Of a DNA stretch of 64,000 nucleotides, positions 1 through 64,000 are shown piece after piece. Positions within the stretch are counted from its first letter, which is position 1; every line of letters starts with the position of its first letter. The DNA is taken from the IMG/VR virus record IMGVR_UViG_3300048549_001527; one strand, written 5' to 3'. This DNA comes from a virus. Its lineage: Duplodnaviria > Caudoviricetes. A program made the translations under genes and the position numbers. Under the pieces are notes generated by a model, which saw only the letters and a list, made by a program, of their open reading frames with translations, had not been told where the DNA came from and made no database searches.

Positions 1-172
1 GGTTTAGAATCAACCTTTCTTTCAAATCATTATCTTGTCTGTATCTTCCAAATAATTTGCGTAAATATTGAAACCGTTTTAAGTCTTCCTCAAACTCTGA
101 TACATCGGAGCATTGCGGATTGTCGTAATATTTAGATGCAAATAACAGAAAGGTTGATTCTGTTAATTTCAT
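1..172 (-). CDS. Conserved T4-like phage hypothetical protein, N-terminal part (runs off the window edge)
   Basis: Manually translated from ATG at 172: MKLTESTFLLFASKYYDNPQCSDVSEFEEDLKRFQYLRKLF...LILN. The YYDNPQ/EDLKRF/LILN pattern is recalled from marine T4-like phages. Confidence 0.65.
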   Translation of the reverse strand, partial: MKLTESTFLLFASKYYDNPQCSDVSEFEEDLKRFQYLRKLFGRYRQDNDLKERLILN

Positions 173-189
173 ATTATATTTTCTTTACT

Positions 190-492
190 TTATGTGTCAG
201 CTACAATAGTATCTTCAATTGCAGTATTACCTGTTACACCAGCGTCTCCAGCGTCTGATTGAGAAACTTTCATTGGTACTAAGCATTCTGCATGGTGGCG
301 CCCGCCATCTGTGTGGTATAACCACCAGCCCGGACCAGTAATACCTTTAGCACGGTTAGCAGCAACGCCAGCCTCAGTAAGATCAACAAAGATTGCGTTG
401 TCGCGATCATTTGATTTGTTTGTATTTGCCGCGTCGTCTTCCAACCATTTTGGAACGTCGGCTAATGTATCGGTTTTTCCCCAAAGTGCCAT
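190..492 (-). CDS. Hypothetical protein, probably late/virion
   Basis: 100-aa ORF with SD (aggag), downstream of the late promoter at 526-533. Confidence 0.6.
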   Translation of the reverse strand: MALWGKTDTLADVPKWLEDDAANTNKSNDRDNAIFVDLTEAGVAANRAKGITGPGWWLYHTDGGRHHAECLVPMKVSQSDAGDAGVTGNTAIEDTIVADT

Positions 493-525
493 TTTTTTAT
501 ATCTCCTTATTTGGGTTTCTTGATT

Positions 526-533
526 TATTTATA
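526..533 (-). promoter_or_regulatory. T4-type late promoter TATAAATA
   Basis: Exact gp55 consensus on the minus strand, intergenic. Confidence 0.7.
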
Positions 534-536
534 AAC

Positions 537-731
537 TTAATCGGCGTCACGAAGTTCTTGTTCTTCCTTCATAGCCTTTTTAATTGCTTTACGGCGCTTG
601 TGAAGATATTCATCAGAACCGTCTACGTCGCCATCGTTATCAATGTCGGCGTCAGCTTGTCCAACTGGATCCATTTTCTTTTCTTCCAAAGCATCCAACA
701 ACTTGGATTTAAATGATGATGCAAAGTCCAT
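537..731 (-). CDS. Small charged protein with an EF-hand-like DxDxDGD loop, possible head internal protein
   Basis: DADIDNDGDVDGSDEYL motif; lies in the late internal-protein cluster. Confidence 0.55.
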   Translation of the reverse strand: MDFASSFKSKLLDALEEKKMDPVGQADADIDNDGDVDGSDEYLHKRRKAIKKAMKEEQELRDAD

Positions 732-745
732 TGTGTTTTCCTTTT

Positions 746-1123
746 TTATGGATTAGATTGTTGTCTAGATTGTCTTGCTTGTTTGCGAGCCGCTTGATAA
801 TCGGATCTTGCTTTTTTAAGATCATTACGAGTATCGGTTGCGCGTTTCAATTCTTTTTGTTTACGTTTAAATGCGTCAGCTTTTGCCTGTCTTGCATCGT
901 TACGCCCAGCGCGAGAAACCCTAAGGTTTCCTTGTTTATTAACAAGACCACGACGTATACCTTTAGCCGCAAGTTTTGCAGCACCACCGATTACTTTACC
1001 GATGATTTCATTTAACTCTTCTTCAGTTAAATCATCTGGGTCAATATTTTCTTCGTGCATATGTTCCCATACGAGTGCGAGCTGCATCTCGTGCTCAGTC
1101 ATATGTGATTTAAACGTCTTCAT
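746..1123 (-). CDS. Putative internal head protein with capsid-targeting-like N-terminus
   Basis: Starts MKTFKSHMTE; acidic N-half, very basic C-half. Confidence 0.6.
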   Translation of the reverse strand: MKTFKSHMTEHEMQLALVWEHMHEENIDPDDLTEEELNEIIGKVIGGAAKLAAKGIRRGLVNKQGNLRVSRAGRNDARQAKADAFKRKQKELKRATDTRNDLKKARSDYQAARKQARQSRQQSNP

Positions 1124-1385
1124 TTATTATTATCCTTAACTTGTTTCTTCCAGGTATAATCCTGTGATAAACCATTTTAGGTATTTCTATTGTATCACGT
1201 TTATTTATAACAGTAGGCAGTTCATCATCAAATTGTATTTTCCAATCGTCCCCGTCTAAAACTGTAAACACCCTATTATGCTTATCTCTGTGCCAAACAT
1301 AATCATCGTTTGTTGTATTATACGGGTTAAATATTCTTATCCATTGGTTATCAGTCAAGTGTTCATCATAATATGGTTTTACCAA
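1110..1385 (-). CDS. Small cupin-like hypothetical protein
   Basis: WHRD and YHR motifs in a beta-rich sequence. Confidence 0.45.
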   Translation of the reverse strand: MVKPYYDEHLTDNQWIRIFNPYNTTNDDYVWHRDKHNRVFTVLDGDDWKIQFDDELPTVINKRDTIEIPKMVYHRIIPGRNKLRIIINEDV

Positions 1386-1912
1386 AAGAACGAGCCCCCA
1401 TTTTTTAATCCTAATTCATTCGCATATCGAGGTAAACGGCAAGACCAATATCCAGCTTTAGTTTTATCGTTTTTTAAATGACATTGGTGGCGAGCTGCGA
1501 AAGACTTGCGTGCCTCTTTATCATCAAAGTTTACGGCCAAACCGGACGTATCCCCAAAGGTTACTTTTTTGACTTTATCCCCATCTTTCACGTACACATA
1601 GAACTTTTTGGGACCACCTCTTTGTGGCTTATTGAGCTCAACATCTTTTTCTTCCCCTTCCAACATGGGAATGTCAAGTGGAACTCGCCGTCCTTCGTAA
1701 ATATCGTGTTCACCTATATCTGTTTCTAATAGGTCTTTATCGAAATAATTAGATGGGTTTATGATACCTTCTTTGAATAACTTACGCGCTTCAATAAAAA
1801 AATTGTAAAACGATTTGCTGTGCGGTCTATACACGCACTCTGCAAGTGGTATTTCGTTTTCTAAATGGTATACAATTCCTTCGTGTAAGTTATGCTTTAT
1901 AAAGGTTTTCAT
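1379..1912 (-). CDS. Conserved T4-like phage protein with capsid-targeting-like N-terminus
   Basis: Starts MKTFIKHNLHE; C-terminal KKFYVYVK...KKVTFGD...ARKSFAARHQC...YWSC module recalled from marine myoviruses. Confidence 0.6.
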   Translation of the reverse strand: MKTFIKHNLHEGIVYHLENEIPLAECVYRPHSKSFYNFFIEARKLFKEGIINPSNYFDKDLLETDIGEHDIYEGRRVPLDIPMLEGEEKDVELNKPQRGGPKKFYVYVKDGDKVKKVTFGDTSGLAVNFDDKEARKSFAARHQCHLKNDKTKAGYWSCRLPRYANELGLKNGGSFFW

Positions 1913-2166
1913 AATCTATCTTCCTTGCTGTCTAAACATCTTGTTGTAAACAATGCTGCATCTCTTGCAGTCTTAAAGTACATTGAGTGCTCGTGGAGAT
2001 CAGTCCACTTTTTAAATTTCCATCTGTAATCTTCAAGATGGTATTCCACCCACTTAATTGCTGCGAGCTTTTTGCTACTGTGAAACTTAATCTGTACACG
2101 ATCTTCGGATTTCATCCATTCCGCAATAACTGCTAAGTGCTCTTCTGATTTTGATCCCTTATTCAT
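1909..2166 (-). CDS. Hypothetical protein
   Basis: 85-aa ORF tightly packed in the operon. Confidence 0.5.
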   Translation of the reverse strand: MNKGSKSEEHLAVIAEWMKSEDRVQIKFHSSKKLAAIKWVEYHLEDYRWKFKKWTDLHEHSMYFKTARDAALFTTRCLDSKEDRL

Positions 2167-2169
2167 AGG

Positions 2170-2397
2170 TTAACCTCCAAACTCGTGACCTGCGACTCTT
2201 CGCATTTGTTTATTAAATTCTGCCTGTGATGGCTTTTCTTTATATAATTTAATAGAGATATTAGGTCTATCTTTACCTTTAATTCTCCAATTTTTTCCGT
2301 CTTCTTTGTGCTCAGGTTTAGTGGTTTTAACAACACGGCGCTTATATCCTGCTTCCCATGTTTCTGAACCTTCGCAAAACTGTTTAAAACTTTTCAT
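2170..2397 (-). CDS. Small putative internal head protein
   Basis: Likely start is ATG 2397 (SD aagggag), giving MKSFKQFCE. Confidence 0.6.
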   Translation of the reverse strand: MKSFKQFCEGSETWEAGYKRRVVKTTKPEHKEDGKNWRIKGKDRPNISIKLYKEKPSQAEFNKQMRRVAGHEFGG

Positions 2398-2399
2398 TG

Positions 2400-2720
2400 C
2401 TATTCTCCCTTTGGAACGCAATTAGGGACCATCTTATCCCCTTTTTTCTTCATACCAACTTGTTTATAATCAGACCAACAAGCTTCTTGCTGTCCAATTT
2501 CTTTATCATCTTGCGATTTCATATAATCCCGAGCAGTATCAATATAATCTGTAGCCTTAGTGATTTTGCTTTGTACCCACTCTGGCATATTTTCATCGTC
2601 AGACAACATATCATGCAATTGTTGTGCTGCATCAATCATGGTTTTTAGTTGGCCTTTTGCCATACTACCTTCGTTATCATATTCGTCTTTTGATTCTAAA
2701 AAAGATTTAAAGTTTTTCAT
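2400..2720 (-). CDS. Putative internal head protein
   Basis: Starts MKNFKSFLE; contains MPEWVQSKITKA and C-terminal EACWSDYKQVGMKKKGDKMVPNCVP modules. Confidence 0.6.
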   Translation of the reverse strand: MKNFKSFLESKDEYDNEGSMAKGQLKTMIDAAQQLHDMLSDDENMPEWVQSKITKATDYIDTARDYMKSQDDKEIGQQEACWSDYKQVGMKKKGDKMVPNCVPKGE

Positions 2721-3010
2721 TTCATCAACTTCTTTATTGCTGCCAACGCTTTTTTACCGTCGGGATGTTTTGGATTAATACCTACAGGTTCGCCATTCAC
2801 AAGTTCTGATACATTAACAGATTTCCGCAAAGCTGCAATTGCTTTATGTAAAGGATCTTTTGAGTCATACTTAGTTTCAAACCCTGGTTTGCCGCGAACT
2901 TCAACCCAAGATTTTTCATTACTGTCTTTTATTTTTAAAACGTCTTGAGACTTACCCCTAATGAGTTTAATCTTAAGACCTTCTGATACATATTGTTTAA
3001 AACTATACAT
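2717..3010 (-). CDS. Putative internal head protein
   Basis: Likely start is ATG 3010, giving MYSFKQYVSE. Confidence 0.55.
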   Translation of the reverse strand: MYSFKQYVSEGLKIKLIRGKSQDVLKIKDSNEKSWVEVRGKPGFETKYDSKDPLHKAIAALRKSVNVSELVNGEPVGINPKHPDGKKALAAIKKLMK

Positions 3011-3563
3011 ACTCTTTAATCTTTTTCTCAATCGCTGTAATGATTTTATTATGTGTTTTACTTAAATATCTATCACTGCGTAGGCGTTTGATAGCGAGCG
3101 AAGTTTGTGCAGCATATTTCTTTTGAAAATCTACAGGCCGCGTATCAATGTCTTGTACGTTTGCTAATCTATCAGCAAGTTTAATAACCAATGACCAACT
3201 TGACATTTTAGCCATCTTATTGGCAATGTATTCACCTTTACCAATCGCATCAGACGCAGCCTTATCAGTTGTTAATTCCTGAACCATATCAGCTACAAGA
3301 GCACCAAACTGTTTAACTAAATCAGCATATGTGGTATCAGTATCTTCAATAGTATCATGCAAATATGCTGCTTGTACTAATGCTGAGAGGTTGTTTGATT
3401 TTTTAAACTTTTGTACGAACCTAGCAACTTCTTTTGGATGCTCAATGTATTTACCACCGCTTTTACGCGTCTGCCCTGAATGAGCTTGAGTAGCAACACG
3501 TAAAGCTTTAAGCGCGCTTTCATTTAGTGTATCTTCAGATATGAATTTTTTAAAAGTTTTCAT
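3003..3563 (-). CDS. HD-domain small alarmone hydrolase-like protein (SpoT-hydrolase/Mesh1 family) with capsid-targeting-like N-terminus
   Basis: AH.GQ.RKSG..YIEHP, AAYLHDTIEDT, V.ELT.DK and IKLADRLANV motifs; starts MKTFKKFISE. Confidence 0.85.
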   Translation of the reverse strand: MKTFKKFISEDTLNESALKALRVATQAHSGQTRKSGGKYIEHPKEVARFVQKFKKSNNLSALVQAAYLHDTIEDTDTTYADLVKQFGALVADMVQELTTDKAASDAIGKGEYIANKMAKMSSWSLVIKLADRLANVQDIDTRPVDFQKKYAAQTSLAIKRLRSDRYLSKTHNKIITAIEKKIKEYV

Positions 3564-6496
3564 TTTTTAGCTTTTTTCTTTGCCATAATTTTCTTAGCCA
3601 TTTTATATACACCTTTAGCTGTAGCTTTGGCACCTTGAGCAACCATTGGAGCGGCAAGAGCAGCTCCTACAACTTCTGGCGGAATACTTTCCATTGGTGT
3701 ATCTTTTTTATATTTTTTAGTAAGCTCATTAGTTCCTTGCTCACCAGCACCACAGGATGCCTCTTTACGCATATCCTTATATGTAGGTTTTGCTTTTGGT
3801 TTATCAGCGTATTCATCCATTTCACCTGCAGCTTTTTTCTTTGCCGCCGCCGCAGCTGAAAATTTAGCTAAGTCTTCTTTTTCATCTTCGTCAATAGTTG
3901 GTGTAGTATTAATATGTTTCTTTGAGCTTTTTTCTTCACCATAGCCTGCTTTAAGACCGCCCATCATACCGCCATATGTTTTCTTTGTTGCAGATTTAGC
4001 ACTCATTGAAGGACGCTGTTTACCGCTTGCTTTATTTTCGCGTTCTTTGTCCTTTTTGATTTCTTCGGGGGTTGGCGCTGTATACTTTTCTAAAAACGCC
4101 ATAGCTTGCTCGTCAAGATTTGATTCTACGTAACCTTTATCACCAGGCTTTTTGCCGTGGTTCATAACCTTTTTACCAATAGCAGTAAGGTTACCTTTCT
4201 TATCATACATTTGATTGACAAGTTTCTTTTCTGATGGTGATAAAGTTTCATCAAGTTCTACTTCTTCGCGGATTTTAACTTTAAACATTTTTTCAACTGT
4301 TTGTTTACCCATAGTCTTAGCAAGATTAGTGATTAACCATTCACGTGGCTCTGTGTCAAGATCATCTACAAATTTAACAAAGTTTGTACCTGCGTTGCCA
4401 CTTGACAACATTTTTGCGGCTTTCATAAAGTCTGCTTTATCAATACCACCACTTTTCTTTGCGTATGCTTCAATACTTGCCGCAGCTTTTTTCATGGCAG
4501 GAGTTGCAGCTTCAATTATATTTTTATATGTTTTTGGCATCTGTTCGTTTCCTTCTCCGCGTAACGACGCAAGTGATCTTTGAGTTGAAGTCATGGTTTT
4601 CTTTGGCAGTTTACGGCCTGTTTTTACTGAACGGCCCATTGCCTTTGCGTGCGCTGCATCCTTAGCACGTTGAATAGCAATAGAGTCACCGGTCATTTTT
4701 GGCGCCTTTTCATCAAGTTGAGTTTCCTCTTTACGAACCTTGTCGGCAAGGTCTTTATCTGCCTTACCCCAAGTACCTGACGATTTTGTTATAAATGAAT
4801 TAACTCTTGCGTGTCCCCATTGCTCAGGAGTTGTGCCTGGGCGGTGACCTGTTCGCCATGCCGCCACGCCACGATTATAAACTTTACGTAAAATACCAGC
4901 AGGCATACCTGATTTCGCCGCTTTATCTTTTAAAGATTTGCCAGCTTTATCTTCTTGTAATCCATCGCCTTCGCAAGTACAAGGATCACAATTACATTGT
5001 CCGCAAACCCATTCCTCTACAAATGTTTCTGTTGCTTCATATAGTTCTGCAATATCTTCAATGTCAAACTCGTTTGCTTCTTTAACATCTTTTGGTTTGT
5101 ACATTTTAAATCTTTTATCAAATTTTACTTTTCCGTTTGCAGCATACAGCATATGTGGACGTTTCATAATACGTTTTCCCCATAGTCCTTCATCAAGACC
5201 TTCAACAAGTTCTTCCCAGATCAAGTCTTCCGTGAAACCCATAGCTCTTGCTTTTTTGGTAAACTTTGACTCTTTAGTCTTTGCTTCCTTATCACCAGGT
5301 GCAGGTTTGTACGCAGCAGGATTATCGTCAGACATCTTTGCGCCTTTTTCAAAATGAGCAGCGCGCGCATCTTTCTTATTTTTATCTACACCTTTATAAT
5401 AACCTTTTGGTTGAGAACCCGGACGATCTGACACGTCGCTATCTTGCGGCTTTGTCATTTTTTCCATGAACATTGCAAATTGTTCGTCAAGGCTAACTTC
5501 TTCCTTTTTTGAACGTGCCGACGCAAGTCGTTCTTGTTCTTTCTTTTTAACCATTGGTATCATTTTGCGCGCAAGTCTATCAATACGTGCAGGAGGTATT
5601 TTTTCCATACGTTTATCAATACGTTCTTTTTCAGCATATGACAAGCTTGCATACTTTTTAGGTTTTGCTAACCTATCTTTAATCATATTCCTAGCCGACT
5701 TTTGTGCTCTTTGTTTAATCTTTTTCATATCAGCTTTTTTACGCTTAGCCCGTTCTTGACCGCGCTTGATTTTTGCACGAGCCTTTCTCATAGACCGAGC
5801 TTTTTTAAATCTTTGAACTCTATTTAGAGCTTCATCCATTTCTAAGTCGTTTTCTTCTGACATGTTCATCCCCATGCTAACTAACGTTGCGATTTTGTCG
5901 GCATCCGTTTTTAATTTCTTAGGCAAATTTGATGTAAACTTTTTCATATCTGTCGATGCATAGCCTCGCATTTTAGTGCCAGAAATTCCAGATACATCAT
6001 CTGCGTCTGGGTCTCTGCTACCTGCTGATACTACTTTAATCTCATCAAACTTATATTCTTTGCCATTATATTTATTTAGTGTAGTATTAAATTCTTTAAC
6101 TCTATCAGAGCCAGCAACCAAAACAACCCGTTTAAATGATCTTTCAAGTTGTTTCATTAGTTGGAAAATAGTTTTAGCATTTGATTTTTTAACAACAGAA
6201 CCAAAAGCTTTTTGGGCAAAATTGATTTTGTCTTCGTAACCTAATGGATTTTTCTTTTTGTCAACTGTATGTGTAAGGAATACGTGCGGTATTCCCTTTT
6301 CAGATTTAGCAACAGAAATAACTTTATTAACTAATTTTTCATGGCCTGCGGTCATAGGGTTCATTCTACCCCACGCAACAACTGCTGTCGCACCAGCGGC
6401 CTCGTCTATCGTAGGCTCAAGCTCAATGTATTTGGCAGAGTCAAACTCTTTAAAACCTGCAATTTTTCTGTCTTTCTTTTTTTCTTTATCAGCCAT
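3560..6496 (-). CDS. 978-aa modular protein: N-terminal cytidylyltransferase/NadD-like (HIGH-motif) domain plus several internal-protein-like modules
   Basis: WGRMNPMTAGHEKL (TxGH), VAGSDRV and SAG.RDPD...GISGTKMR motifs; repeated LDE/xxE boundaries downstream. Confidence 0.75.
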   Translation of the reverse strand: MADKEKKKDRKIAGFKEFDSAKYIELEPTIDEAAGATAVVAWGRMNPMTAGHEKLVNKVISVAKSEKGIPHVFLTHTVDKKKNPLGYEDKINFAQKAFGSVVKKSNAKTIFQLMKQLERSFKRVVLVAGSDRVKEFNTTLNKYNGKEYKFDEIKVVSAGSRDPDADDVSGISGTKMRGYASTDMKKFTSNLPKKLKTDADKIATLVSMGMNMSEENDLEMDEALNRVQRFKKARSMRKARAKIKRGQERAKRKKADMKKIKQRAQKSARNMIKDRLAKPKKYASLSYAEKERIDKRMEKIPPARIDRLARKMIPMVKKKEQERLASARSKKEEVSLDEQFAMFMEKMTKPQDSDVSDRPGSQPKGYYKGVDKNKKDARAAHFEKGAKMSDDNPAAYKPAPGDKEAKTKESKFTKKARAMGFTEDLIWEELVEGLDEGLWGKRIMKRPHMLYAANGKVKFDKRFKMYKPKDVKEANEFDIEDIAELYEATETFVEEWVCGQCNCDPCTCEGDGLQEDKAGKSLKDKAAKSGMPAGILRKVYNRGVAAWRTGHRPGTTPEQWGHARVNSFITKSSGTWGKADKDLADKVRKEETQLDEKAPKMTGDSIAIQRAKDAAHAKAMGRSVKTGRKLPKKTMTSTQRSLASLRGEGNEQMPKTYKNIIEAATPAMKKAAASIEAYAKKSGGIDKADFMKAAKMLSSGNAGTNFVKFVDDLDTEPREWLITNLAKTMGKQTVEKMFKVKIREEVELDETLSPSEKKLVNQMYDKKGNLTAIGKKVMNHGKKPGDKGYVESNLDEQAMAFLEKYTAPTPEEIKKDKERENKASGKQRPSMSAKSATKKTYGGMMGGLKAGYGEEKSSKKHINTTPTIDEDEKEDLAKFSAAAAAKKKAAGEMDEYADKPKAKPTYKDMRKEASCGAGEQGTNELTKKYKKDTPMESIPPEVVGAALAAPMVAQGAKATAKGVYKMAKKIMAKKKAKK

Positions 6497-6528
6497 TTTG
6501 CCCTCAAGATAAAAACTATTCCCAATAT

Positions 6529-7359
6529 TTATAAGATTGAGTAACCCAACCTATTCATAAGATCTTCTCCCATAATTTTAGGAACCATATCTATAAATCT
6601 TTGCTCCAATTGAGTCGGAACACTTTTAACATAATAAGCTATACGATCTTTAGTCATAGGCTGTGACGAGCCAGAATGCATTGCCCAAGTATATTCAGGG
6701 AATTGATATTCAGGCCAACTGAACTTTTGCCACATTTCATTAAAAATGTCTTCACGTAAATCTTTATATAATAGATGTTCCCATTTGATAAGCATAGTTG
6801 TTTCTTTATTTTCGTCATAATATTTTAGCCAAGTATTGAACCAATGTTTATAGCATCTTAACATTTGGTCAGGGAAGCAAGTACCGTTTTCTTCAATATC
6901 AACTCTAGTCTTGTTTCTTTCCCATTGGTTTTGTATTTTATATGTTTCGCCATATGTTTGCTGCCAACCACCGTTTGAGGCTCCTCTTCTGTACATCATA
7001 GACTCAAGCCAAGTATACGGATTTTTGTGGTTTAAAACTACAGGCAAACCTGGGCGTAAAAGCTTTGGCACATTAAGTTCGTGTTTCCATGTTAGTAAGT
7101 CTGCGTTAGGTGGTTTAACCGTATGCGGGGTAAGATCGTTTGCTTTATTAAATTTAAAGTTATCGCGGATCATCCTGTCAATAATAGTTGTCCCTGTTCT
7201 TTGTAACCCAAATTGATAATATGCATAATACTTATGATCTTTCATAATATATTTTGCGCCGTCTTTTTCGATTTCAATTTCATGATCTAACATTTTTTGG
7301 TACCTCTTGAACTTGGCCTGTAAAATGCTCCTTAAACGAAGGTAGCAATTCTTTAACAT
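6529..7359 (-). CDS. Sulfotransferase-like protein
   Basis: FGLQRTGTT (5'-PSB-like) and KNPYTWLES (3'-PB-like). The true start is probably downstream of the annotated one. Confidence 0.6.
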   Translation of the reverse strand: MLKNCYLRLRSILQAKFKRYQKMLDHEIEIEKDGAKYIMKDHKYYAYYQFGLQRTGTTIIDRMIRDNFKFNKANDLTPHTVKPPNADLLTWKHELNVPKLLRPGLPVVLNHKNPYTWLESMMYRRGASNGGWQQTYGETYKIQNQWERNKTRVDIEENGTCFPDQMLRCYKHWFNTWLKYYDENKETTMLIKWEHLLYKDLREDIFNEMWQKFSWPEYQFPEYTWAMHSGSSQPMTKDRIAYYVKSVPTQLEQRFIDMVPKIMGEDLMNRLGYSIL

Positions 7360-8002
7360 TATTATGAGTTGCTGACCTACCCCATATTGTAGATTTCTTT
7401 AATGCGCCCATGCCAGCAATAGGATCAGTAATGGCCATTTTTGTTTTTGTATGTATTACGCGAGTATGCATAAAGTGCCTGTTATCAATAGCTTCAGTTA
7501 TACCGCTTTTTTCTATTTCGTCAACTAAAGTTTGAGCCATAACATGAGTAATTGCATATGCGTGAGACCCAGGATGAAACTGAACATCAACTAATTTTTT
7601 TGGCGGACCTGCAGATTGATAATCATACTTATCCCAATCGTAGTATTTATATCCTAATGCTACAATTCTATCATCAGGAATATCTAAATCAAGTGGATGA
7701 AGCATAATACCGTCGTGTTCTAATATAATAACGCATTCTTTATTTTTAGAAATACGTCGCCACAAATGAGCATGGCTTGCAGTACATCCTGCAGCTCCTT
7801 TATCCATAGGTTTAAACTTTGGAACCGTAACATCAGCTGTATCTTTAAAATTTTTCCAAAGATCTTTTTGATTGGTGGGTTTATAACCTTTATAATATTC
7901 CCACGGCAATCCAACCTTATCACAAGACTCGGCTGATGTTTTTGCGTATTCAATAGACACAGGATCGTCGTGATACATTATATAAGCTTTACTTACTTTC
8001 AT
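7280..8002 (-). CDS. Glycosyltransferase family 25-like protein
   Basis: GCTASHAHLW, IILEHDG and GSHAYAIT motifs. Confidence 0.65.
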   Translation of the reverse strand: MKVSKAYIMYHDDPVSIEYAKTSAESCDKVGLPWEYYKGYKPTNQKDLWKNFKDTADVTVPKFKPMDKGAAGCTASHAHLWRRISKNKECVIILEHDGIMLHPLDLDIPDDRIVALGYKYYDWDKYDYQSAGPPKKLVDVQFHPGSHAYAITHVMAQTLVDEIEKSGITEAIDNRHFMHTRVIHTKTKMAITDPIAGMGALKKSTIWGRSATHNNVKELLPSFKEHFTGQVQEVPKNVRS

Positions 8003-8718
8003 TATATAATATCCTTAATAAAAAGTGAATTGATTTGAAGGTTAACTGGCAAGTGTTTATTGTGATGCGCTAACTTGTAAACCGGTGCTGTAAAGTTTTG
8101 TACCGTTTTAGCAACGATAGAAAGATGCCTAGAGTCGTAAGGAGCAAATACATGCGGGTTACTTCCATCATATGATGCCGGGCTCCATGTTGCATTATAC
8201 TTTTTTACTTTATCCCACTTATCTTTAAACTCAGGTAACTGATTATAGCAAGAATCAAAACAAAAATGAAACCACAAATAATCGTGAAACTTTTGTCTCA
8301 TATCCCAATAATTATCTACTGTTTCTTTCCATTTGTCAACTAAAAAATTACCTTTTTCACCATATAAAAACCAACTACAAACATTATTGCGGTTTGTAGG
8401 TTTTGAAAAGGCAAAGAAGCCTTTTGACGCGTACTCAGGTAACCATTCATCAAGCGGCTTATTAAACAACACCGTTGCATCAACCCATACGCCACCATAC
8501 TTGTTAAGAAGAGAAATACGGATGATATCTGAATACGCAGCCAAAGGACCAGGATGATAAACGTCACTAATGTATTCTTTTAAGTTAACATCCGTAAGTT
8601 CAACAACATTCCAATCTAAGTTGTAATGCTTAATGCTTTTTAAACATTCTTTAACTAAAGGTGGTGCATTATCAAATCCTTGAGACCAATATACCCATAT
8701 GTTTTTATTCATAACCAA
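8002..8718 (-). CDS. Capsular polysaccharide synthesis protein (DXD glycosyltransferase, GT32-like)
   Basis: IWVYWSQG...AP..V..C, SDIIRISLLNKYGGVWVDAT motifs. Confidence 0.75.
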   Translation of the reverse strand: MVMNKNIWVYWSQGFDNAPPLVKECLKSIKHYNLDWNVVELTDVNLKEYISDVYHPGPLAAYSDIIRISLLNKYGGVWVDATVLFNKPLDEWLPEYASKGFFAFSKPTNRNNVCSWFLYGEKGNFLVDKWKETVDNYWDMRQKFHDYLWFHFCFDSCYNQLPEFKDKWDKVKKYNATWSPASYDGSNPHVFAPYDSRHLSIVAKTVQNFTAPVYKLAHHNKHLPVNLQINSLFIKDII

Positions 8719-9367
8719 ACAACTCCAAATCTTTGTGTATATATGGATACAAATCTTTTTTGATTTTAGGAGTTAGGTAATCGTCATAATCTTTTCTTTC
8801 AGATTTATTATGGTGACCAAACTCAACTTTCATATTGAGCTTTTCTGATATAGTCTTTTCGGCTTTATCTTTTTCTTCTAACTTAAATACGTCGTCAACA
8901 AGTAAGTTAAGATGCTGGTCGTAAACAAACTTATACTGAGGAGCATTATGAGGTCTGTTTAACTTCATTTGATAGGTACTTTCCATCGACTGCATTCTTA
9001 TTTGAGCTTCTAAGTTATGAGTACGTTGCCCTAAATGTTGTTGTTTCCATATAGTTTCAGATACAAATCTGTGCCATGGATTACGAACAAATGCAAATGT
9101 ATAGTTTGAATTACAAAAAGAAGGATCGTTCCATTCTTTTAATTGCCATGCTGATAAATGTTGCGTTTCTCCAGTCGGTAATCGCTCAGGAGTTTTTTGA
9201 CCAAAATGGTATTTGGCACCAACTTCTCGACCGAGCTGTTCAAACATTTTGCCATTATCTTGCATATTTGGAAAACCACAAACGTTTCGGAAGAAAAACA
9301 TTTCAACCGAGGTTCCACCACACTTTGGGATATGAATAAAATATGTATTGATTTCTGGTATGTACAT
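8705..9367 (-). CDS. Sulfotransferase family 2 protein
   Basis: FIHIPKCGGTSV and FAFVRNPWHRFVS motifs. Confidence 0.8.
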   Translation of the reverse strand: MYIPEINTYFIHIPKCGGTSVEMFFFRNVCGFPNMQDNGKMFEQLGREVGAKYHFGQKTPERLPTGETQHLSAWQLKEWNDPSFCNSNYTFAFVRNPWHRFVSETIWKQQHLGQRTHNLEAQIRMQSMESTYQMKLNRPHNAPQYKFVYDQHLNLLVDDVFKLEEKDKAEKTISEKLNMKVEFGHHNKSERKDYDDYLTPKIKKDLYPYIHKDLELFGYE

Positions 9368-10020
9368 TATATAAAAGCCTGAGGAACTATGTCTTTATTC
9401 CACCAATATTTGTAGTCTTGCCTGTAATAGAATTTGATTGTATTTATATCATTTTCAGTAAGCTTTATTTTATCTTTATGTTCAGATCCACCGGTTTGAC
9501 GTTTAATTGGCTGTACGTCTCTTCCGCTTATTTTTGAAAGAAACTTTGCAACCTTATCCATTTCGTTGATTGTGAATACTTTATCAAATTTTTCGGGTTC
9601 GTATCCTATTTCTCTGACCATAGGTAAAGTATGGTGAGTAAGATCACCGTTATTGTATTTACCGAGGCGTAACACAAACTCTTCCCAACCGCCAGGAACC
9701 GATCCTTTGCCGTGGTATAAAACTCTATTTGTGTATGCTGATTTTAATCGTTCTATAGGATCACGTATCATACAAATCCTATAGTGTATTTTATCGTAAA
9801 AATTTTCATCGTGGAGCTTGTGAAACTTAGTACTTTGCCCGCGGTACGAGTCTTTATAATCTCGTTCTTTTTCAGGCTTGCCCCAATCTCTTGAAATTTC
9901 ATTGTGCCAATCTAAACCTTCAGCATCAAGCATCATTGTTTTAACCGAGGTTCCACCACACTTTGGTGTATGTACAAAACTAACAACTATATCATTTATA
10001 TTTGCACAAAATCTTGGCAT
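9367..10020 (-). CDS. Sulfotransferase family 2 protein
   Basis: FVHTPKCGGTSV and IRDPIERLKSAY motifs. Confidence 0.8.
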   Translation of the reverse strand: MPRFCANINDIVVSFVHTPKCGGTSVKTMMLDAEGLDWHNEISRDWGKPEKERDYKDSYRGQSTKFHKLHDENFYDKIHYRICMIRDPIERLKSAYTNRVLYHGKGSVPGGWEEFVLRLGKYNNGDLTHHTLPMVREIGYEPEKFDKVFTINEMDKVAKFLSKISGRDVQPIKRQTGGSEHKDKIKLTENDINTIKFYYRQDYKYWWNKDIVPQAFI

Positions 10021-10042
10021 AATATACTTATACTCCTATAAA

Positions 10043-10068
10043 CAAAAAGGGCAACCAAAGCTGCCCTG
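10043..10068 (-). terminator. Intrinsic terminator
   Basis: Minus strand gggcagc-tttg-gttgccc followed by ttttt. Confidence 0.65.
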
Positions 10069-10069
10069 T

Positions 10070-10077
10070 TATTTATA
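10070..10077 (-). promoter_or_regulatory. T4-type late promoter TATAAATA
   Basis: Exact consensus upstream of the sulfotransferase/GT genes. Confidence 0.65.
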
Positions 10078-10285
10078 AGACTTTACAGTCAAAGTTAGAT
10101 GGTCCATTTTGTATGGGTACTCCGCCTGCTTCTATGCAAGCTTCACCCCAAGTAGGTTGTTTAAACTCTTGAATTACTGCAAAAAACCCAAATGCAATAC
10201 ACACTACAGTCAAAAGTGTCATTACAAAGAAAGAGTAGAAACCAACCTTGTCGACTATTTCAGCCGCAGGCGTTGTTGGGCCCAT
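10073..10285 (-). CDS. Small membrane protein
   Basis: One hydrophobic segment; C-terminal C...C pair. Confidence 0.5.
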   Translation of the reverse strand: MGPTTPAAEIVDKVGFYSFFVMTLLTVVCIAFGFFAVIQEFKQPTWGEACIEAGGVPIQNGPSNFDCKVL

Positions 10286-10510
10286 TTAGACAACGGCAAA
10301 CATTAACAACAACGCTACAAGAAACGCAAAGATTCCTAACGCTTCAGCAAATGCAATACCAACAAACATTGTGGATGTATCAGATTTTTTAGGCATTACT
10401 TTAAATACGCTACCAACAATCATTCCAACTGCAATAGCTGCGCCACCCATACCAAAAGTAGCAAGGCCTGCGCCAATCAAGGCACCCATCGTTGCAATAT
10501 CACCGGTCAT
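10286..10510 (-). CDS. atpE: ATP synthase F0 subunit c-like protein with a divergent loop
   Basis: GAGLA..G.GGAAI.VG glycine stripe and [26 protein letters not shown]-terminal helix with the conserved Glu. Confidence 0.9.
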
Positions 10511-10688
10511 TATACAACCCTTTGATTTCCATCATACACGCTTTCGATTCCTCGTGATATCCAAGTCTTGCGAGCTCCGCTGCCGCTCTCGAGTATCCCA
10601 CTACTTGGGCCCAACGATCTATTGAAGACCACAAGCCAGACAATGGCGAAAAGACATAATTGCTTACTAATGCTGTCATTAAACCCAT
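10500..10688 (-). CDS. Small hypothetical protein, Rhodobacteraceae-like
   Basis: [17 protein letters not shown] pattern; coupled to the DUF1127 gene. Confidence 0.55.
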
Positions 10689-10933
10689 CCCTGTAAATTG
10701 TTATTTGCTTTTACATTATCAATGCAGGTTGACGTACGAGCGATTGTATAAATGTCGCCACGTGTAATTCCAATATCATCTAGTTCTGCATTTGTTAATG
10801 ATCGTAAAGCTTTTTCCGTTTGGCGAATTGCTTTACGTTCAATTCTTTTTTCGTTTACTGATTTTAAAAAATCTAATAGGCCTTCGATTGCGCCTGTTAA
10901 GTGGCTGTGCGCCGTAAGGATTGCTTGTGTCAT
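10679..10933 (-). CDS. DUF1127 (YjiS-like) small protein
   Basis: R...R.T.K.LRSLTNAELDDIGITRGDI signature. Confidence 0.8.
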   Translation of the reverse strand: MTQAILTAHSHLTGAIEGLLDFLKSVNEKRIERKAIRQTEKALRSLTNAELDDIGITRGDIYTIARTSTCIDNVKANNNLQGWV

Positions 10934-11101
10934 TTCCGTTTCCTCTAATATATGTGTATGTATGATCCGATCCTAGACCCCACGCCTAGGTTTAATCCTT
11001 TTTACAAATATATTTATTAGAGAAATGGGTAAACAATGGTTACCAATTTGATATAGCCGGATTGCTTCTAATGCAACAGCGACATTATGTCAAATTGACT
11101 T

Positions 11102-11482
11102 TTAAGAATATCCGCCGGTTTTATTTAGTTTGAGGATGCAATGGAATTCACCATCACCAATGAGGCGAATATCAGCTTCAGAATATGCGTTGTCTACGAA
11201 ACCAACAAAGGTATGTTCAGATGCCCCAACCAAATAGTAATGACCGTGTGACGCAACGCCGTCCCATCTGTTTACATCAATATGCTTATTTGGTTTTACA
11301 CCCCAGAATATTTCTTTGAGAGTAACATTAGCATCGCCTGCAGTATAAGTTTCGCCTGGTGCTATAAGTGTAGATAAAGCAATATCAACTATTTCGCCAG
11401 AAGCTTCTGAAGAGTAAACTTTGACTACTGCTTCGTTTTTATCTCGTTTTAAGTAATGTATTTCAGCCATTATTTCTGCCAT
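11102..11482 (-). CDS. Hypothetical protein
   Basis: 126-aa ORF overlapping the upstream stop. Confidence 0.5.
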   Translation of the reverse strand: MAEIMAEIHYLKRDKNEAVVKVYSSEASGEIVDIALSTLIAPGETYTAGDANVTLKEIFWGVKPNKHIDVNRWDGVASHGHYYLVGASEHTFVGFVDNAYSEADIRLIGDGEFHCILKLNKTGGYS

Positions 11483-12711
11483 CCCTTAATATATTTGTCT
11501 GAAAAGTTTGCTGCTGAAAATTGTAAGCGGTCAACAAGTTTTAACGCATTCTTACCATAACGGTCGATTGCCACAAAACCTTCTTGGCCTGTAACTTCAA
11601 ATCCTTTATTCGTTTTAAGCAATGTTTTCAATCCGTCAACTTTTTCAAGTTTGCGTACGATCATATGTTTTGCATCTACGATTAGGTTATACATTGTGAA
11701 TAAATTTTCAATATCTTTTGGTTTGTTTGTTTTAAAGAACTTCATTGCGTCGGCTTTCTTAGCTTCCCAAGTTGCCTTACCTTTTGGTGATTTCTTTGCG
11801 GCAATTTCTCCATCGTACCAATCGTTAAGATATTTTGTTAATCCTTTAACAAACACTTTTGGATTACCTACACGCTGGCCTTCACGTACTTTAACGTTAA
11901 TATAGGTATTTACTCTCATATTGAGTTCTTTATTGGTTGAAGGCAGTAAACCATCAAATGTCTTTTTAGGAATTACACGAAATAATGTTCCGATTTGAGA
12001 AAGGATCCTTGTAATTTCTGCAGTTTCGTCTGCGGTAAAATTAGCTGTACCTGATTGATCTTTAAATACTGCATCAACTGACCATACTGATTTTACTTTT
12101 TTGAGGCTTGAAGCAATCTCCTCTCCAAAACTTGCAGACATTGATTCAAACGCATCTCCTCGGTAGACTGTATGCCAGACCACACCGACCTTGGATCCGA
12201 GTATTGCTTTACCAAGTTCTGATGATTTAGGTACCGCATAAACAATCGTATTAGGATGGAAAGTAAGATGCGATTCACCATCAATCGTTTCTTCTTTAAT
12301 ATCACTTCTTTCATATAAAAAATCGCCTTGTACTACACCCTTAATCCCAAGTTTTGAAAACTCGTCAAGGGCAACTTTCAATTTGGAATTAAGATCGCCT
12401 TTACCAACAGTATCAGCATCAATATCAGCATGCGTTTTGTAAACTTTAGGGTTTTTATTAAACACGCCTTTTTTAGCTACAAAGAACTTTCCGTCACTTG
12501 GATCTGTTCCTGCAAATACGGCTGGAGCGCCATCCCATTTAACACTTATGTTAACAGCAGACTTAGTGTTGCCGCTAAGCATATCACGAATATCACGGAG
12601 ATAGTTGATAACATTTCTTGTTCCTTTTATACCGCCATCTATAACAGCATCTTCAGCATGCGTCATATGAAGATTTTTATCTTCTGTTATAAACGATTTA
12701 AAACTTTTCAT
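11470..12711 (-). CDS. Conserved T4-like phage protein with ATP-dependent ligase-like nucleotidyltransferase motifs and capsid-targeting-like N-terminus
   Basis: SVKWDG (motif I), VQGDFLY (III), QEGFV (IV), LKLV (V); starts MKSFKSFITE. Confidence 0.6.
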   Translation of the reverse strand: MKSFKSFITEDKNLHMTHAEDAVIDGGIKGTRNVINYLRDIRDMLSGNTKSAVNISVKWDGAPAVFAGTDPSDGKFFVAKKGVFNKNPKVYKTHADIDADTVGKGDLNSKLKVALDEFSKLGIKGVVQGDFLYERSDIKEETIDGESHLTFHPNTIVYAVPKSSELGKAILGSKVGVVWHTVYRGDAFESMSASFGEEIASSLKKVKSVWSVDAVFKDQSGTANFTADETAEITRILSQIGTLFRVIPKKTFDGLLPSTNKELNMRVNTYINVKVREGQRVGNPKVFVKGLTKYLNDWYDGEIAAKKSPKGKATWEAKKADAMKFFKTNKPKDIENLFTMYNLIVDAKHMIVRKLEKVDGLKTLLKTNKGFEVTGQEGFVAIDRYGKNALKLVDRLQFSAANFSDKYIKGWQK

Positions 12712-13481
12712 ATTTCTACCTTAAATAGCTGTGCAATAGATTTTTCCATTACATCTAAATTTATCATTACATTCTTTGCACTTGTTACTGGCGCAATGTT
12801 ATAATCTGACCGATTCTGTCTAATTATACCAAATGTTAACTCAAATGTAAACTGATAATTTCCGCCACCTTTGTTTTGTACTCTTGCCCTATAACCTGCT
12901 GTTGCTAATTTACCAAAGGTTCTTAGTCCTTTTAGATTTAACGGATTTTTCTGTCCTAGCAAATACAAGCCGTGTGTACCAACATTAATATAATAAGTGT
13001 CCTTTGTGTTATAATAGCCTTCTATTTCAGTAGATGGTATTTCACCTTTTACATCAGGAAACCTTTTCAGTTCTTTTGCGTATTGTTCTCTTTTTGTTAA
13101 TATTTTCTTTTCGTTTATCAATAATGCAGAAGTAGCAAACTTATATGACTCAATACCGTCCCACGCTTTGTTAATTTTGTCTAATGCCTTTGCGCGTATT
13201 GCAACTGCTTTTATAAATCTTTTTTCAACATCTTTTACTGGTATTTCATCAAATTGCCATTTACCATTTATATATTTTAAAACTAAAGATCCACCTGATG
13301 CCGCTGGCGATATCTTTAATTCACAGCCGCTTTGTCCTAATGCCCTAGGTCCTGGCTTTTTAATTATTAAATCCGGTTGATCTGCTCCTGCTCCTGCTGG
13401 AGTAAAAGTAGCCGGTACTAAATCATATTTCTTTAACGCATCCGATGCGTATCGCTCATATACAAAACCTAACTGTGCCAT
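12708..13481 (-). CDS. PD-(D/E)XK nuclease-like protein
   Basis: YERY...QPDLII...GCELK arrangement. Confidence 0.55.
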   Translation of the reverse strand: MAQLGFVYERYASDALKKYDLVPATFTPAGAGADQPDLIIKKPGPRALGQSGCELKISPAASGGSLVLKYINGKWQFDEIPVKDVEKRFIKAVAIRAKALDKINKAWDGIESYKFATSALLINEKKILTKREQYAKELKRFPDVKGEIPSTEIEGYYNTKDTYYINVGTHGLYLLGQKNPLNLKGLRTFGKLATAGYRARVQNKGGGNYQFTFELTFGIIRQNRSDYNIAPVTSAKNVMINLDVMEKSIAQLFKVEI

Positions 13482-14536
13482 TAGAAATTAATTTTATTAT
13501 TAACCTTAACATCTGGGTCAGTTTCAAAGAATGACATTACGTTTGATACCTTGCCTGAAATAAACGATCTAGCCTTTTTGATACCTTGACCGATCTTACC
13601 TTTTAACCTGCTGATAACGTTTCTAAACATTCCTTCTTCAAGCTCAACTTCTTCTTTGAGTTTTGCATCAACGATAAGTGAAATAACAGACCAGAAGTTA
13701 TACTCGCCAGTTTTTACGCCTTTTAATTTACGGGAGGATGTTTTAAACCGAGCTTGTAGCTTCATTGCATCAGCAATCTTTTTACAATACGCATCGTCAT
13801 ATACTGAGGTGATTTTAGTTGAAGATCCGTTGTGATCTGATACAACCATAAACTCTGCGGCTGAATTACTTGTTTCGCCATACTTAACAAAACCTGACAT
13901 AGCTTCACGCGCAAACTCAATTTTAAATTGTTCACTTTCCTCAAACAACTTGCCGAGTTCAACCATAATTTGTTTATGAGCAGCTTCACCTCGGTTAACT
14001 ACCGGATTATTTCCTGCTTTAATAATAGGTCTTAATTGAGATGGTGCAAGCTGGGCAGTAACAAAGTCATCAAAAATACCTAATACTTTTTTTAGTTGCG
14101 GCGATTTTGAAATATTTACTTTTTCCATCGCAGCATAAAAAGTTGCAGTTGACTCTGCTTTACCGCCTGACATTAATTGTGCCATACCAATTTTCAATGA
14201 TAGTCTTTTATCGCCAATTAGTATATCGGTTTTTGGAGTTGTATCAGTAGCACCGTGGCCGCTCCAAAAAGAAGTAAGACTTGATTTAGCACGACCATAT
14301 TGTTCAGCTTTAACTTTGTCGCCAAGTTTAAAATGAGATTTAATTGATTGTGCAATTTTTTTACCGGCATCAACATACTGAGGTTGCGCCATAATGCTAT
14401 CGTATACCTTTTGCGATATACCCGCAGCTTCAGGATTAATTTCTTGTCCAGTGATTTCGTGCCATCCAATCACAATTGCCGCTTCAAAATCTTCAGCCTT
14501 AATAGCTTCGGTAAGGTGTGTCTTGAACCCCTTCAT
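13481..14536 (-). CDS. PD-(D/E)XK-like nuclease with capsid-targeting-like N-terminus
   Basis: DFEAAI...PKTDILIGDKRLSLK; starts MKGFKTHLTE. Confidence 0.5.
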   Translation of the reverse strand: MKGFKTHLTEAIKAEDFEAAIVIGWHEITGQEINPEAAGISQKVYDSIMAQPQYVDAGKKIAQSIKSHFKLGDKVKAEQYGRAKSSLTSFWSGHGATDTTPKTDILIGDKRLSLKIGMAQLMSGGKAESTATFYAAMEKVNISKSPQLKKVLGIFDDFVTAQLAPSQLRPIIKAGNNPVVNRGEAAHKQIMVELGKLFEESEQFKIEFAREAMSGFVKYGETSNSAAEFMVVSDHNGSSTKITSVYDDAYCKKIADAMKLQARFKTSSRKLKGVKTGEYNFWSVISLIVDAKLKEEVELEEGMFRNVISRLKGKIGQGIKKARSFISGKVSNVMSFFETDPDVKVNNKINF

Positions 14537-14566
14537 AGTCTTTCCTCTTATAGAATAATCTAGGGT

Positions 14567-14574
14567 TATTTATA
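14567..14574 (-). promoter_or_regulatory. T4-type late promoter TATAAATA
   Basis: Exact consensus about 30 nt upstream of ATG 14536. Confidence 0.7.
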
Positions 14575-14580
14575 AAATAT

Positions 14581-14760
14581 TTAGATCCTCTGCATCACAA
14601 AAGCTGGTATGTTACCTTCAAACCCAGAACCTAAATTGAGTTTACGAGCCATATCGTTTGCTTTTTGCTTATCAAGACTTAGTTGAATTGGAAGATCTTG
14701 ATCTTTGTCCCAAATCATATATTGATCTTTTACTTCAGTTTTGCGTACTACGTAACTCAC
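14581..14760 (-). CDS. 59-aa hypothetical protein (not in ORF track)
   Basis: GTG start overlapping the gp41 stop: MSYVVRKTEVKDQYMIWD...RKLNLGSGFEGNIPAFVMQRI. Confidence 0.55.
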   Translation of the reverse strand: MSYVVRKTEVKDQYMIWDKDQDLPIQLSLDKQKANDMARKLNLGSGFEGNIPAFVMQRI

Positions 14761-16178
14761 ATTAAATCTCCTGTATCAAATAAACCTTTTTTCTTTTTGC
14801 CAAATTGAGTATTATCAAATATTGGGGTATCTGTTAAGGATGGTTTTTGAAAAGACGTGTTGGCTGCAGGCTGGTCATTTGATATTCCATTTTGCGCGCC
14901 ATCTTCCAAATCGTATAATTTCATTTTTGATCTATCAACACCAACCACAAACCTACGATAATAACTAAGATCGTTCCAACGGTTTTTCAACTGTTTAATC
15001 ATTAGTTGTCCAAGCTGATCTAAATCTTCAGATGTGATTAGGCCTAGAATACAGTCAGCAGTATGGGTAATTCCCATACTTTCAGAAGTATTAGTGAGAT
15101 CCACGTCAGAGTTGCCGTAACCATCACGATTAAACTGAGAACTAGTAACCACAGCACAATTATATTCCATCGCAAGACCACGTACCTCCTCAGCGATTGA
15201 TTTTACAAGAGTGTATGAGTTAGCCGCCGCGGCGCCTTTTACTCTTGCAGACGCACAAATATTCAAATAGTCAATAAAGATAATATCAGGCGCAAAGTTG
15301 CGTTTCATTTTTAATTCGTTAAGTAAATGCCTAAAGTGGCCAACATGAGCAGAGCCAGTTGGATATTCTTTAACGACTAACTTACCAGTTGTTTTTGATG
15401 TAAATCTGCCAATTCTTTTTGCAAACACGTCGCGTGGAGTTTCAGAAACTTCGTCAATAGTAACGTCCATCATATTAGCATCAATACGTTCAGAGATGCG
15501 TTCTTCAGCCATTTCCATTGTAATATATAAAACGTTCTTACCCATCATTAATGCCGACGCAGCATGGTGACATTTGACTAATGATTTACCACCACCAGTT
15601 GTGGCGAGCAATACAGTCATAGATTTGCGAGGTAGACCACCTTTAGTAATCTTGTTGAGTAATTCAATATCGAATGGAATGCGCTCTTCTTTCTTATGAT
15701 AAAAGTCATAGCGGCTTTCGTAGTCTTCGAGATAATCGTGGCCGATGCTTGTATCAAAACTGATTGATAATGAATTAGATAATAACTCAGGTAATGAACC
15801 TTTATCCATTTCTTTATCTTCGCCGTCAATTACGAGGATTGCTTTACGAATAGAATTGAATAAGTCTTTATCTTGACAAAACTTTTCGGTTTCTTTTACA
15901 AGCCAATCAAAGTCTGTTCCTTGGTCAATTGCCATATTATCAACCTCGGACATAATGCCTTTATAACTATCTTCATTAAGGTCTTTACGTTTATCCAACG
16001 AAATCTTTAATGCTTCAATTGAAGGCGGAGATTTGTATTCATCAACATATCCAGAATACGTATCAAATATTTTCTTAAGGCTATTATCGTCAAAATACTC
16101 CTGTTTGATGTAAGGATATACTTTACGAAAATAATCTTCGTTAAATATTAAGTTTGCTAATACTGTTTTTTCAATCAT
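14757..16178 (-). CDS. 41: Replicative DNA helicase gp41
   Basis: Walker A ATTGGGKS, FIDYLN, SSQFNRDG, KQLKNRW; T4 gp41 architecture. Confidence 0.95.
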   Translation of the reverse strand: MIEKTVLANLIFNEDYFRKVYPYIKQEYFDDNSLKKIFDTYSGYVDEYKSPPSIEALKISLDKRKDLNEDSYKGIMSEVDNMAIDQGTDFDWLVKETEKFCQDKDLFNSIRKAILVIDGEDKEMDKGSLPELLSNSLSISFDTSIGHDYLEDYESRYDFYHKKEERIPFDIELLNKITKGGLPRKSMTVLLATTGGGKSLVKCHHAASALMMGKNVLYITMEMAEERISERIDANMMDVTIDEVSETPRDVFAKRIGRFTSKTTGKLVVKEYPTGSAHVGHFRHLLNELKMKRNFAPDIIFIDYLNICASARVKGAAAANSYTLVKSIAEEVRGLAMEYNCAVVTSSQFNRDGYGNSDVDLTNTSESMGITHTADCILGLITSEDLDQLGQLMIKQLKNRWNDLSYYRRFVVGVDRSKMKLYDLEDGAQNGISNDQPAANTSFQKPSLTDTPIFDNTQFGKKKKGLFDTGDLM

Positions 16179-16204
16179 AAGAATTCCTGTGTGTAAAGAT
16201 AAAT

Positions 16205-16233
16205 GATGGCGCCTAACTTAATAGCCGCCATCT
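16205..16233 (-). terminator. Hairpin, possible terminator
   Basis: gatggcg...cgccatc inverted repeat between uvsX and 41. Confidence 0.45.
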
Positions 16234-16278
16234 TTAATATTATAGTATTATACATTTCGTATAATGTCAACAACTATT

Positions 16279-17373
16279 TTAGCTTTCAATAACTTCTTCA
16301 AATACTTCATCACGGTCATCATCATCACGCATAATACTACCTGAAGCTCCAATTGTAAATGTATTCCGTACATATTCTTTGAAGTCTGTAGTTTCAAACA
16401 TCATATTCCAAAATTCACCGTTATCGTTAACTTCTTTAGCACGCATTAACTTTTGTGAAATAACTTCACCAGTTGCTGGATTTACTGCTTCATACCAACC
16501 AACTTTTGGTTTACGCAAGTAGCCACCTTTTTCAGCAACATCCATTAAACCCGACCATTTAACAATACCGCCATCCCAACTTACACTAATTGGAATTTTA
16601 GATTTTTCTTTAACATGGCGTGACTTTTCAATATTGATAACAAAATGATAACCTTGGATTTCAGTACCAACTTTATCTTGTTGTCGACCAACAATCCAAA
16701 TAGCATCAGCTGAATAATAAATGCCTGTACCGCCCGAAACAATAGCCTTAGGAAACAATCCAATTTCTTGATAAGTATGGTTAACTGCAATCAAAGGGAT
16801 GTCTTTAAGATTAAGGTGTGGTGTTACAATACGGAACAAAGACTTTAAAGATTTAGCCCGAGACATATCCGCAACGGATTTTTCATTCATTGCGTCCTCA
16901 ACTTCTTTCTTTGAAGCCAAGTTGCCGACCGAGTCAATAATAATACAGACATGGTCTTTTTTATCAATTTGATCTAATTGGTTACTAATATCAAACTTGA
17001 GTTCTTCAACATTGGTAATCGGCGTATGAACTACGCGATCCATATCAATACCAAATGACTCGAAGTATGCTTGAGGCGTACCAAATTCTGAATCATAAAA
17101 GAGCAGGATTGCATCTTTGTATTTGTTCATATATGCGGCCGCCGTCAATAATGCAAACGCAGATTTGAAGTGTTTAGATGGACCTGCCAAAACCAATAGT
17201 CCTGGGCTAAGACCGCCATCAGTATCACCTGATAACGCTACATTAACCATAGGAACTGGTGTTGGCGCCATTTCTTTTTTACCAAAAACCTTCGACTCAG
17301 ATAACTGAGCTGTTAATTTAATAGTAGAGTTTTTCACTAGTTTGTCTAATAGACTCATATTATTTTCCCTCAA
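16279..17373 (-). CDS. uvsX: RecA-like recombinase UvsX
   Basis: LAGPSKHFKS, DSEFG, IIDSVGNLAS, VSGGTG motifs. Confidence 0.95.
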   Translation of the reverse strand: MRENNMSLLDKLVKNSTIKLTAQLSESKVFGKKEMAPTPVPMVNVALSGDTDGGLSPGLLVLAGPSKHFKSAFALLTAAAYMNKYKDAILLFYDSEFGTPQAYFESFGIDMDRVVHTPITNVEELKFDISNQLDQIDKKDHVCIIIDSVGNLASKKEVEDAMNEKSVADMSRAKSLKSLFRIVTPHLNLKDIPLIAVNHTYQEIGLFPKAIVSGGTGIYYSADAIWIVGRQQDKVGTEIQGYHFVINIEKSRHVKEKSKIPISVSWDGGIVKWSGLMDVAEKGGYLRKPKVGWYEAVNPATGEVISQKLMRAKEVNDNGEFWNMMFETTDFKEYVRNTFTIGASGSIMRDDDDRDEVFEEVIES

Positions 17374-17686
17374 CGATCTTCAATAGTTTAGCTTTATAAG
17401 ACTCAATTTTACCAACTCTGTCGGGCCAGTAAATTGTAGACTTATCCGCATTCTTACACAAGTTATCTAAGAATGGGGAGATTGATTTATATAGAAGTTC
17501 TAAACGATATTCAAAGTCGTCAGCAGCTACTTTAGCATCAGTAAGTTGATCCTCAAGTGATTGCTTTTCACTACTGACTTCTTGAATTTTTTGTTCGGCC
17601 ACAGCTTCTTTTTCTTGAAGCTCTTCATCAATAAAGCTGAAGCCGAAATCGAAATCTAAAACCTCTTCGTAGGTTTTATTAACCAT
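17360..17686 (-). CDS. Hypothetical coiled-coil protein
   Basis: 108-aa ORF coupled between 32 and uvsX. Confidence 0.55.
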   Translation of the reverse strand: MVNKTYEEVLDFDFGFSFIDEELQEKEAVAEQKIQEVSSEKQSLEDQLTDAKVAADDFEYRLELLYKSISPFLDNLCKNADKSTIYWPDRVGKIESYKAKLLKIVEGK

Positions 17687-18605
17687 TCGCTAGTTCCTTA
17701 AAGATTGATAGATCGTCGTCATCATCCATACTCATTGCTGGAGCAGGTGCAGCAGCAGGAGCGGATGGCGCAGGAGTGGCAGCCTGAGTATTACCCATGT
17801 TGCTCAAATCCAAATCTTCGTCAACATCCATTGCGGTTGTAGGTTCTGACGGCTCTTCACCAATCGCAAGAACGCGATATAGTTTGGCTTTCAATTCAGA
17901 ATATGTTTTGAAGTTCTTTGGGTCAACCAATTCTTGTAGTGAATGTTGCTGGTTCCAAGTTGCTTCAATTTGACTGTCGTCTTCTGAAATAGCAGACGGT
18001 TGGTCAAACTCTGATTTGTCATAGTTTGGATATCCTTCGAACTGACGGATTTTCAAACGGAAGTTTGCGCCTTCCCAAAAGTCAAACGGATTAACTGGTG
18101 TTTCATCCTCAAACGACGGGTTCATCATATCGTTCAATTTGTCAAAGATCTTTTTGCCAAACTGATACATAAAGACTTTGCCTTCGTTTTCAGGATTTGC
18201 ACTGTCTTTAATAACCAAAATATTGGATACATATTTTAGACGACGTTTCTGTTTACGAGCCTGTTCTTTATCAGAGTCAATGCCACTGTTCCACAGTTTT
18301 GAATTGAACTCGGATACAGGATCGTCTTGGTTTAAAGTTGTAAGTGAGTTTTCAATATACCAAAGACCTGTTGGTCCTTGAAAACCATGATCCCAGATAC
18401 GTACGAAAGGCATTTCTTCGCCTTGGGCTGCAGGTAGGAAACGAATAATTGCAAAACCGTTGCCAGCTTTGTCACGTGTTGGTTTCCAAAATTTACCTTC
18501 GTTGGGATCTGAATAGCTCTTAGTTGAAATCTTTTCGAGCTGTGCGTTCAATTTGTTTAGTGAACTTGAACGATTCTTTTTAAGTGCATCAAATGATGTT
18601 GCCAT
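17679..18605 (-). CDS. 32: Single-stranded DNA-binding protein gp32
   Basis: DKAGNG.A.IRFLP, HGFQG..G.WYIENS, NPFDFWEGANF.LKI, acidic tail. Confidence 0.95.
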   Translation of the reverse strand: MATSFDALKKNRSSSLNKLNAQLEKISTKSYSDPNEGKFWKPTRDKAGNGFAIIRFLPAAQGEEMPFVRIWDHGFQGPTGLWYIENSLTTLNQDDPVSEFNSKLWNSGIDSDKEQARKQKRRLKYVSNILVIKDSANPENEGKVFMYQFGKKIFDKLNDMMNPSFEDETPVNPFDFWEGANFRLKIRQFEGYPNYDKSEFDQPSAISEDDSQIEATWNQQHSLQELVDPKNFKTYSELKAKLYRVLAIGEEPSEPTTAMDVDEDLDLSNMGNTQAATPAPSAPAAAPAPAMSMDDDDDLSIFKELANG

Positions 18606-18674
18606 AGTCGTATCTCCTTGTATAGCGTTGTATGTTTTTGTATTGCGAAATATAGTTAACCGAAGTCAACGATA

Positions 18675-18682
18675 TATTTATA
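18675..18682 (-). promoter_or_regulatory. T4-type late promoter upstream of gene 32
   Basis: Exact TATAAATA. Confidence 0.65.
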
Positions 18683-19285
18683 TCAGAAAAACCTATCTCT
18701 GATAATTTCTTTGAACTTTTTTTCATTAATTTCCAAGAATGGTTTGTACTTTCTTGATAATCTAATTATATCACGCGCAACGATTTTGTCAACTATTTTT
18801 TGCTCCCAATAAGGAAAAATATTTGACATATGCGTAAGTATAGTAAATGTCTCAAGAGTTATTTGTCGCTGTACATATAAGGTCATAACATATGGATGCT
18901 GACCGTCATGTGTGACAAAGTTAGACTGATAGTTGTCGTCTAATTTATTTAAGTCTGATTTGAAAGTATGCGTTAAAGAATCAATCTTTTTCTTCCAGTC
19001 AAAGTACTTGCTTTCACCTTCCTGCTCTACGATTGTTCGGATCCAAACATTTGGATTGACTAACATATTAGCCAACATAAGATTTATTGGATCGTCTTTT
19101 TGTGCAAGCTTATGGAAAAAGAATACGTCGTTTCGAGTACGATATGTCTCAAACTTAGCTCTTATTTTTCCATTATACTTGTGGTAATCGTAGCCGTCAG
19201 TAGTGAAGTGTTTCTTTAGTGCAAGATACCTAACATAGAGATTAAATGATTCCTCATTTGCAAAGCTCTGTGATGTCTTGATCAT
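18683..19285 (-). CDS. 59: Helicase loader gp59
   Basis: YLALKKHF....YDY.KYNGK...F..R.D..FF.KL motif. Confidence 0.85.
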   Translation of the reverse strand: MIKTSQSFANEESFNLYVRYLALKKHFTTDGYDYHKYNGKIRAKFETYRTRNDVFFFHKLAQKDDPINLMLANMLVNPNVWIRTIVEQEGESKYFDWKKKIDSLTHTFKSDLNKLDDNYQSNFVTHDGQHPYVMTLYVQRQITLETFTILTHMSNIFPYWEQKIVDKIVARDIIRLSRKYKPFLEINEKKFKEIIRDRFF

Positions 19286-19502
19286 CTCGTTCTTCTCTTT
19301 GGACTAGTTTTAGCTTAACTGCCTCTCCTCTAAGTTTTTCCTTAAGGATAGACGATTTTTTTACAATATCTGCTACTGCCTCGATTTCAAGATCGTTTTG
19401 TCTGGCATATTCAACAAGCGCGTCAATATAATTGACTCCGTTTGCCAACATAGCGGCGATTTCATGATGAATCTTTTCCGGTGATCTTGGTGGTGTTATC
19501 AT
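19254..19502 (-). CDS. 33: Late transcription coactivator gp33
   Basis: YIDALVEYA..NDLE.E.V....K.S.ILKEKL..EA; likely start is ATG 19502. Confidence 0.8.
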   Translation of the reverse strand: MITPPRSPEKIHHEIAAMLANGVNYIDALVEYARQNDLEIEAVADIVKKSSILKEKLRGEAVKLKLVQREERDDQDITELCK

Positions 19503-19509
19503 TATGTTT

Positions 19510-19695
19510 TTAAATTCCCAATGCGGTGCGTATTTCATTTTTCTTATGGTCCCTTCCCATTCTATAGGCATGAAGAAACAACATAACTTCTTTTTTATTA
19601 TTATACATTATTTCTCCATTCAATTTAACCCAACATTCTCCAGGGGTTACGCTTATTTCAACTCCATAAGTATTTCCACGTATTCCATTATCCAT
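19510..19695 (-). CDS. Hypothetical protein
   Basis: Likely start ATG 19695 (MDNGIRG), coupled to the upstream gene. Confidence 0.5.
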   Translation of the reverse strand: MDNGIRGNTYGVEISVTPGECWVKLNGEIMYNNKKEVMLFLHAYRMGRDHKKNEIRTALGI

Positions 19696-19888
19696 TGAGT
19701 ACTTTAATCCCGCTAATCCAATTGTGAGCTGCATCTTCAACATAGTAAATACTTTTAGAAGGAAATGTTTCTGTTTGCTGTAAAACATTATTAATATAAA
19801 ATTCTATAGCATAGCCATCTTCATTATCATGTATTTCAGCACGCAGTGAGGATCCATTACGATCGCCAACATATTCGTTAATTTTCAT
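19688..19888 (-). CDS. Hypothetical protein
   Basis: 66 aa, SD aggaagg. Confidence 0.55.
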   Translation of the reverse strand: MKINEYVGDRNGSSLRAEIHDNEDGYAIEFYINNVLQQTETFPSKSIYYVEDAAHNWISGIKVLNG

Positions 19889-20048
19889 ATTTACCTTCCC
19901 TTATATTTGAGGTGGCTTTTTTATTACCACAGTTAGAGCAAAAGAATACCGTTACGGTAAACTGGTGATTCTCAAAAGTAACAGTAGTTTGTCCTTTTGT
20001 TATATTAACAGTATCACAACAACCGTTAACTGTCAACTGTTTTTTCAT
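19878..20048 (-). CDS. Small Cys-containing hypothetical protein
   Basis: Likely start ATG 20048; CC and CSNC motifs. Confidence 0.45.
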   Translation of the reverse strand: MKKQLTVNGCCDTVNITKGQTTVTFENHQFTVTVFFCSNCGNKKATSNIREGKYEN

Positions 20049-20332
20049 TATACTGCAAAACTTTCTCCGCAACCACACGATGCAGTTGCGTTTGGATTTA
20101 CGACTTTTAAATAAGAACCACCTAATTCCTCTATATAATCTATAGTACATCCAAATATAAACATTTCTGCCATTGGATCAAGCCAAAGATTTTCTATAGT
20201 AGGTTCCTTATCGGTTGTTCCCCATTCATATTGAAATCCTGAGCAACCGCCACCTTTTACATTAAGAGATACATTTGGTTTTCCAGCTTTTGCTAAATAC
20301 TGTTTAGCTTTTTCTGTAACTGTAATGTTCAT
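20048..20332 (-). CDS. iscA: HesB/IscA-family Fe-S cluster assembly protein
   Basis: GGGCSGFQY and NPNATASCGCGESF motifs. Confidence 0.9.
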   Translation of the reverse strand: MNITVTEKAKQYLAKAGKPNVSLNVKGGGCSGFQYEWGTTDKEPTIENLWLDPMAEMFIFGCTIDYIEELGGSYLKVVNPNATASCGCGESFAV

Positions 20333-20985
20333 CCTTCTGCTTCCTCTTTTGTTTTATATTGCCATTCATCGGTATGTCCAACGGACCATTTAGGTTGATC
20401 TTCAACTGCGTAGTTTTGAGTACACACTTTAAAATCAGGTCGTTTCAAATCAGCGGGTGTTAATGAGCTATCTCTCCAGATAACCCTATTGTTTGGTTGA
20501 GCAGCGAATTGACCGTTGTCCAATCTAATAACATTAAATGATTTGTGCTCAGGGTCGTGTTCGCTGAAGTTGGTGTCAATGATGGAAGAATCGCGGTGAC
20601 AATTATCAATTGTGAACTCGTATTCTCCTGCATGCATTTTTTTGTCTTTACCGAAAAACTCGCATCTACACAGGATTGGCTTTTCGATAACAGTAATATC
20701 ATAATCAAAACAATCCCAAAGCTGAAGAACATCGAGTGGAAGATGATCATCTGGATTAAACTCTTCTTTCCACACAAAAGCTGATATAGGTAATTTATCA
20801 TATAATGCTCCATAGTCTGTAAGAAGTGTTTCAAAATATAACGCTTTTGACTGAGTTGATTTAACACTAATCCAAATACCAGGAGTTAAGTTACCCCAAC
20901 TAGGATGCCCAGGTTCTAAATCGTATAGGTATTCCATTTTAACATATACGTTTACTGGTGGTAAGGGATGTACTAAAAACGCCAT
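20329..20985 (-). CDS. Conserved hypothetical protein
   Basis: 218 aa; GALYDKLPISAF and QFAAQPNNR pattern recalled from alphaproteobacterial/phage proteins. Confidence 0.6.
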   Translation of the reverse strand: MAFLVHPLPPVNVYVKMEYLYDLEPGHPSWGNLTPGIWISVKSTQSKALYFETLLTDYGALYDKLPISAFVWKEEFNPDDHLPLDVLQLWDCFDYDITVIEKPILCRCEFFGKDKKMHAGEYEFTIDNCHRDSSIIDTNFSEHDPEHKSFNVIRLDNGQFAAQPNNRVIWRDSSLTPADLKRPDFKVCTQNYAVEDQPKWSVGHTDEWQYKTKEEAEG

Positions 20986-20988
20986 AAT

Positions 20989-21138
20989 TTACTCCTGGTA
21001 ATTTGCTTTGATTTTAACTTCTTTGTATGGTTTGCGCTTAGCCGATGCCTCAATTTGCATCTTACGTACTTCCATACCATGCTGAATTGTTTTGTCTTCT
21101 AAAAGATAATCTAAAAGTTCTTTATATTTCTCGTCCAT
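20989..21138 (-). CDS. 49-aa hypothetical protein (not in ORF track)
   Basis: MDEKYKELLDYLLEDK...KANYQE; ATG follows the pcyX stop. Confidence 0.45.
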   Translation of the reverse strand: MDEKYKELLDYLLEDKTIQHGMEVRKMQIEASAKRKPYKEVKIKANYQE

Positions 21139-21819
21139 TTAGATTTCCTCAAATAAAACGTTATTTACATATTCATCTTTATCTTCTTCTGATATACCCA
21201 TTGCTAAAATGGATCTGTGAAGATGCGGATTCATTTTTTGATTTTCGCAATACTTATTTAATAGTGGCTTTGTATCACGACGAGCCACAAATTGATTTGT
21301 TTCCATACCCATTAAATAATATTCTACTAAATCTGACGTTACTTGAATAAATTGGTTAAGCTCTTTATCAGTATTAATATTCCCAACTGCTAGCATATCA
21401 GTTGAAAAGATTTCTTTTGCCCACGGCGGTAATTCACGTGGTTTATTCCATTCTAAGTTTGCAACCCTTTTTTCCATATAATCATGGTATGGATGCGGAA
21501 ATCCATATAATGGAGAAAAATCCATAAAAGAACCAGTAATTTTTTTAGGGCCGGCAACAATATCAAATCCTAGTATAGGTAATTCAATTCCAATTTTAGG
21601 GAATACGTTAACGTGCATTAGCCATAAACCTTTACCATCTTCTGGAACAATAGTTTTTAAATGAGCTTTAGAAATACTATCTGAAGACCAAAACCGATCT
21701 GTCCAGTCTTTAAACTGCAAGTCTTTCATAGCAGCGTTTTCGTATTCAGTAAAGTACTCATCAAAGCTAGACGCAATATAATCTGCGTAGCCGTTAAGCC
21801 TGTCCCATAATGGATACAT
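21139..21819 (-). CDS. pcyX: Ferredoxin-dependent bilin reductase, PcyX/PcyA-like
   Basis: LMHVNVFP, PILGFDIVAGPKKITGSFMDFSP, LPPWAKEIFS, YCENQKMNPH; near hemO. Confidence 0.8.
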   Translation of the reverse strand: MYPLWDRLNGYADYIASSFDEYFTEYENAAMKDLQFKDWTDRFWSSDSISKAHLKTIVPEDGKGLWLMHVNVFPKIGIELPILGFDIVAGPKKITGSFMDFSPLYGFPHPYHDYMEKRVANLEWNKPRELPPWAKEIFSTDMLAVGNINTDKELNQFIQVTSDLVEYYLMGMETNQFVARRDTKPLLNKYCENQKMNPHLHRSILAMGISEEDKDEYVNNVLFEEI

Positions 21820-21965
21820 TAATCTTTTTTCCTAACATACCAAGTAGTGTGGTTACCAGACCACTCGAGAGTATCGCCTTCTTTCCAATCGAGCTCTTCT
21901 AACATTTCCTTAGGTATGTCTAGGTAGAGGTCCCCGGTTTGGGGATCCTCTTTTACTTCCATCAT
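21819..21965 (-). CDS. 48-aa AbrB/MazE-like small DNA-binding protein (not in ORF track)
   Basis: MMEVKEDPQTGDLYLDIPKEMLEELDWKEGDTLEW...; IP.E.L..L.W.EGD pattern. Confidence 0.6.
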   Translation of the reverse strand: MMEVKEDPQTGDLYLDIPKEMLEELDWKEGDTLEWSGNHTTWYVRKKD

Positions 21966-21972
21966 TTTCATT

Positions 21973-22152
21973 TTAACTTCTTTTTCTGGCCCGACGAGCT
22001 TTTGCGAATTTATTTGCTAATCTCGTCTCGCGGGTCTCTTTTGCGCTTCGTCGCCGGCGCCTTGCAGCGTCTGACCTTGACATTCGGTTTACTCTACTCA
22101 TATCCTTTTGAAACTCAGGTTCTTCGGTTGCGTAAGTAATTTGCTCTTGCAT
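21973..22152 (-). CDS. 59-aa protein with Arg-rich C-terminus (not in ORF track)
   Basis: SD aggagg, consensus promoter upstream; ...SDAARRRRRSAKETRETRLANKFAKARRARKRS. Confidence 0.6.
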   Translation of the reverse strand: MQEQITYATEEPEFQKDMSRVNRMSRSDAARRRRRSAKETRETRLANKFAKARRARKRS

Positions 22153-22191
22153 TGCAAGTCTCCTCCTGTTTTTTATATAGCGTATGTTTAT

Positions 22192-22220
22192 ATTATAACT
22201 TGATAATATAGGAATGTCAA
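22192..22220 (-). promoter_or_regulatory. Consensus sigma70 promoter
   Basis: TTGACA-17-TATAAT. Confidence 0.8.
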
Positions 22221-22223
22221 CAA

Positions 22224-22766
22224 TTATGTAGACAATTCGTCAAAAAGTTTTGATGCAAATTCAAAACATTTTTTGGCCTCTGTGGCCATATCATCATTTA
22301 AGAGTTTTCTAAACTCCTCAATGAGAACTTTTGTATCACCTTCAAACTCGTACATTGTTCCAGAGCCAGGTGCTTTTCTTTTAATAATTTGACCGCCATG
22401 CAATTCGCCAAAGTGCCTTGTATACATATGGGCAAGCAAGCCTTGGTTATCGTCAGCTTCTGCTAAACTACCAATATGAGCTTGATATTCTTTAACTGAA
22501 ACAGGCAACGCAGACGGCATACCAAAGCCGTGTTCTTTTTCTAATTCTTGGATGTCAGCCATAATACGGTCAGCTCTATAAATTGCAGACAAATTCGGAG
22601 GAATGATAACTGCGTTTTCAAGAGGGGTATAATTATGCCATTGGCACCAAAGAAATATGTAATACTCGTGTGAGGTAAGTTCGCCGCGTAATAGTTTTCT
22701 AGCAAAAGCACGACGTTCTGCTGACTGATGGTGATCCCATGTCAACTGTTTCAAACGATTGGTCAT
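22224..22766 (-). CDS. hemO: Heme oxygenase
   Basis: LKQLTWDHHQSAE (proximal His) and AHMYTRHFGELHGGQII (distal helix). Confidence 0.9.
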   Translation of the reverse strand: MTNRLKQLTWDHHQSAERRAFARKLLRGELTSHEYYIFLWCQWHNYTPLENAVIIPPNLSAIYRADRIMADIQELEKEHGFGMPSALPVSVKEYQAHIGSLAEADDNQGLLAHMYTRHFGELHGGQIIKRKAPGSGTMYEFEGDTKVLIEEFRKLLNDDMATEAKKCFEFASKLFDELST

Positions 22767-22802
22767 TATAAAACCTTTTTTGTATAGGGTGCGTATCAGA
22801 TC

Positions 22803-22810
22803 TATTTATA
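22803..22810 (-). promoter_or_regulatory. T4-type late promoter upstream of hemO
   Basis: Exact TATAAATA. Confidence 0.65.
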
Positions 22811-22825
22811 CATTCTTTCAATGAC

Positions 22826-22849
22826 CAAAGGGGCAGCTTACGCCGCCCC
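22826..22849 (-). terminator. Terminator after the porin gene
   Basis: ggggcggc-gtaa-gctgcccc then ttt. Confidence 0.55.
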
Positions 22850-22877
22850 TCTACCAAGTTTTTTCTATAGGTATTCT

Positions 22878-23672
22878 TTAGAAGTTAAAGCTTACGCCTG
22901 CAGTTGGTGTAAACTCTTCAGCGTCAAAGTTGTATGAACTACCGAGTGTGATTTCAGCACCGCCGCCAACTTGATACTCATATTCGGCGCCAACGTTTTG
23001 TAGCGTTTCATCTGAGTCACCGTTAAGGTAAGCTGTAAGGCCCATTGCCTCAGCAGTTACTTCAAAGCCAATATCTTCTGCATCCATGTCGTATGTTACA
23101 GCGCCACCGAGTTCGGCAACTCCTGCATCTACGCCATCAACACCAGCAGCAATGACTGTGTTTTCAGTGTCTAAATTGTAATCAGCACCAGCTGTTACTT
23201 GAAGACGACTCATATCAATTGTGTATGCGCCTTGGATGTTACTAATGTCTGTAATGTCAGAGCTAAAGTCTGTGAAGCCAAGAGCTACTGCAGCTCCGCC
23301 TGCTTGTACACCCAAAGCTGTTCCCATTGCTGGTGCTGCAAGCGTTTGCTCGCCTTCTGCTCCTGGCAATACACCTTGGTCGTTGCCGAAGGACAGACCA
23401 AGACCTGCTACCGACATTCCAACGCCATATGTGTCAAGTTTAACATTATCATTTGCGTCTAAAACAAAATCCAAGTCAACTTGTGCTAATCCAGCTGCAT
23501 CAATTCCGAGATCCAAACCAGTAGTACCACCCCAATCGCCAGCGGCAGTTTCAGCAACGTTAATACTAAACTCTCCTGAAATCATGGCTCCTGCTTGAGC
23601 CGTCGTGTCTTCAGCAAATGCACCGCTAGCGAGTACTGTTGTGATTGCTGATGTGATGAATAAATTGCGCAT
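22878..23672 (-). CDS. Alphaproteobacterial-type outer-membrane porin
   Basis: Signal peptide (ASGAFA/E), alternating amphipathic beta-strands, C-terminal Phe (GVSFNF). Confidence 0.75.
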   Translation of the reverse strand: MRNLFITSAITTVLASGAFAEDTTAQAGAMISGEFSINVAETAAGDWGGTTGLDLGIDAAGLAQVDLDFVLDANDNVKLDTYGVGMSVAGLGLSFGNDQGVLPGAEGEQTLAAPAMGTALGVQAGGAAVALGFTDFSSDITDISNIQGAYTIDMSRLQVTAGADYNLDTENTVIAAGVDGVDAGVAELGGAVTYDMDAEDIGFEVTAEAMGLTAYLNGDSDETLQNVGAEYEYQVGGGAEITLGSSYNFDAEEFTPTAGVSFNF

Positions 23673-23704
23673 TATTATTCTTTCCTTTTAAAAATAGTTG
23701 TGTT

Positions 23705-24035
23705 AAGTTACCACTTTTCTGTTGCTAAGCAAGTGGCCAGCTCCCTGTGTTATGCCGCTAGGGCGTAACCAGATGGTGCAAAATTATCGTTTGCATTTGT
23801 AGTTTTTGGCTTAATAACGTAGGCCAACACGGTAATCTACTCTCATCTCTCTACGTCAGTCGATCCTATTTCGACCCCATCAAAGATACATTATAGAGAA
23901 AAGGAAACTTTTTTCAGCAATTCTTTTTCAGTTTACGTTCTCTCCAACGCTTAACCCATAATGTATCTATGGTGGAGTCGCTGGGTACCGCCCCCAGGTC
24001 CTGTCCGCATGTTGAATTGTATCAACGATTACTAG
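23705..24035 (-). ncRNA. ssrA: Permuted (two-piece) tmRNA
   Basis: Acceptor piece ends ...gacctgggggcggtacccagcgactccacca (CCA end at 23970). Intervening segment 23879-23969. Coding piece starts ggggtcgaa at 23878. Tag ORF 23794-23750 encodes ANDNFAPSGYALAA*. TTGACA upstream at 24068-24063. Outer ends are approximate. Confidence 0.9.
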
Positions 24036-24105
24036 ATATATATAAACTATATAAGGCCAAATGTCAACCACTCAGCCTTATATTTTATTAATTGTTACTT
24101 AAATG

Positions 24106-25071
24106 TCACACCGGGTTGATAACATAATGAATTAGTAACACTAACGCAACCGAGGCGCCAAGACCGACCATCATTTTACCAAAGTCCTTTGCGACCAACG
24201 GAAATACTGATTTGGTTTTCTTTTTACCAAAGTATGTAGCCATTGCCAATTCACGACCTGCTAGAAGCCCAACAAAGACCCAAGTTGTACTCATTGGAAT
24301 ATCGTTTAGTTCTTTAAAGAAATACAGACATAGCCAATAAAATAAGTCAATCAATGTCGCCGATCGTACGTATCGAGTGTTATGCTTTTCCAAAACAATC
24401 TTTTGGATCTTACCACCTTTTTCTCTAAACATAAAAAACAGGCCGGCAACAAACACAATACTAATAAACACCATTAGGTCTACTGGAATTTGTCGTGGTA
24501 GGAATACCGCAATGTTAGCAATATCGTGAGATAACCAAGTAAACCATAATCCACCTGTTGCTACCCATTGGGCAATACGCCAAAACTTTTTATTACCTTC
24601 AGATACTGGTTGAGTTTCGTCGTACCATTTACCAAAATACTTATGGATAGCAAACCACACAACATAAGCAAATGCTGCGGCAACACCATAACCCATAATT
24701 GATTTCATTAGCATCTTCTCTAACACAAAGGTTGAAGCAAATACTGATAAGACCAAAAACGATGTTGAAACGGGTACACCCATTCGTGTTAGTAAAACAA
24801 GAATAGCTGGGGCTGCGGCATGATACCATTGTACATCTTGGAATGGGATTTTATTCAAACGGCCATAGGATATATCGCCGCCATTCATATACCAACCATA
24901 CCATAGTGTATACAACAAAACCGCAGATGCTGCGGCCCATAATACTTTAAAGTTAAATCGCTCATTGTTTGATGCCATCCAAGTACCGAGCGTTTGTACT
25001 GAATCGTTTGCTATAACTGCATACGCAGCAAGCAGGAAGCCGACAAGGCTCCACATAGTGAGTAATTCCAT
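24106..25071 (-). CDS. PiT/PHO4-like multi-pass membrane permease, putative phosphate transporter
   Basis: About 10 TM segments; IANDSVQT and SHDIANIA resemble the two PiT GxND signature repeats; MGVPVSTS; Pho box upstream. Confidence 0.6.
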   Translation of the reverse strand: MELLTMWSLVGFLLAAYAVIANDSVQTLGTWMASNNERFNFKVLWAAASAVLLYTLWYGWYMNGGDISYGRLNKIPFQDVQWYHAAAPAILVLLTRMGVPVSTSFLVLSVFASTFVLEKMLMKSIMGYGVAAAFAYVVWFAIHKYFGKWYDETQPVSEGNKKFWRIAQWVATGGLWFTWLSHDIANIAVFLPRQIPVDLMVFISIVFVAGLFFMFREKGGKIQKIVLEKHNTRYVRSATLIDLFYWLCLYFFKELNDIPMSTTWVFVGLLAGRELAMATYFGKKKTKSVFPLVAKDFGKMMVGLGASVALVLLIHYVINPV

Positions 25072-25167
25072 TTAGTTCTCCTTTTTGCTTGACGGCTTTA
25101 CCCCGTCGCTCGCATTAAAAAAGACAAGGTATTTACCACCTTGCCTTAAAATATTTATTATAGAAAT

Positions 25168-25196
25168 ATGAAAGTTTTGTAACAGTACTGTAAAAC
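25168..25196 (-). promoter_or_regulatory. Pho box (PhoB-type 11-bp direct repeats)
   Basis: GTTTTAC-AGTA-CTGTTAC-AAAA-CTTTCAT followed by atttcTATAAT. Confidence 0.6.
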
Positions 25197-25200
25197 TTAG

Positions 25201-25225
25201 AAAAAAAGAGGGACCTAAGTCCCTC
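25201..25225 (-). terminator. Intrinsic terminator
   Basis: gagggac-ttag-gtccctc followed by 7 T. Confidence 0.8.
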
Positions 25226-25323
25226 CTAAAACCCAAAGGTTTTGTCTCCTTTGTGACACCCATTGTTTATCCGAGTCTAACTCAGCGATAGTTAGGCAGC
25301 GTAATCGCTTTGGGATTTGCCTA

Positions 25324-25704
25324 TTAGGCTGCAAGACGCCAGTCATGCGAAAAAGCAACAAAGCCGATTGGAGCAACTACAATACACTGACCTTCTTCGT
25401 CAACGAGTACATCGCTAACTGAAATTGAGTGCATACGTTCTAAGCGCTCAATGTTTTCTTCAGGACCGATGTTACCAATTTGAAATACTTCATTTGCTGA
25501 AGCAGCTTCAATATTAGCAACATGAGTGTAGTAGTTGTTTACTACGAAAGCATCGTATGCCAATCCACCGATCTTATGTCCTGCGAAATCCATATCCATA
25601 TCAATCTTTGCTTTTTTGGCAGGAACTGACTCAAAGCTTTGTGTTTCGTTGATTCTGTCAATTTGAGCATCTGTAAGACGGATTTGATAAATTGCGTATT
25701 TCAT
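25324..25704 (-). CDS. Early hypothetical protein ending in -RLAA
   Basis: 126 aa; own promoter and SD; HSISVSDV motif. Confidence 0.6.
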   Translation of the reverse strand: MKYAIYQIRLTDAQIDRINETQSFESVPAKKAKIDMDMDFAGHKIGGLAYDAFVVNNYYTHVANIEAASANEVFQIGNIGPEENIERLERMHSISVSDVLVDEEGQCIVVAPIGFVAFSHDWRLAA

Positions 25705-25736
25705 AAGATGATTCCTTTTGTTTACCTTATAGAATC

Positions 25737-25765
25737 AATCTATACTATTCTGGACTAAATGTCAA
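25737..25765 (-). promoter_or_regulatory. sigma70-type early promoter
   Basis: TTGACA-17-TAGATT, with TGATTCT immediately downstream. Confidence 0.7.
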
Positions 25766-25774
25766 TAGTTAATT

Positions 25775-26254
25775 TCATAATGCTGTAGGAAATGGGGGAT
25801 TACCTATTTCCGGCAGTTCATCAAATACTGTGTTTGCCCAAAGAACTCCAGTTCTCATTCTAGCATCAGTCCCATAAGGAAGCACTTGCCCAGTGCAGTT
25901 TATGGTTACTGTTTCATCATCATCGTTAAATGTAATACCGCCGTGCAAATTGGCAGGTACAATAATATTAGGAGAAGCTGTATTCAAATCAACCATCCTA
26001 AAAGATAGGTCATCTTCAGTGTACGTTAAACCTTCAGACTGTAACATGCGATTAATACACACAAGTAAAGTAGGTACTACATAAGATTGAAACTCGTATA
26101 TTGGATATCCGTTTTCATCGGTTGTCTCTGTATTGATTGCTGCAAAAAGAGAGCAGTGCTGTGCCCACTCTTGCACTTGATCATCAGTTACTCCATCAAT
26201 TTTAACTGGATATTGGATGTACCAAAGCTTGGTCTGAGTTGGAATATTGCTCAT
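25775..26254 (-). CDS. Hypothetical protein, late
   Basis: 159 aa, downstream of TATAAATA at 26284-26291. Confidence 0.55.
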   Translation of the reverse strand: MSNIPTQTKLWYIQYPVKIDGVTDDQVQEWAQHCSLFAAINTETTDENGYPIYEFQSYVVPTLLVCINRMLQSEGLTYTEDDLSFRMVDLNTASPNIIVPANLHGGITFNDDDETVTINCTGQVLPYGTDARMRTGVLWANTVFDELPEIGNPPFPTAL

Positions 26255-26283
26255 AATAATGCCTCATGTTGATCTGTTTAGTC

Positions 26284-26291
26284 TATTTATA
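26284..26291 (-). promoter_or_regulatory. T4-type late promoter
   Basis: Exact TATAAATA. Confidence 0.6.
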
Positions 26292-26295
26292 AAGA

Positions 26296-26544
26296 CTAGT
26301 CGTAATGCCCACCAAGTACTGCAACTTTTTTGATTTCTTCGTTAAACATTTCAGCTTCTCTTTGCTTCCATGCTTGTTCAAATCCGTCTTCATGGATATA
26401 ACTTTCGTTATTTCCCCAAAGTCTTTTAAAATATGAATCGTAGGTTTTTTCAACTTCTGTGTCGGACCAGGAAACATCAATTAGTTTTCCTTTTATCATC
26501 CAATTCAAACGGTTGGCTTCTTTACGTACAAATGGACTGCGCAT
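26296..26544 (-). CDS. Hypothetical protein
   Basis: 82 aa, SD aggagg. Confidence 0.6.
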   Translation of the reverse strand: MRSPFVRKEANRLNWMIKGKLIDVSWSDTEVEKTYDSYFKRLWGNNESYIHEDGFEQAWKQREAEMFNEEIKKVAVLGGHYD

Positions 26545-26644
26545 GGTGGGACCTCCTATATAAACAATGTAATATTATTTATGTTTTAGTGGTACTTACC
26601 ATGCGCTATGTTAACGGTAACATTCAATATTTATTTAATTTATT

Positions 26645-27055
26645 TTACAAAGCTTTATTTAAATCACCGTGATTACCTTCGTGTGAAGGTGGTTTCCAAC
26701 CCAATGGTTTTAACAAATCAGGCAAACCAAAACGATTAGGTCGGCCAGGTTTTACACCAGGTTCCTTTGCCATGTTAGCTTCGTAAATAGCGTTCCATGC
26801 TTTATTAGCATCAACGCCAAATACATCAAGTGTACCTAACGCGAATACACACATATCAATCAAGCCATCAACAACTTCTTCAGCATCTGAATTATTAATA
26901 GCCGATAATGTTTCTTGGTATTCTTCGCCAATCATAAGCATCCGAAACATCAGATATTTGCTCATCAGATCTTTATCACCACGATTCTTTTGAAACCAAT
27001 CATGCACTCCAAATTTGTCATGCATCATATTCATATCGTTTGCCATATCAGTCAT
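26645..27055 (-). CDS. MazG/PRA-PH-like all-alpha nucleotide pyrophosphohydrolase
   Basis: EEYQE...EEVVDGLID motif, EANMAK, and KP.GW..P tail. Confidence 0.75.
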   Translation of the reverse strand: MTDMANDMNMMHDKFGVHDWFQKNRGDKDLMSKYLMFRMLMIGEEYQETLSAINNSDAEEVVDGLIDMCVFALGTLDVFGVDANKAWNAIYEANMAKEPGVKPGRPNRFGLPDLLKPLGWKPPSHEGNHGDLNKAL

Positions 27056-27230
27056 TATTTTTTAGTCCTTCACTTTTTAAAATTGCGATCTTATCTTTAA
27101 TACGTAGTCTTTCTTTCTTGGCTTTTTGAACATATTTGTCTGGCGCGTTTTCAGCCTCTAGGCATTCAACGACAGTGTTCTGATAACGCCAAGATGCTTC
27201 AAGCGTTGCTAATTTGTGGTTCGGCGTCAT
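27048..27230 (-). CDS. DUF465/YdcH-like small coiled-coil protein
   Basis: KKERLRIKDKIA motif. Confidence 0.5.
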   Translation of the reverse strand: MTPNHKLATLEASWRYQNTVVECLEAENAPDKYVQKAKKERLRIKDKIAILKSEGLKNND

Positions 27231-27239
27231 ATTATTCTC

Positions 27240-29816
27240 CTATGCAAAGAAATCTTCGAGTGTGTTAATTTTTTCGGCAGACCATCCGATAGCTTCAAGG
27301 ATTGCTTCTATTGGGTTTAGGAATACCTTCTCAAACTGTTTATCATAGTCAATGTAATTTGTCAACTCAAATTCAGGGGGTAATACACCTGGAAAAGAAA
27401 TAATGTTTTCTTTAATCGGGTTTGGTACTTTAAGGTATACAAACTTGATCTTTCCACCACCTTCAATTACTTCATACCTTTTGTTTAGCTTAAGTTGTTT
27501 TAGATGATTGTTATATAGAATACATCCACGTACATGCATCGGACAACCTTTCTTATAGGTACCTTTGACAATATACTTACCGATGTTATCAGTACCTGAG
27601 TTGCGTCCAATATCTTCAGGTGGTAACTTTCTGAACTCTTGGCGGAACTCTTCAATAAAGTCCTGCATGGCCGTTTCACCTTCGTTCATAATAACCTTAA
27701 ACGATTTCTTTAGCTTTTCACGGCATACTTCAGGAGTTGACGAGCGAACAGACTCAAGTCCTGTAACAGAAATCTTTGGCTCTTCGTAATGAACGCCTTC
27801 AGAGTTTAGCGTGTTCATAATGTAACGCTTCTTAGCGATGAATACAGATTTATCAGTAATCTTTTCGCGTTTCATACCCATAGCTTGACGATATGCGCCC
27901 ATCTTTTTAGCAAGATCTTCATAGCCGGCTTCAATAACTGGCTCAATCTTCATTTGGCAAACTTTATCTAAGAATGCTTCGCCTTTTTTACGGTCAATAT
28001 CAACAGTGCCAAACGCAGACTCAACAATAGGAGCCATGTCAACATAAATTGAGTCAGTGTCAATATATACAATATAGTCCTGGTTGTCTGTCTTGAGGAT
28101 CTTATTCATATAATCATTAACAGACTTTTGAGCATATCGGATTGATAACTGGCCTGACGTTGTAATTGCTTCAGCCATATCGTTAATATAATATAAAAAG
28201 TAGATATTTGCCATTGCGCCATATAATGAGTTCATACTAATTTTGATAGCCATCTGAGCATTGTGTAGCTGATTTGCTTTTCGTTTTAGTTGCTCTTTTT
28301 GAGCTGAGTCAGTTGCGTTTTCAAGGTCTTGCTCAACTTTCAACATTTCTTGTTTAATGATCTTACGATTTCCATAATATTCATCAATGATTTCAGGAAT
28401 GATACCGAGATGATTATTTGTAAAACAAGCGCCGTTGGCCGCGACCGACATGTCAGTTCTTTGACTTTGATACTTCCCGCTCAATACCATATCCTGCGAT
28501 ACGTTTTCACGTTCATCTTCAAGATATGTTTCAGGAGACATATTGTATTGCAACATCAAGTGAGGATACAGCGAGTTCAAATCAAACGATACAATCCAAG
28601 GATGCATACCGACTTTAGGATCTTTAACATAACCGCCAACCAATTCACCAGCCCTTTGTCCTGGGCCACCTTTAATTGGAGGAATACGATTTTCTTTAAT
28701 TAGTTTACGGTATAAGGTTGTTTCCCATATACCCACAGTACCGAAAGCATCGCCGTAGTTGACTCCACCACCGTATGCAACAGTCATGACTAACTGAAGC
28801 AAACTCGTTTCATCTTCAAATCTTTGGATCAACCATGTATCTTTAAGATTATAGTCAAGATACAGTTGTGGATTTTGTTCATATAAGTTTGTAAGGTTAC
28901 CATACTCAGAATAGTCCATCTTCTTTTCGCCGAGAATAACGTGAGCAATGTGGTCAAGTTTCCACGACTCCTGAGGACCATACTTATAGCCAAACTTTTT
29001 AAACGCATCCATATAGTCAATCACGGCGATGCCACCGATGCGGTATGAACCCTGATCTTTACCGAAGAACTCACGGGAATATGGACGAACAGAACGCCAA
29101 GGAGACAGTTCTTTAATACGTTCTTCACCTAACAGGTTTTTCATACGCGTTATAATATATTGAATGTCAAAGAATTCAACGTTCCAACCTGTAACAATAT
29201 CAGGATAGTCGTTTACCCAAATCTGTAAGAACCTGCGAAGTAATGCCTCTTCGGTATCAAACTTCATGAATTGAATATCATCTTGAGGAATGTTAGTCAG
29301 AGTTTTTGTCTTATCGTAATCTTTACGTCCAAGCAAATGGTAAGTATCAGATTTGGAAGACTTGATTGCAATTGATGTAATTTCTTTATCAGCAAAATCC
29401 ATATCAGGATAGCCGTCAGAAACATCAACCTCGATGTCAAAAGACACAATGTTAATCAACGATGGATCAAATTTGATTTCATTAGGATATTTTTCTTGGA
29501 TGAATTGCGATACGTAATTCGTATTACCACATATTTCAATACCATGAACACCTTTATATTGCTCGGTAAATTCTTTAGCATCTTTCATACTATCAAATTT
29601 CTTTGCGGCAATTGGTTTTTTGGTAAATAAAGATTGGTATTGCGATTCTTGTTTCTGCGTTGTCAAAAACAAGGTTGGCTCGTACTTGACTTTGCGTTCA
29701 AATCTACGGCCGTTTTCGTATCCTCGCCACAAGATTGTATTACCAAATCTTTCGACCGATGTATAAAAGTTAGACATGTTTATCCTTTGTGTATTGTATA
29801 CCGTACATAGTACCAC
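27240..29816 (-). CDS. 43: Family B DNA polymerase gp43
   Basis: FDIE exonuclease [28 protein letters not shown]. Likely start ATG 29777. No intein or intron. Confidence 0.97.
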
Positions 29817-29831
29817 TTAATGTTGAATTTG

Positions 29832-30530
29832 TCAACCATTATTTGTGAGATACATCATAAAACCTGAACCCCACCCAATAGGCCATTCGCCAGTCAACCA
29901 TTCATCATCATACGCCTTTTGCTTATGCTTAGGATCAAGATATCTAATCTTACCATTATATTTAGAAAGTAAATTGTCTCTGATCCACATGAATTGTTTA
30001 GGAGCATCTTCAAATACATCAAGATGCCATTCGACTGCAATATGTTTAACGTTATTACATAGGAAATCCCAATTTCTTTCAGTAAAGATACTATACTCCC
30101 CACCTTCAATATCAATCTTAAGATAGTCAATATGGTTTATGTTATGCTTATACAAGAACTCAGAAAAGACCATAGTCTTAGCATTAGAATCACTAAAAGA
30201 ATTCAAAGTATGATCTTTTTCAGATCCAATGAATGCGTTCTCAGGCACAACCGATCCTGGGTTCTCTACTAAATGCGGTAAAACGTTTTTCATAGTTGTT
30301 GATAGTAATTGCAGACTTGGCTCTACTGAATACACCTTCGAGGCTCCTAAGTCTAAAGCGCGACACGTAAACATACCTACGCAAGCTCCAAGGTCAACTA
30401 CAATATCACCAGCCTTAACTGGTACCCACCAATCATATGTCTCTTTATGAAAGAATTCTTTAAACATTGTTTCAAGTGTTTCAAGATCATTAAGTCCTTC
30501 GGTAGACATTGAGTTATTTAACAAAGTCAA
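29832..30530 (-). CDS. FkbM-family methyltransferase
   Basis: VVDLGACVG and IDYLKIDIEGGE motifs. Confidence 0.8.
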   Translation of the reverse strand: MTLLNNSMSTEGLNDLETLETMFKEFFHKETYDWWVPVKAGDIVVDLGACVGMFTCRALDLGASKVYSVEPSLQLLSTTMKNVLPHLVENPGSVVPENAFIGSEKDHTLNSFSDSNAKTMVFSEFLYKHNINHIDYLKIDIEGGEYSIFTERNWDFLCNNVKHIAVEWHLDVFEDAPKQFMWIRDNLLSKYNGKIRYLDPKHKQKAYDDEWLTGEWPIGWGSGFMMYLTNNG

Positions 30531-32239
30531 GCTGTAACCTCACTAAAGTTTTTAACTTTTTGAAAACGAATATGATTATCAAACTTATCACCAAACTGAT
30601 GACCACGATGGCTAATAACAAATATATTATCATCAGCGTTTAGATTATGTAATGTGTCAATAAGATTTTCAATACCGACTGAGTCAAGAGCGCCATCCAA
30701 CGTTTCGTCAAGTAGCAATAAATTGGTAGAAACAGAATTTCTTAGTTTCGCAACAGAACGCCAAGCCAACATAATTGACAACGTGATCCTGAGCTTTTCG
30801 CCTTCGCTGAACGATGCGTAAGAAAACGCGTCGCGGAACCTTGACTTAATTACTTCATTAAAGTTTTCGTCAAGTTGGAAGTCAACAAATAAATCAAACG
30901 CGCCGAGGTACTTATTAATTAGTTTGTTCATAACAGGAATGTATTGACGAATGATCTTTGCTTTAATACCACCATCTCTTAACATTGTTTGGACAACGCT
31001 AATTACTTCTTTTTGATTAAACAAATCCTGCTGTTTTATTTCAAATTCTTTTAATTTTGTACTTAACTCTTCGAGCTTTGATGTATCAACTGCTTCAACC
31101 TGTTCTTCAGCTTTTGTTAATTCATTCTTATATGATTTCAAAGCATTCATAGATACCTTAATAGTTGCACGATGGTCGCCAATAGTCAAATTAAGTTCAG
31201 AAATCTGATCCTCAACGTTTGATATTTCTTCAACTCGCGTTTCGTAGCTTGTTATCTTTTCCAATAACTGTTCAAGACCGCCGTCAAGTTCGCCAATCTT
31301 TTTACCTTTATCGGTAATAATAGTTTCTTTGAAATCGTGTTCAATACCCTGTTTACATGTTGGGCAGTTATCGTGATTGTTATAAAAAGAAAGCTCATCA
31401 TGATGGCTACGAAGTTTAATAGCTAATTCTTGTTTTAATTTCTTTGCTTTGTCAATCTTTGATTTGACTGATTGCTTATCTGTAATAGTTTTAACCAGTT
31501 CTTCAATATTTGTTTGAAGCTGCTCTATTGCTTCTTTTTCTTCTTCGACCTTAACTAAATGGCCTGACATTTTTTCACGTACTTTTTCAACTTCATCTTC
31601 ACGGATCTTACGGATTGAAGCGTTGTGCTCCTTTGCAGAATCAAGCTTTTGCTCTGTAAGATCCATTTGGTAACCAGTTTCAGCAATATTATCTTTATTA
31701 ATTGATACACGATCTTTTAGCAAAGTATTCATTGTACTAAAGACTTGAATATCTAACAAATCTTCGATAATATCGCGACGTGTATGAGCAGGCAACTCCA
31801 TAAACGGAACATAGGTTGCACTACCTAATACTACAATTTGATTAAATGATTTATAATTTAAGTTGAGAATGTTTTGCTCAAGATACGATTGGTAATCTCG
31901 AGACGCAGCGTCCTGATTTATGACTTCACCATTTTTCCATATTTCAAAGACGACGGGCTTAATGCCACGGCGAACCATATATTTGTTTTGACCAATTTGA
32001 AACTCTATTTCAACAAGAGTGTCTCGACCATTAATACTGTTAATAAGTTGGTTCTTATTAATTTTACGAAATGCTTTACCGTATAAACCAAAAACGATAG
32101 CGTCCAACAATGTTGACTTACCGCTACCATTTGTACCGCTGATTAAAGTTGTTCTGTTATTATTAAGCGGGATTGTTGTCCAAGAATTACCAGACGACAG
32201 TAAATTTTTATAACGAACAGTTTTAAATTCAATCTTCAT
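30527..32239 (-). CDS. 46: Recombination endonuclease ATPase subunit gp46 (Rad50-like)
   Basis: GTNGSGKS, CPTC hook, SFSEGEK, LLLDE. Confidence 0.95.
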   Translation of the reverse strand: MKIEFKTVRYKNLLSSGNSWTTIPLNNNRTTLISGTNGSGKSTLLDAIVFGLYGKAFRKINKNQLINSINGRDTLVEIEFQIGQNKYMVRRGIKPVVFEIWKNGEVINQDAASRDYQSYLEQNILNLNYKSFNQIVVLGSATYVPFMELPAHTRRDIIEDLLDIQVFSTMNTLLKDRVSINKDNIAETGYQMDLTEQKLDSAKEHNASIRKIREDEVEKVREKMSGHLVKVEEEKEAIEQLQTNIEELVKTITDKQSVKSKIDKAKKLKQELAIKLRSHHDELSFYNNHDNCPTCKQGIEHDFKETIITDKGKKIGELDGGLEQLLEKITSYETRVEEISNVEDQISELNLTIGDHRATIKVSMNALKSYKNELTKAEEQVEAVDTSKLEELSTKLKEFEIKQQDLFNQKEVISVVQTMLRDGGIKAKIIRQYIPVMNKLINKYLGAFDLFVDFQLDENFNEVIKSRFRDAFSYASFSEGEKLRITLSIMLAWRSVAKLRNSVSTNLLLLDETLDGALDSVGIENLIDTLHNLNADDNIFVISHRGHQFGDKFDNHIRFQKVKNFSEVTA

Positions 32240-33306
32240 GCAACCTGCTGTGCCTCAATATATAAATCATCAATTAACATTTTAATATCTTTCCTATCAA
32301 CCTTCGTGTCAAGAGAGTCAATATAACTATGTAGGATTTCTTTTGTATCCTTTGTTTCATCAAGGATATCTTCAACCCCTTCTGACTCTAAATTAAGACT
32401 GTCCTCAATAGCTTTAACATCAGCAGCGCCTGCGTCAGTTAATTTATTAATGAACAAGTCATATATGTATGGATTGGAACGTTCTTTCACAATCACTTTA
32501 ATATATGCATCTTTGATATTATCAGTATCCAAGGATGCAATTTCTTCAATAGTCATATCAGTATCGTCGTAGTCTATCTTATGATAGATTTGAAACGGAT
32601 TTAAGATCCATTCCAATTCACGGGTTTCAGTATCAAGTATACGGAAACCACGACGCCCTTCGTAATCGGACCAAGTCATTTCATACGGAGCGCCAAGGTA
32701 CTTAATATTGCCATACTCTGAAGGATGGTGAAAGTGTCCTGAGTAAACTTGCTCAAAATGAGTGAACACATCTTTCTGTAAACCGTGGTCGTTAATTGCG
32801 CCTTTCAACATTTCAAAACCTTGAATAGCAAAGTGGCCCATACAAATGTTTGCAGTTGAGTTTTTTATTGCCGTAAGACTTGTTTCCATATTATCTTTTG
32901 TAAGCCATGGAACCATAATAACACTAGTTGACCCAAATGTCAACTCAATTGGATTGTCTTGATAAATGTTGAAGTTTGAATACTCTTGAAGCAATAGGTT
33001 CATCGAGTTAACTTCGTTGGTGTTTGTATAATATACAGAATGATTTCCAACGATTGCATGATATTCAATGTTGCGATTTGATAATTGGTCAAAGAACATT
33101 TTCTTAGCTCTTGCAAGTGTAACATAATTGACATACTTGCGGCGGTCAAACGTATCACCAAGATCTAGAACAATCTTAATATCATGTTTATCTAAATACG
33201 GAAAAAATATTTCGCTGAAAAACTTTTCTTGATGATCCAAGAATACTTTAGAGTCACCTCGTACACCGAGATGCATATCTGTAATAATTGCTATTTTCAT
33301 TACCAA
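32236..33306 (-). CDS. 47: Recombination endonuclease subunit gp47 (Mre11-like)
   Basis: TDMHLG, LGDTFD, VGNH, SGHFH motifs. Confidence 0.95.
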   Translation of the reverse strand: MVMKIAIITDMHLGVRGDSKVFLDHQEKFFSEIFFPYLDKHDIKIVLDLGDTFDRRKYVNYVTLARAKKMFFDQLSNRNIEYHAIVGNHSVYYTNTNEVNSMNLLLQEYSNFNIYQDNPIELTFGSTSVIMVPWLTKDNMETSLTAIKNSTANICMGHFAIQGFEMLKGAINDHGLQKDVFTHFEQVYSGHFHHPSEYGNIKYLGAPYEMTWSDYEGRRGFRILDTETRELEWILNPFQIYHKIDYDDTDMTIEEIASLDTDNIKDAYIKVIVKERSNPYIYDLFINKLTDAGAADVKAIEDSLNLESEGVEDILDETKDTKEILHSYIDSLDTKVDRKDIKMLIDDLYIEAQQVA

Positions 33307-33509
33307 AATCCTAACGTTTTACCATTGCCACCTATAATCATAAAGCAAGTAACAATATGTAGTACTATCCAAAATGTTCTAAACCAAAGAGCCTTCATAA
33401 CATCCTTTTGAGTAATCGGAAGGTTTTCAGGTTTATCATTATCATTTAATCCTATAGGCATTCCAACAGTTCTTGCCCAGAGTTTAAACCATTTGCGCTG
33501 ACCGCTCAT
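33300..33509 (-). CDS. Small membrane hypothetical protein
   Basis: 69 aa; hydrophobic C-terminal segment. Confidence 0.55.
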   Translation of the reverse strand: MSGQRKWFKLWARTVGMPIGLNDNDKPENLPITQKDVMKALWFRTFWIVLHIVTCFMIIGGNGKTLGFW

Positions 33510-33979
33510 AAATTACCTTTATTATAGATTAACCATACTATAAACACAAAAACACTGGATGTCAATAGAAATAAGAATATTCCTGCTGTCCACTCTATAC
33601 ATTTTTCTTTAAATTCCTGCGCAGCATATACTGCTTCCTTTTGATCTTGTTTAATTTGATTTTCAATTCTAAGGATTTCTTGCCAAGCTGATGGACCGTA
33701 ATTCGATGATATAAAACTACGGAGTTCATCTCTCATATTTTCAACCTTTTTCTTTTCAGCCCAAATTTGAACAGCGTCTGCTTTAGATTTGCTACCAAGA
33801 GCTTTGTACCATTTTGGTTTTTCAGTCTTGTCTGCGGCATAATTAAAATCAGATATAGCTTTTGACCATTGGCCGAGTTGACCTGCCATGTCTTGAATGT
33901 CGCGACCAACAGAAACTGCTTTTTTGATTCCGTTGAACGCTGCAGTTGCTGCAGCAACCGCTGTAAATGGATCTACCAT
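33506..33979 (-). CDS. Hypothetical membrane-anchored coiled-coil protein
   Basis: 157 aa; C-terminal TM segment. Confidence 0.55.
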   Translation of the reverse strand: MVDPFTAVAAATAAFNGIKKAVSVGRDIQDMAGQLGQWSKAISDFNYAADKTEKPKWYKALGSKSKADAVQIWAEKKKVENMRDELRSFISSNYGPSAWQEILRIENQIKQDQKEAVYAAQEFKEKCIEWTAGIFLFLLTSSVFVFIVWLIYNKGNL

Positions 33980-34066
33980 ATGATAACCTTTCTAGATCAA
34001 ACATTTTGTATATCATATGGTAATTAATATAAGTCAAGTTTTGAAAAAATTATTTATTCTCCAATA

Positions 34067-34570
34067 CTATTTTTTCTTCTCTTTATCACGAGTTAATTTG
34101 TCTTCAAAGTCTTGAACAAATGCATTCATATAATCAGCATTAGTATTTAAATTGAGAACCACTTCGTCGCCAGCGTACGTTCCGCCAGTTGCAATCATAC
34201 TTTGTGAAGATTTAAAACGAATATACATTTGCTTCTTTTCTTTTTGAATGCGCCGTAAAAACGCGTACCAAATGATTTGCGTAAAGTATGCAAATGGATT
34301 CTGCGATTTTTCAGGATTAAAGTTATTGATATATTGTAGGCAATTTTCAATGCCGTCTGATATCATATCTTCTTTGTACGAATAACCACTGAAGTTTGGT
34401 TTTGTCGCGAGTCTTGTTGCGATTTGATAAATGCATTTGCCAATGTAATCAGGTACGCGTGGTACTATTTCACCTTGGTCTTCTGCTTCGACACAATCTT
34501 TTTTGTAATTGATTAACGCTTCTAGCAGATCTTTGTTGTTTACGTAATTCCGTTTGCGAGGTTTCGCCAT
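34067..34570 (-). CDS. 55: Late sigma factor gp55
   Basis: NYVNNK, YIGKC...IA..L..KPNF.GY.YKEDMI.DG.ENC, NPFAYFTQI...AFLRRI.KEK. Confidence 0.95.
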   Translation of the reverse strand: MAKPRKRNYVNNKDLLEALINYKKDCVEAEDQGEIVPRVPDYIGKCIYQIATRLATKPNFSGYSYKEDMISDGIENCLQYINNFNPEKSQNPFAYFTQIIWYAFLRRIQKEKKQMYIRFKSSQSMIATGGTYAGDEVVLNLNTNADYMNAFVQDFEDKLTRDKEKKK

Positions 34571-34633
34571 GGACGGTGTCCTCCTTTATTGTGGTTATAT
34601 TAATATAGTATTCTAAAAATACTAATATGTCAA

Positions 34634-35233
34634 CTACTTTTTTCTAACATCGCGTGCTGATACAAAAGATGGTTCTTCTGGATCTCGCAGCTCATATACA
34701 AAAAATTCGTTAAGTAATTCTATCCATTGATCTTTTTTGATACGATTAAGAAAAAATCCTTTGTAATGCTCTCGGTGTTCTACACCCCAAGTATCATCTT
34801 CGTAATGGTCAAATGTAGGCGGTATTTGTTTTTTATGATCTGAAAGGTCAATATGTATTCCGCCTGAGCCTTCATCGTCTATCTTATTATACATCCCAAC
34901 AAGAGTATCAAATACTTCGCCCTCAGGTATATGTTCTAAAACGGAATCACACCTGAACTGTTCTGCCATAATGTAAGAAGGCATATCGTTTCTGATATCA
35001 TCAATCACATATATATCATGTAAACGAAACGAATATTCATGTTTCTTTATCCAAACGTTTTTAGCCGTTTGAGTATATCCTGCTACAAGTAAATCTATAA
35101 ATTGTTTTGACGCGTTGTGCTTAATCGGCCTACGATCTATTCCAACATACGGAACATCTTTTGGAACTGGCCAATAAGTTTGCTTATGTTGAAATTGGCT
35201 AAGATCGTAACCGCAACCAAAGTCTATAAACAT
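34634..35233 (-). CDS. SAM-dependent methyltransferase-like protein
   Basis: IDFGCG, YVGID and SVLEHIP motifs. Confidence 0.55.
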   Translation of the reverse strand: MFIDFGCGYDLSQFQHKQTYWPVPKDVPYVGIDRRPIKHNASKQFIDLLVAGYTQTAKNVWIKKHEYSFRLHDIYVIDDIRNDMPSYIMAEQFRCDSVLEHIPEGEVFDTLVGMYNKIDDEGSGGIHIDLSDHKKQIPPTFDHYEDDTWGVEHREHYKGFFLNRIKKDQWIELLNEFFVYELRDPEEPSFVSARDVRKK

Positions 35234-35260
35234 TTTTTTTCCTTTTTATGAAAATATTGG

Positions 35261-35309
35261 TTGACATACTCTGGATACTGTGTATAATAGACTTATGTCT
35301 CTATAAATA
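35261..35309 (+). promoter_or_regulatory. sigma70-like promoter plus late promoter, antisense to uvsW
   Basis: TTGACA 35261, 16-nt spacer, TATAAT 35283; TATAAATA at 35302-35309. Confidence 0.45.
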
Positions 35310-35313
35310 ATAA

Positions 35314-36807
35314 TTAGATGTTAACTGTATATATCTTATATGGGAATTGTTCAGAACCATAAATCTCAATACGTTTACGGAAATGTTTGAGAGTATAGTT
35401 TTCAAACGATCCTACTGATAGGTCGTCAGTAATATCATACAACGTAGCTTTATCTGCGTCGTTACCTTTCCTAAGAGTCCGTCCGATTGATTGAAGTACT
35501 TTGATTTCAGATTTAGAACCAGACGCAAAGATTACGTTATCCAATTTCTTAAGGTTAACACCAGTTGAGAATACACCATACGATGCAAGAATGTCATGTT
35601 GCTTAATTGGATCATTTTCAATCATATGACGAATACGTTCACGTTCTTCACCTTTTGTTGCGCCATATATAAAATGTAGTTGACGATCGTCTCTCCGAAG
35701 GAGTGGCTCTAATATCTTACCATGTTTTTCAACCAAATCAAACAACACTAAGTTATTTTGATTTTTAAGAGACCATAACAAGTTGCGAATGAATATGTTT
35801 CTTTTTTCGTTATTAACAATAAACTCTCTTTCAGCTGGGTACTTTTTCTGAGTTTCTTTAACTTGTTTAAAAGCGTCTTTAAACTTTTTACGTGTTTCGT
35901 TATTATGAGAAAGAACAATTGCTTTGATGTTGAAATCTGCAACTGTTCCGCTTTCAATTAAATCCTTAGTATTAACAAAGCGACGAACAGGACCAAAGCA
36001 ACCTTCAAGAACAAGTTGGTGTGTTTTGCTTTCCTCAGTTTTTAGTGTACCTGTAAATCCATGTCGGTAATAACATTCGTCTAAACCTTCCATGATTTTT
36101 TGCAAAGACTTAGCTTGGAACAAGTGAGCTTCGTCTCCTAATGCAACTTTAAATTGAGAGAACCAATCCTTTGGCTGTTTAATTAGTGATTGCCAAGTAC
36201 TTATAACAATAGGAGCTGAAGTATTCTTATCGACACCTCCTTGTATTTTATAAATCAAACTAGGATCGCAACCATAGTCTTCGAAGTCACCGGCCATCTG
36301 ATGAACAAGACCAATTGTAGGAACAATGATTAAGGTTCTATGACCATAAGTTTCATAATAATGTTGTTGCATAAGATAAATGATTAATGATTTACCTGAT
36401 GAAGTTGGCGATAACGATAATGATCTGCGATCTCGTAACGCGCTAACAATATAATCGTTTTGATAATCTCGAGGCTCGAATTTACAGTTTATATCTTTAG
36501 CAATTTGATAACCATAATCATCAGGAATATCATCACCGTGTATAAGATCGTCGTCAGCATTAATAGTATAACCTCTGTCTTCACAGAATTTAATTAGGTG
36601 TTTCATCAAACCGACGTAAAGCGTTGGCCGCATAGGTTGATATAAGCGGATCCAACCATCCCACATACGATTTTTGTATGCAGGAGTAAATTGATAATTA
36701 TTTGGTCTAAATGAAAAGAATTGCTGAATCTCTTGACGAGTTCCAGGATCTGCGGTTACTTTCAAATAAACAGCATTAATCTGTTCAACATTTACAACGT
36801 CAGTCAT
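35314..36807 (-). CDS. uvsW: SF2 helicase UvsW
   Basis: PRDYQ, SPTSSGKS, GDEAH, GFTGT, QSIGR.LR. Confidence 0.95.
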   Translation of the reverse strand: MTDVVNVEQINAVYLKVTADPGTRQEIQQFFSFRPNNYQFTPAYKNRMWDGWIRLYQPMRPTLYVGLMKHLIKFCEDRGYTINADDDLIHGDDIPDDYGYQIAKDINCKFEPRDYQNDYIVSALRDRRSLSLSPTSSGKSLIIYLMQQHYYETYGHRTLIIVPTIGLVHQMAGDFEDYGCDPSLIYKIQGGVDKNTSAPIVISTWQSLIKQPKDWFSQFKVALGDEAHLFQAKSLQKIMEGLDECYYRHGFTGTLKTEESKTHQLVLEGCFGPVRRFVNTKDLIESGTVADFNIKAIVLSHNNETRKKFKDAFKQVKETQKKYPAEREFIVNNEKRNIFIRNLLWSLKNQNNLVLFDLVEKHGKILEPLLRRDDRQLHFIYGATKGEERERIRHMIENDPIKQHDILASYGVFSTGVNLKKLDNVIFASGSKSEIKVLQSIGRTLRKGNDADKATLYDITDDLSVGSFENYTLKHFRKRIEIYGSEQFPYKIYTVNI

Positions 36808-36813
36808 ATAATC

Positions 36814-37077
36814 CTATACTTCAATATCTACGAATTCACCTTCAGTAACAGCAGGTAAAATCTTATCTCCATTTGGAGCATATCGCAATACCGCTTGTTG
36901 TCTGAGTATATTTATCTCTTCTATCCGCTCTTCGATTTCCTTAACTCGATGGCTAGCAATCTCAGCTCGAGTGGCAGCTTCAACAACACGAACACGTTCT
37001 TTTTCCAAAGGCGGTAAAATGTTTTCGCTATTAGGATACACTATCGGATGCCCATACACGTTATTAATTTCTGTCAT
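36814..37077 (-). CDS. Hypothetical protein
   Basis: 87-aa ORF coupled to uvsY. Confidence 0.5.
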   Translation of the reverse strand: MTEINNVYGHPIVYPNSENILPPLEKERVRVVEAATRAEIASHRVKEIEERIEEINILRQQAVLRYAPNGDKILPAVTEGEFVDIEV

Positions 37078-37514
37078 TAGTATTCTCCAGCTTGAAATTT
37101 CATAATGTCAATTATATTTTTGATAATGAAATTGCGGCTATGTATTGTCTTAACGATATCTTCCAGGTAGTTTGCTCGTACCGAATGATAATCTATTTTA
37201 AGACTTAAGTTTATAACATCTTTATCGCTCTGAATATATTTATCCATATCTTGGCGAATAACTTTTTTCTGAAATGGTCGCCATCCGCGGTCATGTAGAT
37301 CTTCTTCTGCCATGGATCCATCAATCCATTCGCGCTTTGCCATTTCAAGTTCTTTATAGTCATATCGAAGCTTTTTAACTTTTAGCGCTTCCTTATAATA
37401 TAAATTATAATACTTACTATGCAATTCAGGAATTCGTTTTGATTCACCCATAAGGTTCGTTTCGTCAATCTTAGAATCTTTTGACCACAGCTCGCTGATA
37501 TCATCAGTGCTCAT
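37077..37514 (-). CDS. uvsY: Recombination mediator UvsY
   Basis: W.KDSKID...L..ES..IP.LHSKY and R.F.IKN.I motifs. Confidence 0.9.
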   Translation of the reverse strand: MSTDDISELWSKDSKIDETNLMGESKRIPELHSKYYNLYYKEALKVKKLRYDYKELEMAKREWIDGSMAEEDLHDRGWRPFQKKVIRQDMDKYIQSDKDVINLSLKIDYHSVRANYLEDIVKTIHSRNFIIKNIIDIMKFQAGEY

Positions 37515-37540
37515 ACTATACTCCTCTAGCTTATACTGCT

Positions 37541-37569
37541 ATTCTACACTAGAATCAGTGGAATGTCAA
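37541..37569 (-). promoter_or_regulatory. sigma70-type promoter with GANTC in the spacer
   Basis: TTGACA-ttccacTGATTCTagtg-TAGAAT. Confidence 0.75.
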
Positions 37570-37572
37570 CAA

Positions 37573-38064
37573 TTATAATTGAGTGATTGTGAAACCGTTA
37601 TGGCGGAATGTTACGGTTACTTCAGGGTTTACAATATCGCCAGGTGTAATATCTAAACTGATTGGAGAGATAGTAAGTGGGAAAGCATCTTTAAACCTAA
37701 ACTCAATATTTGGGTTCTTGTGGCTATTCGTCATGATAATTACAATATCTGACTTCAATCCATCTCTTGATTTCTTTAAGCGATCGAACTGCGCCAAATT
37801 TTCAGGAGTTGCAAGACCTTCCATCCAATTTAAAATTTCTATATAATTATCAAGGTTTTCATTGAGGATAAAACTCAAGTCAAGTTCAGCATATTCAAGA
37901 TGGTCAGGAACTTGATAGATATTTTTCAATGGGTTAGGAGTTGTAACCGCGGACATCGAAATCGAAGGCAAGATAGCCCGTTGTGTTGTAAATACTACAT
38001 TTGGTATTCTTTCAATAGACACCAAAAAGGATGTTGGATTCAAATAATTTGTCTGCATGTTCAT
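37573..38064 (-). CDS. 3: Tail completion/sheath stabilizer gp3-like (tail-tube fold)
   Basis: YLNPTSF, LPSISM, L.Y..L...FI.NE...NY.EI.NW, F.DAFP; synteny next to uvsY. Confidence 0.7.
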   Translation of the reverse strand: MNMQTNYLNPTSFLVSIERIPNVVFTTQRAILPSISMSAVTTPNPLKNIYQVPDHLEYAELDLSFILNENLDNYIEILNWMEGLATPENLAQFDRLKKSRDGLKSDIVIIMTNSHKNPNIEFRFKDAFPLTISPISLDITPGDIVNPEVTVTFRHNGFTITQL

Positions 38065-38071
38065 TTTCCTA

Positions 38072-38100
38072 TTTACATTCTGTCCCGAATCAGTTAGTAT
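38072..38100 (+). promoter_or_regulatory. sigma70-type promoter with GAATCAG
   Basis: TTTACA-ttctgtcccGAATCAGt-TAGTAT. Confidence 0.65.
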
Positions 38101-38239
38101 AGATATTTATAATAAATAGAGTAACCGGTAACAGAAACAAGGATCTGTATGGACAACGACGACATTCCGCATAAATGGGATGATCCGTGCGATGATTGTA
38201 CTCATTGGTTTTGAGTATACTATATAAAATGGAGTAAAT

Positions 38240-40069
38240 ATGTCTGAACAATTTAAAATCTTAACAGCTCGTCAACACGTTCGTGAACGCATTGGTATGT
38301 ACATGGGATCAAGCGCCCGTGAACCAATTGAACGTTTTATGATGGGCCAATGGGATAGAGTTGAATACGTACCAGCTTTATCAAAAATGATTGATGAAAT
38401 CTTAGATAACTCAATAGATGAAGCAATTCGCACTAATTTCAAATATGCAAATAAAATTGACGTGTCTATTAAAATGGACAACTCAATCACCGTAACAGAT
38501 AACGGACGTGGTATACCACATGAATTGGTTTATGATGAAACTACAGGAAGTAAAATATCTCAAGCGACAGCAGCATGGACGCGTGTCAACGCAGGTACAT
38601 CTTTTGACGATGAGCGAGTAACCATCGGAACGAACGGCGTAGGATCTGCGGCGACTAATTTCTTGTCTGCAAAATTTACAGGCAAAACATGGAGAGATGG
38701 TAAATGTCAAATCGTTCAGTGTACTAACGGTGCCGAGTCAATCAAAGAAAAAGTATCAGACAAAGCAGGTAACGGAACTGAAGTTTCATTCATTCCTGAT
38801 TTTGAATTATTTGAGTGTAATAGCCTAAATGAATACGATACGATTTCTTTAGTTGAAGATCGTCTTATCAGTTTGCAAATGGCCTTTCCTGAAATTACAT
38901 TTTCGTTTAATAAGAAACGGATTAAAGTTAACGATCTTAAAAAATATTCTAAAATGTTTGTAGGTGACCAACCAGCAATTATTGAAAAGTCTGATAACTT
39001 ATCATTTTTTATTGCGCATTCGTCAGATGGCTTTCGTTCAAATAGTTTTGTAAACGGTGTTAATACTCGCCAAGGCGGAACATATGTCGATTTTGTAATG
39101 AATAGCATTGTTGAAGAATTGTGCGTTATGATTAAACGTAAACATAAGATTGAAATTAATCGTAATCATTGTAAAGGTAATCTTACGTTTATTATGTTTG
39201 CTCGTAATTTTACTAATCCAAAATTTGACAGCCAAACTAAAGAGCGTCTAACAAACCCAACTGGAAATGTTAAAGAACACGCAACTGAAGCTGGTATTAA
39301 GGATGCTGTATTCTTTGCTCGCAAAATTTTAAATACTCCTGAGCTTATTGATCCTATTATCGAAGCGCAACTTGCGAGAAAGATTGCAGCTGATAAACGT
39401 GCAGCTACGCTTGCTCAAAAAGGCCTACGCCGCGTTAAGGTTGCAAAACATATTGCTGCCAACAAATCAAACGCAACTCTAAAGATCGTCGAAGGTGACT
39501 CAGCTATGGGTTTCTTACTTAAGGTTCGCGATGCTAATAAGGTTGGAGCATATCCACTTCGAGGCGTCATTATGAATACGTGGGATATGAAACCTGCTGA
39601 TGTATTGAAGAATAAAGAACTCTCCGAGCTCGTTGCGGTTTTAGGACTTGATATTACTAATCCTAATAGCGTTGACAATATGACATATGAAAGCGTTGCA
39701 ACTCTAACTGATGCTGACCATGATGGTATTGGTCATATTAGTCCATTGCTGATTGCATTCTTTTTCAAATTCTGGCCACGCCTATTAACCGAAAAACGTG
39801 TAAAGATTACTCGTACACCTATGATGATTTCAACGTTCAAAGATAAGGTTATTTGGTTTTACGATTACGATAGCGCAAACGATCATAAACAAAAAAATCC
39901 AAATTGGAAACACCGTTACATTAAGGGCCTCGGTTCATTAACTGAAAACGAATATGATAGTATTATTAACGATCCACAATATGATACTGTTACGGTCGAT
40001 GATGCAAGTATTTTTCAAATGATGTTTGGTAAAGACTCAGCATTACGTAAGGAGTATATGTTTGCATGA
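38240..40069 (+). CDS. 39: Type II DNA topoisomerase large subunit (gp39+gp60 fused)
   Basis: EILDNSIDE, DNGRGIP, GTNGVG, VEGDSA, TDADHDG, YIKGLGS. Confidence 0.95.
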   Translation: MSEQFKILTARQHVRERIGMYMGSSAREPIERFMMGQWDRVEYVPALSKMIDEILDNSIDEAIRTNFKYANKIDVSIKMDNSITVTDNGRGIPHELVYDETTGSKISQATAAWTRVNAGTSFDDERVTIGTNGVGSAATNFLSAKFTGKTWRDGKCQIVQCTNGAESIKEKVSDKAGNGTEVSFIPDFELFECNSLNEYDTISLVEDRLISLQMAFPEITFSFNKKRIKVNDLKKYSKMFVGDQPAIIEKSDNLSFFIAHSSDGFRSNSFVNGVNTRQGGTYVDFVMNSIVEELCVMIKRKHKIEINRNHCKGNLTFIMFARNFTNPKFDSQTKERLTNPTGNVKEHATEAGIKDAVFFARKILNTPELIDPIIEAQLARKIAADKRAATLAQKGLRRVKVAKHIAANKSNATLKIVEGDSAMGFLLKVRDANKVGAYPLRGVIMNTWDMKPADVLKNKELSELVAVLGLDITNPNSVDNMTYESVATLTDADHDGIGHISPLLIAFFFKFWPRLLTEKRVKITRTPMMISTFKDKVIWFYDYDSANDHKQKNPNWKHRYIKGLGSLTENEYDSIINDPQYDTVTVDDASIFQMMFGKDSALRKEYMFA

Positions 40070-40221
40070 TAGAATGGTATGATATACTAGCTGCAACCTT
40101 TTGTGCGTGGCTAATACTAAACTTTTTCTTCTTTCCATTTATCGGTCCCATTATATCATACAGTTTGTGGGAAGCTTGGAAAGTGTATTGCAATTATCGG
40201 TTGACATCTACACTCAAATAG
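40066..40221 (+). CDS. 51-aa membrane protein (not in ORF track)
   Basis: ATGA overlap; MIEWYDILAATFCAWLILNFFFFPFIGPIISYSLWEAW... Confidence 0.5.
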   Translation: MIEWYDILAATFCAWLILNFFFFPFIGPIISYSLWEAWKVYCNYRLTSTLK

Positions 40222-40253
40222 TGTAGAATATATAGAATCACAAAGGAAATATA

Positions 40254-41603
40254 ATGAGTATACTTGATTTTGCAAAAGCAGAAAAAGAATATCCAATTTC
40301 ATCTGTTGCGAAAAACGAATGGCTTTCGTTTGCTATGTACACAGTTGAAAGTCGTGCTATTCCAAATATGATTGACGGATTGAAACCTGTTCAGCGTTTC
40401 TACTTATATTCATCAATCCTAAATTCTAAAAACGATTTCAAAAAGGTGTCTGCGGTTGCTGGTATTATATCAGACTACGGATACAACCACGGTGAAGCAA
40501 GCGCAGCTGGTGCCGGTCAACTTATGGCTGCAGAGTGGAACAATAATGTCTGCTTAGTTGAAGGACGAGGATCGTTTGGTACTCGGTTAGTTCAAGAGCC
40601 TGGTGCAGCTCGTTATGTTTACACTCGTTTACACCAAAACTTCAAAAAGTATATTCGTGATTTAGATCTATCTCCACAACATAGCGATCCTGAACACGAA
40701 CCTCCTTCGTTTTATATTCCAGTTATTCCACTCGTGTTGACTAATGGAACTAAAGGTATCGCAACTGGTTTTGCTACAAACATATTACCTCGAAGCGCTG
40801 ATGCACTTTCTCGTGCCTGTCGCGAATATGTGACGTATGGTAATATATCCAAAAGGCTTCCAGTGTCCTTTCCGGACTTCAAAGGTACCGTAAACTATGA
40901 CAAAACTGATGATAAATACACAGTTCTTGGTTGTTTTGAAAAGAAGAGTAAAACAGTATTAGAAATAACTGAAGTACCATATGGCTTTGACAGAGAAGGC
41001 TATGTTAAGGTACTTGACAAGTTAGAGGAAGACGGAGATATCGTTTCTTATGAAGATCTTTGCGATAAATCTGGTTTTAAATTTGAAGTTAAACTAAAAC
41101 AGAACAGCTCATCAACGTGGACTAACGTAAAAATTATTTCAAAATTTAAGCTATCAAAGCCATTAACTGAAAACTTAACAGTAATTGGATTTGACGGAAA
41201 GCTGCGTGAATATAAAGACGAACGGCAACTCATCAAAGACTTTTGTGAATTTCGTATGGGTGTTCTTCAGCAGCGTATTGATTTGCGCAAGAAAGAAGCT
41301 GAAGAAGAAATGCGTTGGCTGAACGTTAAAATGCAATTCATTCAAGCAGTACTTGACAATCGTATTGAGTTTAAAAATCAAAAGAAAGCTGACGTAGCTG
41401 AGCAGATTTATAAACAAACAGATGCAGTACGCAACCTTGACGATGTTGACCGTTGTCTCCGTATTAATATACTAAGTCTTACGCAAGAAATGGTAAAAGC
41501 ATTAGAAAAAGAAATCAAAGAGGCTGAAAAGGATCTTAAGTTTTGGTCCAAGACAACACCAGCAAAACAATTCACAACAGATCTTGACGAGTTGGATTCA
41601 TAA
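40254..41603 (+). CDS. 52: Type II DNA topoisomerase medium subunit gp52
   Basis: RAIP..IDGLKPVQR, YNHGE, AARY (catalytic Tyr), GIATG. Confidence 0.95.
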   Translation: MSILDFAKAEKEYPISSVAKNEWLSFAMYTVESRAIPNMIDGLKPVQRFYLYSSILNSKNDFKKVSAVAGIISDYGYNHGEASAAGAGQLMAAEWNNNVCLVEGRGSFGTRLVQEPGAARYVYTRLHQNFKKYIRDLDLSPQHSDPEHEPPSFYIPVIPLVLTNGTKGIATGFATNILPRSADALSRACREYVTYGNISKRLPVSFPDFKGTVNYDKTDDKYTVLGCFEKKSKTVLEITEVPYGFDREGYVKVLDKLEEDGDIVSYEDLCDKSGFKFEVKLKQNSSSTWTNVKIISKFKLSKPLTENLTVIGFDGKLREYKDERQLIKDFCEFRMGVLQQRIDLRKKEAEEEMRWLNVKMQFIQAVLDNRIEFKNQKKADVAEQIYKQTDAVRNLDDVDRCLRINILSLTQEMVKALEKEIKEAEKDLKFWSKTTPAKQFTTDLDELDS

Positions 41604-42013
41604 TGTACTATGTTAGCTATGGAAAACCAAGATGGATATCTAATGAACTTATGGATAAGGCTGTATTGTTTGCATCTGACTTTCTTGAAATAGATGAGTC
41701 AGTTGAAATAGATTTTGGTGGCGAGTTTGATAACGAATGCGCTGGATATTGTGACTATGATGAAGAAGATGGTATAACATTATTTGTTAATCCAAAACTT
41801 AAAAAGAAAATGGTAATCACAACACTCTTTCACGAGTTTGTCCATGCAAAGCAATACATAAATGGTGAGCTTGAAATAGGTGAAGGCAAAGCGCCATCGC
41901 GTTGGAATGGCGAACCATTTGACGGAGATTACTATTCTTTACCGTGGGAAAAAGAAGCATACGAATTAGAAACAGTAATGTCAGACATATTTTTTAATGA
42001 AGTATTTAAATAA
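41603..42013 (+). CDS. Small HExxH metallopeptidase-like protein
   Basis: TTLFHEFVHAKQY and PWEKEA motifs. Confidence 0.65.
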   Translation: MYYVSYGKPRWISNELMDKAVLFASDFLEIDESVEIDFGGEFDNECAGYCDYDEEDGITLFVNPKLKKKMVITTLFHEFVHAKQYINGELEIGEGKAPSRWNGEPFDGDYYSLPWEKEAYELETVMSDIFFNEVFK

Positions 42014-42016
42014 CTA

Positions 42017-42045
42017 TTGACATTCTATCGCGAATCAGATAGTAT
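42017..42045 (+). promoter_or_regulatory. sigma70-type early promoter with GAATCAG
   Basis: TTGACA-ttctatcgcGAATCAGa-TAGTAT. Confidence 0.75.
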
Positions 42046-42071
42046 AGTTCTATAAATGGAAGGAACTATAC

Positions 42072-42245
42072 ATGATTGAACTTATTGTAATTGCCGAACG
42101 TCTTCGTAGTTTATCTCGCCGCGCTGATAACTTTGGTAAATCGCGGCAGGAACTCCTCGAAGAAATTATTATGATTGCTGAAGATTATGAAGATCGCGCC
42201 GAGCGTCTTGAAATGGCTCAAATTGTTGAGGCTCAAGCAGTATGA
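42072..42245 (+). CDS. 57-aa hypothetical protein (not in ORF track)
   Basis: SD aaggaa; MIELIVIAERLRSLSRRADNFGK... Confidence 0.55.
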   Translation: MIELIVIAERLRSLSRRADNFGKSRQELLEEIIMIAEDYEDRAERLEMAQIVEAQAV

Positions 42246-42448
42246 TATTTTCTACTTCATTGGTAAACACTAAAAACCATTGGGCTGTTGGTACAGAATG
42301 GCAATATGCTAAAGGTACAGTAAAAATGCATAACGAAGGTTTTAGTTGCTCATGCAAAAAGAAACCACGTAAAGCGTGTAGTCATATTCGTAACGTAAAG
42401 CTACGGCTGCATGGAACTTTTGATGAATATTATAAGGAGGCTGCGTGA
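42242..42448 (+). CDS. SWIM-type zinc finger protein
   Basis: FSCSC...ACSHI motif. Confidence 0.6.
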   Translation: MIFSTSLVNTKNHWAVGTEWQYAKGTVKMHNEGFSCSCKKKPRKACSHIRNVKLRLHGTFDEYYKEAA

Positions 42449-42536
42449 TGGGAGCTTTTATTGGATGCAGTGTTTTCTTTATTACATTGGTAGCTGTTAC
42501 AGCTGTATACGAAACATTTTTTTAAAGGAGAAATAA

Positions 42537-43031
42537 ATGCCTAACTGGTGTATGAACGATGTTCTTATTAGTGGACCTAAAGAAAAGATTACTGATCTGT
42601 ATAATAAAATAATGGATACAGGTGGTCTTTTAGAAGTTATGTCACCTCAAGGAGAATGGGATTATAGTAATGCAGTTGATAAGTGGGGTACCAAGTGGGA
42701 TGTAGATCCTGAAAATCTTGAAATTGAATTTGAGAAAGAAGAAGGCTCAATTTCAGGTACTGTGGACAGCGCATGGAGTCCTCCTGTAGAAGCATTTAAA
42801 ACCTTTTTGAATAATAACCCAGAATGTGTTGCTGAGCTTAGATATTACGAATCAGGTATGGAATTCATTGGAATATTTGCTGATGGCAAAAATGAATATT
42901 TTGAATATGATTCAAACGATATTAATTCGTTAGACTCGATTCCTAAAGATCTTGTAGAACACTTTAATCTTGAAGAAGAACTACAAATGAACTTTGATGA
43001 AAGTGAAGAAATTTGGGAAGATGAATATTAA
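42537..43031 (+). CDS. DUF1281/YubB-like ferredoxin-fold protein
   Basis: MPNWC.N, WGTKWD, SAWSPP and YYESG motifs. Confidence 0.7.
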   Translation: MPNWCMNDVLISGPKEKITDLYNKIMDTGGLLEVMSPQGEWDYSNAVDKWGTKWDVDPENLEIEFEKEEGSISGTVDSAWSPPVEAFKTFLNNNPECVAELRYYESGMEFIGIFADGKNEYFEYDSNDINSLDSIPKDLVEHFNLEEELQMNFDESEEIWEDEY

Positions 43032-43407
43032 AGTAGATAATTTAGATGATTCTTTAACAAAAGACTTTGTTAATTTTTGTTGTAAAGAGCTTAATATAAA
43101 ACCTCATAGCATTGAAGTTGTTGGCGCTGCGTATTTAGCAGGTAAAGACAGAACAGGAATGTGTATAGATCTTGACGAACAAAGCTATATAATAATGACT
43201 GCAGTTAAAGATCGTACTCTTACTGAAATATATACTACTGTTGCACATGAAATAGTTCACATCAAACAATACATGGAAAATAATCTCGGTAAATTACTCG
43301 ACAGCAACAAACCAAAATACGAAGATCGTTGGTGGGAAAAGGAAGCAAGAGAAAAAAGTTTGGTTTTTGTGAAAAAATTTGTTGACATTCTTGATAGAAT
43401 CAGATAG
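42994..43407 (+). CDS. Small HExxH metallopeptidase-like protein (paralog of 41603-42013)
   Basis: TVAHEIVHIKQY and WWEKEA; true start probably 43021. Confidence 0.6.
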   Translation: MMKVKKFGKMNIKVDNLDDSLTKDFVNFCCKELNIKPHSIEVVGAAYLAGKDRTGMCIDLDEQSYIIMTAVKDRTLTEIYTTVAHEIVHIKQYMENNLGKLLDSNKPKYEDRWWEKEAREKSLVFVKKFVDILDRIR

Positions 43408-43410
43408 ATT
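43382..43410 (+). promoter_or_regulatory. sigma70-type early promoter with GAATCAG
   Basis: TTGACA-ttcttgataGAATCAGa-TAGATT. Confidence 0.75.
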
Positions 43411-43440
43411 ATATATATCAAATGGAAAAAAGGAATCACC

Positions 43441-43665
43441 ATGAACATTACATTTTTTGAACAAACTCCTCAGCAACGTGTAATTGCTAACTTTGGCCGT
43501 AAAATGATGTGGTTTTCAGAAAGCGGAGAAAATATGAATGTGCCTTTGGCAATTCTAAACGCGTTTTCAGATGTAGGAGAGCATCTTGCAGAGACAGCTT
43601 CAACTAAAGGTTTAAACGACGCTCAGCTCTTAACTATTAAATATGCTAAAAAGGTTATGAAATAA
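43441..43665 (+). CDS. Early hypothetical protein
   Basis: 74 aa, SD aaggaa. Confidence 0.6.
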   Translation: MNITFFEQTPQQRVIANFGRKMMWFSESGENMNVPLAILNAFSDVGEHLAETASTKGLNDAQLLTIKYAKKVMK

Positions 43666-43904
43666 TGTTTAAGTTTGGTAAAGATTTAGATCTCGAAGAA
43701 GAGTTTAAAGAATTTAAAGTTATTGATTGGATGTTTGACACTTTTGATGCGCAAGAGCGTGAAGAAATACAAGACATGTCACGCCAGATCGCGATGAATA
43801 AATATCTGTCTGAGTACAATTCAGATATAGATATCAGCTTTGAGTGTGATGGTTCGTCAGAGCCGTTTGATGAATGGGATTTTAGTAGTGAATATGTTGA
43901 TTGA
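43665..43904 (+). CDS. Acidic hypothetical protein
   Basis: 79 aa, translationally coupled. Confidence 0.55.
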   Translation: MFKFGKDLDLEEEFKEFKVIDWMFDTFDAQEREEIQDMSRQIAMNKYLSEYNSDIDISFECDGSSEPFDEWDFSSEYVD

Positions 43905-44008
43905 AATAATTCTTCCTAACATTGTTTTTTGGTGTGTATACGGCTGGGTTTGTTATTTACCCTACAAAATCTTTCAAAACGCAATAGACAACCATAAAGG
44001 ATATAACA

Positions 44009-44479
44009 ATGTCTAAGTTCATTATTACAGCAAGCCTATTGTTGGCTGCAACAACTGCAACCGCAGACGCAAAAACAAAAATGGTTGGTGTACAAGATTA
44101 TTACGCAACTCAAGTTATTTCTGAACCTTACTCTGTCAAGGAATGTTATACTGTAGAGACCCCGATTTATGGCAGACAGCAAGGCGGTGACGCTGGTGCT
44201 GGCGCTTTAGGCGGTATGATCCTCGGTGGCATCCTCGGCAAAGGCCTGACCGGTGATGACGGAGGCGCAGCTGCAGGAGCTGTCCTTGGCGGTATTATTG
44301 GCGCAAATGAAGCGCAAAATAGTACTAAGCGAGTCATCACCGGTTACAGGCAAGAACGTAAGTGCGATAAGGTAACAAGATACCGCGATAAAACGCGTCG
44401 TGTTTATGACTATTCAGTTGTCACCTTCAAACAAAATGGTAGAACATACGAGCTACAATTTATTGATGTAACAAAGTGA
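44009..44479 (+). CDS. Glycine-zipper 2TM secreted/envelope protein (YcfJ-like)
   Basis: Signal peptide; GALGGMILGGILG...GAAAGAVLGGIIG; C...T...E...Y.V tail. Confidence 0.75.
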   Translation: MSKFIITASLLLAATTATADAKTKMVGVQDYYATQVISEPYSVKECYTVETPIYGRQQGGDAGAGALGGMILGGILGKGLTGDDGGAAAGAVLGGIIGANEAQNSTKRVITGYRQERKCDKVTRYRDKTRRVYDYSVVTFKQNGRTYELQFIDVTK

Positions 44480-44481
44480 TA

Positions 44482-44559
44482 GGTCTCTTAGCTCAGCCGG
44501 ATTAGAGCAAGTGCCTTCTAAGCACTAGGTCGTAGGTTCGAGTCCTACAGAGATCACCA
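44482..44559 (+). tRNA. tRNA-Arg(UCU)
   Basis: Cloverleaf; anticodon arm agtgc-cttctaa-gcact; TTCGAGT T-loop; encoded CCA. Confidence 0.95.
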
Positions 44560-44561
44560 AT

Positions 44562-44646
44562 ACTCGCATGTTGGAATTGGTAGACAATGAAGACTTAAAA
44601 TCTTTTGCCTTAGGGCGTACCGGTTCGAGTCCGGTTGCGAGTACCA
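44562..44646 (+). tRNA. tRNA-Leu(UAA)
   Basis: Acceptor actcgca/tgcgagt; anticodon loop cttaaaa; long variable arm; encoded CCA. Confidence 0.95.
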
Positions 44647-44664
44647 AATAGAAAGAATGATTAA

Positions 44665-44853
44665 ATGTGGGCCCTTGTCTTTATATACTTTTACGATACT
44701 ATACCTTATGCCGAATTGGTAACAACTCATTCTACGATGACAGAATGTTTTTACGCCCGTGAAGCTCTTAGTGATGATGTAGGAAAGGGTGGAGGTTATT
44801 TCAAACTAGGGCAACAGGCTTTATGTATTAATTTAAATGAAAGATCAATATAA
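44665..44853 (+). CDS. Hypothetical protein
   Basis: 62 aa; hydrophobic N-terminus; two Cys. Confidence 0.5.
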   Translation: MWALVFIYFYDTIPYAELVTTHSTMTECFYAREALSDDVGKGGGYFKLGQQALCINLNERSI

Positions 44854-45143
44854 TGTATAAAACAAATGATATTGTTACAGTACTAACAACCAACGGTGAA
44901 TATGTTGGAAAATTAGTATCACAAGATAACGATAAGGTGGAACTTAAAGATCCTAGGTTTGTGTCTATTAGTGACCAAGGAATGGGATTTGCAAATGGTA
45001 TTTCTATGACAGGCCACGCAAATCCAAAAGAAGTTACTCTCTATAATATTTCATGTATTATGGAAACAAACGAACAAGTACAAGATGCGTATCGTCAAAT
45101 GACAAGTGGACTTGTAACGCCAAAAACAAATCTAATTGTATAG
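44853..45143 (+). CDS. Sm/SH3-like conserved phage protein
   Basis: DIVTVLT.NGEYVGKL...VEL.DPR; AY..MTSGLV tail. Confidence 0.5.
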   Translation: MYKTNDIVTVLTTNGEYVGKLVSQDNDKVELKDPRFVSISDQGMGFANGISMTGHANPKEVTLYNISCIMETNEQVQDAYRQMTSGLVTPKTNLIV

Positions 45144-45357
45144 GAGAAAGAAAATGGAATTACGAGATCAAATGATAGCAGCTCTAAAAGACCACGCGCG
45201 CGCTCATATCGAAAAACATCGTATGAATGCAGAAATTTATTTGCGGAACCCAGTAGGAGTTGGCGAGCATTCAGAAGTTATGGAAGAAATTGAAAAGCAG
45301 CTTGAAGAAATGGCTAAGTATGAAGACCAATTGGACATGCTAACTAATTATTTCTAA
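45136..45357 (+). CDS. Conserved hypothetical protein
   Basis: H..N.EIYL.NPVGVGEHS motif recalled from marine myoviruses. Confidence 0.6.
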   Translation: MYRRKKMELRDQMIAALKDHARAHIEKHRMNAEIYLRNPVGVGEHSEVMEEIEKQLEEMAKYEDQLDMLTNYF

Positions 45358-46169
45358 TGGAGCCAAAACTAAAAGGATTTCCAAAGTGCTACGTTGTTAA
45401 CCTTGAAGAAAGTGTTGAACGTAGAGACTATATGAATTCCGAGTTTAATAGACTCGGTTTAGATGGAACCGTCCTACAATACAAAAGACTTGAAGACAGC
45501 GATTTAAAGATTGCTGGCGACCGTGACACCTTGGACATACTACCATTAGGTGCTACTACTTCTCATCTCCTGACCATTAAGTGGTGGTATGAAAATACTG
45601 ATGATGAACAAGCCGCATTCTTTGAAGACGACTGTGACTTTAGCACTATTCAACATTGGAACTTTGTTTATGAGGATTATGTTAAGGAGTTTGGCGTATT
45701 GTGGGATGGTCTCCAACTTTGCTGCATGCACGAAGGCTGGGCTGTTATGTATCCACGCCACCGCAACGGCCACGATCATGGACTTCAATGCTATGTAATT
45801 AAGCGCCATTATGCTAAAAAAATTATAGACTATTATTTTGTAAATGATAACACAATACATTTTAAAATGCCGTATGTATTAAAGAGTGAAGATAGTAAAA
45901 AGTATAAACCTACTATAGAAAATGTTGTATATGGATTAGGCACTTTCTATATTCACCCGTTATTTAATCATAACGTACCAAAATTTCCATCAACAGTTCA
46001 CGATCCAAATTCACAACATTTAAAAGATGTTGCTAATCACGCATATGGATATGTTAAACAGTGGTGGGAAACCAAAGGAGGAACTGGTAACCTTAATGAA
46101 TTATTTACTTATGAGTGGTGTTGTCCACCACCTCAAACATTTTCCCAAGTCATGCATATTGATAGGTAG
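45357..46169 (+). CDS. Glycosyltransferase family 25-like protein
   Basis: YVVNLEESVERR, SHLLTIKWW and FFEDD motifs. Confidence 0.7.
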   Translation: MEPKLKGFPKCYVVNLEESVERRDYMNSEFNRLGLDGTVLQYKRLEDSDLKIAGDRDTLDILPLGATTSHLLTIKWWYENTDDEQAAFFEDDCDFSTIQHWNFVYEDYVKEFGVLWDGLQLCCMHEGWAVMYPRHRNGHDHGLQCYVIKRHYAKKIIDYYFVNDNTIHFKMPYVLKSEDSKKYKPTIENVVYGLGTFYIHPLFNHNVPKFPSTVHDPNSQHLKDVANHAYGYVKQWWETKGGTGNLNELFTYEWCCPPPQTFSQVMHIDR

Positions 46170-46629
46170 TCTTGCAGGCTGTTCAATACTTTCTGAAGAA
46201 CACGATTTATCACACCCTGATTATATAAAATTAGGTGCTGAATACATAGGATATTCAGAAACAGAGCATCGCTCTGATTTGAGAAACTTTCTAAAAGTAG
46301 ATCCTGTCAACACAGAATGGTGCGCAGCGTATGTTAATGCTGTGCTTCGTGATTCTGATATCCCTGGTTCCGAAACAGTATCAGAAAATCCATATATGGC
46401 AAGAAGCTTTATGGATTTGGGATATAAAGTTAATACTCCAGAACACGGAGACATTGTTGTCTTAAAGCGAGGAGAGCCTTGGGAAGGTCATGTCGGTTTT
46501 TATCTTGACCTTAAGATTATAGGCGGAGATGTTTATTATCAAATTCTTGGCGGTAATCAAGATAACTCAGTGTCAATTCAATTATTTAGAGCTGACCGTG
46601 TTGTAGCAGTTAGAAGGTTAATACTATGA
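46111..46629 (+). CDS. TIGR02594-like NlpC/P60 cell-wall amidase with a lipobox
   Basis: WCAAYVN, ARSF, GDIVV..RG, GHVGFY, LGGNQ; SLAGC lipobox. Start uncertain. Confidence 0.75.
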   Translation: MSGVVHHLKHFPKSCILIGSLAGCSILSEEHDLSHPDYIKLGAEYIGYSETEHRSDLRNFLKVDPVNTEWCAAYVNAVLRDSDIPGSETVSENPYMARSFMDLGYKVNTPEHGDIVVLKRGEPWEGHVGFYLDLKIIGGDVYYQILGGNQDNSVSIQLFRADRVVAVRRLIL

Positions 46630-47489
46630 AAGTATTAGTAACAGGTGCAACAGGTTATATTGGTAGTCATGTTTGCAAACAATTAAAAGAACACGGTCAT
46701 GAAGTGCACGGCTTTGATTTGAACATACACGGCGAATATAACAACGTTGAAAAGTATTGCGATAAGTTTTGGGTACAAGACCTTATGGATCATTGGCTTA
46801 TGGGTTGGGGAGACGCAGTAGTTCACCTAGCAGGCCGTAGCGTTGTTCCTCAATCACTAAAAGAACCATCAGCGTATTATCGTACTAACATAATGGGTAC
46901 AAAAAATGCTGTTGAAAAGCTCAGAACAGAAAATTTTATATTTGCAAGTACAAGTTCTGCGTTTGAAATGGCTTCTCCATACGCAAGAAGTAAGGTAGGA
47001 GCAGAAGATGTAATTAAGGAGAAAGCAGATGGGTATACTATTTTTCGCTTTTTTAACGTCAGCGGTACTGATGGTGTTAACCGCCAACTTGGTGTGGCTT
47101 CCCATCTTATCCGTGTTGCTGCTATGGTGGCTGCTGGCAAAATTCCCAATATTAAGGTCTTTGGTAACGATTATGATACTAGGGACGGTACTTGCATTCG
47201 CGATTATATACACGTTAGTGATCTTAGCCGTTCTATAATTAATGCGGTTGAAGCTGGTCCTAGCAATACTCCATACGAGTGTTTAGGTTCTCAAAGCGGT
47301 TGGACTGTACATGAAGTACTTGATACAATGGAAAGAGTTACAGGCGTTAGTATGAACCGTGAAATCGTTGGCAGGAGATTGGGCGATCAAGCTGCCGCAG
47401 TCGCGACTCCGTCAACATTATGCAAATTAACTAAAACATTAGAAGATATGTGTTTAGACCAATTTACTTTAGAAATGAATAATCCATGA
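46626..47489 (+). CDS. galE: UDP-glucose 4-epimerase-like extended SDR
   Basis: TGATGYIGS, PYARSK, RFFNV, DGTCIRDYIHV. Confidence 0.85.
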   Translation: MKVLVTGATGYIGSHVCKQLKEHGHEVHGFDLNIHGEYNNVEKYCDKFWVQDLMDHWLMGWGDAVVHLAGRSVVPQSLKEPSAYYRTNIMGTKNAVEKLRTENFIFASTSSAFEMASPYARSKVGAEDVIKEKADGYTIFRFFNVSGTDGVNRQLGVASHLIRVAAMVAAGKIPNIKVFGNDYDTRDGTCIRDYIHVSDLSRSIINAVEAGPSNTPYECLGSQSGWTVHEVLDTMERVTGVSMNREIVGRRLGDQAAAVATPSTLCKLTKTLEDMCLDQFTLEMNNP

Positions 47490-48190
47490 AAATACAAAAT
47501 ATTGCCTTGTTTCCAACGAATGTAACTCACGCACAACATGAGGTTAGCAAAGAAGAACAAGATCTTTGGTTTGATTTGTATTTAAAACATTCTAATGAAG
47601 ATGGGAGAACTCATGACCTTTTAGGATATGAACAAATCCAATTAGAGCCAAGCCTAGAAGGTTTCTTTAAGCATAAAGTAATGCCGAGTGTACGTGAATA
47701 TTTCAAAACGTTAAGTGTTGACTCAAACAAGTTTAACGTCCATATAACTAAAACTTTCTTTAACGTTGTTGACGATAACGGAATCAATAAACACAACCAC
47801 GAAGAAAACCATATATCATTTACTTATTATCCATATATAAAACCAGGAAAAGAAAGAAGTATTATATTATATGATACTAAATCTTGCCATTCAAACGAAA
47901 TAAACACAAGTTGGTTTTTTCATTATGTTGATAAATGGACTGAAATGAATTGTACTAATTTTTCTATACCAGTAGGTCAAGGTTCTATGCTTATTTTTCC
48001 AAGCAATATGAACCATGATATCACAAAAGAAAAACATGAAAGTACAGTTATAAATTCGTTTAAAACTAAAGAGGATTTACTTGAAAGCCGGTTTTGTGTT
48101 GCAGGTGATATGATCATTACAAAAAAACCAGAAGCAAAAGTTTATATGAGAACTTTATCATCTCCTGAAAATTGGAAAACATTTGGTTGA
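47486..48190 (+). CDS. 2OG-Fe(II) oxygenase-like protein
   Basis: HNHEENHISFTYY and LIFPS...HD motifs. Confidence 0.65.
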   Translation: MKIQNIALFPTNVTHAQHEVSKEEQDLWFDLYLKHSNEDGRTHDLLGYEQIQLEPSLEGFFKHKVMPSVREYFKTLSVDSNKFNVHITKTFFNVVDDNGINKHNHEENHISFTYYPYIKPGKERSIILYDTKSCHSNEINTSWFFHYVDKWTEMNCTNFSIPVGQGSMLIFPSNMNHDITKEKHESTVINSFKTKEDLLESRFCVAGDMIITKKPEAKVYMRTLSSPENWKTFG

Positions 48191-48215
48191 CATTCTAAAA
48201 GAATCAGTATAAATT
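48187..48215 (+). promoter_or_regulatory. sigma70-type promoter with GAATCAG
   Basis: TTGACA-ttctaaaaGAATCAGta-TAAATT. Confidence 0.6.
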
Positions 48216-48239
48216 AAATATATCTAAAGGAGAATAGAT

Positions 48240-48464
48240 ATGGATAAGCAAGCTGAAATAGCTACAGAGTTAGCAATTGATATCATGATGAACGGTTTTC
48301 ATCAGCCTTTAGTAAATGGTAAAGCTAATGTAGAAAAAATTGAAGACGAAATAGTTAAAGGTATATATGCTCGTGAAATAAAAGACGTTAATCAAGAAAC
48401 GGTTAATATGGCAGTTATGTTTGTTAACGATATAATAAAAGAGTTTGGAGAATTAGATGGGTAA
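48240..48464 (+). CDS. Hypothetical protein
   Basis: 74 aa, SD aggag. Confidence 0.55.
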   Translation: MDKQAEIATELAIDIMMNGFHQPLVNGKANVEKIEDEIVKGIYAREIKDVNQETVNMAVMFVNDIIKEFGELDG

Positions 48465-49179
48465 TTATCAAATCAATCATAAAGAAGTTACCTTGGAAGG
48501 TCATACGTATTTTATTCCTTCATACGCGTTACGACGCCCTGCGGCAGAAGTAATGATAAATGGATATCGTTATGAAGCAAGGACACACGAGTTTGTTGTT
48601 GGAGTATTAAAAGATACTAAAATGTCTATGATCCATGGTGGTACGTTCTTTGGTGATATGGTTCCAAATTTTTCTGTACATTGCGAAGGTACATTATATG
48701 CCTTTGAGCCGGTATTAGAAAACTACGTTCTTACGAGACGTTGCGTTCAAGAAAACAATTTGACTAATGTTATGTTATTTAATGCAGCTATGAGTCTTGA
48801 AACTGGTTACGCGTATATGCAAACATTTGACAATGGCCACATGGGTGGCGCATCACAAATTACAGAAGATGACAATAAGAAAACACAATTAGTTAATACG
48901 ATCGCAATTGATGATTTGGCTATTAAAGAATTATCAATTATGCATTTGGATTTAGAAAACCATGAGCCTCCTGCAATCAAAGGAGCAAAGAATACAATAA
49001 TGCAAAATGAACCTATTGTAATTATGGAAGACTATTATGATAAAGCTGGTGATGTTCTTAAAGAATGGGGATACGAATATATTGGACAGCTAAAGTTCTC
49101 CCCTCACAATTGGTTAAATATATGGTCAACAGAAAAGTTTAAAGATGTCGCAACCAATAATTTACAAACACAATCATAA
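48457..49179 (+). CDS. FkbM-family methyltransferase
   Basis: IHGGTFFG, YAFEP, IDDL..K, MHLDLENHE. Confidence 0.75.
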   Translation: MGNYQINHKEVTLEGHTYFIPSYALRRPAAEVMINGYRYEARTHEFVVGVLKDTKMSMIHGGTFFGDMVPNFSVHCEGTLYAFEPVLENYVLTRRCVQENNLTNVMLFNAAMSLETGYAYMQTFDNGHMGGASQITEDDNKKTQLVNTIAIDDLAIKELSIMHLDLENHEPPAIKGAKNTIMQNEPIVIMEDYYDKAGDVLKEWGYEYIGQLKFSPHNWLNIWSTEKFKDVATNNLQTQS

Positions 49180-49256
49180 AGAGTTTTTAAAACTGCAGCG
49201 GTTTAAGAAAGAAACTCTCAAATTAAAACGAATGCGTAAAAGGGATTTGAAAGAAT

Positions 49257-49511
49257 ATGTCCTTAAAAATAATCCAGTTCATAGCTAATTACTCGAACTC
49301 AGCAAAACTGTTAGATAAGCAAATAGCAGGTAAAGATTTTGGTGTACCTATTGAAAAGGTAGACATAATGGGAAACGTTGGTTTAGCAGGTAGCTATGGT
49401 GTTAAAACATTACCGTGTTTTATACTATTAAAGGATGGTGTTGAAATTGATAGAGTTCAAGGTACAATTCCGCCGCGTTTAATAACTGAAATGATTAATC
49501 GTCATTCCTAA
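49257..49511 (+). CDS. Thioredoxin-fold protein lacking CxxC
   Basis: F.A.YSNSAK, KVD, YGV.TLP.FILLKDG.E.DR..G. Confidence 0.7.
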   Translation: MSLKIIQFIANYSNSAKLLDKQIAGKDFGVPIEKVDIMGNVGLAGSYGVKTLPCFILLKDGVEIDRVQGTIPPRLITEMINRHS

Positions 49512-50070
49512 AAAATATATTGCAATTTCTAACGTGATTAATGTTTCTTTTATTGCATGCTTTCTTTTGTATATCAGAACTTATCTTGTCTCTGCGGTAT
49601 CCACGCCTTTCCCACTCATCAATCCATTCTCTTTCGTGCCTTTCAGCAATATGACCATTGCCGCCTTGCCCAGGCCTTGCGGCTGAAAACAAAACGACGC
49701 GTGGATTTTTAGAAACAAGATAGTCAAATATTTCAGCATGGAATTTTTTGTCAATATGTTCCATAACTTCAATAGACACAATTGCGTCATAAGTTGGTAA
49801 TATTGGTGATGGTTCAGGATCTTTAGTTATATCCCAAACAATATTTTCACAACCTTCATTTTGAAACATATTAGGATCCATCGGGGCAGGTTCTACGCCA
49901 TGAACGATTGGAATATCGGAATTGGACATGTAATTACAATAATGCCCAATTCCGCAACCAAACTCAAAAACCGAAGTTGGTTTAAATTTATCTACAAAGG
50001 ACCTTATCATGCCATCGTCAAAGTTATTAGGATACCATTTTTTATGGTCTTCAAAAGTCCAGTGTGCCAT
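49495..50070 (-). CDS. Class I SAM-dependent methyltransferase
   Basis: FEFGCGIG, SIEVMEHI, FSAA.PGQGG.GHI.E. Confidence 0.8.
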   Translation of the reverse strand: MAHWTFEDHKKWYPNNFDDGMIRSFVDKFKPTSVFEFGCGIGHYCNYMSNSDIPIVHGVEPAPMDPNMFQNEGCENIVWDITKDPEPSPILPTYDAIVSIEVMEHIDKKFHAEIFDYLVSKNPRVVLFSAARPGQGGNGHIAERHEREWIDEWERRGYRRDKISSDIQKKACNKRNINHVRNCNIFFRNDD

Positions 50071-50073
50071 GGT

Positions 50074-50232
50074 TTATTCTTTACGCCAGATTGTCCATGC
50101 TCCCCAAGCAATTGCTGCATAAGCAATCATTTGAGTTAGCGGGCTGAATACAATAATGGCAGCACCAGCGGCAACCATTAAAATTCCGTCCATACTTGAA
50201 CGCTCTGTAAGTTTTGATTTTAACCAATTCAT
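50074..50232 (-). CDS. 52-aa two-TM membrane protein (not in ORF track)
   Basis: MNWLKSKLTERSSMDGILMVAAGAAIIVFSPLTQMIAYAAIAWGAWTIWRKE. Confidence 0.65.
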   Translation of the reverse strand: MNWLKSKLTERSSMDGILMVAAGAAIIVFSPLTQMIAYAAIAWGAWTIWRKE

Positions 50233-50543
50233 TTTTTGGTCTCCTTCTGTTTTATTACTTTTGCTTTAGATCCAGCTTCTAGCGTTCGCAGCCGCAATTC
50301 TAAATCATCAATTTTCTTTGTGACTTTAGGATAGCGTTTACGCCAAGCTTCAGGATCGTCTTGTAGCCAATCCCAACCAAAGCGGTCTACTAAATAATCT
50401 AAAAATGCATCAAACTTCGACATCAGATAAAGTGCTGCGTGTGTATTTCTGAACCATGCCAAAAATGCTGCGCCAATTACTGATCCGCCGATAGCTGTAT
50501 ATATCCACAGCGTATCGCCAAACATTCTAGTTAACATTTCCAT
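50229..50543 (-). CDS. Membrane-anchored hypothetical protein
   Basis: N-terminal TM segment; basic coiled tail. Confidence 0.6.
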   Translation of the reverse strand: MEMLTRMFGDTLWIYTAIGGSVIGAAFLAWFRNTHAALYLMSKFDAFLDYLVDRFGWDWLQDDPEAWRKRYPKVTKKIDDLELRLRTLEAGSKAKVIKQKETKK

Positions 50544-50735
50544 TTATTTATCCTTATGATTATGAGTTCCGTTTCCGTGCGTATGACCATGACCAACATA
50601 TGACCATATAGCCCATCCACCTAAACCAACCGGTACAGCATGTAATAATAAATGCAAGATAAAAAGTATTGTACTTATAGCATAAGTTATATGTGCTGCT
50701 TTACTGTGAAAAAAATTGTCGAATAATTTAGCCAC
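50544..50735 (-). CDS. Small membrane protein with His-rich tail
   Basis: Hydrophobic core; GHGHTHGNGTHNH tail. Confidence 0.5.
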   Translation of the reverse strand: MAKLFDNFFHSKAAHITYAISTILFILHLLLHAVPVGLGGWAIWSYVGHGHTHGNGTHNHKDK

Positions 50736-50976
50736 CGAAAGTACTCATTATCATTGGACCAAAGGCTGTTGCAACAAAACCTAGTATTGCAATAGCTATA
50801 AGACCAAGGATAAGCCACTTTGCTTTGAAATCGTCGACTCGCATTGCAAATCCAATAACTTCGTTGTTCATTATTCTAAAACTTAAATCAAAAGTTCCTT
50901 CTGGTGTATCTTCATCTTTTAATGGTACAGGTTTTTGTAATATTTTTGGTACTTCAATTTCATCAGACATTTTCAT
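50728..50976 (-). CDS. Small membrane protein
   Basis: C-terminal TM segment. Confidence 0.55.
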   Translation of the reverse strand: MKMSDEIEVPKILQKPVPLKDEDTPEGTFDLSFRIMNNEVIGFAMRVDDFKAKWLILGLIAIAILGFVATAFGPMIMSTFGG

Positions 50977-51700
50977 TTTCTTTCGTGTATTTACAATAAT
51001 GGTTCATACCGTGATCGTATGCCCCGTCGAATGGCATTCCTTTTTTAAATGCACGTAATCTTCCACGCCATTTATCTTTTGTTCTTTGCCATCTACTCAT
51101 TTTTCTAATATTACCGAAGTAGTTGATGTACCGCGGTTGCGAATGGTGTCTATATCCCATTGCAGCAAAAGGAACACAAGTGACCAAGTCGTTATTGTTA
51201 ACATGGCGGAAATGAGGTATATGAGCAAACGATTTAACAAATTTTCTAGTCCCTACTCTTGGCGACCCATATGTATATAAAGCTGTAACTTTATCGCCGA
51301 GTCGGCTTGTTGCAATTGTTGCCATTGCAGCTCCTAAAGAATGGCCGCAAATAAACAAATGTTTTCCATCTGTTTTCATTTTAGATAAAGCCTTTTCAAT
51401 GTCAGGCCATACTTTGTTTACTTCTTCTTGAAACCCGTTATGTACTAATCCGTGTCCATTGTTTGGTTTATCTGGAAAGGCGTTTAAATCTGCCTTAATA
51501 TCAGAAAACTCTTTTGGTTCGGTACCGCGAAATGCAATTGTTATTTCTTCTTTGTTTGAAATGATGTGGCATTGTGCACCGTTTACTTCAACAAACTTGT
51601 GGGCTACATAACCTAATTTTTTATATTTAGGTTTTGCCTCAGGTCCGTCTAAGTATGCAAGCTCAGCTACTTCTGCCATCTTTGCACAATTTTCTAACAT
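50963..51700 (-). CDS. Class 3 lipase (alpha/beta hydrolase)
   Basis: AFRGTE, VHNGF, GHSLG (GxSxG), YTYGSPRVG, NNNDLV..VP, DHGM. Confidence 0.9.
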   Translation of the reverse strand: MLENCAKMAEVAELAYLDGPEAKPKYKKLGYVAHKFVEVNGAQCHIISNKEEITIAFRGTEPKEFSDIKADLNAFPDKPNNGHGLVHNGFQEEVNKVWPDIEKALSKMKTDGKHLFICGHSLGAAMATIATSRLGDKVTALYTYGSPRVGTRKFVKSFAHIPHFRHVNNNDLVTCVPFAAMGYRHHSQPRYINYFGNIRKMSRWQRTKDKWRGRLRAFKKGMPFDGAYDHGMNHYCKYTKENENV

Positions 51701-51702
51701 TG

Positions 51703-52044
51703 TTACTCCCCTGCTGCTAACATTTTTTCTAATATATCATCTTGTCTCATTTCCATGATATCTATTTGTATTTGTTGCATGTCGTGAAACGTTTCATGCC
51801 TTGCATATTTTGAAGCGATTGCTCCTGATAATTCAAGATGATTCATCTCAGTTTGCTTTTTTAATTCTTTAACTTGAATTTCTAATTTTTCCGTATTAAT
51901 TATAAGATTATTAATTTGTTCTTGCTGCTTTATACTTTCTGCAGTATTTTGTTCTTGAAAATAACCTAATGTCGCTACTTCGTTTTCCAAGTTGTTAATA
52001 GTGTTTCCCATAGCAAAAAACGTTATGAATGCTAAAATTTCCAT
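51703..52044 (-). CDS. Membrane-anchored coiled-coil protein
   Basis: Hydrophobic N-terminus; heptad pattern. Confidence 0.55.
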   Translation of the reverse strand: MEILAFITFFAMGNTINNLENEVATLGYFQEQNTAESIKQQEQINNLIINTEKLEIQVKELKKQTEMNHLELSGAIASKYARHETFHDMQQIQIDIMEMRQDDILEKMLAAGE

Positions 52045-52257
52045 TTACTTACCTTTGCTTAACAGTTTTGCTTTAATGGCTTCGCTTGGACTGACCGGAA
52101 CATCGGCCGGTCGCCGTGGCGATTCTTCCACTTTTCCATCTTTTCGTGTAGTACTGCGTCGTGGCGAATTACCAGAAATTTGAGCTCTGAGTTCTGCAAT
52201 TCTTCTTCTGATATCTCGAATTTGTTTTCTAGTACTTTCATAATAGTCATTAGTCAT
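52045..52257 (-). CDS. Basic hypothetical protein
   Basis: 70 aa, coupled in the operon. Confidence 0.5.
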   Translation of the reverse strand: MTNDYYESTRKQIRDIRRRIAELRAQISGNSPRRSTTRKDGKVEESPRRPADVPVSPSEAIKAKLLSKGK

Positions 52258-52369
52258 TTTTCTTGCAGCTGCATTTTATGCATACGTCATTTTGGCAATC
52301 TTTACAGTCAGGTCTATAACAATGGCAATCATGGCCGCACGACGTACATGTTCTTTTTGATTCTTGCAT
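52250..52369 (-). CDS. 39-aa Cys/His-rich metallothionein-like peptide (not in ORF track)
   Basis: SD aggag; MQESKRTCTSCGHDCHCYRPDCKDCQNDVCIKCSCKKND (9 Cys, 2 His). Confidence 0.65.
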   Translation of the reverse strand: MQESKRTCTSCGHDCHCYRPDCKDCQNDVCIKCSCKKND

Positions 52370-52378
52370 GTGTATCTC

Positions 52379-53074
52379 CTATTCTGATAACGGATTATCT
52401 AATGCTTCTTGTATTGTTTCTTTGAGGTCCTTTTCTAATAATCTCATTTCACTATCAATATTAGTTTGTGTATCACGCATAGTATTACGTACGTCTTTTT
52501 CAGACGCTCTTATCGTCGCTTCAACTTCACGGATAGACGAAGTTACGTCTTTTTGAAGTTCGTTCATTTCAGTACGAATACCTTCAAGAGTACCACCAAT
52601 ACTATTTTGTGTATTCTTAATTCTTGCTTCTGAATTGTCAAGGTTAGTTGAAATTGTATCTCTTAAGTTTGCCATTGTATCTTGGTTATCTTTAAGAGTT
52701 ATTCTTAGCCTTTCTTCGAAGGCATCAAGTTTTGCGTATATATCTTTACGCAAATCTCTTACGGTGGTTTCAGCCGCAATAACCTGATCTTCTAATACTC
52801 CTATTAAATTTTCAGAACGGGCAATGTCACCTTTTAAATCGTCTTTAATATCTTGTGTATATCCTATAGCGTCTTCAAGCTTTTGTAGTTGCAATGCATT
52901 TGCTGCGGCGATTTCGTCAATGTCAATGTTTTGAACAATTTCTTTCATGTCCATATAGTCCGCATAAAATTCAAAACCGGCCCATGCGCCACCACCTAAA
53001 GTAGATAGTGCGGTTAAGACAGCAAACATTTTACCACCTTTAAACGTGGTTCCGGCAAATTCAAATTCAGCCAT
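52379..53074 (-). CDS. Inner-membrane-anchored long coiled-coil protein
   Basis: N-terminal TM (FAVLTALSTLGGGAWAGF) then about 190 aa of amphipathic helix. Confidence 0.65.
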   Translation of the reverse strand: MAEFEFAGTTFKGGKMFAVLTALSTLGGGAWAGFEFYADYMDMKEIVQNIDIDEIAAANALQLQKLEDAIGYTQDIKDDLKGDIARSENLIGVLEDQVIAAETTVRDLRKDIYAKLDAFEERLRITLKDNQDTMANLRDTISTNLDNSEARIKNTQNSIGGTLEGIRTEMNELQKDVTSSIREVEATIRASEKDVRNTMRDTQTNIDSEMRLLEKDLKETIQEALDNPLSE

Positions 53075-53077
53075 ATA

Positions 53078-53488
53078 TTACTCCTCGAAAGATAATTCTT
53101 TCAACTGCTGAAGCTCTCTTCTTAAACGTTCTAATTCCAGCGATTTTAACTGTAATTCCATTTCATATAATCTATTACAATCAATTCTTTCTTTAGGTCT
53201 TGCGCCGAGTGGTATAACAATCCTTGCATATACACCAACGTTATCAACTCTCCTATCATTAACATATCGATTCACATCATCATAATAACCGCCGTCAATA
53301 AGACCAGTTACACCGAGCTCAAGTTGTGTAGCCGATCCGATGGCATTAGAACAATCTAAATCACCAGCCCTAAATTTATCGGATTGGTAATTACCTGGTG
53401 CACTCGGTAATGCCAAACTTACCGAACCAGAGTCTGCGTTTACTGTTGTCGTAAACAACATTAAACACAATGAAATAATATAACGCAT
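53078..53488 (-). CDS. Secreted protein with signal peptide and Cys pair
   Basis: MRYIISLCLMLFTTTVNA/D; VGVYARIVIPL beta-hairpin; C-terminal coiled coil. Confidence 0.6.
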   Translation of the reverse strand: MRYIISLCLMLFTTTVNADSGSVSLALPSAPGNYQSDKFRAGDLDCSNAIGSATQLELGVTGLIDGGYYDDVNRYVNDRRVDNVGVYARIVIPLGARPKERIDCNRLYEMELQLKSLELERLRRELQQLKELSFEE

Positions 53489-53495
53489 AATGTTC

Positions 53496-53870
53496 TCACT
53501 TTAATTTGGAGCATATCCTTGATTTTACTCCGGTTGATAGTACATCATCCCTCAAAAGTTTAGAGGTAGTACATATATATACAGCCTTAGCTTTGTGTTC
53601 ACTTTTGATATAAACCTCAAATTGTTTCTTTTCTAAATAACCAAGCTTTATAACTTTATCTTGTGAAGCAAACGGAAGTGCCTCCCAATATTTATCAAAG
53701 ACTTCTATTTCGTAATACTCTACATCTGTTCTTCTATTCCATATATCCATAGTTGTCACCAACACACCATCTACGTACGCAGGTCGTAACTCAGGGTATG
53801 TTGGCGTCAATTCGTGTGATGTAACCGCAGTACTTATTAACACAAAAATCAAACTCACTAGGTATTTCAT
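53496..53870 (-). CDS. Secreted Ig-fold/periplasmic chaperone-like protein
   Basis: Signal peptide ending AVTS/H; beta-rich; YICT...SRIC Cys pair. Confidence 0.45.
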   Translation of the reverse strand: MKYLVSLIFVLISTAVTSHELTPTYPELRPAYVDGVLVTTMDIWNRRTDVEYYEIEVFDKYWEALPFASQDKVIKLGYLEKKQFEVYIKSEHKAKAVYICTTSKLLRDDVLSTGVKSRICSKLK

Positions 53871-53909
53871 TTTTAATCCTTCACTTTACTCTTTACGCAA
53901 ATTAACACC

Positions 53910-54413
53910 TTAGTCTGCGATACACTCTGCAACAACATTAGCTTTATATTCACCACCTGGTAGTGATTTGCCTACGCCATACTTTGCTTCTGATTCAACT
54001 TGAAACCAAGTAGACCCAGCTACACTAAGATCGTATTCAGTGTGATTATCGTATTCAATTTTAGCTGCTTCATATCCTGACATATTAGTATCTGATGTAT
54101 TAGATACTGTAACTTCGCCATCCCACGTTACTGAGTCACTAAGACTCGGTGCGGAAGTAAACGATGTTGGCCAGGAAATTTTAGCGGTATAGTAGTCTGC
54201 AATAGCAACGTCATAGCGTACAACTGGATAAACACCGCCGTCCGCTGGGATTGTGCTCAATTCGTCTGGTGTAGGGTTACCATAAACCCCAGCTGTGTCT
54301 GTAAAAATTGAGCATTTTGACGCAACGTTACCGGTGATTGGAGTTTCTGCTGCGCCTACAGATCCGCCTAGCATAATAGCTGCTACGCTACTAAATATTA
54401 GATGTTTGAACAT
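53910..54413 (-). CDS. Secreted pilin-like (fimbrial subunit-like) protein
   Basis: Likely start 54413; signal peptide SVGA/A; N-terminal ITGNVASKCSI; C-terminal PGGEYKANVVAEC. Confidence 0.5.
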   Translation of the reverse strand: MFKHLIFSSVAAIMLGGSVGAAETPITGNVASKCSIFTDTAGVYGNPTPDELSTIPADGGVYPVVRYDVAIADYYTAKISWPTSFTSAPSLSDSVTWDGEVTVSNTSDTNMSGYEAAKIEYDNHTEYDLSVAGSTWFQVESEAKYGVGKSLPGGEYKANVVAECIAD

Positions 54414-54423
54414 ATATTTCTCC

Positions 54424-55323
54424 TTATCGTTCATATTGAGAGCGTACCATAGATTTATGATTAGCATCAGATGCCAAGTTTCTCATCGCTCTTCGGTTGT
54501 CTGGATAACTAGATGAAGGCAATACTAAAGTATCTTCGTATATACCTCCAGGAATAGTTATTTCATAATATGGTACAATCTTTGGATTTAACGATAAATC
54601 AGCTAAGATTTTTTGTTGCGCGGTACTATCGACTAATTTGTCAATATTATTATTACCGCCAAGCTGTTCTTCCAAATCATCCTCTACTTCATTATTGGTT
54701 GTTTGTTCTATTTCTTCTTCGTCTTCTACATTTGCTTCACGGTTCAATTCAGCCTGAACCCATTCATCATAATAAGGATCTCCAATTGACGGTGGAACGG
54801 CAAGTGAAGCTAAATATTCTTGTAATGCTGTCGAATATCCAGGACAACTTGGATCTGATAATGGTGAAAGACATTTATAACTATCATCTACCACCATCTT
54901 ATAATTATAAACCACAAATGGATCCGTAACCGTACCTTCTCCTTCAACACTTATTTCTCCATCTCCCCACCTAGAAGAATCTGTATATCCAAATCTAAAA
55001 AATTTTCTTACAGACCCACCTGGGTTACCACTCCAATCATCTGTTTCTTCAAAAATATTTTGCCCAGGATTTGCAAGGTCTTCGTTTGAAATTGTAACCT
55101 TTGCGTCTGCCTCAGGATCTTTTACCATTGTATATTGATAAGCTAAACCATTTACTTCTACTGTAATATAAGGTGAAGCTGAATCAGGTAATACATTTTT
55201 CATTGCCCACGCTAAAGCATCCGCTGCGGCGTTATTTGTTGAATGATACGTTGTATCAGAGTAACAATAAGAGGAGGAGGCCGCCAACAATGCCACCGCC
55301 GAACAAAGTAGACTTAGTCTCAT
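54424..55323 (-). CDS. Secreted acidic protein
   Basis: Signal peptide; beta-rich N-domain; CLSPLSDPSCPG motif; acidic linker. Confidence 0.6.
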   Translation of the reverse strand: MRLSLLCSAVALLAASSSYCYSDTTYHSTNNAAADALAWAMKNVLPDSASPYITVEVNGLAYQYTMVKDPEADAKVTISNEDLANPGQNIFEETDDWSGNPGGSVRKFFRFGYTDSSRWGDGEISVEGEGTVTDPFVVYNYKMVVDDSYKCLSPLSDPSCPGYSTALQEYLASLAVPPSIGDPYYDEWVQAELNREANVEDEEEIEQTTNNEVEDDLEEQLGGNNNIDKLVDSTAQQKILADLSLNPKIVPYYEITIPGGIYEDTLVLPSSSYPDNRRAMRNLASDANHKSMVRSQYER

Positions 55324-55828
55324 CGTTCATATCCTTTATTATATTACTTTGCGGATCTTCAGGTTGTTCATCGCGATTTGCTATCCATGCTGCTTTAGCT
55401 GCGTCCCCAATCATACCATCATAAGGGCAAGGTGTTCCTGCATCCATCATAGCGTTAAATACGCGAGGATCTTGGCACATCACTGAAACCGCAGCAACTT
55501 TCATTCCCATATCATATAATGTTTTAGCGTTCTTTAACTTTTCACAATTCATATCACGAACCATCTTGGCACCTGATATACCCAATATTTGTGTTTGGAC
55601 TGCGCCGGAAACTCCAACTGTACATAAGTCTGAGTTAGCTGAATTAATCGAAGGGGCGATCGCCGACGGCGGTGGAGAATTAACTGTAGTCTCCGATGTA
55701 CTATTACTATTGATAGTACTTTCTGTTGTACTTTCTGTAACTATTGGCTCTGCCTCCACTGCGGTTGTTCCAATGAAAGGTATAAATAATAAAAACAGAA
55801 AGAGTAAATGTTTAGTCATAATGTTCAT
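55256..55828 (-). CDS. Secreted Cys-rich protein with C-terminal hydrophobic anchor
   Basis: Signal peptide AVEA/E; Ser/Thr-rich linker; four Cys; LFGGGIVGGLLLLLLL tail. Confidence 0.65.
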   Translation of the reverse strand: MNIMTKHLLFLFLLFIPFIGTTAVEAEPIVTESTTESTINSNSTSETTVNSPPPSAIAPSINSANSDLCTVGVSGAVQTQILGISGAKMVRDMNCEKLKNAKTLYDMGMKVAAVSVMCQDPRVFNAMMDAGTPCPYDGMIGDAAKAAWIANRDEQPEDPQSNIIKDMNDETKSTLFGGGIVGGLLLLLLL

Positions 55829-55871
55829 CCCATATTAGTAATGATAAAAGCATACTTTACTCTATTATATA

Positions 55872-55879
55872 TATTTATA
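55872..55879 (-). promoter_or_regulatory. T4-type late promoter for the secreted-protein operon
   Basis: Exact TATAAATA, 44 nt upstream of ATG 55828. Confidence 0.7.
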
Positions 55880-55933
55880 AGTTTTTTAAGAGTGTCAAAG
55901 TTTTGACACATAATATAATTTGACAGTTGCAAA

Positions 55934-57262
55934 ATGAAAACAATCGTTAACAAAATAAAAATTTGGACGTGGGATATAGCTGTTTGCCCGGTGCACAAGA
56001 CGGCAATGTGGTATGGACCAGAGTCTCAAAAATTTGGCGAATCTTTGGATCAAGTTAAAACAATTTGGTATGATAAAAAAATACGAGAACAGTTTTTTAA
56101 ATATTTTGCAGACGAACAAGACGAAGAATGTTATGGAGAATTTAGACCTTCATACAAAATAATAAATCAAGATGTAGTCAACGATAACGATATAAATCTT
56201 ATAATTTTACCAGGTGATGATACTCGTACTTTAGCTGAAATTCCTGGGTTATTATTAAAAAATCAAGACTTAATAAACTTTGCAAATAACAATAATGTTA
56301 CGATAGTTATAGCATGGATATTCGAGCATATATCGTTAAATCCTGATTACTATATAGGTAATCCTGATTTTAAAAATTTCTTTTTAGAATTTGATAAATT
56401 GTGTGAACAGTTACCACCAAGCAAATTTCAATGGCTGTTAAATTCATACGATACAAACCACAAACATCTTGATATTGGAACACACCTTGAAAAATATAAA
56501 CCATATGTAACACACATTGATTGTTTTGATAAGATTTCTCATTTTCCATATATTCAGTGGGATCCGTATGCAAATCATGAATACAAGTTATCAGTGCCAG
56601 TTGGAATGATAGACGGAAGGTGGCTACGTTTAGACTTAATTGCTGAATTGATTGAAAGAAACATATTATGGCAAGATGACGTAATACATACGCAAAACGT
56701 ACCAAACCCAGAAGCATCTATTAAAAAATATTTAGAAAATCCAGACCCAGTATTAAAACAATCTGTACACGATACTGTAAACCGCGTAGGTCCTGAAAAT
56801 GTTTTTAAACACCGTATTTTAAATGATAATGGCGAAGATATTAAAACGAGTTGGATGAAAGTTGCAACAGGACAATTTTGGTATAGGACTCCACCGCAAT
56901 TTATAGATTCGCAATTTCAAGTTGTAATTGAATCAAGAACTCATATACCATCAATTACTGAAAAAATTTATAGGCCATTAATGCTAGGGCAACCTTTTCT
57001 GTGGATTGGTGCGTCAGGTATAAAAACATATTTGGAAAGTAAAGGATATAAGTTTTATCCATGGATTGACTATTCGTTTGACGCGGAGCATAACCAATTA
57101 TATCGCTTTAACATGGTAATGGATGAAGTAGAAAGATTGTATCATACTGATTTGTCGCAGTATTTAATTGACAGCGATGAGATAAATATACATAATATAA
57201 AGGCATTTAGATATAATGAAAATGATATATCTGATATGGAAAGGTTTTTAAATGATTTATAA
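55934..57262 (+). CDS. Hypothetical protein with glycosyltransferase-like C-terminus
   Basis: VVIESR...ITEKIYRPLMLGQPF...GYKFY..IDYSFD, resembling the GT10-like TEK motif. Confidence 0.45.
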   Translation: MKTIVNKIKIWTWDIAVCPVHKTAMWYGPESQKFGESLDQVKTIWYDKKIREQFFKYFADEQDEECYGEFRPSYKIINQDVVNDNDINLIILPGDDTRTLAEIPGLLLKNQDLINFANNNNVTIVIAWIFEHISLNPDYYIGNPDFKNFFLEFDKLCEQLPPSKFQWLLNSYDTNHKHLDIGTHLEKYKPYVTHIDCFDKISHFPYIQWDPYANHEYKLSVPVGMIDGRWLRLDLIAELIERNILWQDDVIHTQNVPNPEASIKKYLENPDPVLKQSVHDTVNRVGPENVFKHRILNDNGEDIKTSWMKVATGQFWYRTPPQFIDSQFQVVIESRTHIPSITEKIYRPLMLGQPFLWIGASGIKTYLESKGYKFYPWIDYSFDAEHNQLYRFNMVMDEVERLYHTDLSQYLIDSDEINIHNIKAFRYNENDISDMERFLNDL

Positions 57263-57797
57263 AATAAAACTAAGACATGATTTTTCAACCTTTTTGAATG
57301 CTGATTACGAAAAACACAAAGGTAGTTGTATAAGTTACCAAGTTCGCGAACAAGAAGATATTCATAAAACATTTGGTGGATTTCCGGAAAGTTACTCCAA
57401 AGAAAACACAAAGATCCAACAACTATGGTTTGATCCTATTGATGTAGACTTTGAAGAGCTTGGCAATAAATTAAAGATTGAGCCAGTTACAATAAGTACG
57501 ATATTGCAACCGCCTGGGAATACTATTACAATGCATAGGGACACGTTTTTTAAAATAAATAAATTGTTTCCTGATGATAAACGTAAAAAGGTAAGAGCTA
57601 ATATTTACTTAGAAGATTGGGCTCCCGGCCATTTTATAAATTATCAAGATCATTACAAAAAATGGCAAACAAGTACTCATTGGAAAGCTGGTGATGGGTT
57701 TGTTTGGGATAGTGATCATTTACACCTTAGCGCAAATGCTGGCTTAACGCCAAAATATACTTTACAGATTAGTGGATTTTATAATGGAAGGGAATAA
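57252..57797 (+). CDS. Cupin/2OG-Fe(II) hydroxylase-like protein
   Basis: MHRDT, HLSANAG and YTLQISG motifs. Confidence 0.65.
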   Translation: MIYKIKLRHDFSTFLNADYEKHKGSCISYQVREQEDIHKTFGGFPESYSKENTKIQQLWFDPIDVDFEELGNKLKIEPVTISTILQPPGNTITMHRDTFFKINKLFPDDKRKKVRANIYLEDWAPGHFINYQDHYKKWQTSTHWKAGDGFVWDSDHLHLSANAGLTPKYTLQISGFYNGRE

Positions 57798-57799
57798 CT

Positions 57800-58063
57800 A
57801 TGAGCAAACCAATTAATGAATTAGAAGGTTGGGTATTTGAATATTTAAAAAATGAAACAGGTGAAGATTTAACAAGAGAACACTTGATTAGTAATTATAT
57901 TGATTCTTTAGACGTAATGAATATTGTTATGGAAGCCGAAGACGTATTTTATCCAGGAAAAGAAATTCCTGATAACGTAGTTAGAGAATGGATACAAAAC
58001 ATGGGTACCATTGGTGAATTCATCGATAATGTACATTCTTATGCAGTAAGACTTCAAACTTAA
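57800..58063 (+). CDS. Acyl carrier protein-like
   Basis: YIDSLDVMNIVMEAED (DSL phosphopantetheine motif); acidic; 87 aa. Confidence 0.7.
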   Translation: MSKPINELEGWVFEYLKNETGEDLTREHLISNYIDSLDVMNIVMEAEDVFYPGKEIPDNVVREWIQNMGTIGEFIDNVHSYAVRLQT

Positions 58064-58121
58064 AATAAATATATGGCGATAATCGCATTCCGATAACAAT
58101 TATAATAAATGAGGAAATAAA

Positions 58122-58604
58122 ATGAGCCATCAAAACGAATATGACGTGACTGTCGTTAAAGTAGTCGACGGTGATACTGTAGATGTAGATATTGATCTAG
58201 GTTTTGGTATTTGCCTAAAAGATGAAAGGGTACGCATCATGGGTATTGATACACCTGAGTCAAGAACGTCAGACCGTGTAGAAAAACTATTCGGTAAAGC
58301 ATCAAGTAAAAGACTCGGCGAGCTTTTAGAAAAAGACGCAAAACTTATCACAACTGAAAACAAACATGGCGAGGATATGAAAGGCAAATTTGGTCGTATC
58401 CTTGGTGATTTCAGAGCAGCCGATGGGCGTTTAATAACAGAAATCATGGCTGAAGAAGGACACTGCGTTCCGTATTTTGGTGGATCAAAAGAAGACACTC
58501 AAGCAGCTCATATGGCCAATCGTGAACGTTTACTCGCTGAAGGATTAGTTAATCGTGAAGATTACGATAAGATGGTTATTGCAGAAGCCAACGAAAAAAA
58601 ATAA
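58122..58604 (+). CDS. Staphylococcal nuclease (SNase)-like protein
   Basis: VVDGDT, RIMGIDTPE and KFGRILG motifs. Confidence 0.9.
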   Translation: MSHQNEYDVTVVKVVDGDTVDVDIDLGFGICLKDERVRIMGIDTPESRTSDRVEKLFGKASSKRLGELLEKDAKLITTENKHGEDMKGKFGRILGDFRAADGRLITEIMAEEGHCVPYFGGSKEDTQAAHMANRERLLAEGLVNREDYDKMVIAEANEKK

Positions 58605-58626
58605 TTCGTTTTCACTAAAAAAGTTG

Positions 58627-58655
58627 TTGACATTTGGTTTAGAATCAGTTATATT
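58627..58655 (+). promoter_or_regulatory. sigma70-type early promoter with GAATCAG
   Basis: TTGACA-tttggtttaGAATCAGt-TATATT. Confidence 0.8.
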
Positions 58656-58686
58656 GTTTATATAAGGTAAACAAAGGAACAACCAA

Positions 58687-58917
58687 ATGTCAACAATTAC
58701 ACATCTTCCAAACGGTTCAATGATTAAAGCTGATGTTGTCGAGAGCTTTCAAAAAGCAATCCGCAACGATTTTAACTTGCGCCCTGGTTTTGGTTCAACA
58801 GATTTTTGGAATTTTGTTGAGTCTGATATGTATATGGATCTTGCTGGAATTTACGCTTCAACATACATCGACGAATGCTTTGAAGCATTGGCTGATCTTG
58901 AAATGGAGACAGTATAA
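58687..58917 (+). CDS. Early hypothetical protein
   Basis: 76 aa, SD aaggaa. Confidence 0.6.
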   Translation: MSTITHLPNGSMIKADVVESFQKAIRNDFNLRPGFGSTDFWNFVESDMYMDLAGIYASTYIDECFEALADLEMETV

Positions 58918-59156
58918 TGGAACCTTGGATTCAAGAAACTCGCAATGGCTTTGAAATGGCTGAAGAAGAAATTAATCGTATTGAAGCTCGGCCTGCCCAA
59001 GGTGAACAGTCTTGCATGGTTCAGTCTGATATGAAACAGTGGGCTCTTAAAAAGGGTCTGTGGCCATCCGAACCATATAAGAATATGATTGTTCTGCACG
59101 CAATTGACCGTGGTTGGTTACAAGAAAACTTTACTGGAATGGAGATCGTAGAATGA
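58917..59156 (+). CDS. Early hypothetical protein
   Basis: 79 aa, coupled. Confidence 0.55.
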   Translation: MEPWIQETRNGFEMAEEEINRIEARPAQGEQSCMVQSDMKQWALKKGLWPSEPYKNMIVLHAIDRGWLQENFTGMEIVE

Positions 59157-59395
59157 ATAGTGTTGAAAATCCTTACATGGAAGACGTAATTGTAACTGAA
59201 GGATTACCACGCCACGGGTCGCCTCAAGATCGCGGTAGTGCAGATGCTTATTACCATCGTCCTTATGATCCTCATTACTATGTTGGTGATTCTATTACTT
59301 CGGAAAGAGTAGAAAAAGACAATATGACTGTTGGTGAAATTGAGGCTTATAAATACGGTTATGATAATGAAGACGATCGTAAGGATTGGGGATGA
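59153..59395 (+). CDS. Early hypothetical protein
   Basis: Likely start 59153; HGSP.DRG.AD.YY.R...PHY motif. Confidence 0.6.
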   Translation: MNSVENPYMEDVIVTEGLPRHGSPQDRGSADAYYHRPYDPHYYVGDSITSERVEKDNMTVGEIEAYKYGYDNEDDRKDWG

Positions 59396-59501
59396 TTTAT
59401 TGTATTAACGGCAAACGCTTTGATTGTGTTCTTGACGCCATAGAATACAGAGATATTCTTGATGCTCATTATATTAAAGTGGTATGGAAGCAAATTAACT
59501 A

Positions 59502-59530
59502 TTGACATTCTGTTTAGAATCAGTTATATT
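59502..59530 (+). promoter_or_regulatory. sigma70-type early promoter with GAATCAG
   Basis: TTGACA-ttctgtttaGAATCAGt-TATATT. Confidence 0.8.
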
Positions 59531-59561
59531 AGTTATATCAAATGGAAAAAAGGAATCAGTT

Positions 59562-59693
59562 ATGGAACAGTTTATCACATTAGGCGGCATCATCTTTCTT
59601 AGTGGTGTTATTGGATATATTCTTGGTAACCGCTCTGGTTGGGCAAGCGCTAAAGAAATTTATGGAAAAGATAATCCATATGTAGATGTATAA
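59562..59693 (+). CDS. 43-aa single-TM protein
   Basis: MEQFITLGGIIFLSGVIGYILG...; SD aaggaa. Confidence 0.55.
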   Translation: MEQFITLGGIIFLSGVIGYILGNRSGWASAKEIYGKDNPYVDV

Positions 59694-59695
59694 GG

Positions 59696-59914
59696 ACTAC
59701 TTTACTCAGCGTCCGTGTAGAGGGAACCGGACCTAGAAGCACTTGGAAGAAATCGACTTACAAATGACGACGGTGCTATCTAACAATCGTATTAGATAGT
59801 AAATATAGCGAAACTAGTAAGTTAGATCCAATTGGTTTCAATCAAACTAGAGCGGCAATGTCAATAAGGCCGTGCGGAGAGATTGGAGATACTAGGGGCG
59901 TTGAGTAAAGTAGT
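59696..59914 (+). ncRNA. Candidate structured ncRNA of about 220 nt, family unassigned
   Basis: 19-bp closing stem (59696-59714 with 59896-59914) containing two G-U pairs; several internal hairpins. Confidence 0.65.
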
Positions 59915-59920
59915 TTATCA

Positions 59921-59997
59921 CTCGGTGTAGCTTAGCTTGGTAAAGCGCCTGGTTTGGGACCAGGAGACCGTAGGTTCAAATCCTACTTCCGAGACCA
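59921..59997 (+). tRNA. tRNA-Pro(UGG)
   Basis: Anticodon arm cctgg-tttggga-ccagg; TTCAAAT T-loop; encoded CCA; one U-U mismatch in the acceptor stem. Confidence 0.9.
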
Positions 59998-60002
59998 AAG
60001 GA

Positions 60003-60177
60003 TAATGAGGAAAACCCGACTAGCAGGTAAGAACTCATTATACTAAACCCTATATGTGGTTCGAGGCGCGTCGGACATATAGGTCGGTAAAAAGCACTGG
60101 TACCGTAAAAAAACCCAGTCGGTTGTTGCATACGTCAAATGCAAATAAGGGGAGAGGCACTGCAGAAAGCCTCTCCC
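60003..60177 (+). ncRNA. Candidate structured ncRNA with H-type pseudoknot
   Basis: Four hairpins plus pseudoknot cggta/taccg and actgg/ccagt. Confidence 0.55.
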
Positions 60178-60204
60178 TCGAAAACTATACAAGGATAAAA
60201 TATT

Positions 60205-60978
60205 ATGTTTTGGAAAAAGAATCCAGTAATTAAATTTCATATACCGGATGATATGAATATAAAGCCATATCACCCTGTACCGGCTGATCGTAGTATTCCG
60301 GAATGGTTTGTAAAGACACCAAAAGGTTGCCCAGCAGGAAAGCTACCAAAAGGCCAAGATCCAAATAAAGATTCTACAATTAAAACATGTATGCCTGTTC
60401 TTGATGCAATGACTGGAGGATATGTTGTAAAATCTCCAGTAGATATGAACATAAGAGCTTGGAAAGAAGATGGTGACGTTCATTTTGGTTGTGAATGGGC
60501 TAAAAGCGGTATGTCAACACATGATTTTATTAATTTTCATGGTACATGGCAATTAGGAAAACACTCATTATTTGATAAAACACCACCAGACGCAGTTGCT
60601 CTAAAACTTATTACTTGGTTTTGTATTGAAACACCACCTGGATATAGTATCTTGGTTAATAGCCATCACAATAACGATCATTTAAAAGATCTAGGAATAG
60701 AATTTATGACTGGTATTATAGACTCAGACAAATATACATTAGAAATTAATTTTCCATTTATATTTACAAATTTTTCTAAAGAAGGTGTATTTGTACCACA
60801 AGGTACTCCACTTTTACAATTATTTCCATTTAAAAGAGAAGCCTGGAACCATGAAATTATTAGCATGATCCCAGGCGACGAGTTTAGTAAAAAACGCCAC
60901 CGCAACATTACTGCATTACAGAGTATGTTTCGCGCTGGCTATCGTAAAAATTTTCGTTCTGTCAAAAAGTTTAAATAA
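60205..60978 (+). CDS. Conserved marine phage hypothetical protein
   Basis: KTCMPVLDAMTGGY, TPPGYS, GIIDSD and QLFPFKRE.W motifs. Confidence 0.6.
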   Translation: MFWKKNPVIKFHIPDDMNIKPYHPVPADRSIPEWFVKTPKGCPAGKLPKGQDPNKDSTIKTCMPVLDAMTGGYVVKSPVDMNIRAWKEDGDVHFGCEWAKSGMSTHDFINFHGTWQLGKHSLFDKTPPDAVALKLITWFCIETPPGYSILVNSHHNNDHLKDLGIEFMTGIIDSDKYTLEINFPFIFTNFSKEGVFVPQGTPLLQLFPFKREAWNHEIISMIPGDEFSKKRHRNITALQSMFRAGYRKNFRSVKKFK

Positions 60979-61329
60979 TTAGTCGTCGCTACTTCCGCCG
61001 CGGCCTTTCAATGCATCAGCACCAAAGAAGGCTGAAACTAAGACTGCAATTGAAGCAAAATATGTTGGGGCAATATCTGCAATTAATTGTGCAGCAGTAT
61101 CTAATCCTAACCAGGATGTTAACATTATCCCAATTGGATAAAGTAAAAGACCGAATAGAGCAAACCACGCCATTTTACGTATGGCATCGCGTTGTGCATC
61201 GGCATCTTCCATTTCTAGCATTTTACGCTGCATATCGAGTTCTTCATTAGTGATCACTCCATCGCCATTATAATCCGCTGCTTTTGGATCATATTTAGAT
61301 GGCGCAGCTGCTTTTTTCTTACCTGCCAT
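60979..61329 (-). CDS. Membrane protein with EF-hand-like loop, holin-like topology
   Basis: DYNGDGVITNEEL followed by two TM segments. Confidence 0.55.
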   Translation of the reverse strand: MAGKKKAAAPSKYDPKAADYNGDGVITNEELDMQRKMLEMEDADAQRDAIRKMAWFALFGLLLYPIGIMLTSWLGLDTAAQLIADIAPTYFASIAVLVSAFFGADALKGRGGSSDD

Positions 61330-61378
61330 TTCATTCTCCTATAAAATTTTGAATTGCATGACAAATAACTCACGTTTT

Positions 61379-61390
61379 TATTTATAAATA
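61379..61390. promoter_or_regulatory. Overlapping divergent late promoters
   Basis: tatttataaata contains TATAAATA on both strands. Confidence 0.6.
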
Positions 61391-61403
61391 AAGAAAAGGA
61401 GGT

Positions 61404-61607
61404 TTGTTTTTGTATATAACACCCTGTGTATCAGTATGCCAAGTTGACGCTTTTACTGGTGTTTGCATTGGTTGTAAAAGAACGCAAAAGCAAATAAATC
61501 GCTGGAACGATTATACAGATGACCAACGTATGGAAGTAATGAAGTCGTTGGGTTACGGAAAACGTATGAGCAAAGAAGAGCGATTACGAAGGTATGATCG
61601 CGGATAA
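61404..61607 (+). CDS. DUF1289 family protein
   Basis: PCVSVC...CIGCKRT..QI..W motif. Confidence 0.75.
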   Translation: MFLYITPCVSVCQVDAFTGVCIGCKRTQKQINRWNDYTDDQRMEVMKSLGYGKRMSKEERLRRYDRG

Positions 61608-61640
61608 ATAAAACGTAGCCTAGTCGAATTATAGGAGGAG

Positions 61641-61829
61641 ATGAAAATGGCATTACAAACAGACGGTACAACTCGCATTACAAATGCTGGCGAGCTAGCA
61701 AATATTTCAGGAACGGACTCAGTTTCTGATGCTGCAATCAATACTGCTATTAAAAACCAAAACAATGTTCTAAGAATTTATAACGCTGCGGGTACTGAAG
61801 TTAAAACTTTATTCTGCGCTCAAAACTAA
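61641..61829 (+). CDS. Small putative virion protein (paralog of 62840-63025)
   Basis: GT..IT....L..I.GTD.....AIN.AI...N.L.I..A.GT.VKT shared with the paralog. Confidence 0.55.
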   Translation: MKMALQTDGTTRITNAGELANISGTDSVSDAAINTAIKNQNNVLRIYNAAGTEVKTLFCAQN

Positions 61830-61841
61830 AAGGTTTTTAAC

Positions 61842-62816
61842 ATGACAGTTAGGGCACCGGCGTATTTAGACACGTCCAATACTTTTATCACATATGTATA
61901 CTCTGCTAATTCCGTTCAAATGGAAAGCGTTTATAATTATGCGGCATATCGTTATACTACTAGTACAGCTGTAGAATTATCTGTTGTTTCATCTGGCGGT
62001 AATCTTGGAAATATGACTGACAGAAGAAAGCAAGCGGGTGATGCTGGATCTAATTCTGGAGCAGGACAAACATTTCCAACAGAAGCAGTTACTGATGATA
62101 TTAGCAATGTTGATACTACAGCTGCAACTATTTCCCAAACCGTTAATGTGACTAGTGAGCCAACATACACCGATGAAAACTACGCGTTTCCTGCATATGT
62201 TACCGCATCAGGTAATTTGCAGAATATGACCAAAGCTGACTTTTATGACACATACATATATCCAACAATTACTAGAATGACTGCTGGCGGATCTGGGGCC
62301 GACGCCGATAGAACTGGTACTTATATTATTAGTACCTTAAGTTCCATCACAGGGGCGCAATTGGTTTCAGCTACTCCTGTATTTACGGATACCCGTGCAA
62401 ATGCTGCAAGCTACACGGCTGCAGGTATTGCAGAAAATAACGACCAGCCTGTTGACATCAACGATTATTATTTACATCAAATTGTTCAAGTGCAACTAGC
62501 ACCAGCTGAAATTCCATTTTATATTAACAGTAGTGGTGAAATGAGACAATATAGTACAACTGCCTGGCGAAATATGTTAAGAGATCATTTAAAATATGTA
62601 GCATCTTCTGTTACTCCTTATAGAATACGCTATAATATTAACGGCGGCGGAAACAACTGTGGTACTGGTATGGCTGATACATATTTGTCTGGTACATCGG
62701 CTCAAGGTTACACTACAAGGTTTGACTCGGCCACAACTACATATTATGCTCAGGAATTTCCGAATGGTACACCAGCAACAAGAATAACATATTATTTAAG
62801 AATAACCGCGGATTGA
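61842..62816 (+). CDS. Putative virion structural protein (paralog of 63035-63982)
   Basis: Thr/Ser-rich; VSATPVFTDTRA and YYAQEFPNGTP...TYYL shared with the paralog. Confidence 0.6.
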   Translation: MTVRAPAYLDTSNTFITYVYSANSVQMESVYNYAAYRYTTSTAVELSVVSSGGNLGNMTDRRKQAGDAGSNSGAGQTFPTEAVTDDISNVDTTAATISQTVNVTSEPTYTDENYAFPAYVTASGNLQNMTKADFYDTYIYPTITRMTAGGSGADADRTGTYIISTLSSITGAQLVSATPVFTDTRANAASYTAAGIAENNDQPVDINDYYLHQIVQVQLAPAEIPFYINSSGEMRQYSTTAWRNMLRDHLKYVASSVTPYRIRYNINGGGNNCGTGMADTYLSGTSAQGYTTRFDSATTTYYAQEFPNGTPATRITYYLRITAD

Positions 62817-62839
62817 TAAATATCTGATAGGAGAAAAAC

Positions 62840-63025
62840 ATGGCAATTAAAGTAGGAACTGACACGGTTATCACCGACCTTAAAGCGCTCAACGGTATAA
62901 CTGGAACAGATGATACAACACAAACAGCAATTAATAATGCAATAGTAGCTGTTGATAATAAGCTCGTTATTAAAGATGCAACAGGTACGGCTGTAAAAAC
63001 AATTTATGGCGGACAATCCGCGTAA
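62840..63025 (+). CDS. Small putative virion protein (paralog of 61641-61829)
   Basis: Shares the pattern listed for 61641-61829. Confidence 0.55.
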   Translation: MAIKVGTDTVITDLKALNGITGTDDTTQTAINNAIVAVDNKLVIKDATGTAVKTIYGGQSA

Positions 63026-63034
63026 GGAAAAATC

Positions 63035-63982
63035 ATGGCGGCTAGATCACCATTATATTACAGTGGCGGAGAAATATTAACCGCGACTAATCTTGACACA
63101 GTCGTGGATCAAGTTGTGCGAGCATATGGCCAAAACCCAGGTGTTACGCTTACAGTTGTTTCATCAGGCGGCGATGCAAAATTTGAAATGACTGATACGA
63201 GATACAAAGCAGGCGCGGTTTCAGTCGGCGATGGAGCATATCTTCCAGCAGGACAAACACCTGATATTGAGGCTATAGAAACAACCGCTTCAAATATTAC
63301 AGAAACCGCCGCTTCAGTTACCCAACCCGCTGCTTCTTCTAATCCAAGATCGTTTCCTGTGTATTATAATAATGCCGGCGAAATACAAGCTATGACTGAA
63401 ACTGATTTTATTGATACGTTCATTAAGCCTGCCTTGGACGAAATTGTTGCAAATAATAGTGCAGGCGAATATTTCGTTTCAACTTTGTCTACTATTACCG
63501 GTGCAACAAGAGTTTCAGCTACTCCAATATTTGTTGATACTCGTGCTGATGAAACTTTATATGATGATGTTGGTATTACAGGCGAGACTTTAGATCAGCC
63601 TGAAACAGTAAATTCATATTACTTATTTCAAAGAGATGCAGGTGACACTCAATATGGAGAAACAGGTTGGGTAGATCTTATGTATATTGACACAGATGGT
63701 AGCTTAAGAGTATATAGCGACTCTGATATTTCTGCATTATTTGGTGATTATGTTAGGTATGCGGCTTCAAATACAGTAGGCGCTAGACTTTCTTATAGTA
63801 TTAATGGATCAGGTACAACAAAAGGTACTGGCATGATTGATACCGTTTTGGATGGAACTTCGGCAGAAGGTTATACAGAGGGTGACGTTGATCCAGATAC
63901 AAATTACTACTATGCTCAGGAATTTCCAAACGGCGAGCCTACAGCTTTAACTACATATTATTTAAAACTTACAACATACTAA
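63035..63982 (+). CDS. Putative virion structural protein (paralog of 61842-62816)
   Basis: VSATPIFVDTRA and YYAQEFPNGEP...TYYL. Confidence 0.6.
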   Translation: MAARSPLYYSGGEILTATNLDTVVDQVVRAYGQNPGVTLTVVSSGGDAKFEMTDTRYKAGAVSVGDGAYLPAGQTPDIEAIETTASNITETAASVTQPAASSNPRSFPVYYNNAGEIQAMTETDFIDTFIKPALDEIVANNSAGEYFVSTLSTITGATRVSATPIFVDTRADETLYDDVGITGETLDQPETVNSYYLFQRDAGDTQYGETGWVDLMYIDTDGSLRVYSDSDISALFGDYVRYAASNTVGARLSYSINGSGTTKGTGMIDTVLDGTSAEGYTEGDVDPDTNYYYAQEFPNGEPTALTTYYLKLTTY

Positions 63983-64000
63983 AAGGTGATTATACAATGG

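Follow-up and report, generated by a model that had tools for sequence, protein, structure and literature searches.

Within the 64,000-nt stretch of phage DNA analysed here (the window), a subset of the early sigma70-type promoters appears to hold a candidate site for GcrA, a cell-cycle regulator of the alphaproteobacterial host; we give this reading a probability of about 0.5. The heptamer GAATCAG was found 3-4 nt upstream of the -10 hexamer in 6 of the 17 sigma70-type promoters of the window. The promoters of this type, referred to here as class A, have the layout -35/N9/GAATC/N3/-10 with a spacer of 17 bp, built on a TTGACA-N17-TAnnnT core, i.e. on -35 and -10 elements of the housekeeping sigma70 type. 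All class A promoters retain the -35 element TTGACA. With the -10 hexamer placed at -12 to -7, the box spans -21 to -15, is centred at about -18 and is separated from the -10 element by 3 nt.

Five promoters, with -35 elements starting at 38072, 42017, 43382, 58627 and 59502, carry GAATCAG at positions 10-16 of a 17-bp spacer, and in a sixth (48187) the box lies one position earlier, as the preliminary description of this DNA had reported. The same holds for the inverted box in the spacer of a seventh, the uvsY promoter (37569, minus strand), which reads CTGATTC at 37552-37558 of the plus strand, and for the sites in two more promoters just past the -10 element: GATTC abutting the -10 of the 25765 promoter (minus strand) and, at 40235, GAATCA 5 nt past the -10 element of the gp52 promoter. 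No box is present in the promoters at 22220, 24067 and 35261, again as claimed. GAATC at either of two fixed spacer offsets occurs in 6 of the 17 window promoters against 0.018 expected (Poisson, 4e-14), and GANTC lies inside the spacer of 7 of the 17 against a mean of 0.71 in spacer shuffles, none of 20,000 of which reached 7. The predicted enrichment of GANTC over background is thus present at the level of spacers but not of the whole window, in which GAATCAG shows no enrichment (11 copies against 8.3 expected) and GANTC is depleted (129 against 194.5 +/- 12 expected). The box signal in the window is positional.

Table 1. Coordinates of the box-bearing promoters and of the host-indicating genes in the window
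Feature	Position	Strand	Details
Class A promoter, upstream of a small ORF and gp39 topoisomerase	38072..38100	+	-35 TTTACA 38072-38077; box CGAATCAG 38086-38093; -10 TAGTAT 38095-38100
Class A promoter	42017..42045	+	TTGACA, N9, box GAATCAG 42032-42038 after C; -10 TAGTAT 42040-42045
Class A promoter	43382..43438	+	box 43397-43403; -10 TAGATT 43405-43410
Second GGAATCA in leader of the 43382 promoter	43432-43438	+	adjoins ribosome-binding site
Class A promoter, box one position earlier	48187..48215	+	box 48201-48207; -10 TAAATT 48210-48215 (4-nt gap) or TATAAA 48208-48213
Class A promoter	58627..58655	+	box 58642-58648; -10 TATATT 58650-58655; near-identical counterpart conserved in G001 at 140855
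Class A promoter	59502..59559	+	box 59517-59523; -10 TATATT 59525-59530; second copy GGAATCAG in leader 59552-59559
uvsY promoter	37541..37569	-	TTGACA 37569-37564; reversed box at spacer positions 6-12; -10 TGTAGAAT
gp52 topoisomerase promoter	40201..40240	+	extended -10 TGTAGAAT; AGAATCA 40234-40240 about at transcription start
Promoter with TGATTCT abutting -10	25710..25765	-	plus-strand GAATC 25732-25736; leader GGAATCA, plus-strand GATTC 25710-25714
Two-piece permuted tmRNA gene, alphaproteobacterial type	23706..24071	-	RF01849 match; box-less promoter 24067 drives gene
ATP synthase c-subunit-like gene (atpE)	10286..10510	-	nearest cellular relatives Rhodobacterales

A profile of 107 distinct class A promoters was assembled from the T4-like phage lineage to which the window belongs. 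The preliminary description took GANTC as the conserved unit; this pentamer is indeed part of every box, but the real unit is narrower, namely [A/C]GAATCA. Every box contains GAATC or GATTC, that is, only the W variants of GANTC; no GASTC was seen at the fixed spacer offset, where 30 of 30 sites read GAATCAG, and the intergenic DNA of the complete relative G001 shows no enrichment of GASTC. The base after GAATC is A in 104 of the 107 promoters; the base before it is A in 63%, C in 26%, G in 7% and T in 2%. With A after and A or C before GAATC, the template strand reads TGATTC[T/G]. Measured from the start of the -10 element, sites in the lineage fall at -8/-9 (37 cases), +7, +11 (12 occurrences, the class seen at gp52) and +18 to +30. 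Relative to the presumed transcription start, leader copies of the box lie within +2 to +30. A palindromic operator, ATTC-N6-GAAT, was noticed in five window promoters and rejected, being absent from G001 and from the 107-promoter profile.

Alphaproteobacterial GcrA sits on domain 2 of sigma70, and closed- and open-complex formation are faster when its DNA-binding domain meets a site near the -10 element. The optimum of Caulobacter GcrA is TGATTCG, or YGAKTCK in degenerate form, and TGAGTCG is also ranked high (PMC4647560); all seven bases of the site are contacted by the protein (PMC5887438). The phage template strand fits YGAKTCK flanks and all: Y is T in 104 of the 107 promoters and C in 3, and K is T or G in 89%. 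Caulobacter sites cluster narrowly near -20 (published as -20 +/- 1, or -30 +/- 2) and again from +2/+5 to +30, avoiding the -10 element; some downstream phage copies (the +7 class) are centred at about -3, in the discriminator, outside this range. In the cryo-EM scaffold of GcrA, TTGACA-N7-GAATC-N5-TATAAT, the strand bearing GAATC corresponds to that in the phage, and the gap between box and -10 is 5 nt in this sole solved GcrA-RNA polymerase-promoter complex as opposed to 3 nt in the phage. The earlier proposal that the phage recruits GcrA-sigma70 is favoured by the motif with its flanks, by the strand of the site and, with the reservation that it lies 2 bp nearer the -10, by its general placement, by an alphaproteobacterial host, by the contact residues of host GcrA, by recurrence in siphophages and by a pattern absent from four T4-like phages of other hosts. 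Signs of selection point the same way: the box stays constant as adjacent spacer bases change, GAWTC is purged from the coding DNA of the window (O/E 0.46, z -7.3 in synonymous-codon shuffles) and of G001 (O/E 0.53, z -13.3), and the density of TGATTC is 4-5 times higher in intergenic than in coding DNA.

According to this proposal, GcrA would be the reader of the box, meeting TGATTC[T/G] on the template strand and [A/C]GAATCA on the non-template strand of the spacer, and could find additional sites around the start site and in the leader. The phage promoters would be matched to RNA polymerase loaded with GcrA in replicating host cells, which would yield strong early transcription and couple the start of infection to the cell-cycle state of the host. 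The fixed placement of a putative GcrA site in the strongest promoters, both here and in an unrelated family of cultured Roseobacter and Rhodobacter phages, suggests that the phages launch infection with a borrowed host factor.

The host class is alphaproteobacterial, judging from the tmRNA gene, which matches the alpha_tmRNA model RF01849 over its full length (112.4 bits, cut-off 50; E 1.9e-31) and scores 120.2 bits with RF04321. The host order is indicated by the Rhodobacterales-like atpE, for which the best 80 of 445 genome matches are all from Rhodobacterales (54-65% identity). GcrA is encoded in five of five Rhodobacterales genomes, and its DNA-binding domain is near-identical to those of PDB 7YE1 and 5YIU. 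Residues 1-45, including R33, N34, I37, G38, K39, H41 and R42, are conserved between Rhodobacteraceae and Caulobacter, so that every DNA-contacting residue of Caulobacter GcrA is kept. Scans of host genomes told little, probably owing to the weakness of host -10 and -35 elements. The full class A layout gave 7 matches in 41 Rhodobacterales genomes against 4 in the control, and GCGAATC-N1-7-TAnnnT gave 274 in 26 genomes against 213, without a clear peak. Three of the 7 layout matches are orthologous copies of a single promoter, that of an IclR-family regulator; the remaining four comprise one in front of an ORF with a response-regulator domain and three in front of ORFs without a Pfam match.

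It had also been suggested that the phage reads the methylation state of its promoters. Host CcrM is known from the literature, and binding by Agrobacterium GcrA is strictly methylation dependent (PMC13687562). No match to PF07750, PF01555, PF02086 or PF05869, searched for phage-encoded gcrA, ccrM or dam, was detected in G001, nor any to PF01555 in the cultured phages DSS3P8, MD18 and RcXuper. The complete relative does encode a dCMP hydroxymethylase of the T4 gp42 type (E 1e-61), and the site in injected phage DNA is likely to contain modified cytosines, lying in the groove read by GcrA. Methylation sensing is therefore unsupported in a lineage that makes hydroxymethylcytosine (hmC) and encodes no adenine methylase, and the GAWTC-only behaviour also speaks against it. 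The methylase of an uncultured lineage, L219, was considered as CcrM-like and rejected, as it is of the D12 Dam/M.DpnII type.

A scan of IMG/VR with the exact class A pattern listed 80 loci, 68 of them from the T4-like lineage. Most of the singleton loci look like chance, the exceptions being L219, which has near-copies, and L223. The latter is related to cultured roseophages, with 67-69% identity in the large terminase, and all 7 of its TTGAC-type promoters found by the scan have GCGAATC or CCGAATC 3-4 nt before the -10. The same layout is present in 5 promoters of DSS3P8, in 2 of RcXuper and in 5 of MD18 (against 0 in the control), all of which are cultured siphophages of Rhodobacterales; the siphophage boxes read YGATTCG. 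L219 represents a third lineage with about 10 promoters bearing GAATC or GATTC at the same offset. Few proteins are common to these lineages: about 13% of L219 and none of L223 is covered by proteins of the T4-like lineage. Unrelated lineages of marine Rhodobacterales phages, among them a very abundant uncultured group of T4-like phages with hmC, may have converged on a GcrA site at a fixed position of early promoters, an idea that we advance tentatively, at somewhat less than even odds.

The class A pattern has 13 matches in G001 and none in S-PM2, KVP40, Yersinia phage MHG19 or HTVC008M; the layout is absent from the T4-like phages of Synechococcus, Vibrio, Yersinia and SAR11 examined. There are also no layout matches in Sinorhizobium phage phiM12 or roseophage CRP-738. 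Caulobacter phage Cr30, tried as a positive control, lacks the layout; its early promoters read TTTACTT-N17-TAtAgTTCAT and almost none of them holds GANTC.

Several of these observations stand against GcrA: the 2-bp displacement of the box, the downstream copies near -3, the hmC and the lack of a phage adenine methylase; the use and purging of GAWTC only, never GASTC, despite the Caulobacter ranking of TGAGTCG; and the absence of the layout from Cr30, phiM12 and CRP-738, together with Rhodobacterales genome scans that are not above control. A MotA-box-like site for a phage activator, offered previously as the alternative, fits poorly because the -35 hexamer is retained, and a layout common to unrelated phages points to a host factor rather than to an activator made by the phage. 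The box could still be read by a protein other than GcrA, either a Rhodobacterales DNA-binding protein or a small monomeric phage factor spread between lineages, acting as an activator or as a shut-off repressor. A repressor that blocks access of RNA polymerase would likewise fit an asymmetric 7-bp site lying on either side of the -10, a host protein adapted to unmodified cytosine may be unable to bind hmC DNA, and Cr30 and phiM12 lack the layout although their hosts have GcrA; the 2-bp offset from the solved complex and the strict GAWTC preference, unlike the Caulobacter ranking, point the same way. However, every base of the motif, with its flanks, agrees with the GcrA optimum, an operator of the classic dimeric kind is excluded and no shared candidate gene was identified in the three lineages with their few common proteins, so we consider such a reader unlikely, if worth keeping in mind. 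Less probable again is an intrinsic promoter feature, a spacer element plus half of an extended -10 that the host holoenzyme would read with no accessory factor. The seventh base of GAATCAG, G at -14, is kept in 106 of the 107 class A promoters; since it accompanies the box only in the spacer, it resembles half of an extended -10. Among the box-less promoters of the lineage, 155 of 355 have TGn instead, and the two types swap among relatives at the gp39 promoter (38072): its orthologue is identical in 97-99% relatives, whereas in more distant ones the same position is taken by the box in some and by a TGn extended -10 in others. On the other hand, the heptamer recurs past the -10 at several offsets without the trailing G, L219 has TGATTCG in opposite orientation just before a start codon, and GC-rich siphophages conserve GAATC but not the -14 base; a fixed polymerase contact cannot account for the downstream and inverted copies.

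Two further explanations we consider very improbable. The promoter copies might be tolerated or methyl-protected leftovers of purging by a host GAWTC nuclease, the site being a mark of CcrM methylation or restriction-modification. The depletion is confined to GAWTC, in both sense orientations (0.61 and 0.42), with GASTC slightly enriched, and Cr30 shows a milder depletion, again of GAWTC only. Leftovers, however, would not hold one offset, orientation and set of flanks over 107 promoters or recur with the same layout in other phage families, and hmC DNA is generally a poor restriction substrate. Alternatively, the promoters might be copies of one mobile early-promoter cassette, comparable to the promoter-early stem-loop cassettes of T4-type phages, with a functionless box. 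Some pairs do share long stretches beyond the core (43382 and 59502, leaders included), and the DSS3P8 copies are near-identical repeats. Nevertheless, the box is invariant over the 107 promoters as the rest of the spacer drifts, relatives at 75-80% protein identity differ freely in the spacer upstream of the box but not in the box itself, and the box also occurs in unrelated backgrounds, with GC-rich spacers and differing -35 and -10 hexamers.

Among known systems, the GcrA-activated promoters of Caulobacter crescentus, with a box in the spacer of PcsM and boxes downstream in PmipZ (Haakonsen 2015, PMC4647560; Wu 2018, PMC5887438; Wu 2023, PMC9976885), likewise pair a sigma70 promoter and one asymmetric 7-bp site of YGAKTCK form, with GAATC on the non-template strand of the spacer, more sites past the start and none over the -10. 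The absence of dyad symmetry from the phage box agrees with a factor that, like Caulobacter GcrA, works as a monomer. The phage elements differ in residing in phage genomes rather than cell-cycle genes, in the 3-nt rather than 5-nt gap, in the exclusive use of the W variant and in probably hmC-modified DNA; their -35 and -10 elements are near-consensus, whereas GcrA targets of GC-rich hosts are weak promoters. Sites for another host cell-cycle master regulator, CtrA, occur in the promoters of alphaproteobacterial phages and led to the 'lytic deferment' model (Mascolo et al. 2022, PMC9437464), with a different regulator and site (TTAA-N7-TTAA). A GcrA-matrix scan of alphaproteobacterial phage genomes in that study, the one such scan in print, reported no signal (PMC9437464); the phages found here were either missed by its approach or outside its set. 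Caulobacter phages of the phiCbK type encode GcrA homologues (Gill et al. 2012, PMC3556154), whereas the T4-like lineage carries sites and no PF07750 match was found in G001. T4 middle promoters, which rely on the MotA box and sigma appropriation by AsiA, also belong to a T4-type phage and have a short asymmetric box read by a monomer. In T4, however, the MotA box (about -30) replaces the -35 element; here TTGACA is intact, the box is nearer the -10 and it occurs in siphophages unrelated to T4 as well.

No paper linking roseophages to GcrA or GANTC was found in the literature, and to our knowledge no role of GcrA beyond the regulation of host cell-cycle genes has been described. If the GcrA reading is correct, abundant ocean phages would time early transcription by a host cell-cycle cofactor, and the onset of roseobacter infection would hang on the phase of the host cell cycle and perhaps also on CcrM methylation brought along from the last host, with a bearing on infection dynamics during blooms. 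The T4-like lineage would further provide a natural test of GcrA on hmC DNA and on a shifted site. The hypothesis is bench-testable without culturing a T4-like phage, since the layout is present in cultured phages of tractable hosts: DSS3P8 of Ruegeria pomeroyi DSS-3, MD18 of Phaeobacter inhibens and RcXuper of Rhodobacter capsulatus.

The preliminary description held that a GANTC site occupies a fixed place in early promoters of the window, and all of its coordinates proved correct when the sequence was re-checked. Among 17 plausible sigma70-type promoters (TTGACA-N16-18-TAnnnT ahead of genes), seven carry GANTC in the spacer, as opposed to a background mean of 0.71 in shuffled spacers, and seven or more were reached in none of 20000 shuffles. 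GAATC lies at one of two fixed offsets in 6 of the 17 (0.018 expected; Poisson 4e-14). GAATCAG is not enriched over the whole window and GANTC is depleted window-wide, so the signal is positional. The presence of a fixed GANTC-type site in the window promoters is confirmed and its definition sharpened.

The window comes from a marine, uncultured T4-like phage (~37% GC), and its genes include uvsY, the topoisomerase genes gp39 and gp52, and a T4-type DNA polymerase that best matches those of cyanophages (44% identity). No near-identical DNA was found in the phage collection searched; gp39 has at least 303 relatives in IMG/VR. One relative, G001, is a complete genome of 221,447 bp with a gp39 78% identical to that of the window, and was analysed over its whole length. 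Pooling the window with G001 and related loci of IMG/VR gave 107 distinct promoters with a 17-bp spacer and GAATC 3 nt before the -10, with the profile TTGACAtt...t.taGAATCAGtTATAtT. GAATCAG is invariant in this profile and spacer positions 3-8 are nearly information-free. In 104 of 107 promoters an A follows GAATC, and the base 5' of it is A in 63%, C in 26%, G in 7% and T in 2%. The seventh base of the heptamer, G at -14, resembles one half of an extended -10 lying outside the box, because heptamer copies 3' of the -10 have T, C or A as their last base; the box itself reads [A/C]GAATCA on the non-template strand. Extra AGAATCA copies are concentrated at +7 and +11 relative to the start of the -10 and, close to the ribosome-binding site, in the leader, and five G001 promoters combine a spacer copy with another directly after the -10. 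GASTC is almost never used. An ATTC-N6-GAAT dyad visible in the window lacks conservation outside it, which makes a dimeric operator unlikely.

By maximal-order Markov expectation, the observed/expected ratio of GAWTC stands at 0.61 (z -4.9) for the window and 0.64 (z -9.1) for G001, making it the third most depleted of 1024 pentamers in each; GASTC showed no depletion by this measure in either. Within genes, synonymous-codon shuffles gave ratios of 0.46 (z -7.3) for the window and 0.53 (z -13.3) for G001, with both sense orientations affected (0.61 and 0.42). By the same shuffles GASTC is slightly enriched in coding DNA, so the pressure is not a generic avoidance of GANTC or CcrM sites. TGATTC is among the most over-represented hexamers given its subwords (observed/expected 1.6-1.7) and is 4-5 times as dense between genes as within them; with GAWTC purged from genes, the genome thus keeps this pentamer mainly as TGATTC beside promoters. 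The avoidance could reflect a GAWTC-specific nuclease or the purging of weak reader sites. TGATC/GATCA is also depleted in the window and G001, GATC is not, and Caulobacter phage Cr30 shows a milder depletion of GAWTC only.

Several features point to the host. The 80 best genome matches of an atpE-like gene in the window are all from Rhodobacterales, and GcrA was found in all five of the matching genomes checked. In one marine Rhodobacteraceae GcrA the DNA-binding domain is nearly identical to that of the Caulobacter protein over residues 1-45, every base-contacting residue included. The window also carries a tmRNA gene of alphaproteobacterial type, for which ARAGORN gave no report; it is circularly permuted and phage-borne, with its own sigma70 promoter at 24067.

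Coordinates of features in the window
Feature	Position	Strand	Evidence
Two-piece tmRNA gene, alphaproteobacterial type, full length	23706-24071	-	RF01849 112 bits, E 2e-31; RF04321 120 bits
Promoter pair, first member	43382-43440		~60 nt in common with second member
Promoter pair, second member	59502-59562		~60 nt in common with first member
T4-type late-promoter-like motif	38100-38125		TATAAATA
T4-type late-promoter-like motif	42046-42060		TATAAATA

The consensus of GcrA is TGATTCG, or more broadly YGAKTCK (Haakonsen et al., PMC4647560), and residues R33, N34, I37, G38, H41 and R42 contact all seven bases (Wu et al., PMC5887438). On the template strand the phage box, TGATTC[T/G], equals this optimum, both flanks included. 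GcrA is a monomer tethered to sigma70 domain 2, with sites at -20 +/- 1, -30 +/- 2 or +5 to +30 (Wu et al., PMC9976885); sites of its direct regulon have a narrow centre at about -20 or lie at +2 to +30, with almost none at -10 (PMC4647560). The cryo-EM scaffold (TTGACA-N7-GAATC-N5-TATAAT) and the phage have GAATC on the same strand, but the phage box lies 2 bp closer to the -10, which is the main structural objection to GcrA as its reader; the literature gives positions relative to mapped start sites, and the phage positions come from sequence. One class of downstream phage copies falls in the discriminator, which also counts against GcrA. Methylation is required for binding by Agrobacterium GcrA (PMC13687562) and brings Caulobacter GcrA a gain of only 1.4-1.7-fold (PMC4647560). 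G001 encodes a T4 gp42-type dCMP hydroxymethylase (E 1e-61 to PDB 1B49), so injected DNA of this lineage probably carries modified cytosines inside the box.

A scan of IMG/VR for the exact promoter pattern returned mostly the T4-like lineage, plus two unrelated groups. The large terminase of one, L223 (52% GC), shares 67-69% identity with its counterparts in the cultured siphophages DSS3P8 and V10 (Ruegeria pomeroyi), MD18 (Phaeobacter inhibens), RcXuper (Rhodobacter capsulatus) and RpAliso. All seven TTGAC-type promoters of L223 from the scan have GCGAATC or CCGAATC 3-4 nt before the -10. Over its whole genome DSS3P8 has five promoters of the form CTTGCA-N11-GAATC-N3-TAT(T/A)GT, RcXuper has two of this layout, and MD18 has five versus none in the control; on the template strand these siphophage boxes read YGATTCG. 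In the other group, L219 and its near-copies (41% GC; nearest cultured relatives of L219 proteins mostly alphaproteobacterial phages), some ten promoters hold GAATC, or in one case GATTC, at this offset, and TGATTCG directly precedes the start codon on the coding strand. The layout had no matches in the negative controls, cyanophage S-PM2, Vibrio phage KVP40, Yersinia phage MHG19 and pelagiphage HTVC008M, versus 13 in G001. It is also absent from Cr30, phiM12 and CRP-738, though their hosts have GcrA. The simplest explanation of one layout across families with few proteins in common, of which one or more have experimentally known Rhodobacterales hosts, is a host reader. When host genomes were crudely scanned for the layout, no excess emerged. 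In three Rhodobacterales genomes (L319, L322 and L324) the orthologous promoter of an IclR-family regulator has GCGA(A/C)TCG exactly 3 nt before TAnnnT, which may be a host example of the phage layout or the regulator's own operator.

Recruitment of GcrA-sigma70, as the preliminary description proposed, is the best available explanation in view of motif, host and recurrence; we give it a probability of about 0.5. It is weakened by the 2-bp offset, the discriminator copies, the hydroxymethylase, the lack of the layout in Cr30, phiM12 and CRP-738, and the null host scans. A further weakness is that no adenine methylase genes were found in G001 or the siphophages, which leaves the companion proposal, that the promoters read methylation, unsupported. 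GcrA nevertheless ranks ahead of four rivals. That another protein reads the box would account for the displacement from the solved complex, but we consider it rather unlikely given the match to the GcrA optimum at both flanks. Somewhat less probable still is an element intrinsic to polymerase recognition: G at -14 is retained in 106 of 107 promoters, TGn occurs in 155 of 355 box-less promoters of the lineage, and box and TGn types replace one another among relatives at the orthologous gp39 promoter, yet the heptamer recurs downstream of the -10 without its trailing G.

We regard as very improbable both remaining alternatives, that the boxes are leftovers of restriction, with which GAWTC-specific depletion in both orientations would agree, and that they are inherited cassettes without function, which is at odds with an invariant GAATCAG beside variable spacer positions. 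A literature search turned up no description of GcrA boxes in phage promoters, and the one published scan of phages for GcrA sites was negative (PMC9437464). With DSS3P8, MD18 and RcXuper available in culture, a role for GcrA can be tested directly.

A gene-poor region of the roseophage siphoviruses (L223 5800-9750; DSS3P8 KT870145 141000-146135 and 183) holds five to seven repeats of the box promoters, and behind each comes one shared leader with the pattern (g)aggtcaggaaa(c)gcg(c)ggcgg, which may represent a small-RNA family or a conserved 5' structure. The early region of L219 (IMGVR_UViG_3300032560_000261, a 13-kb contig) contains some ten promoter and leader cassettes, nearly identical and each with a leader ending in TGATTCG, and also encodes a SAM lyase, a Dam/M.DpnII-type methylase, a zeta-toxin-like kinase and DUF932. 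The promoter pair in the window, which shares the leader ...tatatcaaatggaaaaaaggaatca, resembles an early promoter and leader cassette that has been duplicated, and recalls the mobile promoter-early stem-loop cassettes known from T4-type phages. Late-promoter-like motifs lie shortly 3' of early promoters before gp39 and its neighbours, in the window and in relatives, which suggests that these genes have both early and late starts.

Follow-up and report, generated by a model that had tools for sequence, protein, structure and literature searches.

To our knowledge, pilus chaperones and donor-strand complementation occur only in bacterial chaperone-usher systems, always together with an usher, and every pilus chaperone that we know of has two domains. 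The systems PapD-PapK, FimC-FimA/FimH, Caf1M-Caf1, CfaA-CfaB and the archaic CsuC-CsuA/B are the closest described counterparts of the operon analysed here, which is carried on a stretch of 64,000 nucleotides (the window) from an uncultured marine T4-like phage. On both sides there is an Ig-like periplasmic chaperone domain, predicted for the phage protein g124, and each has a beta-sandwich subunit, in the phage g167, whose first and last strands are conserved. Sec export and disulfides also appear to be common to both, as judged on the phage side from sequence, and in a predicted complex the last strand of g124 lies parallel to the last strand of the subunit while its first strand engages too, as in donor-strand complementation. 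The phage module differs in that it has no usher, its chaperone-like protein is a single domain of about 105 residues where the bacterial chaperones have two, and its proteins have no Pfam or profile-profile similarity to the bacterial ones. Moreover, the phage set is encoded by lytic phages behind a late promoter, and the pair comes with four further proteins, exported or anchored, that fall into no known family.

Two-component spanins (lambda Rz/Rz1, and the overlapped type as in the related locus L091) resemble the module in the weakly hydrophobic N-terminal segment and coiled coil of g231 and in being likewise late and often near lysis genes, whereas the module has no lipoprotein partner. 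T4 Sp and Imm and T5 Llp are exported envelope proteins that act on incoming or progeny phage and are not part of the virion. These are single small proteins, mostly early, whereas the module consists of six co-inherited late genes that include a chaperone-subunit-like pair. In the Csc clusters of Gram-positive bacteria, the genes for WxL and DUF916 proteins are neighbours, and their products make up surface complexes that lack an usher. WxL-domain proteins are found, weakly, among the AFDB matches of g167 (rows 8 and 17) and a DUF916 protein, again weakly, among the matches of g124 (row 17), yet the Csc clusters belong to monoderm organisms.

Results

The minus strand carries six open reading frames from 55828 to 52379, at the starts given in the preliminary description (Table 1). 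The mechanical reading frame of g167 opens at 54467, and the N-termini of homologues favour the later start listed. The exact late promoter reported ahead of the operon is present, and 49 of the 59 distinct related loci have the same box, some 38 nt ahead of their first gene. The window holds 17 copies of it versus 8.9 expected, and most of the minus-strand copies stand just upstream of minus-strand genes.

Table 1. Promoter and genes of the operon in the window.
Feature	Length	Position	Strand	Basis
Late promoter box TATAAATA, T4-type		55872-55879	minus	exact match, 44 nt upstream of g190 ATG
g190, first gene	190 aa	55256-55828	minus	ORF
g299	299 aa	54424-55323	minus	ORF
g167	167 aa	53910-54413	minus	ORF, start set by homologues
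g124	124 aa	53496-53870	minus	ORF
g136	136 aa	53078-53488	minus	ORF
g231	231 aa	52379-53074	minus	ORF

Comparison of gene neighbourhoods, proposed earlier as a check, reveals that the genes co-occur as a unit. Among 80 loci from IMG/VR and five from ENA/NCBI, the five exported genes have the same order in every locus that is sufficiently long, g299 begins within g190, with an overlap of about 70 nt, in nearly all relatives, and g231 comes after g136 with inserts of 2-2055 nt between them. These comparisons support the view that the operon is a late, co-inherited unit of exported proteins, its late timing being read from the promoter box.

The operon is made of two separable sub-modules. The g167/g124/g136 trio is present in the same order in the cultured T5-like Vibrio phage Bennett (HMM E values of 2e-4, 4e-7 and 3e-11, respectively, the g136 match being Bennett gp150), and g136 homologues occur in 54 records of Vibrio T5-like phages. 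The g190 domain is found with 52-58% identity in Pelagibacter podophages and in myophage Mosig; Roseobacter phages and Ralstonia phage RSP15 carry it too. Tail-fibre genes precede the module genes in T5-like and podophage genomes. In Vibrio phage Bennett, Pelagibacter phage HTVC033P and Roseobacter phage CRP-810, the neighbours of module parts are holin, endolysin or lysozyme genes; in locus L048 they are a spanin pair, and locus L096 has a CHAP-domain gene nearby. Near-identical DNA is present in seawater metagenomes from at least a dozen studies. The literature searched holds no description of such a module, in keeping with the initial proposal that the system is undescribed.

The five consecutive products g190, g299, g167, g124 and g136, first noted for their classical signal peptides and paired cysteines, keep both traits across their families. 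All have Sec-type signal peptide features, and nearly all homologues in the five families retain the basic residue, hydrophobic core and small-residue site that precede a conserved mature N-terminus. The mature cysteines are invariant and even in number in each family, four in g190 and two each in g299, g167, g124 and g136. Given the Sec signal peptides and the invariant cysteine pairs, the five products should fold in the oxidising periplasm. No product of the module carries a lipobox, no Pfam, NCBIfam or PDB sequence match was found for the module proteins, and their families in the Atlas are almost wholly viral.

g124 consists of a signal peptide followed by a single PapD-like Ig domain of the pilus-chaperone N-domain or MSP kind. 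Its AF2 model (pLDDT 86.6) comprises one domain of about 105 mature residues; the mature protein opens with an invariant histidine, and C100 and C120 are invariant. The top PDB matches by Foldseek are DraB, PapD, SafB, FaeE, FimC and Caf1M (E from 2.4e-4, TM by query about 0.6). Likewise, VIA Z scores are 10.0-10.3 to FimC, Caf1M, SafB and DraB, 9.4-9.6 to PapD and 9.0-9.4 to CsuC, and the VIA alignment lays residues 18-124 on chaperone residues 1-114 (~98 residues, rmsd about 3.2 Å), thereby covering the whole N-domain. The first non-viral neighbours in the Atlas are PapD_N clusters (TM 0.69 and 0.63). MSP and glycosidase Ig domains match the g124 fold with scores similar to those of chaperones. 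At the level of sequence, PapD_N (PF00345) has no match in 39 members of the g124 family at E values up to 10 and no six-frame match in five relatives, and hhalign against FimC, YadV, SfmC, YehC and YfcS of E. coli gives a probability of 3.9%. The product had been called chaperone-like, and its modelled fold, which matches the N-terminal domain of pilus chaperones with a Z of about 10, agrees with that; we predict that g124 is a one-domain relative of pilus chaperones, at the level of the fold. A two-domain boomerang chaperone (PapD_N plus PapD_C, about 200-230 residues) was considered and rejected, g124 being a single-domain protein of 124 aa; all 54 homologues examined measure 120-130 aa.

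g167 carries a signal peptide and a beta-sandwich of the pilin or adhesin type. The start ITGNVASKCSI and the end GEYKANVVAEC, previously likened to fimbrial subunits, are both present and belong to two strands that are invariant in the family, I-x-G-x-V-x-S-x-C at the N-terminus and G-x-Y...A-x-C at the C-terminus. The AF2 model has a pLDDT of 86.7, above 93 over the mature domain. Foldseek places the PapG pilin domain, CfaB and CsuA/B at the top of the PDB matches (E 2e-3 to 3e-2), the AFDB cluster list is headed by DUF4402 and SCPU (E 2e-4 to 3e-3), and in the Atlas feature search SCPU (0.95) and DUF4402 (0.93) are the first named families. The VIA-wide search puts generic, unrelated Ig-like adhesin domains first, with Z at most 8.0. 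The modelled fold is consistent with the resemblance to fimbrial subunits, its nearest families by Foldseek and Atlas features being SCPU and DUF4402. These share with g167 an N-terminal strand with a cysteine and a C-terminal G-x-Y strand; they differ in that the TM scores lie at 0.4-0.54 and neither SCPU (PF05229) nor DUF4402 (PF14352) has a match in g167 or in 32 members of its family at E values up to 10. The cysteine pattern of g167, from first to last strand, is unlike what we take to be the pattern of CsuA/B.

Prediction of g167 together with g124 yields a score of 0.69, versus 0.00 for the best of three controls, and passes a mark that is reached by 58 of 80 solved complexes and by 2 of 110 mismatched pairs. 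Three runs share at least 90% of their contacts, with a partner pLDDT of 81. In the model, residues 115-122 of g124 lie alongside g167 159-166 in parallel and g167 34-41 in antiparallel orientation; these residues and g124 16-25 lie against g167 157-167 and 31-38. The last strand of g124 thereby fits between the first and last strands of g167, in the geometry of donor-strand complementation, so that for this pair the multimer check put forward in the preliminary description passes its controls in silico. The strands on either side of the inserted one carry the invariant C34 and C164 of g167, and a disulfide between these two within one molecule might close the groove. The alternating stretch I26-G28-V30-S32 of g167, which is invariant, is modelled with low pLDDT when the protein is alone and is left free in the complex. 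The interface is enriched in conserved columns of g124 (10/23 versus 12/83, Fisher p 0.004) and not in those of g167. The model's memory of solved chaperone-subunit complexes may account for the pass of the complex prediction.

The layout of g190 comprises a signal peptide, a Ser/Thr-rich stretch, an SPPPSAI motif, a four-cysteine domain (about residues 67-157) and the C-terminal hydrophobic segment described for the first gene, located at residues 173-190. The four-cysteine domain is very conserved, far more so than its neighbours, and the sole family match is PHROG 20531, whose function is unannotated. g299 is composed of a signal peptide, a beta-rich N-domain, an acidic spacer and a conserved C-terminal domain that ends in MVRSQY, and has one Cys-x8-Cys-Pro-Gly-Tyr unit (C151, C160). 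It has no match in Pfam or by PDB sequence, and a profile search yields 396 representative clusters at 50% identity, including forms of 500-1159 aa that have other N-domains and up to 17 tandem CPGY repeats with the same C-terminal domain. g136 has a signal peptide, a conserved N-terminal strand with the motif SLNLxLP and a C-terminal coiled coil; Cys46 and Cys104 bracket a beta region with a variable loop, and PHROG 37374, again of unannotated function, is the sole family match. Its amphipathic strands are conserved, the first one being much less amphipathic in the T5-like version. Outer-membrane beta-barrel proteins usually end in a C-terminal aromatic residue; the C-terminal end of g136 has none, and the product lacks a lipobox.

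g231 opens with a Gly/Ala-rich segment, after which come some 190 aa of coiled coil or amphipathic helix. The protein had been described as an inner-membrane-anchored coiled coil. The coiled coil stands, whereas firm membrane anchoring is less certain because the segment, rich in Gly, Ala, Ser and Thr, is only weakly hydrophobic, its Kyte-Doolittle score staying below 1.6 in every 19-residue window. Several length classes of g231 differ by 11 or 22 residues. Its coiled coil weakly matches a PHROG tape-measure family (E 5.5e-4), the only structural PHROG match in the module.

As initially noted, no usher-sized gene is at hand. There is no usher among the large ORFs scanned in the window and no Pfam Usher match in the module, and the Usher HMM (PF00577), which does match in E. 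coli as a positive control, gives nothing at E values up to 1 when run on five relatives, of which one is 91% complete. Downstream of the module, the window encodes a lipase and small membrane proteins. The suggested tie of the module to lysis through this lipase is weakened, since the lipase adjoins the module in only about 10 related loci, a minority. At 10-30 kb from the module, relatives encode a canonical endolysin and an i-/o-spanin pair whose genes overlap and which has an LLTGC lipobox. Matches of phrog_739 to genes adjacent to the module are weak, and the same model matches 10 of 14 control genomes. The module was also considered as the relatives' own spanin, and this was rejected because a separate endolysin and overlapping spanin pair are present elsewhere; the products of the module, moreover, have no lipobox.

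Discussion

We tentatively favour, as a possibility that falls just short of probable, that this late T4-like operon encodes products that act in the envelope of the infected cell and not in the virion, as a periplasmic, membrane-tethered assembly and not a surface pilus. g124 would cap g167, its last and first strands lying against the last and first strands of the subunit. With neither an usher nor any other outer-membrane pore encoded, g167 would be kept or handed on within the periplasm and not threaded to the surface. The receiving strand would likely be either the invariant N-terminal strand of g167 itself or the conserved N-terminal strand of g136, and the outcome may be a small oligomer or a short polymer. 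g190, through its hydrophobic tail, g299 and g231 would tether the assembly to the inner membrane and reach outward, with g299 perhaps serving as a binding head on an acidic spacer with a conserved docking end. As to purpose, our guess is an envelope change of the exit phase, either conditioning before lysis or the release at lysis of periplasm-matured proteins that bind debris or receptors. It is also conceivable, if improbable, that the module is an usher-less donor-strand system in which g124 loads g167 and subunits polymerise, or dock through exchanged strands onto g136 and g299, into a disulfide-stabilised envelope lattice or fibre that is freed at lysis and coats debris, receptors or progeny virions.

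Could the Ig-like folds instead be generic, with the proteins acting singly in the periplasm, as exclusion factors or by inhibiting or binding the host's envelope machinery, much as T4 Sp and Imm or T5 Llp do, and with no chaperone-subunit mechanism or joint assembly? The lack of sequence homology to PapD_N or SCPU, the best structural Z of g167 being to unrelated adhesin Ig domains, and the occurrence of the two sub-modules apart in other phages all agree with separate action, as does the conservation of the g190 domain, which is what one expects of a binder of a conserved host target. We nevertheless regard separate action as unlikely, if credible, given that the genes of g167, g124 and g136 remain neighbours in an unchanged order in both T4-like and T5-like phages, that their complex prediction passes in a specific donor-strand geometry while controls score 0.00, and that the conserved residues of g124 cluster at the interface. 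The pilin-like and chaperone-like pair could instead belong to a true surface fibre or pilus that crosses the outer membrane through an usher supplied by the host or a phage pore that escaped recognition, such as one formed by several copies of g136, whose two amphipathic strands bracket a variable loop above the coiled coil; the alternating N-terminal strand of g167, invariant and free in the complex model, would also fit. This appears quite improbable, in view of the missing usher in the phage genomes searched, the absence of any lipoprotein and of a C-terminal aromatic residue in g136, the much weaker amphipathicity of the first strand in T5-like g136, and late expression, which leaves little time for a useful appendage. 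We know of no chaperone-usher systems in SAR11 or roseobacters, the hosts of related phages, and this too counts against a surface pilus.

A role in lysis, as a trans-envelope complex that acts like a spanin or helps one to break up the outer membrane, perhaps with the downstream lipase and small membrane proteins of the window as partners, would account for the i-spanin layout of g231 and for the position of module parts near lysis genes in Bennett, HTVC033P, CRP-810, L048 and L096. The endolysin, i-spanin and lipobox o-spanin that relatives carry 10-30 kb away, the want of a lipobox in the module members and the minority of loci with the lipase make this highly improbable; besides, in small genomes nearness to lysis genes may simply mark the end of the late region. 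That the products are normal components of the virion, or help to assemble such components, we find barely credible: the late promoter and the place of the genes after tail-fibre genes in T5-like and podophage genomes speak for it, and against it stand the signal peptides and invariant cysteine pairs of all five proteins, the periplasmic-chaperone fold of g124 and a structural PHROG match limited to the weak tape-measure one of g231. T4-type virions assemble in the cytoplasm, which argues the same way.

If the donor-strand reading is true, a one-domain version encoded by lytic phages would extend the donor-strand principle to viruses and to a setting without an usher, and a phage structure matured in the periplasm and acting after lysis, if that reading holds, would be one for which there is no described precedent. 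The 396 clusters of g299 and the wide spread in metagenomes would mean that an abundant group of ocean phages alters the host envelope late in infection, and the cultured Vibrio phages with the homologous trio, which have laboratory hosts, make the question directly open to genetics and biochemistry.

The operon and its conservation

The source phage of the window is uncultured and T4-like; its genes include those for a gp43-type DNA polymerase (best identity 44%, to cyanophage S-RIM8), a gp46-like nuclease, a gp41 helicase and a gp39/52 topoisomerase. The minus strand from 55879 to 52379 contains all six genes of the preliminary description, named here by product length in amino acids. They are closely packed and have the G+C content of the remaining window.

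Genes of the module in order of reading, with the cysteines invariant in each family
Gene	Coordinates	Strand	Invariant cysteines
g190	55256-55828	minus	C69, C95, C118, C134
g299	54424-55323	minus	C151, C160
g167	53910-54413	minus	C34, C164
g124	53496-53870	minus	C100, C120
g136	53078-53488	minus	C46, C104
g231	52379-53074	minus	

Relatives of g299 are numerous, 208 in a protein collection clustered at 90% and 396 representative clusters at 50% identity. We compared 80 IMG/VR and 5 ENA/NCBI loci, each with a g299 relative, whose proteins are 41% to 96% identical to those of the window. Wherever the contig is long enough, the order and orientation of the five signal-peptide genes (g190 to g136) are constant; g299 overlaps g190 by about 70 nt in relatives, median gaps at the three junctions after that are 9, -1 and 3 nt, and g231 lies downstream after an insert of 2-2055 nt. 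The genes had been proposed to form a unit, a view that scattered occurrence would contradict; given their constant order wherever contigs are long enough, it is borne out.

The N-termini of all five signal-peptide families vary in sequence and are constant in kind, with a basic residue, a hydrophobic core and a small-residue site. In each family a conserved mature N-terminus follows directly after the predicted signal peptide, and mature g124 invariably begins with His-Glu. The number of invariant cysteines is even in each of the five mature proteins, which fits folding in an oxidising periplasm. The C-terminus of g190 is a hydrophobic tail, and a lipobox is absent from every module product. 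The N-terminal hydrophobic segment of g231 is weak and rich in Gly, Ala, Ser and Thr; it resembles signal-anchor-release (SAR) domains.

An exact T4-type late-promoter box, TATAAATA, lies 44 nt 5' of the g190 start. The window holds 17 copies of this box against 8.9 expected, those on the minus strand mostly directly upstream of minus-strand genes. Most related loci share the g190 box: 49 of the 59 distinct ones have it about 38 nt 5' of g190. By analogy with the T4 paradigm, the module would be expressed late in infection. Four RNA libraries from three studies contain short contigs that agree with stretches of the module (0-3 mismatches, depth 2-5); blind to strand and starts, and possibly reflecting DNA carry-over, these contigs are compatible with transcription in nature and fall short of proof. 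As judged from sequence, the operon of putatively exported proteins with its late-promoter box is real and conserved, and it is from these features that export and late timing are predicted.

At least a dozen studies, dated 2018 to 2025, have seawater or marine metagenomes that contain near-identical DNA (93-100% of sampled words). Three runs labelled freshwater also hold DNA near-identical to window 52379-55879. Among 50,697 phage records, megablast with the region and tblastn with g299 and g167 gave no match to a cultured phage. A pattern-limited scan with the g299 alignment across 185,579 species genomes of bacteria and archaea turned up no relative, which falls short of proving absence.

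Downstream of the module on the same strand (49495-52257) come genes for a basic protein of 70 aa, a coiled coil of 113 aa that weakly matches an Rz-like PHROG, a class 3 lipase lacking a signal peptide and four small membrane proteins, as well as a methyltransferase-like gene. Only about ten related loci have the lipase and the small membrane proteins beside the module; the basic protein, the coiled coil and the methyltransferase-like gene have counterparts only in the closest relative, L006.

Features of g299, g190, g136 and g231

These four proteins are described from their sequences. The hallmark of the g299 family is a conserved C-terminal domain of about 75 residues ending in MV-x-x-QY. 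g299 is the founding, short member; longer ones of 500-1159 aa (for example P0193, P0195, P0199 and P0200) share the domain, ending in MV-D-x-QY. The long forms are secreted and have varied N-terminal domains differing from that of g299. Several of these appear to begin like carbohydrate-binding modules, a reading unconfirmed by Pfam, which gave no match to the long proteins. A repeat of about 22 residues with the core N-P-L-Y-D-x-x-C-P-G-Y-x-x-A-Y-x-x-Q-Q-C is present once in g299 and in up to 17 tandem copies in the long forms. Where contigs allow, the long-form genes, too, come after a g190-like gene and overlap it.

The four-cysteine domain of g190 (residues 67-157) is nearly invariant within the T4-like clade and is 52-58% identical in the Pelagibacter podophages HTVC033P, HTVC115P, HTVC202P, HTVC023P and Baldr and in the myophage Mosig; it is present too in Roseobacter phages and Ralstonia phage RSP15. 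Because its conservation is far above that of any neighbouring gene, the domain may target a conserved host component. g136 has a conserved alternating N-terminal strand (SLNLxLP), a Cys-bracketed beta region with a variable loop, and a C-terminal coiled coil. g231 is a coiled coil whose homologues fall into length classes of 159, 162, 183/184, 186, 195, 220 and 231 aa, with steps of 11 or 22 residues between several of them.

Searches with Pfam and NCBIfam returned only coiled-coil noise (g231) for the module proteins, and the PHROGs that g190, g124 and g136 matched are all of unknown function. PDB sequence-profile searches with the g299, g190 and g136 alignments gave nothing meaningful, and an ESM Atlas feature search with g299 no usable match. 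A Cys-closed hairpin shared by g136 and g190 was considered and rejected, as hhalign pairs only their signal peptides; hhalign likewise shows no relation of g299 to Mosig gp201 or to g167. GenBank lists the g190-like gene of Roseobacter phage CRP-810 as 'OmpA family protein', a label that Pfam does not reproduce.

Predicted folds of g167 and g124 and their predicted complex

Structure was predicted for two single proteins, g167 and g124, and for one complex. The g167 model has a pLDDT of 86.7 overall and above 93 across the mature domain. Its best PDB matches in Foldseek are chaperone-usher subunits (PapG pilin domain, CfaB, CS17, CsuA/B, FimF/G), with weak E values of 2e-3 to 3e-2; its best AlphaFold-DB clusters are DUF4402 and spore-coat-protein-U (SCPU) proteins (E 2e-4 to 3e-3), and an Atlas feature search also points to SCPU (0.95). 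A Foldseek-independent aligner places generic Ig-like adhesin domains on top, with Z at most 8.0, and the BFVD viral structure library held nothing at E up to 1e-3. PapD_N, SCPU and DUF4402 were not raised in Pfam at E up to 10 by any member of the g124 and g167 alignments. The earlier comparison of g167 with fimbrial subunits therefore holds as a description of the modelled fold but does not establish family membership, given the weak E values and the generic ranking.

The fold of g124 (pLDDT 86.6) is clearer. Its PDB list is headed by the pilus chaperones DraB, PapD, SafB, FaeE, FimC, Caf1M, SfaE and CfaA, and the independent aligner gives Z of 10.0-10.3 (FimC, Caf1M, SafB, DraB), 9.4-9.6 (PapD) and 9.0-9.4 (CsuC), aligning residues 18-124 with chaperone residues 1-114, the entire N-terminal domain. 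Its nearest non-viral Atlas neighbours are PapD_N clusters. MSP domains, which structural classifications treat as PapD-like, and glycosidase Ig domains score about equal to the chaperones. The suggestion that g124 is chaperone-like is thus supported by fold in Foldseek, the independent aligner and the Atlas, but not by a sequence-level link, the hhalign probability against five E. coli chaperones being 3.9%. The literature searched held no description of phage-borne SCPU-like or PapD-like proteins.

The predicted complex of g167 and g124 scores 0.69, a mark reached in 58 of 80 solved complexes and 2 of 110 mismatched pairs, and the best of three controls scores 0.00; three runs share at least 90% of contacts, with a partner pLDDT of 81. 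In the model, the last strand of g124 (115-122) runs parallel to the last strand of g167 (159-166) and antiparallel to its first (34-41), and the g167 C-terminus is contacted by the g124 N-terminal strand (16-25) and residues 46, 47, 49 and 98. Donor-strand complementation in PapD-type complexes has the same strand arrangement. R47 of g124, at the predicted interface, is invariant, and conserved g124 columns are enriched there (10/23 vs 12/83, Fisher p 0.004); those of g167 show no such enrichment. The modelling supports binding of g124 to g167 and predicts that a one-domain PapD-like protein clasps a pilin-like one by strand complementation; as complexes of this type abound among solved structures, the high score may reflect likeness instead of binding.

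All four invariant cysteines of the pair lie at or near the predicted interface, C34 and C164 of g167 on the two strands bordering the inserted g124 strand; a disulfide joining these two, if formed, might close the groove. The four positions are kept in homologues from T5-like Vibrio phages. Intramolecular staples or thiol exchange are possible roles.

Two sub-modules in other phages

HMMs built from all six families reveal parts of the module in other phages. The cultured T5-like Vibrio phage Bennett (Demerecviridae) encodes g167-, g124- and g136-like proteins, gp148, gp149 and gp150 (E 2e-4, 4e-7 and 3e-11), in the module's order and with the cysteine positions retained, after two very large genes and about 600 nt 5' of a holin and an endolysin; relatives of g190 and g299 are absent from it. 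The annotated start of gp149 (4765-5067 of the Bennett locus) gives no signal peptide; as the open frame reaches upstream to about 4636, the deposited start is possibly too far 3'. The converse, a g190-like gene without these three, is seen in Mosig, HTVC033P, CRP-810 and the 72-kb contig L096. Except in CRP-810, a gene for a large secreted protein follows; its product contains an acidic spacer in Mosig and HTVC033P, and Mosig next has a coiled coil with a membrane segment. g299 resembles the large Mosig and HTVC033P proteins in architecture only. The window operon is therefore a fusion of two units, each of which occurs elsewhere without the other.

Possible function of the module

Generic folds in proteins that act separately are an unlikely yet serious alternative: no sequence-level link ties g124 or g167 to PapD_N or SCPU, g167 aligns best with generic adhesin Ig domains, and the two sub-modules occur apart in other phages. 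Against this stand a complex prediction that scores high while its controls score 0.00, the conserved g124 interface and the constant company of g167, g124 and g136. A surface pilus, to which the pilin-like and chaperone-like folds would lend themselves, is improbable, because without an usher the assembly would stay in the periplasm. That the proteins are virion parts, for which the late-promoter box would speak, is barely credible beside five families with predicted signal peptides.

A spanin-like device is about as improbable as a pilus, or marginally more so. In its favour, parts of the module adjoin lysis genes in the unrelated phages Bennett, HTVC033P and CRP-810; at one locus (L048) a spanin pair lies just upstream of a module part, and in L096 a CHAP-domain gene lies downstream. 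Three related T4-like records, however, have a spanin pair 10-30 kb away from the module: G001 (91% complete) encodes an endolysin, then an i-spanin overlapping an o-spanin with an LLTGC lipobox, and the remaining two hold homologues of both G001 spanins. A close relative has a textbook lysis cassette (L091, 232-2200) about 30 kb from its module (L027) in the same IMG/VR record: its endolysin carries a peptidoglycan-binding-like repeat at the C-terminus, and its i-spanin is overlapped by an o-spanin whose lipobox reads LLTGC. The window holds no homologue of the spanin pairs or of this cassette, so the spanin genes of its phage presumably lie outside it. The T4 holin model PF11031 matched neither the relatives nor any control genome and so says nothing about holins here. 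Since relatives have spanin pairs of their own and the lipase accompanies so few loci, the module does not serve as the spanin in these phages; it may assist at lysis.

We favour, as a guess, an envelope change tied to the exit phase. Here g124 would clasp g167 in the periplasm by strand complementation, the invariant N-terminal strands of g167 and g136 being candidate exchange strands, and the assembly, with g190 and g231 as its tethers and g299 as an extension, would alter the host envelope as the phage leaves the cell.

Follow-up and report, generated by a model that had tools for sequence, protein, structure and literature searches.

An RNA gene between a small ORF and tRNA-Pro

The window that we analyzed is a stretch of 64,000 nucleotides of phage DNA. 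It encodes T4-type replication proteins, and with cultured phages (Melnitz, rhizobiophages, and cyanophages), its UvsW-like helicase shares no more than 45% identity. It also contains a two-piece (permuted) alpha-type tmRNA gene at 23706-24071 on the minus strand, which Rfam recognizes at 112-120 bits. Two-piece tmRNAs of the alpha type have been described for Melnitz and for pelagimyophages (PMC9004378). Elsewhere in the window, a promoter, a small ORF, and a tRNA-Pro gene form a unit (Table 1), and the stretch just before the tRNA encodes a folded RNA of about 220 nt that is non-coding. Its family is uncatalogued and is common among T4-like phages of the ocean that have not been cultured.

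A sequence-only reading of the window had proposed that a multibranched RNA lies directly before tRNA-Pro and that its ends are joined by a 19-bp helix with two G-U pairs. Both claims hold. The plus strand of the element folds at -71.2 kcal/mol, as compared to -47.8 ± 4.1 kcal/mol for shuffled sequences (z = -5.70; none of 200 shuffles was as good), while the z-score for the minus strand is only -3.0. The closing helix is present as described; two extra G-U pairs (59694-95 with 59915-16) can lengthen it to 21 bp, and in the minimum-energy fold of the element, the continuous end helix is 23 bp. The G+C content of the element is 0.44, as against about 0.33 for the flanks, and an ORF scan found no plus-strand ORF of 25 or more amino acids inside it. 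The stop codon and the tRNA adjoin the element as had been noted, with gaps of 2 nt from the stop codon to the helix and 6 nt from the helix to the tRNA.

The fold has four arms: the closing helix P1, a small hairpin (P2), an optional arm (P3), and a domain that we call P4. Most of the inner helices that had been listed from the letters alone occur in this fold. Of these, tccaat/attgga is part of P4 and cggc/gccg is its tip, and both lie in arms that the relatives keep; gacttac/gtaagtt and ctatctaa/ttagatag sit in P3 and are the exception. The pairing gtccg/cggac is neither used nor conserved: in the relatives, GUCCG pairs with a 3' GGGGC, which extends P1, and CCGG lies unpaired in a hairpin loop.

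A few observations concern the rest of the unit. A scan of the sequence found no terminator after it. If the frame of the small ORF is read from an earlier TTG start (59502-59693), the longer product has no match in Pfam or PHROG. A search for loci related to the downstream 257-aa ORF gave no relatives. We also considered an antisense promoter from a TTGACA on the minus strand, but none was predicted. At one related locus (L121), the identical promoter sequence runs straight into the RNA, and the 43-aa ORF is absent.

Table 1. Features of the RNA locus in the window, and sister RNAs at related loci (L numbers).
Feature	Position	Strand	Remarks
Sigma-70-type early promoter, TTGACA / 17 nt / TATATT	59502..59530	+	11/12 consensus matches; heads the unit ORF-RNA-tRNA-Pro
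Small hydrophobic ORF, 43 aa	59562..59693	+	Stop TAA at 59691-59693; unannotated; between promoter and RNA
Whole RNA element	59694..59916	+	Core 59696-59914 plus two optional outer G-U pairs
P1 + P1b, 5' arm of closing helix	59696..59714	+	Pairs with 59896-59914
P2 hairpin	59721..59734	+	Stem AGG/CCU; 8-nt loop GAACCGGA at 59724-59731
Self-complementary word CCGG in P2 loop	59727-59730	+	Unpaired in the predicted fold
P3 variable arm, rare long form (89 nt)	59743..59831	+	
P4 near-invariant 3' domain, three stacked helices	59832..59895	+	64 nt
P4 apical 12-nt loop AAUGUCAAUAAG	59857..59868	+	Tops a 5-bp stem
P1b + P1, 3' arm of closing helix	59896..59914	+	Pairs with 59696-59714
tRNA-Pro (UGG)	59921..59997	+	ARAGORN; Rfam tRNA at 65 bits
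Type B RNA	L127:421-529	-	109 nt; z -6.6; tandem between type A RNA and tRNA-Pro
Type C RNA	L337:1397-1488; L340:844-935; L326:1309-1400; L007:5902-5993 (-)		92 nt; keeps AGG[GAACCGGA]CCU hairpin (CCGG)
Type D RNA	L336:1285-1403; L019:10341-10460 (-)		About 119 nt; own palindromic hairpin

An uncatalogued family that is conserved as RNA

The relatives were found with short words from the conserved part of the element. An 18-nt word from its hairpin loop (59854-59871) matched 50 IMG/VR contigs, and a 24-nt word had more than 120 marine metagenome contigs among the matches listed. A set of 34 distinct sequences aligned cleanly, and a covariance model (R1) recovered all 34 of them as well as members with a changed loop letter. 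A pattern in which the loop was replaced by N12 gave mostly unrelated matches, from which R1 selected 10 new members. Altogether, we extracted 104 distinct members of 136-235 nt from IMG/VR and from marine metagenome contigs. The window's element matches all 152 positions of R1 (59696-59916, 138 bits, E = 2e-32), and it has the features that define the family: P1 with ACU...AGU ends, the GUCYGUG...GAGG junction, the P2 hairpin, and P4 with its 12-nt loop.

The sequence-only reading had taken the G-U pairs of the closing helix as a sign of selection at the level of RNA and had suggested a search for virome homologs and for covariation. The covariation alignment has 100 hits in 88 distinct rows. 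Across these distinct rows, 98.4% of the cells have standard pairs, as against 91.2% in shuffles and about 40% if the partners are slid. Compensatory changes occur in 22 of the 48 pairs (252 cells), including 11 of the 19 pairs of the closing helix, and none of 500 shuffles reached any of the five measures that we used. The closing helix has about 200 G-U cells in the alignment, as against only about 10 that lack pairing. Because each of those G-U cells would be an A-C mismatch on the other strand, the molecule under selection is the plus-strand RNA, which agrees with the suggestion of a discrete RNA on that strand.

The reading had also called for a comparison to Rfam, and the outcome is that the RNA is uncatalogued. 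In 59400-60300, the only match in Rfam 15 is the tRNA, both at the gathering thresholds and at E ≤ 10 (the models include GOLLD, ROOL, manA, HEARO, Y RNA, 6S, and ribozymes). Other family members and the sister modules in Table 1 likewise have no match in Rfam. Among 50,697 GenBank phage records, blastn found no match to the conserved core of 89 nt, and blastn of the whole region against GenBank phages gave matches to tRNA-Pro only. The exact 24-nt core word is present in none of 185,579 prokaryote species (one genome each). R1 is silent on the whole genomes of Melnitz and HTVC008M, so the family belongs to an uncultured clade. The core sequence was not found in the literature that we searched. 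A previous screen of IMG/VR reported 8,495 unnamed candidates for structured RNAs of 29-151 nt (PMC10690425). Those candidates are the same kind of object from the same source data, and part of our family may be among them; the main text of that paper describes no motif like it.

Four arms that vary in different ways

The arms differ in what they conserve. The ends of P1 (ACU...AGU) are invariant, while the middle of its sequence varies freely and yet remains paired. P1 is joined to P2 by a junction with the consensus GUCYGUGYRGAGG, and the A-rich linker after P2 ends in GCAC. Across the family, P2 has a stem of 2-3 bp and a loop of 8-10 nt. P3 is absent in some members; in others, it is a short hairpin, an arm of about 45 nt, or the rare long form (the window, L016, L049, and L220). 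Five of the six pairs at the base of P3 covary. P4 is nearly invariant, also outside of the words that we used to fish for members, and the few changes in its helices are compensatory (C-G to U-A in 12 members and A-U to G-C in 8). One word of the P4 loop is AAUGUC in 81 of the 104 members and AACGUC in 23; one AUUGUC variant was found by routes other than the loop word. The invariance of this loop is in part a matter of selection by us, because members were fished out with words from it.

Presence in metagenomes and metatranscriptomes

Fourteen DNA runs, all from seawater metagenomes, contain most or all of the stretch, and six RNA runs contain a part. Exact matches to the interior of the element are present in contigs from three metatranscriptome runs: 59721-59892 in X15, 59720-59899 in X18, and 59732-59864 in X16. 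X15 and X18 are from different studies, and the upstream ORF is uncovered in both. These data are assembled contigs and speak only to presence, not to termini, strand, or amount; they may include DNA, and the parts that are uncovered are not evidence of anything. With that understood, this single-copy, conserved RNA, structured on the plus strand, is present in metatranscriptome assemblies from the ocean. The summed depth over P4 is up to about 290-310, which is of the same order as that of the tRNA (about 255-800), but this depth is fed by relatives. The contigs end near 59720 and 59895, which is where members of the family diverge, so these ends are likely assembly breaks and are uninformative about processing.

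These contigs also bear on the idea that the RNA is a new class of self-cleaving or otherwise catalytic RNA that excises itself from a tRNA or mRNA precursor. Ribozymes of phages are known to occur next to tRNAs, the element is placed in precursors beside tRNAs, and the core of P4 is extremely conserved. But no ribozyme model in Rfam matches at E ≤ 10, the metatranscriptome contigs span the whole interior without a break, and there is no conserved unpaired junction beside an obvious cleavage point. We consider a ribozyme to be very unlikely.

One copy per phage in many contexts

A tRNA is the 3' neighbor, within a few nucleotides, of just 13 of the 104 members (tRNA-Pro in 8, tRNA-Thr in 2, tRNA-Trp in 2, and tRNA-Asn in 1). 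So release by tRNA processing, as had been proposed from the window, fails as a general route. Other members are followed by ORFs, by a terminator (4 members), or by another small RNA module, and in 21 members, the -35 box (TTGAC) of the next promoter lies within 25 nt downstream. On the other side, 12 of 103 members have a promoter with at least 10 of 12 consensus matches at 9-47 nt upstream. Four of these 12 then run into the next promoter and are stand-alone units with no ORF. Also, in about 20 metagenome loci (for example L125, L203, L279, and L282), the motif AAATTAGGGGTTGACA is conserved within a few nucleotides 3' of the RNA. Most likely, the next early promoter in those phages has its extended -35 region here.

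With such different 3' contexts, the RNA is not the leader of one gene. The most common ORF after the RNA encodes a 68-aa phage protein that starts with MRTVHYVGM (L012:3897-4103 and 71 related loci, L286-L357); this gene lies a few genes upstream of a gene for a gp32-like ssDNA-binding protein. R1 has a match within the fetched upstream flank in 29 of these 72 loci, and about 23 of the 29 matches directly precede the 68-aa gene. If the RNA were a riboswitch or another ligand-sensing leader of its downstream gene, then the Shine-Dalgarno sequence, which P1 sequesters in about a third of the members, could be what it controls. But the downstream partners are unrelated (tRNAs, promoters, terminators, and different ORFs), more than half of the loci of the commonest downstream gene have no element in the fetched flank, and we see no alternative expression platform. 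Of all the explanations that we consider here, this is the one that we give the least credence.

The RNA is present once in each of five large phage records (5/5; 98-275 kb) and once in the window. This matters for another idea, namely that the element is selfish mobile DNA akin to a MITE, with terminal inverted repeats (ACT...AGT), which inserts between genes. Although the ACU...AGU termini are indeed invariant, and although related phages have the element at differing intergenic positions, we would not expect a single copy per record, and there are no target-site duplications. Furthermore, the inner parts of the "repeats" covary via G-U pairs, as in an RNA. It is highly improbable that this is a mobile element, if not quite as improbable as a riboswitch. 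The single copy and the varied context together are why we discount both a repeat element and a gene-specific riboswitch.

As for retrons, we considered whether this could be an msr-msd RNA, but none of the ten neighboring ORFs has a reverse transcriptase domain, and the contexts vary between members.

The closing helix and the neighboring genes

In 35 members, the 3' arm of P1 contains GGAG. A start codon lies 5-7 nt past P1 in 28 of these 35 (the other 7 have short or cut flanks), and in 29 of the 35, the upstream stop codon falls in the interval from 10 nt ahead of the 5' arm to 9 nt into it. Conversely, no member with a tRNA or a terminator directly 3' of it has GGAG in the 3' arm. In the window, the 3' arm reads AAGUAGU rather than GGAG because a tRNA follows. 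The GGAG and the following start codon thus go together, and judging from the sequences, P1 in these members masks the downstream gene's ribosome binding site and sets the upstream stop codon beside the start codon of that gene. A ribosome that terminates at the upstream stop codon would melt exactly the outer P1 pairs that mask the GGAG. Coupling of this kind via P1 would account for the presence of a folded RNA of 140-220 nt within tightly packed operons.

It could be that this is all there is, and that the element acts only in cis, for processing or for coupling. P1 would be an RNase III-type site, or a clamp between cistrons that is opened by the ribosome; it would separate or stabilize transcripts and would gate the downstream Shine-Dalgarno sequence, and the conserved interior would have no role beyond forming the helix or binding a processing factor. 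RNase III sites between cistrons have helices of at least about 20 bp, and P1 with its extension is 19-23 bp, which is about the length of a substrate for a double-strand-specific RNase. In most members, the RNA begins within a few nucleotides of the upstream stop codon, and in the members with GGAG, the Shine-Dalgarno sequence of the next ORF lies within the 3' arm. There are also precedents: the RNase III sites between the early genes of phage T7 are helices of about 20 bp in polycistronic transcripts, and cutting them can free a ribosome binding site. However, the T7 sites are simple hairpins with an internal loop and, unlike this RNA, have no conserved interior of 100-200 nt. A processing site has no need for a near-invariant domain of 64 nt or for a palindromic loop. 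Also, some members are alone between two promoters or before a terminator and have nothing to couple, and the members that are flanked by a tRNA (including the one in the window) have no Shine-Dalgarno sequence to gate. We judge it unlikely, if more plausible than the other alternatives, that the RNA is just a cis-acting element.

A self-complementary loop and a predicted dimer

The 104 members have 15 distinct variants of the P2 loop, and all 15 hold a self-complementary tetramer. In 11 of the 15, it is a Watson-Crick palindrome, with four different cores: CCGG, GGCC, GAUC (as UGAUCA), and GUAC. Some of these palindromes extend to 6-8 nt (CCGUACGG and CCGGCCGG). The other four loops lack a Watson-Crick core (UCGG twice, GGCU, and CUCGGG) and would pair with themselves via G-U. 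In the most common loops of 8 nt (GCA-GGCC-A, GAA-CCGG-A, and GAA-GUAC-A-A), the palindrome is at loop positions 4-7, that is, in one register. If the loops are shuffled so as to preserve their composition, the probability of 11 or more Watson-Crick palindromes among 15 is about 9e-4. That wobble is tolerated points to RNA-RNA pairing and not to a palindrome in the DNA. So the pattern is what we would expect from a kissing loop, in which an exposed self-complementary word is kept even as its sequence changes.

These variants are not independent of each other. For example, L031 and L032 are identical except in P2. The variants behave like cassettes that are swapped, so the palindrome rule rests on about 5-6 independent alleles plus their wobble derivatives. 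Also, most of the P2 loops offer just four complementary bases, which makes for a weak kissing contact, and a miniature relative (L338) has a plain triloop hairpin in place of P2. Nevertheless, given the pattern of the loops, two copies of the RNA probably dock through P2.

This leads us to the explanation that we lean towards, which is that the family encodes a stable phage RNA that acts in trans as a homodimer. The sequences show the family, its fold and strand, the single copy, the palindrome rule, and the tie of GGAG to a start codon that follows; we infer that the RNA dimerizes, that it is processed, and that it acts in trans. It would be transcribed from the plus strand early in infection: in the window, together with the 43-aa ORF and tRNA-Pro from the sigma-70-type promoter, and in some relatives from a promoter of its own. 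P1, at 19-23 bp, would bring both ends of the RNA together and shield them. P1 would also be the probable site of excision, by RNase P on the side of the tRNA and perhaps by an RNase III-type cut within the helix. Because it sets the neighboring stop and start codons side by side, the flanking genes could stay translationally coupled. Docking of P2 to P2, in the style of the HIV-1 dimerization site, would give a symmetric homodimer that displays two copies of the invariant P4 domain to a putative partner. On balance we think that this combination (a P2-mediated homodimer that presents two P4 domains, with P1 as protection for the ends, as the mark for excision, and as the means by which the neighbors stay coupled) is somewhat likelier to be right than wrong.

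What P4 might bind

One candidate target for P4 is early transcription. The P4 loop (AAUGUCAAUA) is perfectly complementary to TATTGACATT, which is the -35 box and its flanks in the early promoters of this phage. The loop might pair with read-through transcripts that carry -35 boxes, or it might act as a decoy for a factor that reads those boxes. Within the window, the complementarity is 10/10 at three promoter-like sites and 8/8 at 12 or more others; matching sites include 42015, 59500, and 25758 (-). On the other hand, we found the match post hoc, and a single-stranded loop cannot mimic the duplex DNA of a -35 box. The members with the AACGUC loop (23/104) are not accompanied by TTGACG promoters, and as the loop and the -35 box do not covary, chance remains a fair explanation for the complementarity. 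We are therefore quite skeptical of this target, more so than of a ribozyme though slightly less than of a mobile element. Two other comparisons were made by eye. Against a conserved segment of 16S rRNA, the P4 loop has a match of 7 nt, which is at the level of chance, and no match was seen to the sequence of tRNA-Pro.

Comparison to known RNAs

Orphan structured RNAs of phages are often located beside tRNA genes, and the position that the sequence-only reading compared to GOLLD and ROOL is indeed like theirs. To our knowledge, natural oligomers made only of RNA (GOLLD, ROOL, and OLE) have only just been recognized, and each of them is large and difficult to work with; ROOL is roughly 500-600 nt. 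GOLLD and ROOL are RNA-only homo-oligomers that are held together in part by intermolecular kissing loops (10.1101/2024.12.08.627333). Here, a dimer is predicted from sequence. The RNA has no match to GOLLD or ROOL in sequence or structure, and it is much smaller, at 136-235 nt, while GOLLD members often exceed 800 nt (10.1101/2024.12.08.627333). Also, its single palindromic loop predicts a dimer and not a cage, and it is closed by one long helix of its ends.

T4 encodes rnaC (139 nt, species 1) and rnaD (119 nt, species 2), two small RNAs that are stable and lie in tandem right beside a tRNA, much like our RNA in position. However, rnaC ends in a tRNA-like T arm, which our RNA lacks, and no palindromic loop was noted in either. 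When we ran R1 on the tRNA region of T4 with filters off, the best match had just 9 bits (E = 0.24) and was not at rnaC or rnaD, so we rejected homology. Overall, this is a new family within a known sort of object, and it is not a member of GOLLD, ROOL, or T4 rnaC/rnaD.

The proposed contact has other parallels. The dimerization site of HIV-1 is a short hairpin whose loop has a self-complementary word of 4-8 nt, mostly flanked by purines, and the word varies from one variant to another yet remains self-complementary (PMC7357161), all of which is reminiscent of P2. But the HIV-1 site dimerizes a viral genome for packaging, while here there is a small phage RNA with mostly four complementary bases and a predicted dimer. 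The prohead RNA of phage phi29 resembles our RNA in its size, in the long helix of its 5' and 3' ends, and in having loops for contacts between copies. Its loops pair hand in hand, between two different loops, to form a ring. As far as we know, T4-type phages package their DNA without a prohead-type RNA.

If the dimer is real, then this family would be a small (140-220 nt), abundant, and easily synthesized candidate for an RNA-only oligomer. Because the contact can be read from plain sequence and has been swapped several times during evolution, dimerization and its rescue by compensatory changes in the loop could be tested in a week.

Sister RNAs and an RNA island

The RNA that we have described (type A) has sisters that share its frame (a 5' ACU, a closing helix of about 19 bp, and a 3' AGU(UU)) and have different interiors (types B, C, and D in Table 1). 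The hairpin of type D is GGU[GCUAGCA]ACC in one phage and UGC[CCAUGGA]GCA in another, so the stem has been swapped along with the 6-nt palindrome. An exact word from type B matched its own locus only. Three contigs have two modules, and within each of them, the two palindromes differ, but this is a small sample.

This suggests a common RNA chassis with orthogonal dimer contacts. In its full form, the idea would be that type A is one payload on a shared ACU...AGU chassis that carries at least four kinds of RNA, and that A, C, D, and probably B each form symmetric, orthogonal homodimers through their own palindrome. This broader scheme strikes us as rather improbable, less so than a ribozyme and more so than a purely cis-acting element. 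If it is true, then the dimer of type A would present two loops that are complementary to -35 boxes, and its target might be early transcription or transcripts that result from read-through. The T4 proteins with such a role may be missing from these T4-like phages.

Whatever the RNAs do, the tRNA islands of T4-like phages from the ocean hold cassettes of related small RNAs, which are present at sea and absent from cultured phages. They point to a layer of phage RNA biology that has not been studied, in some of the most common viruses of the ocean.

Two more features of the region are worth mentioning. A second structured RNA lies right after tRNA-Pro, at 60002-60177 of the window, and ends in a GC-rich hairpin without a run of U. 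It directly precedes modules of type A, C, or D at eight related loci (L050, L283, L326, L330, and L337-L340); because it is shared in front of varied modules, we think that these pieces form an RNA island that is shuffled. Finally, the early promoters of the window (59502-59530, 43382, 48187, 58627, and others) share TTGACATT and, about 8 nt farther on, GAATCAG, which leads into the -10 box. The GAATCAG places a GANTC site, as in methylation of the CcrM type, just upstream of the -10 box.
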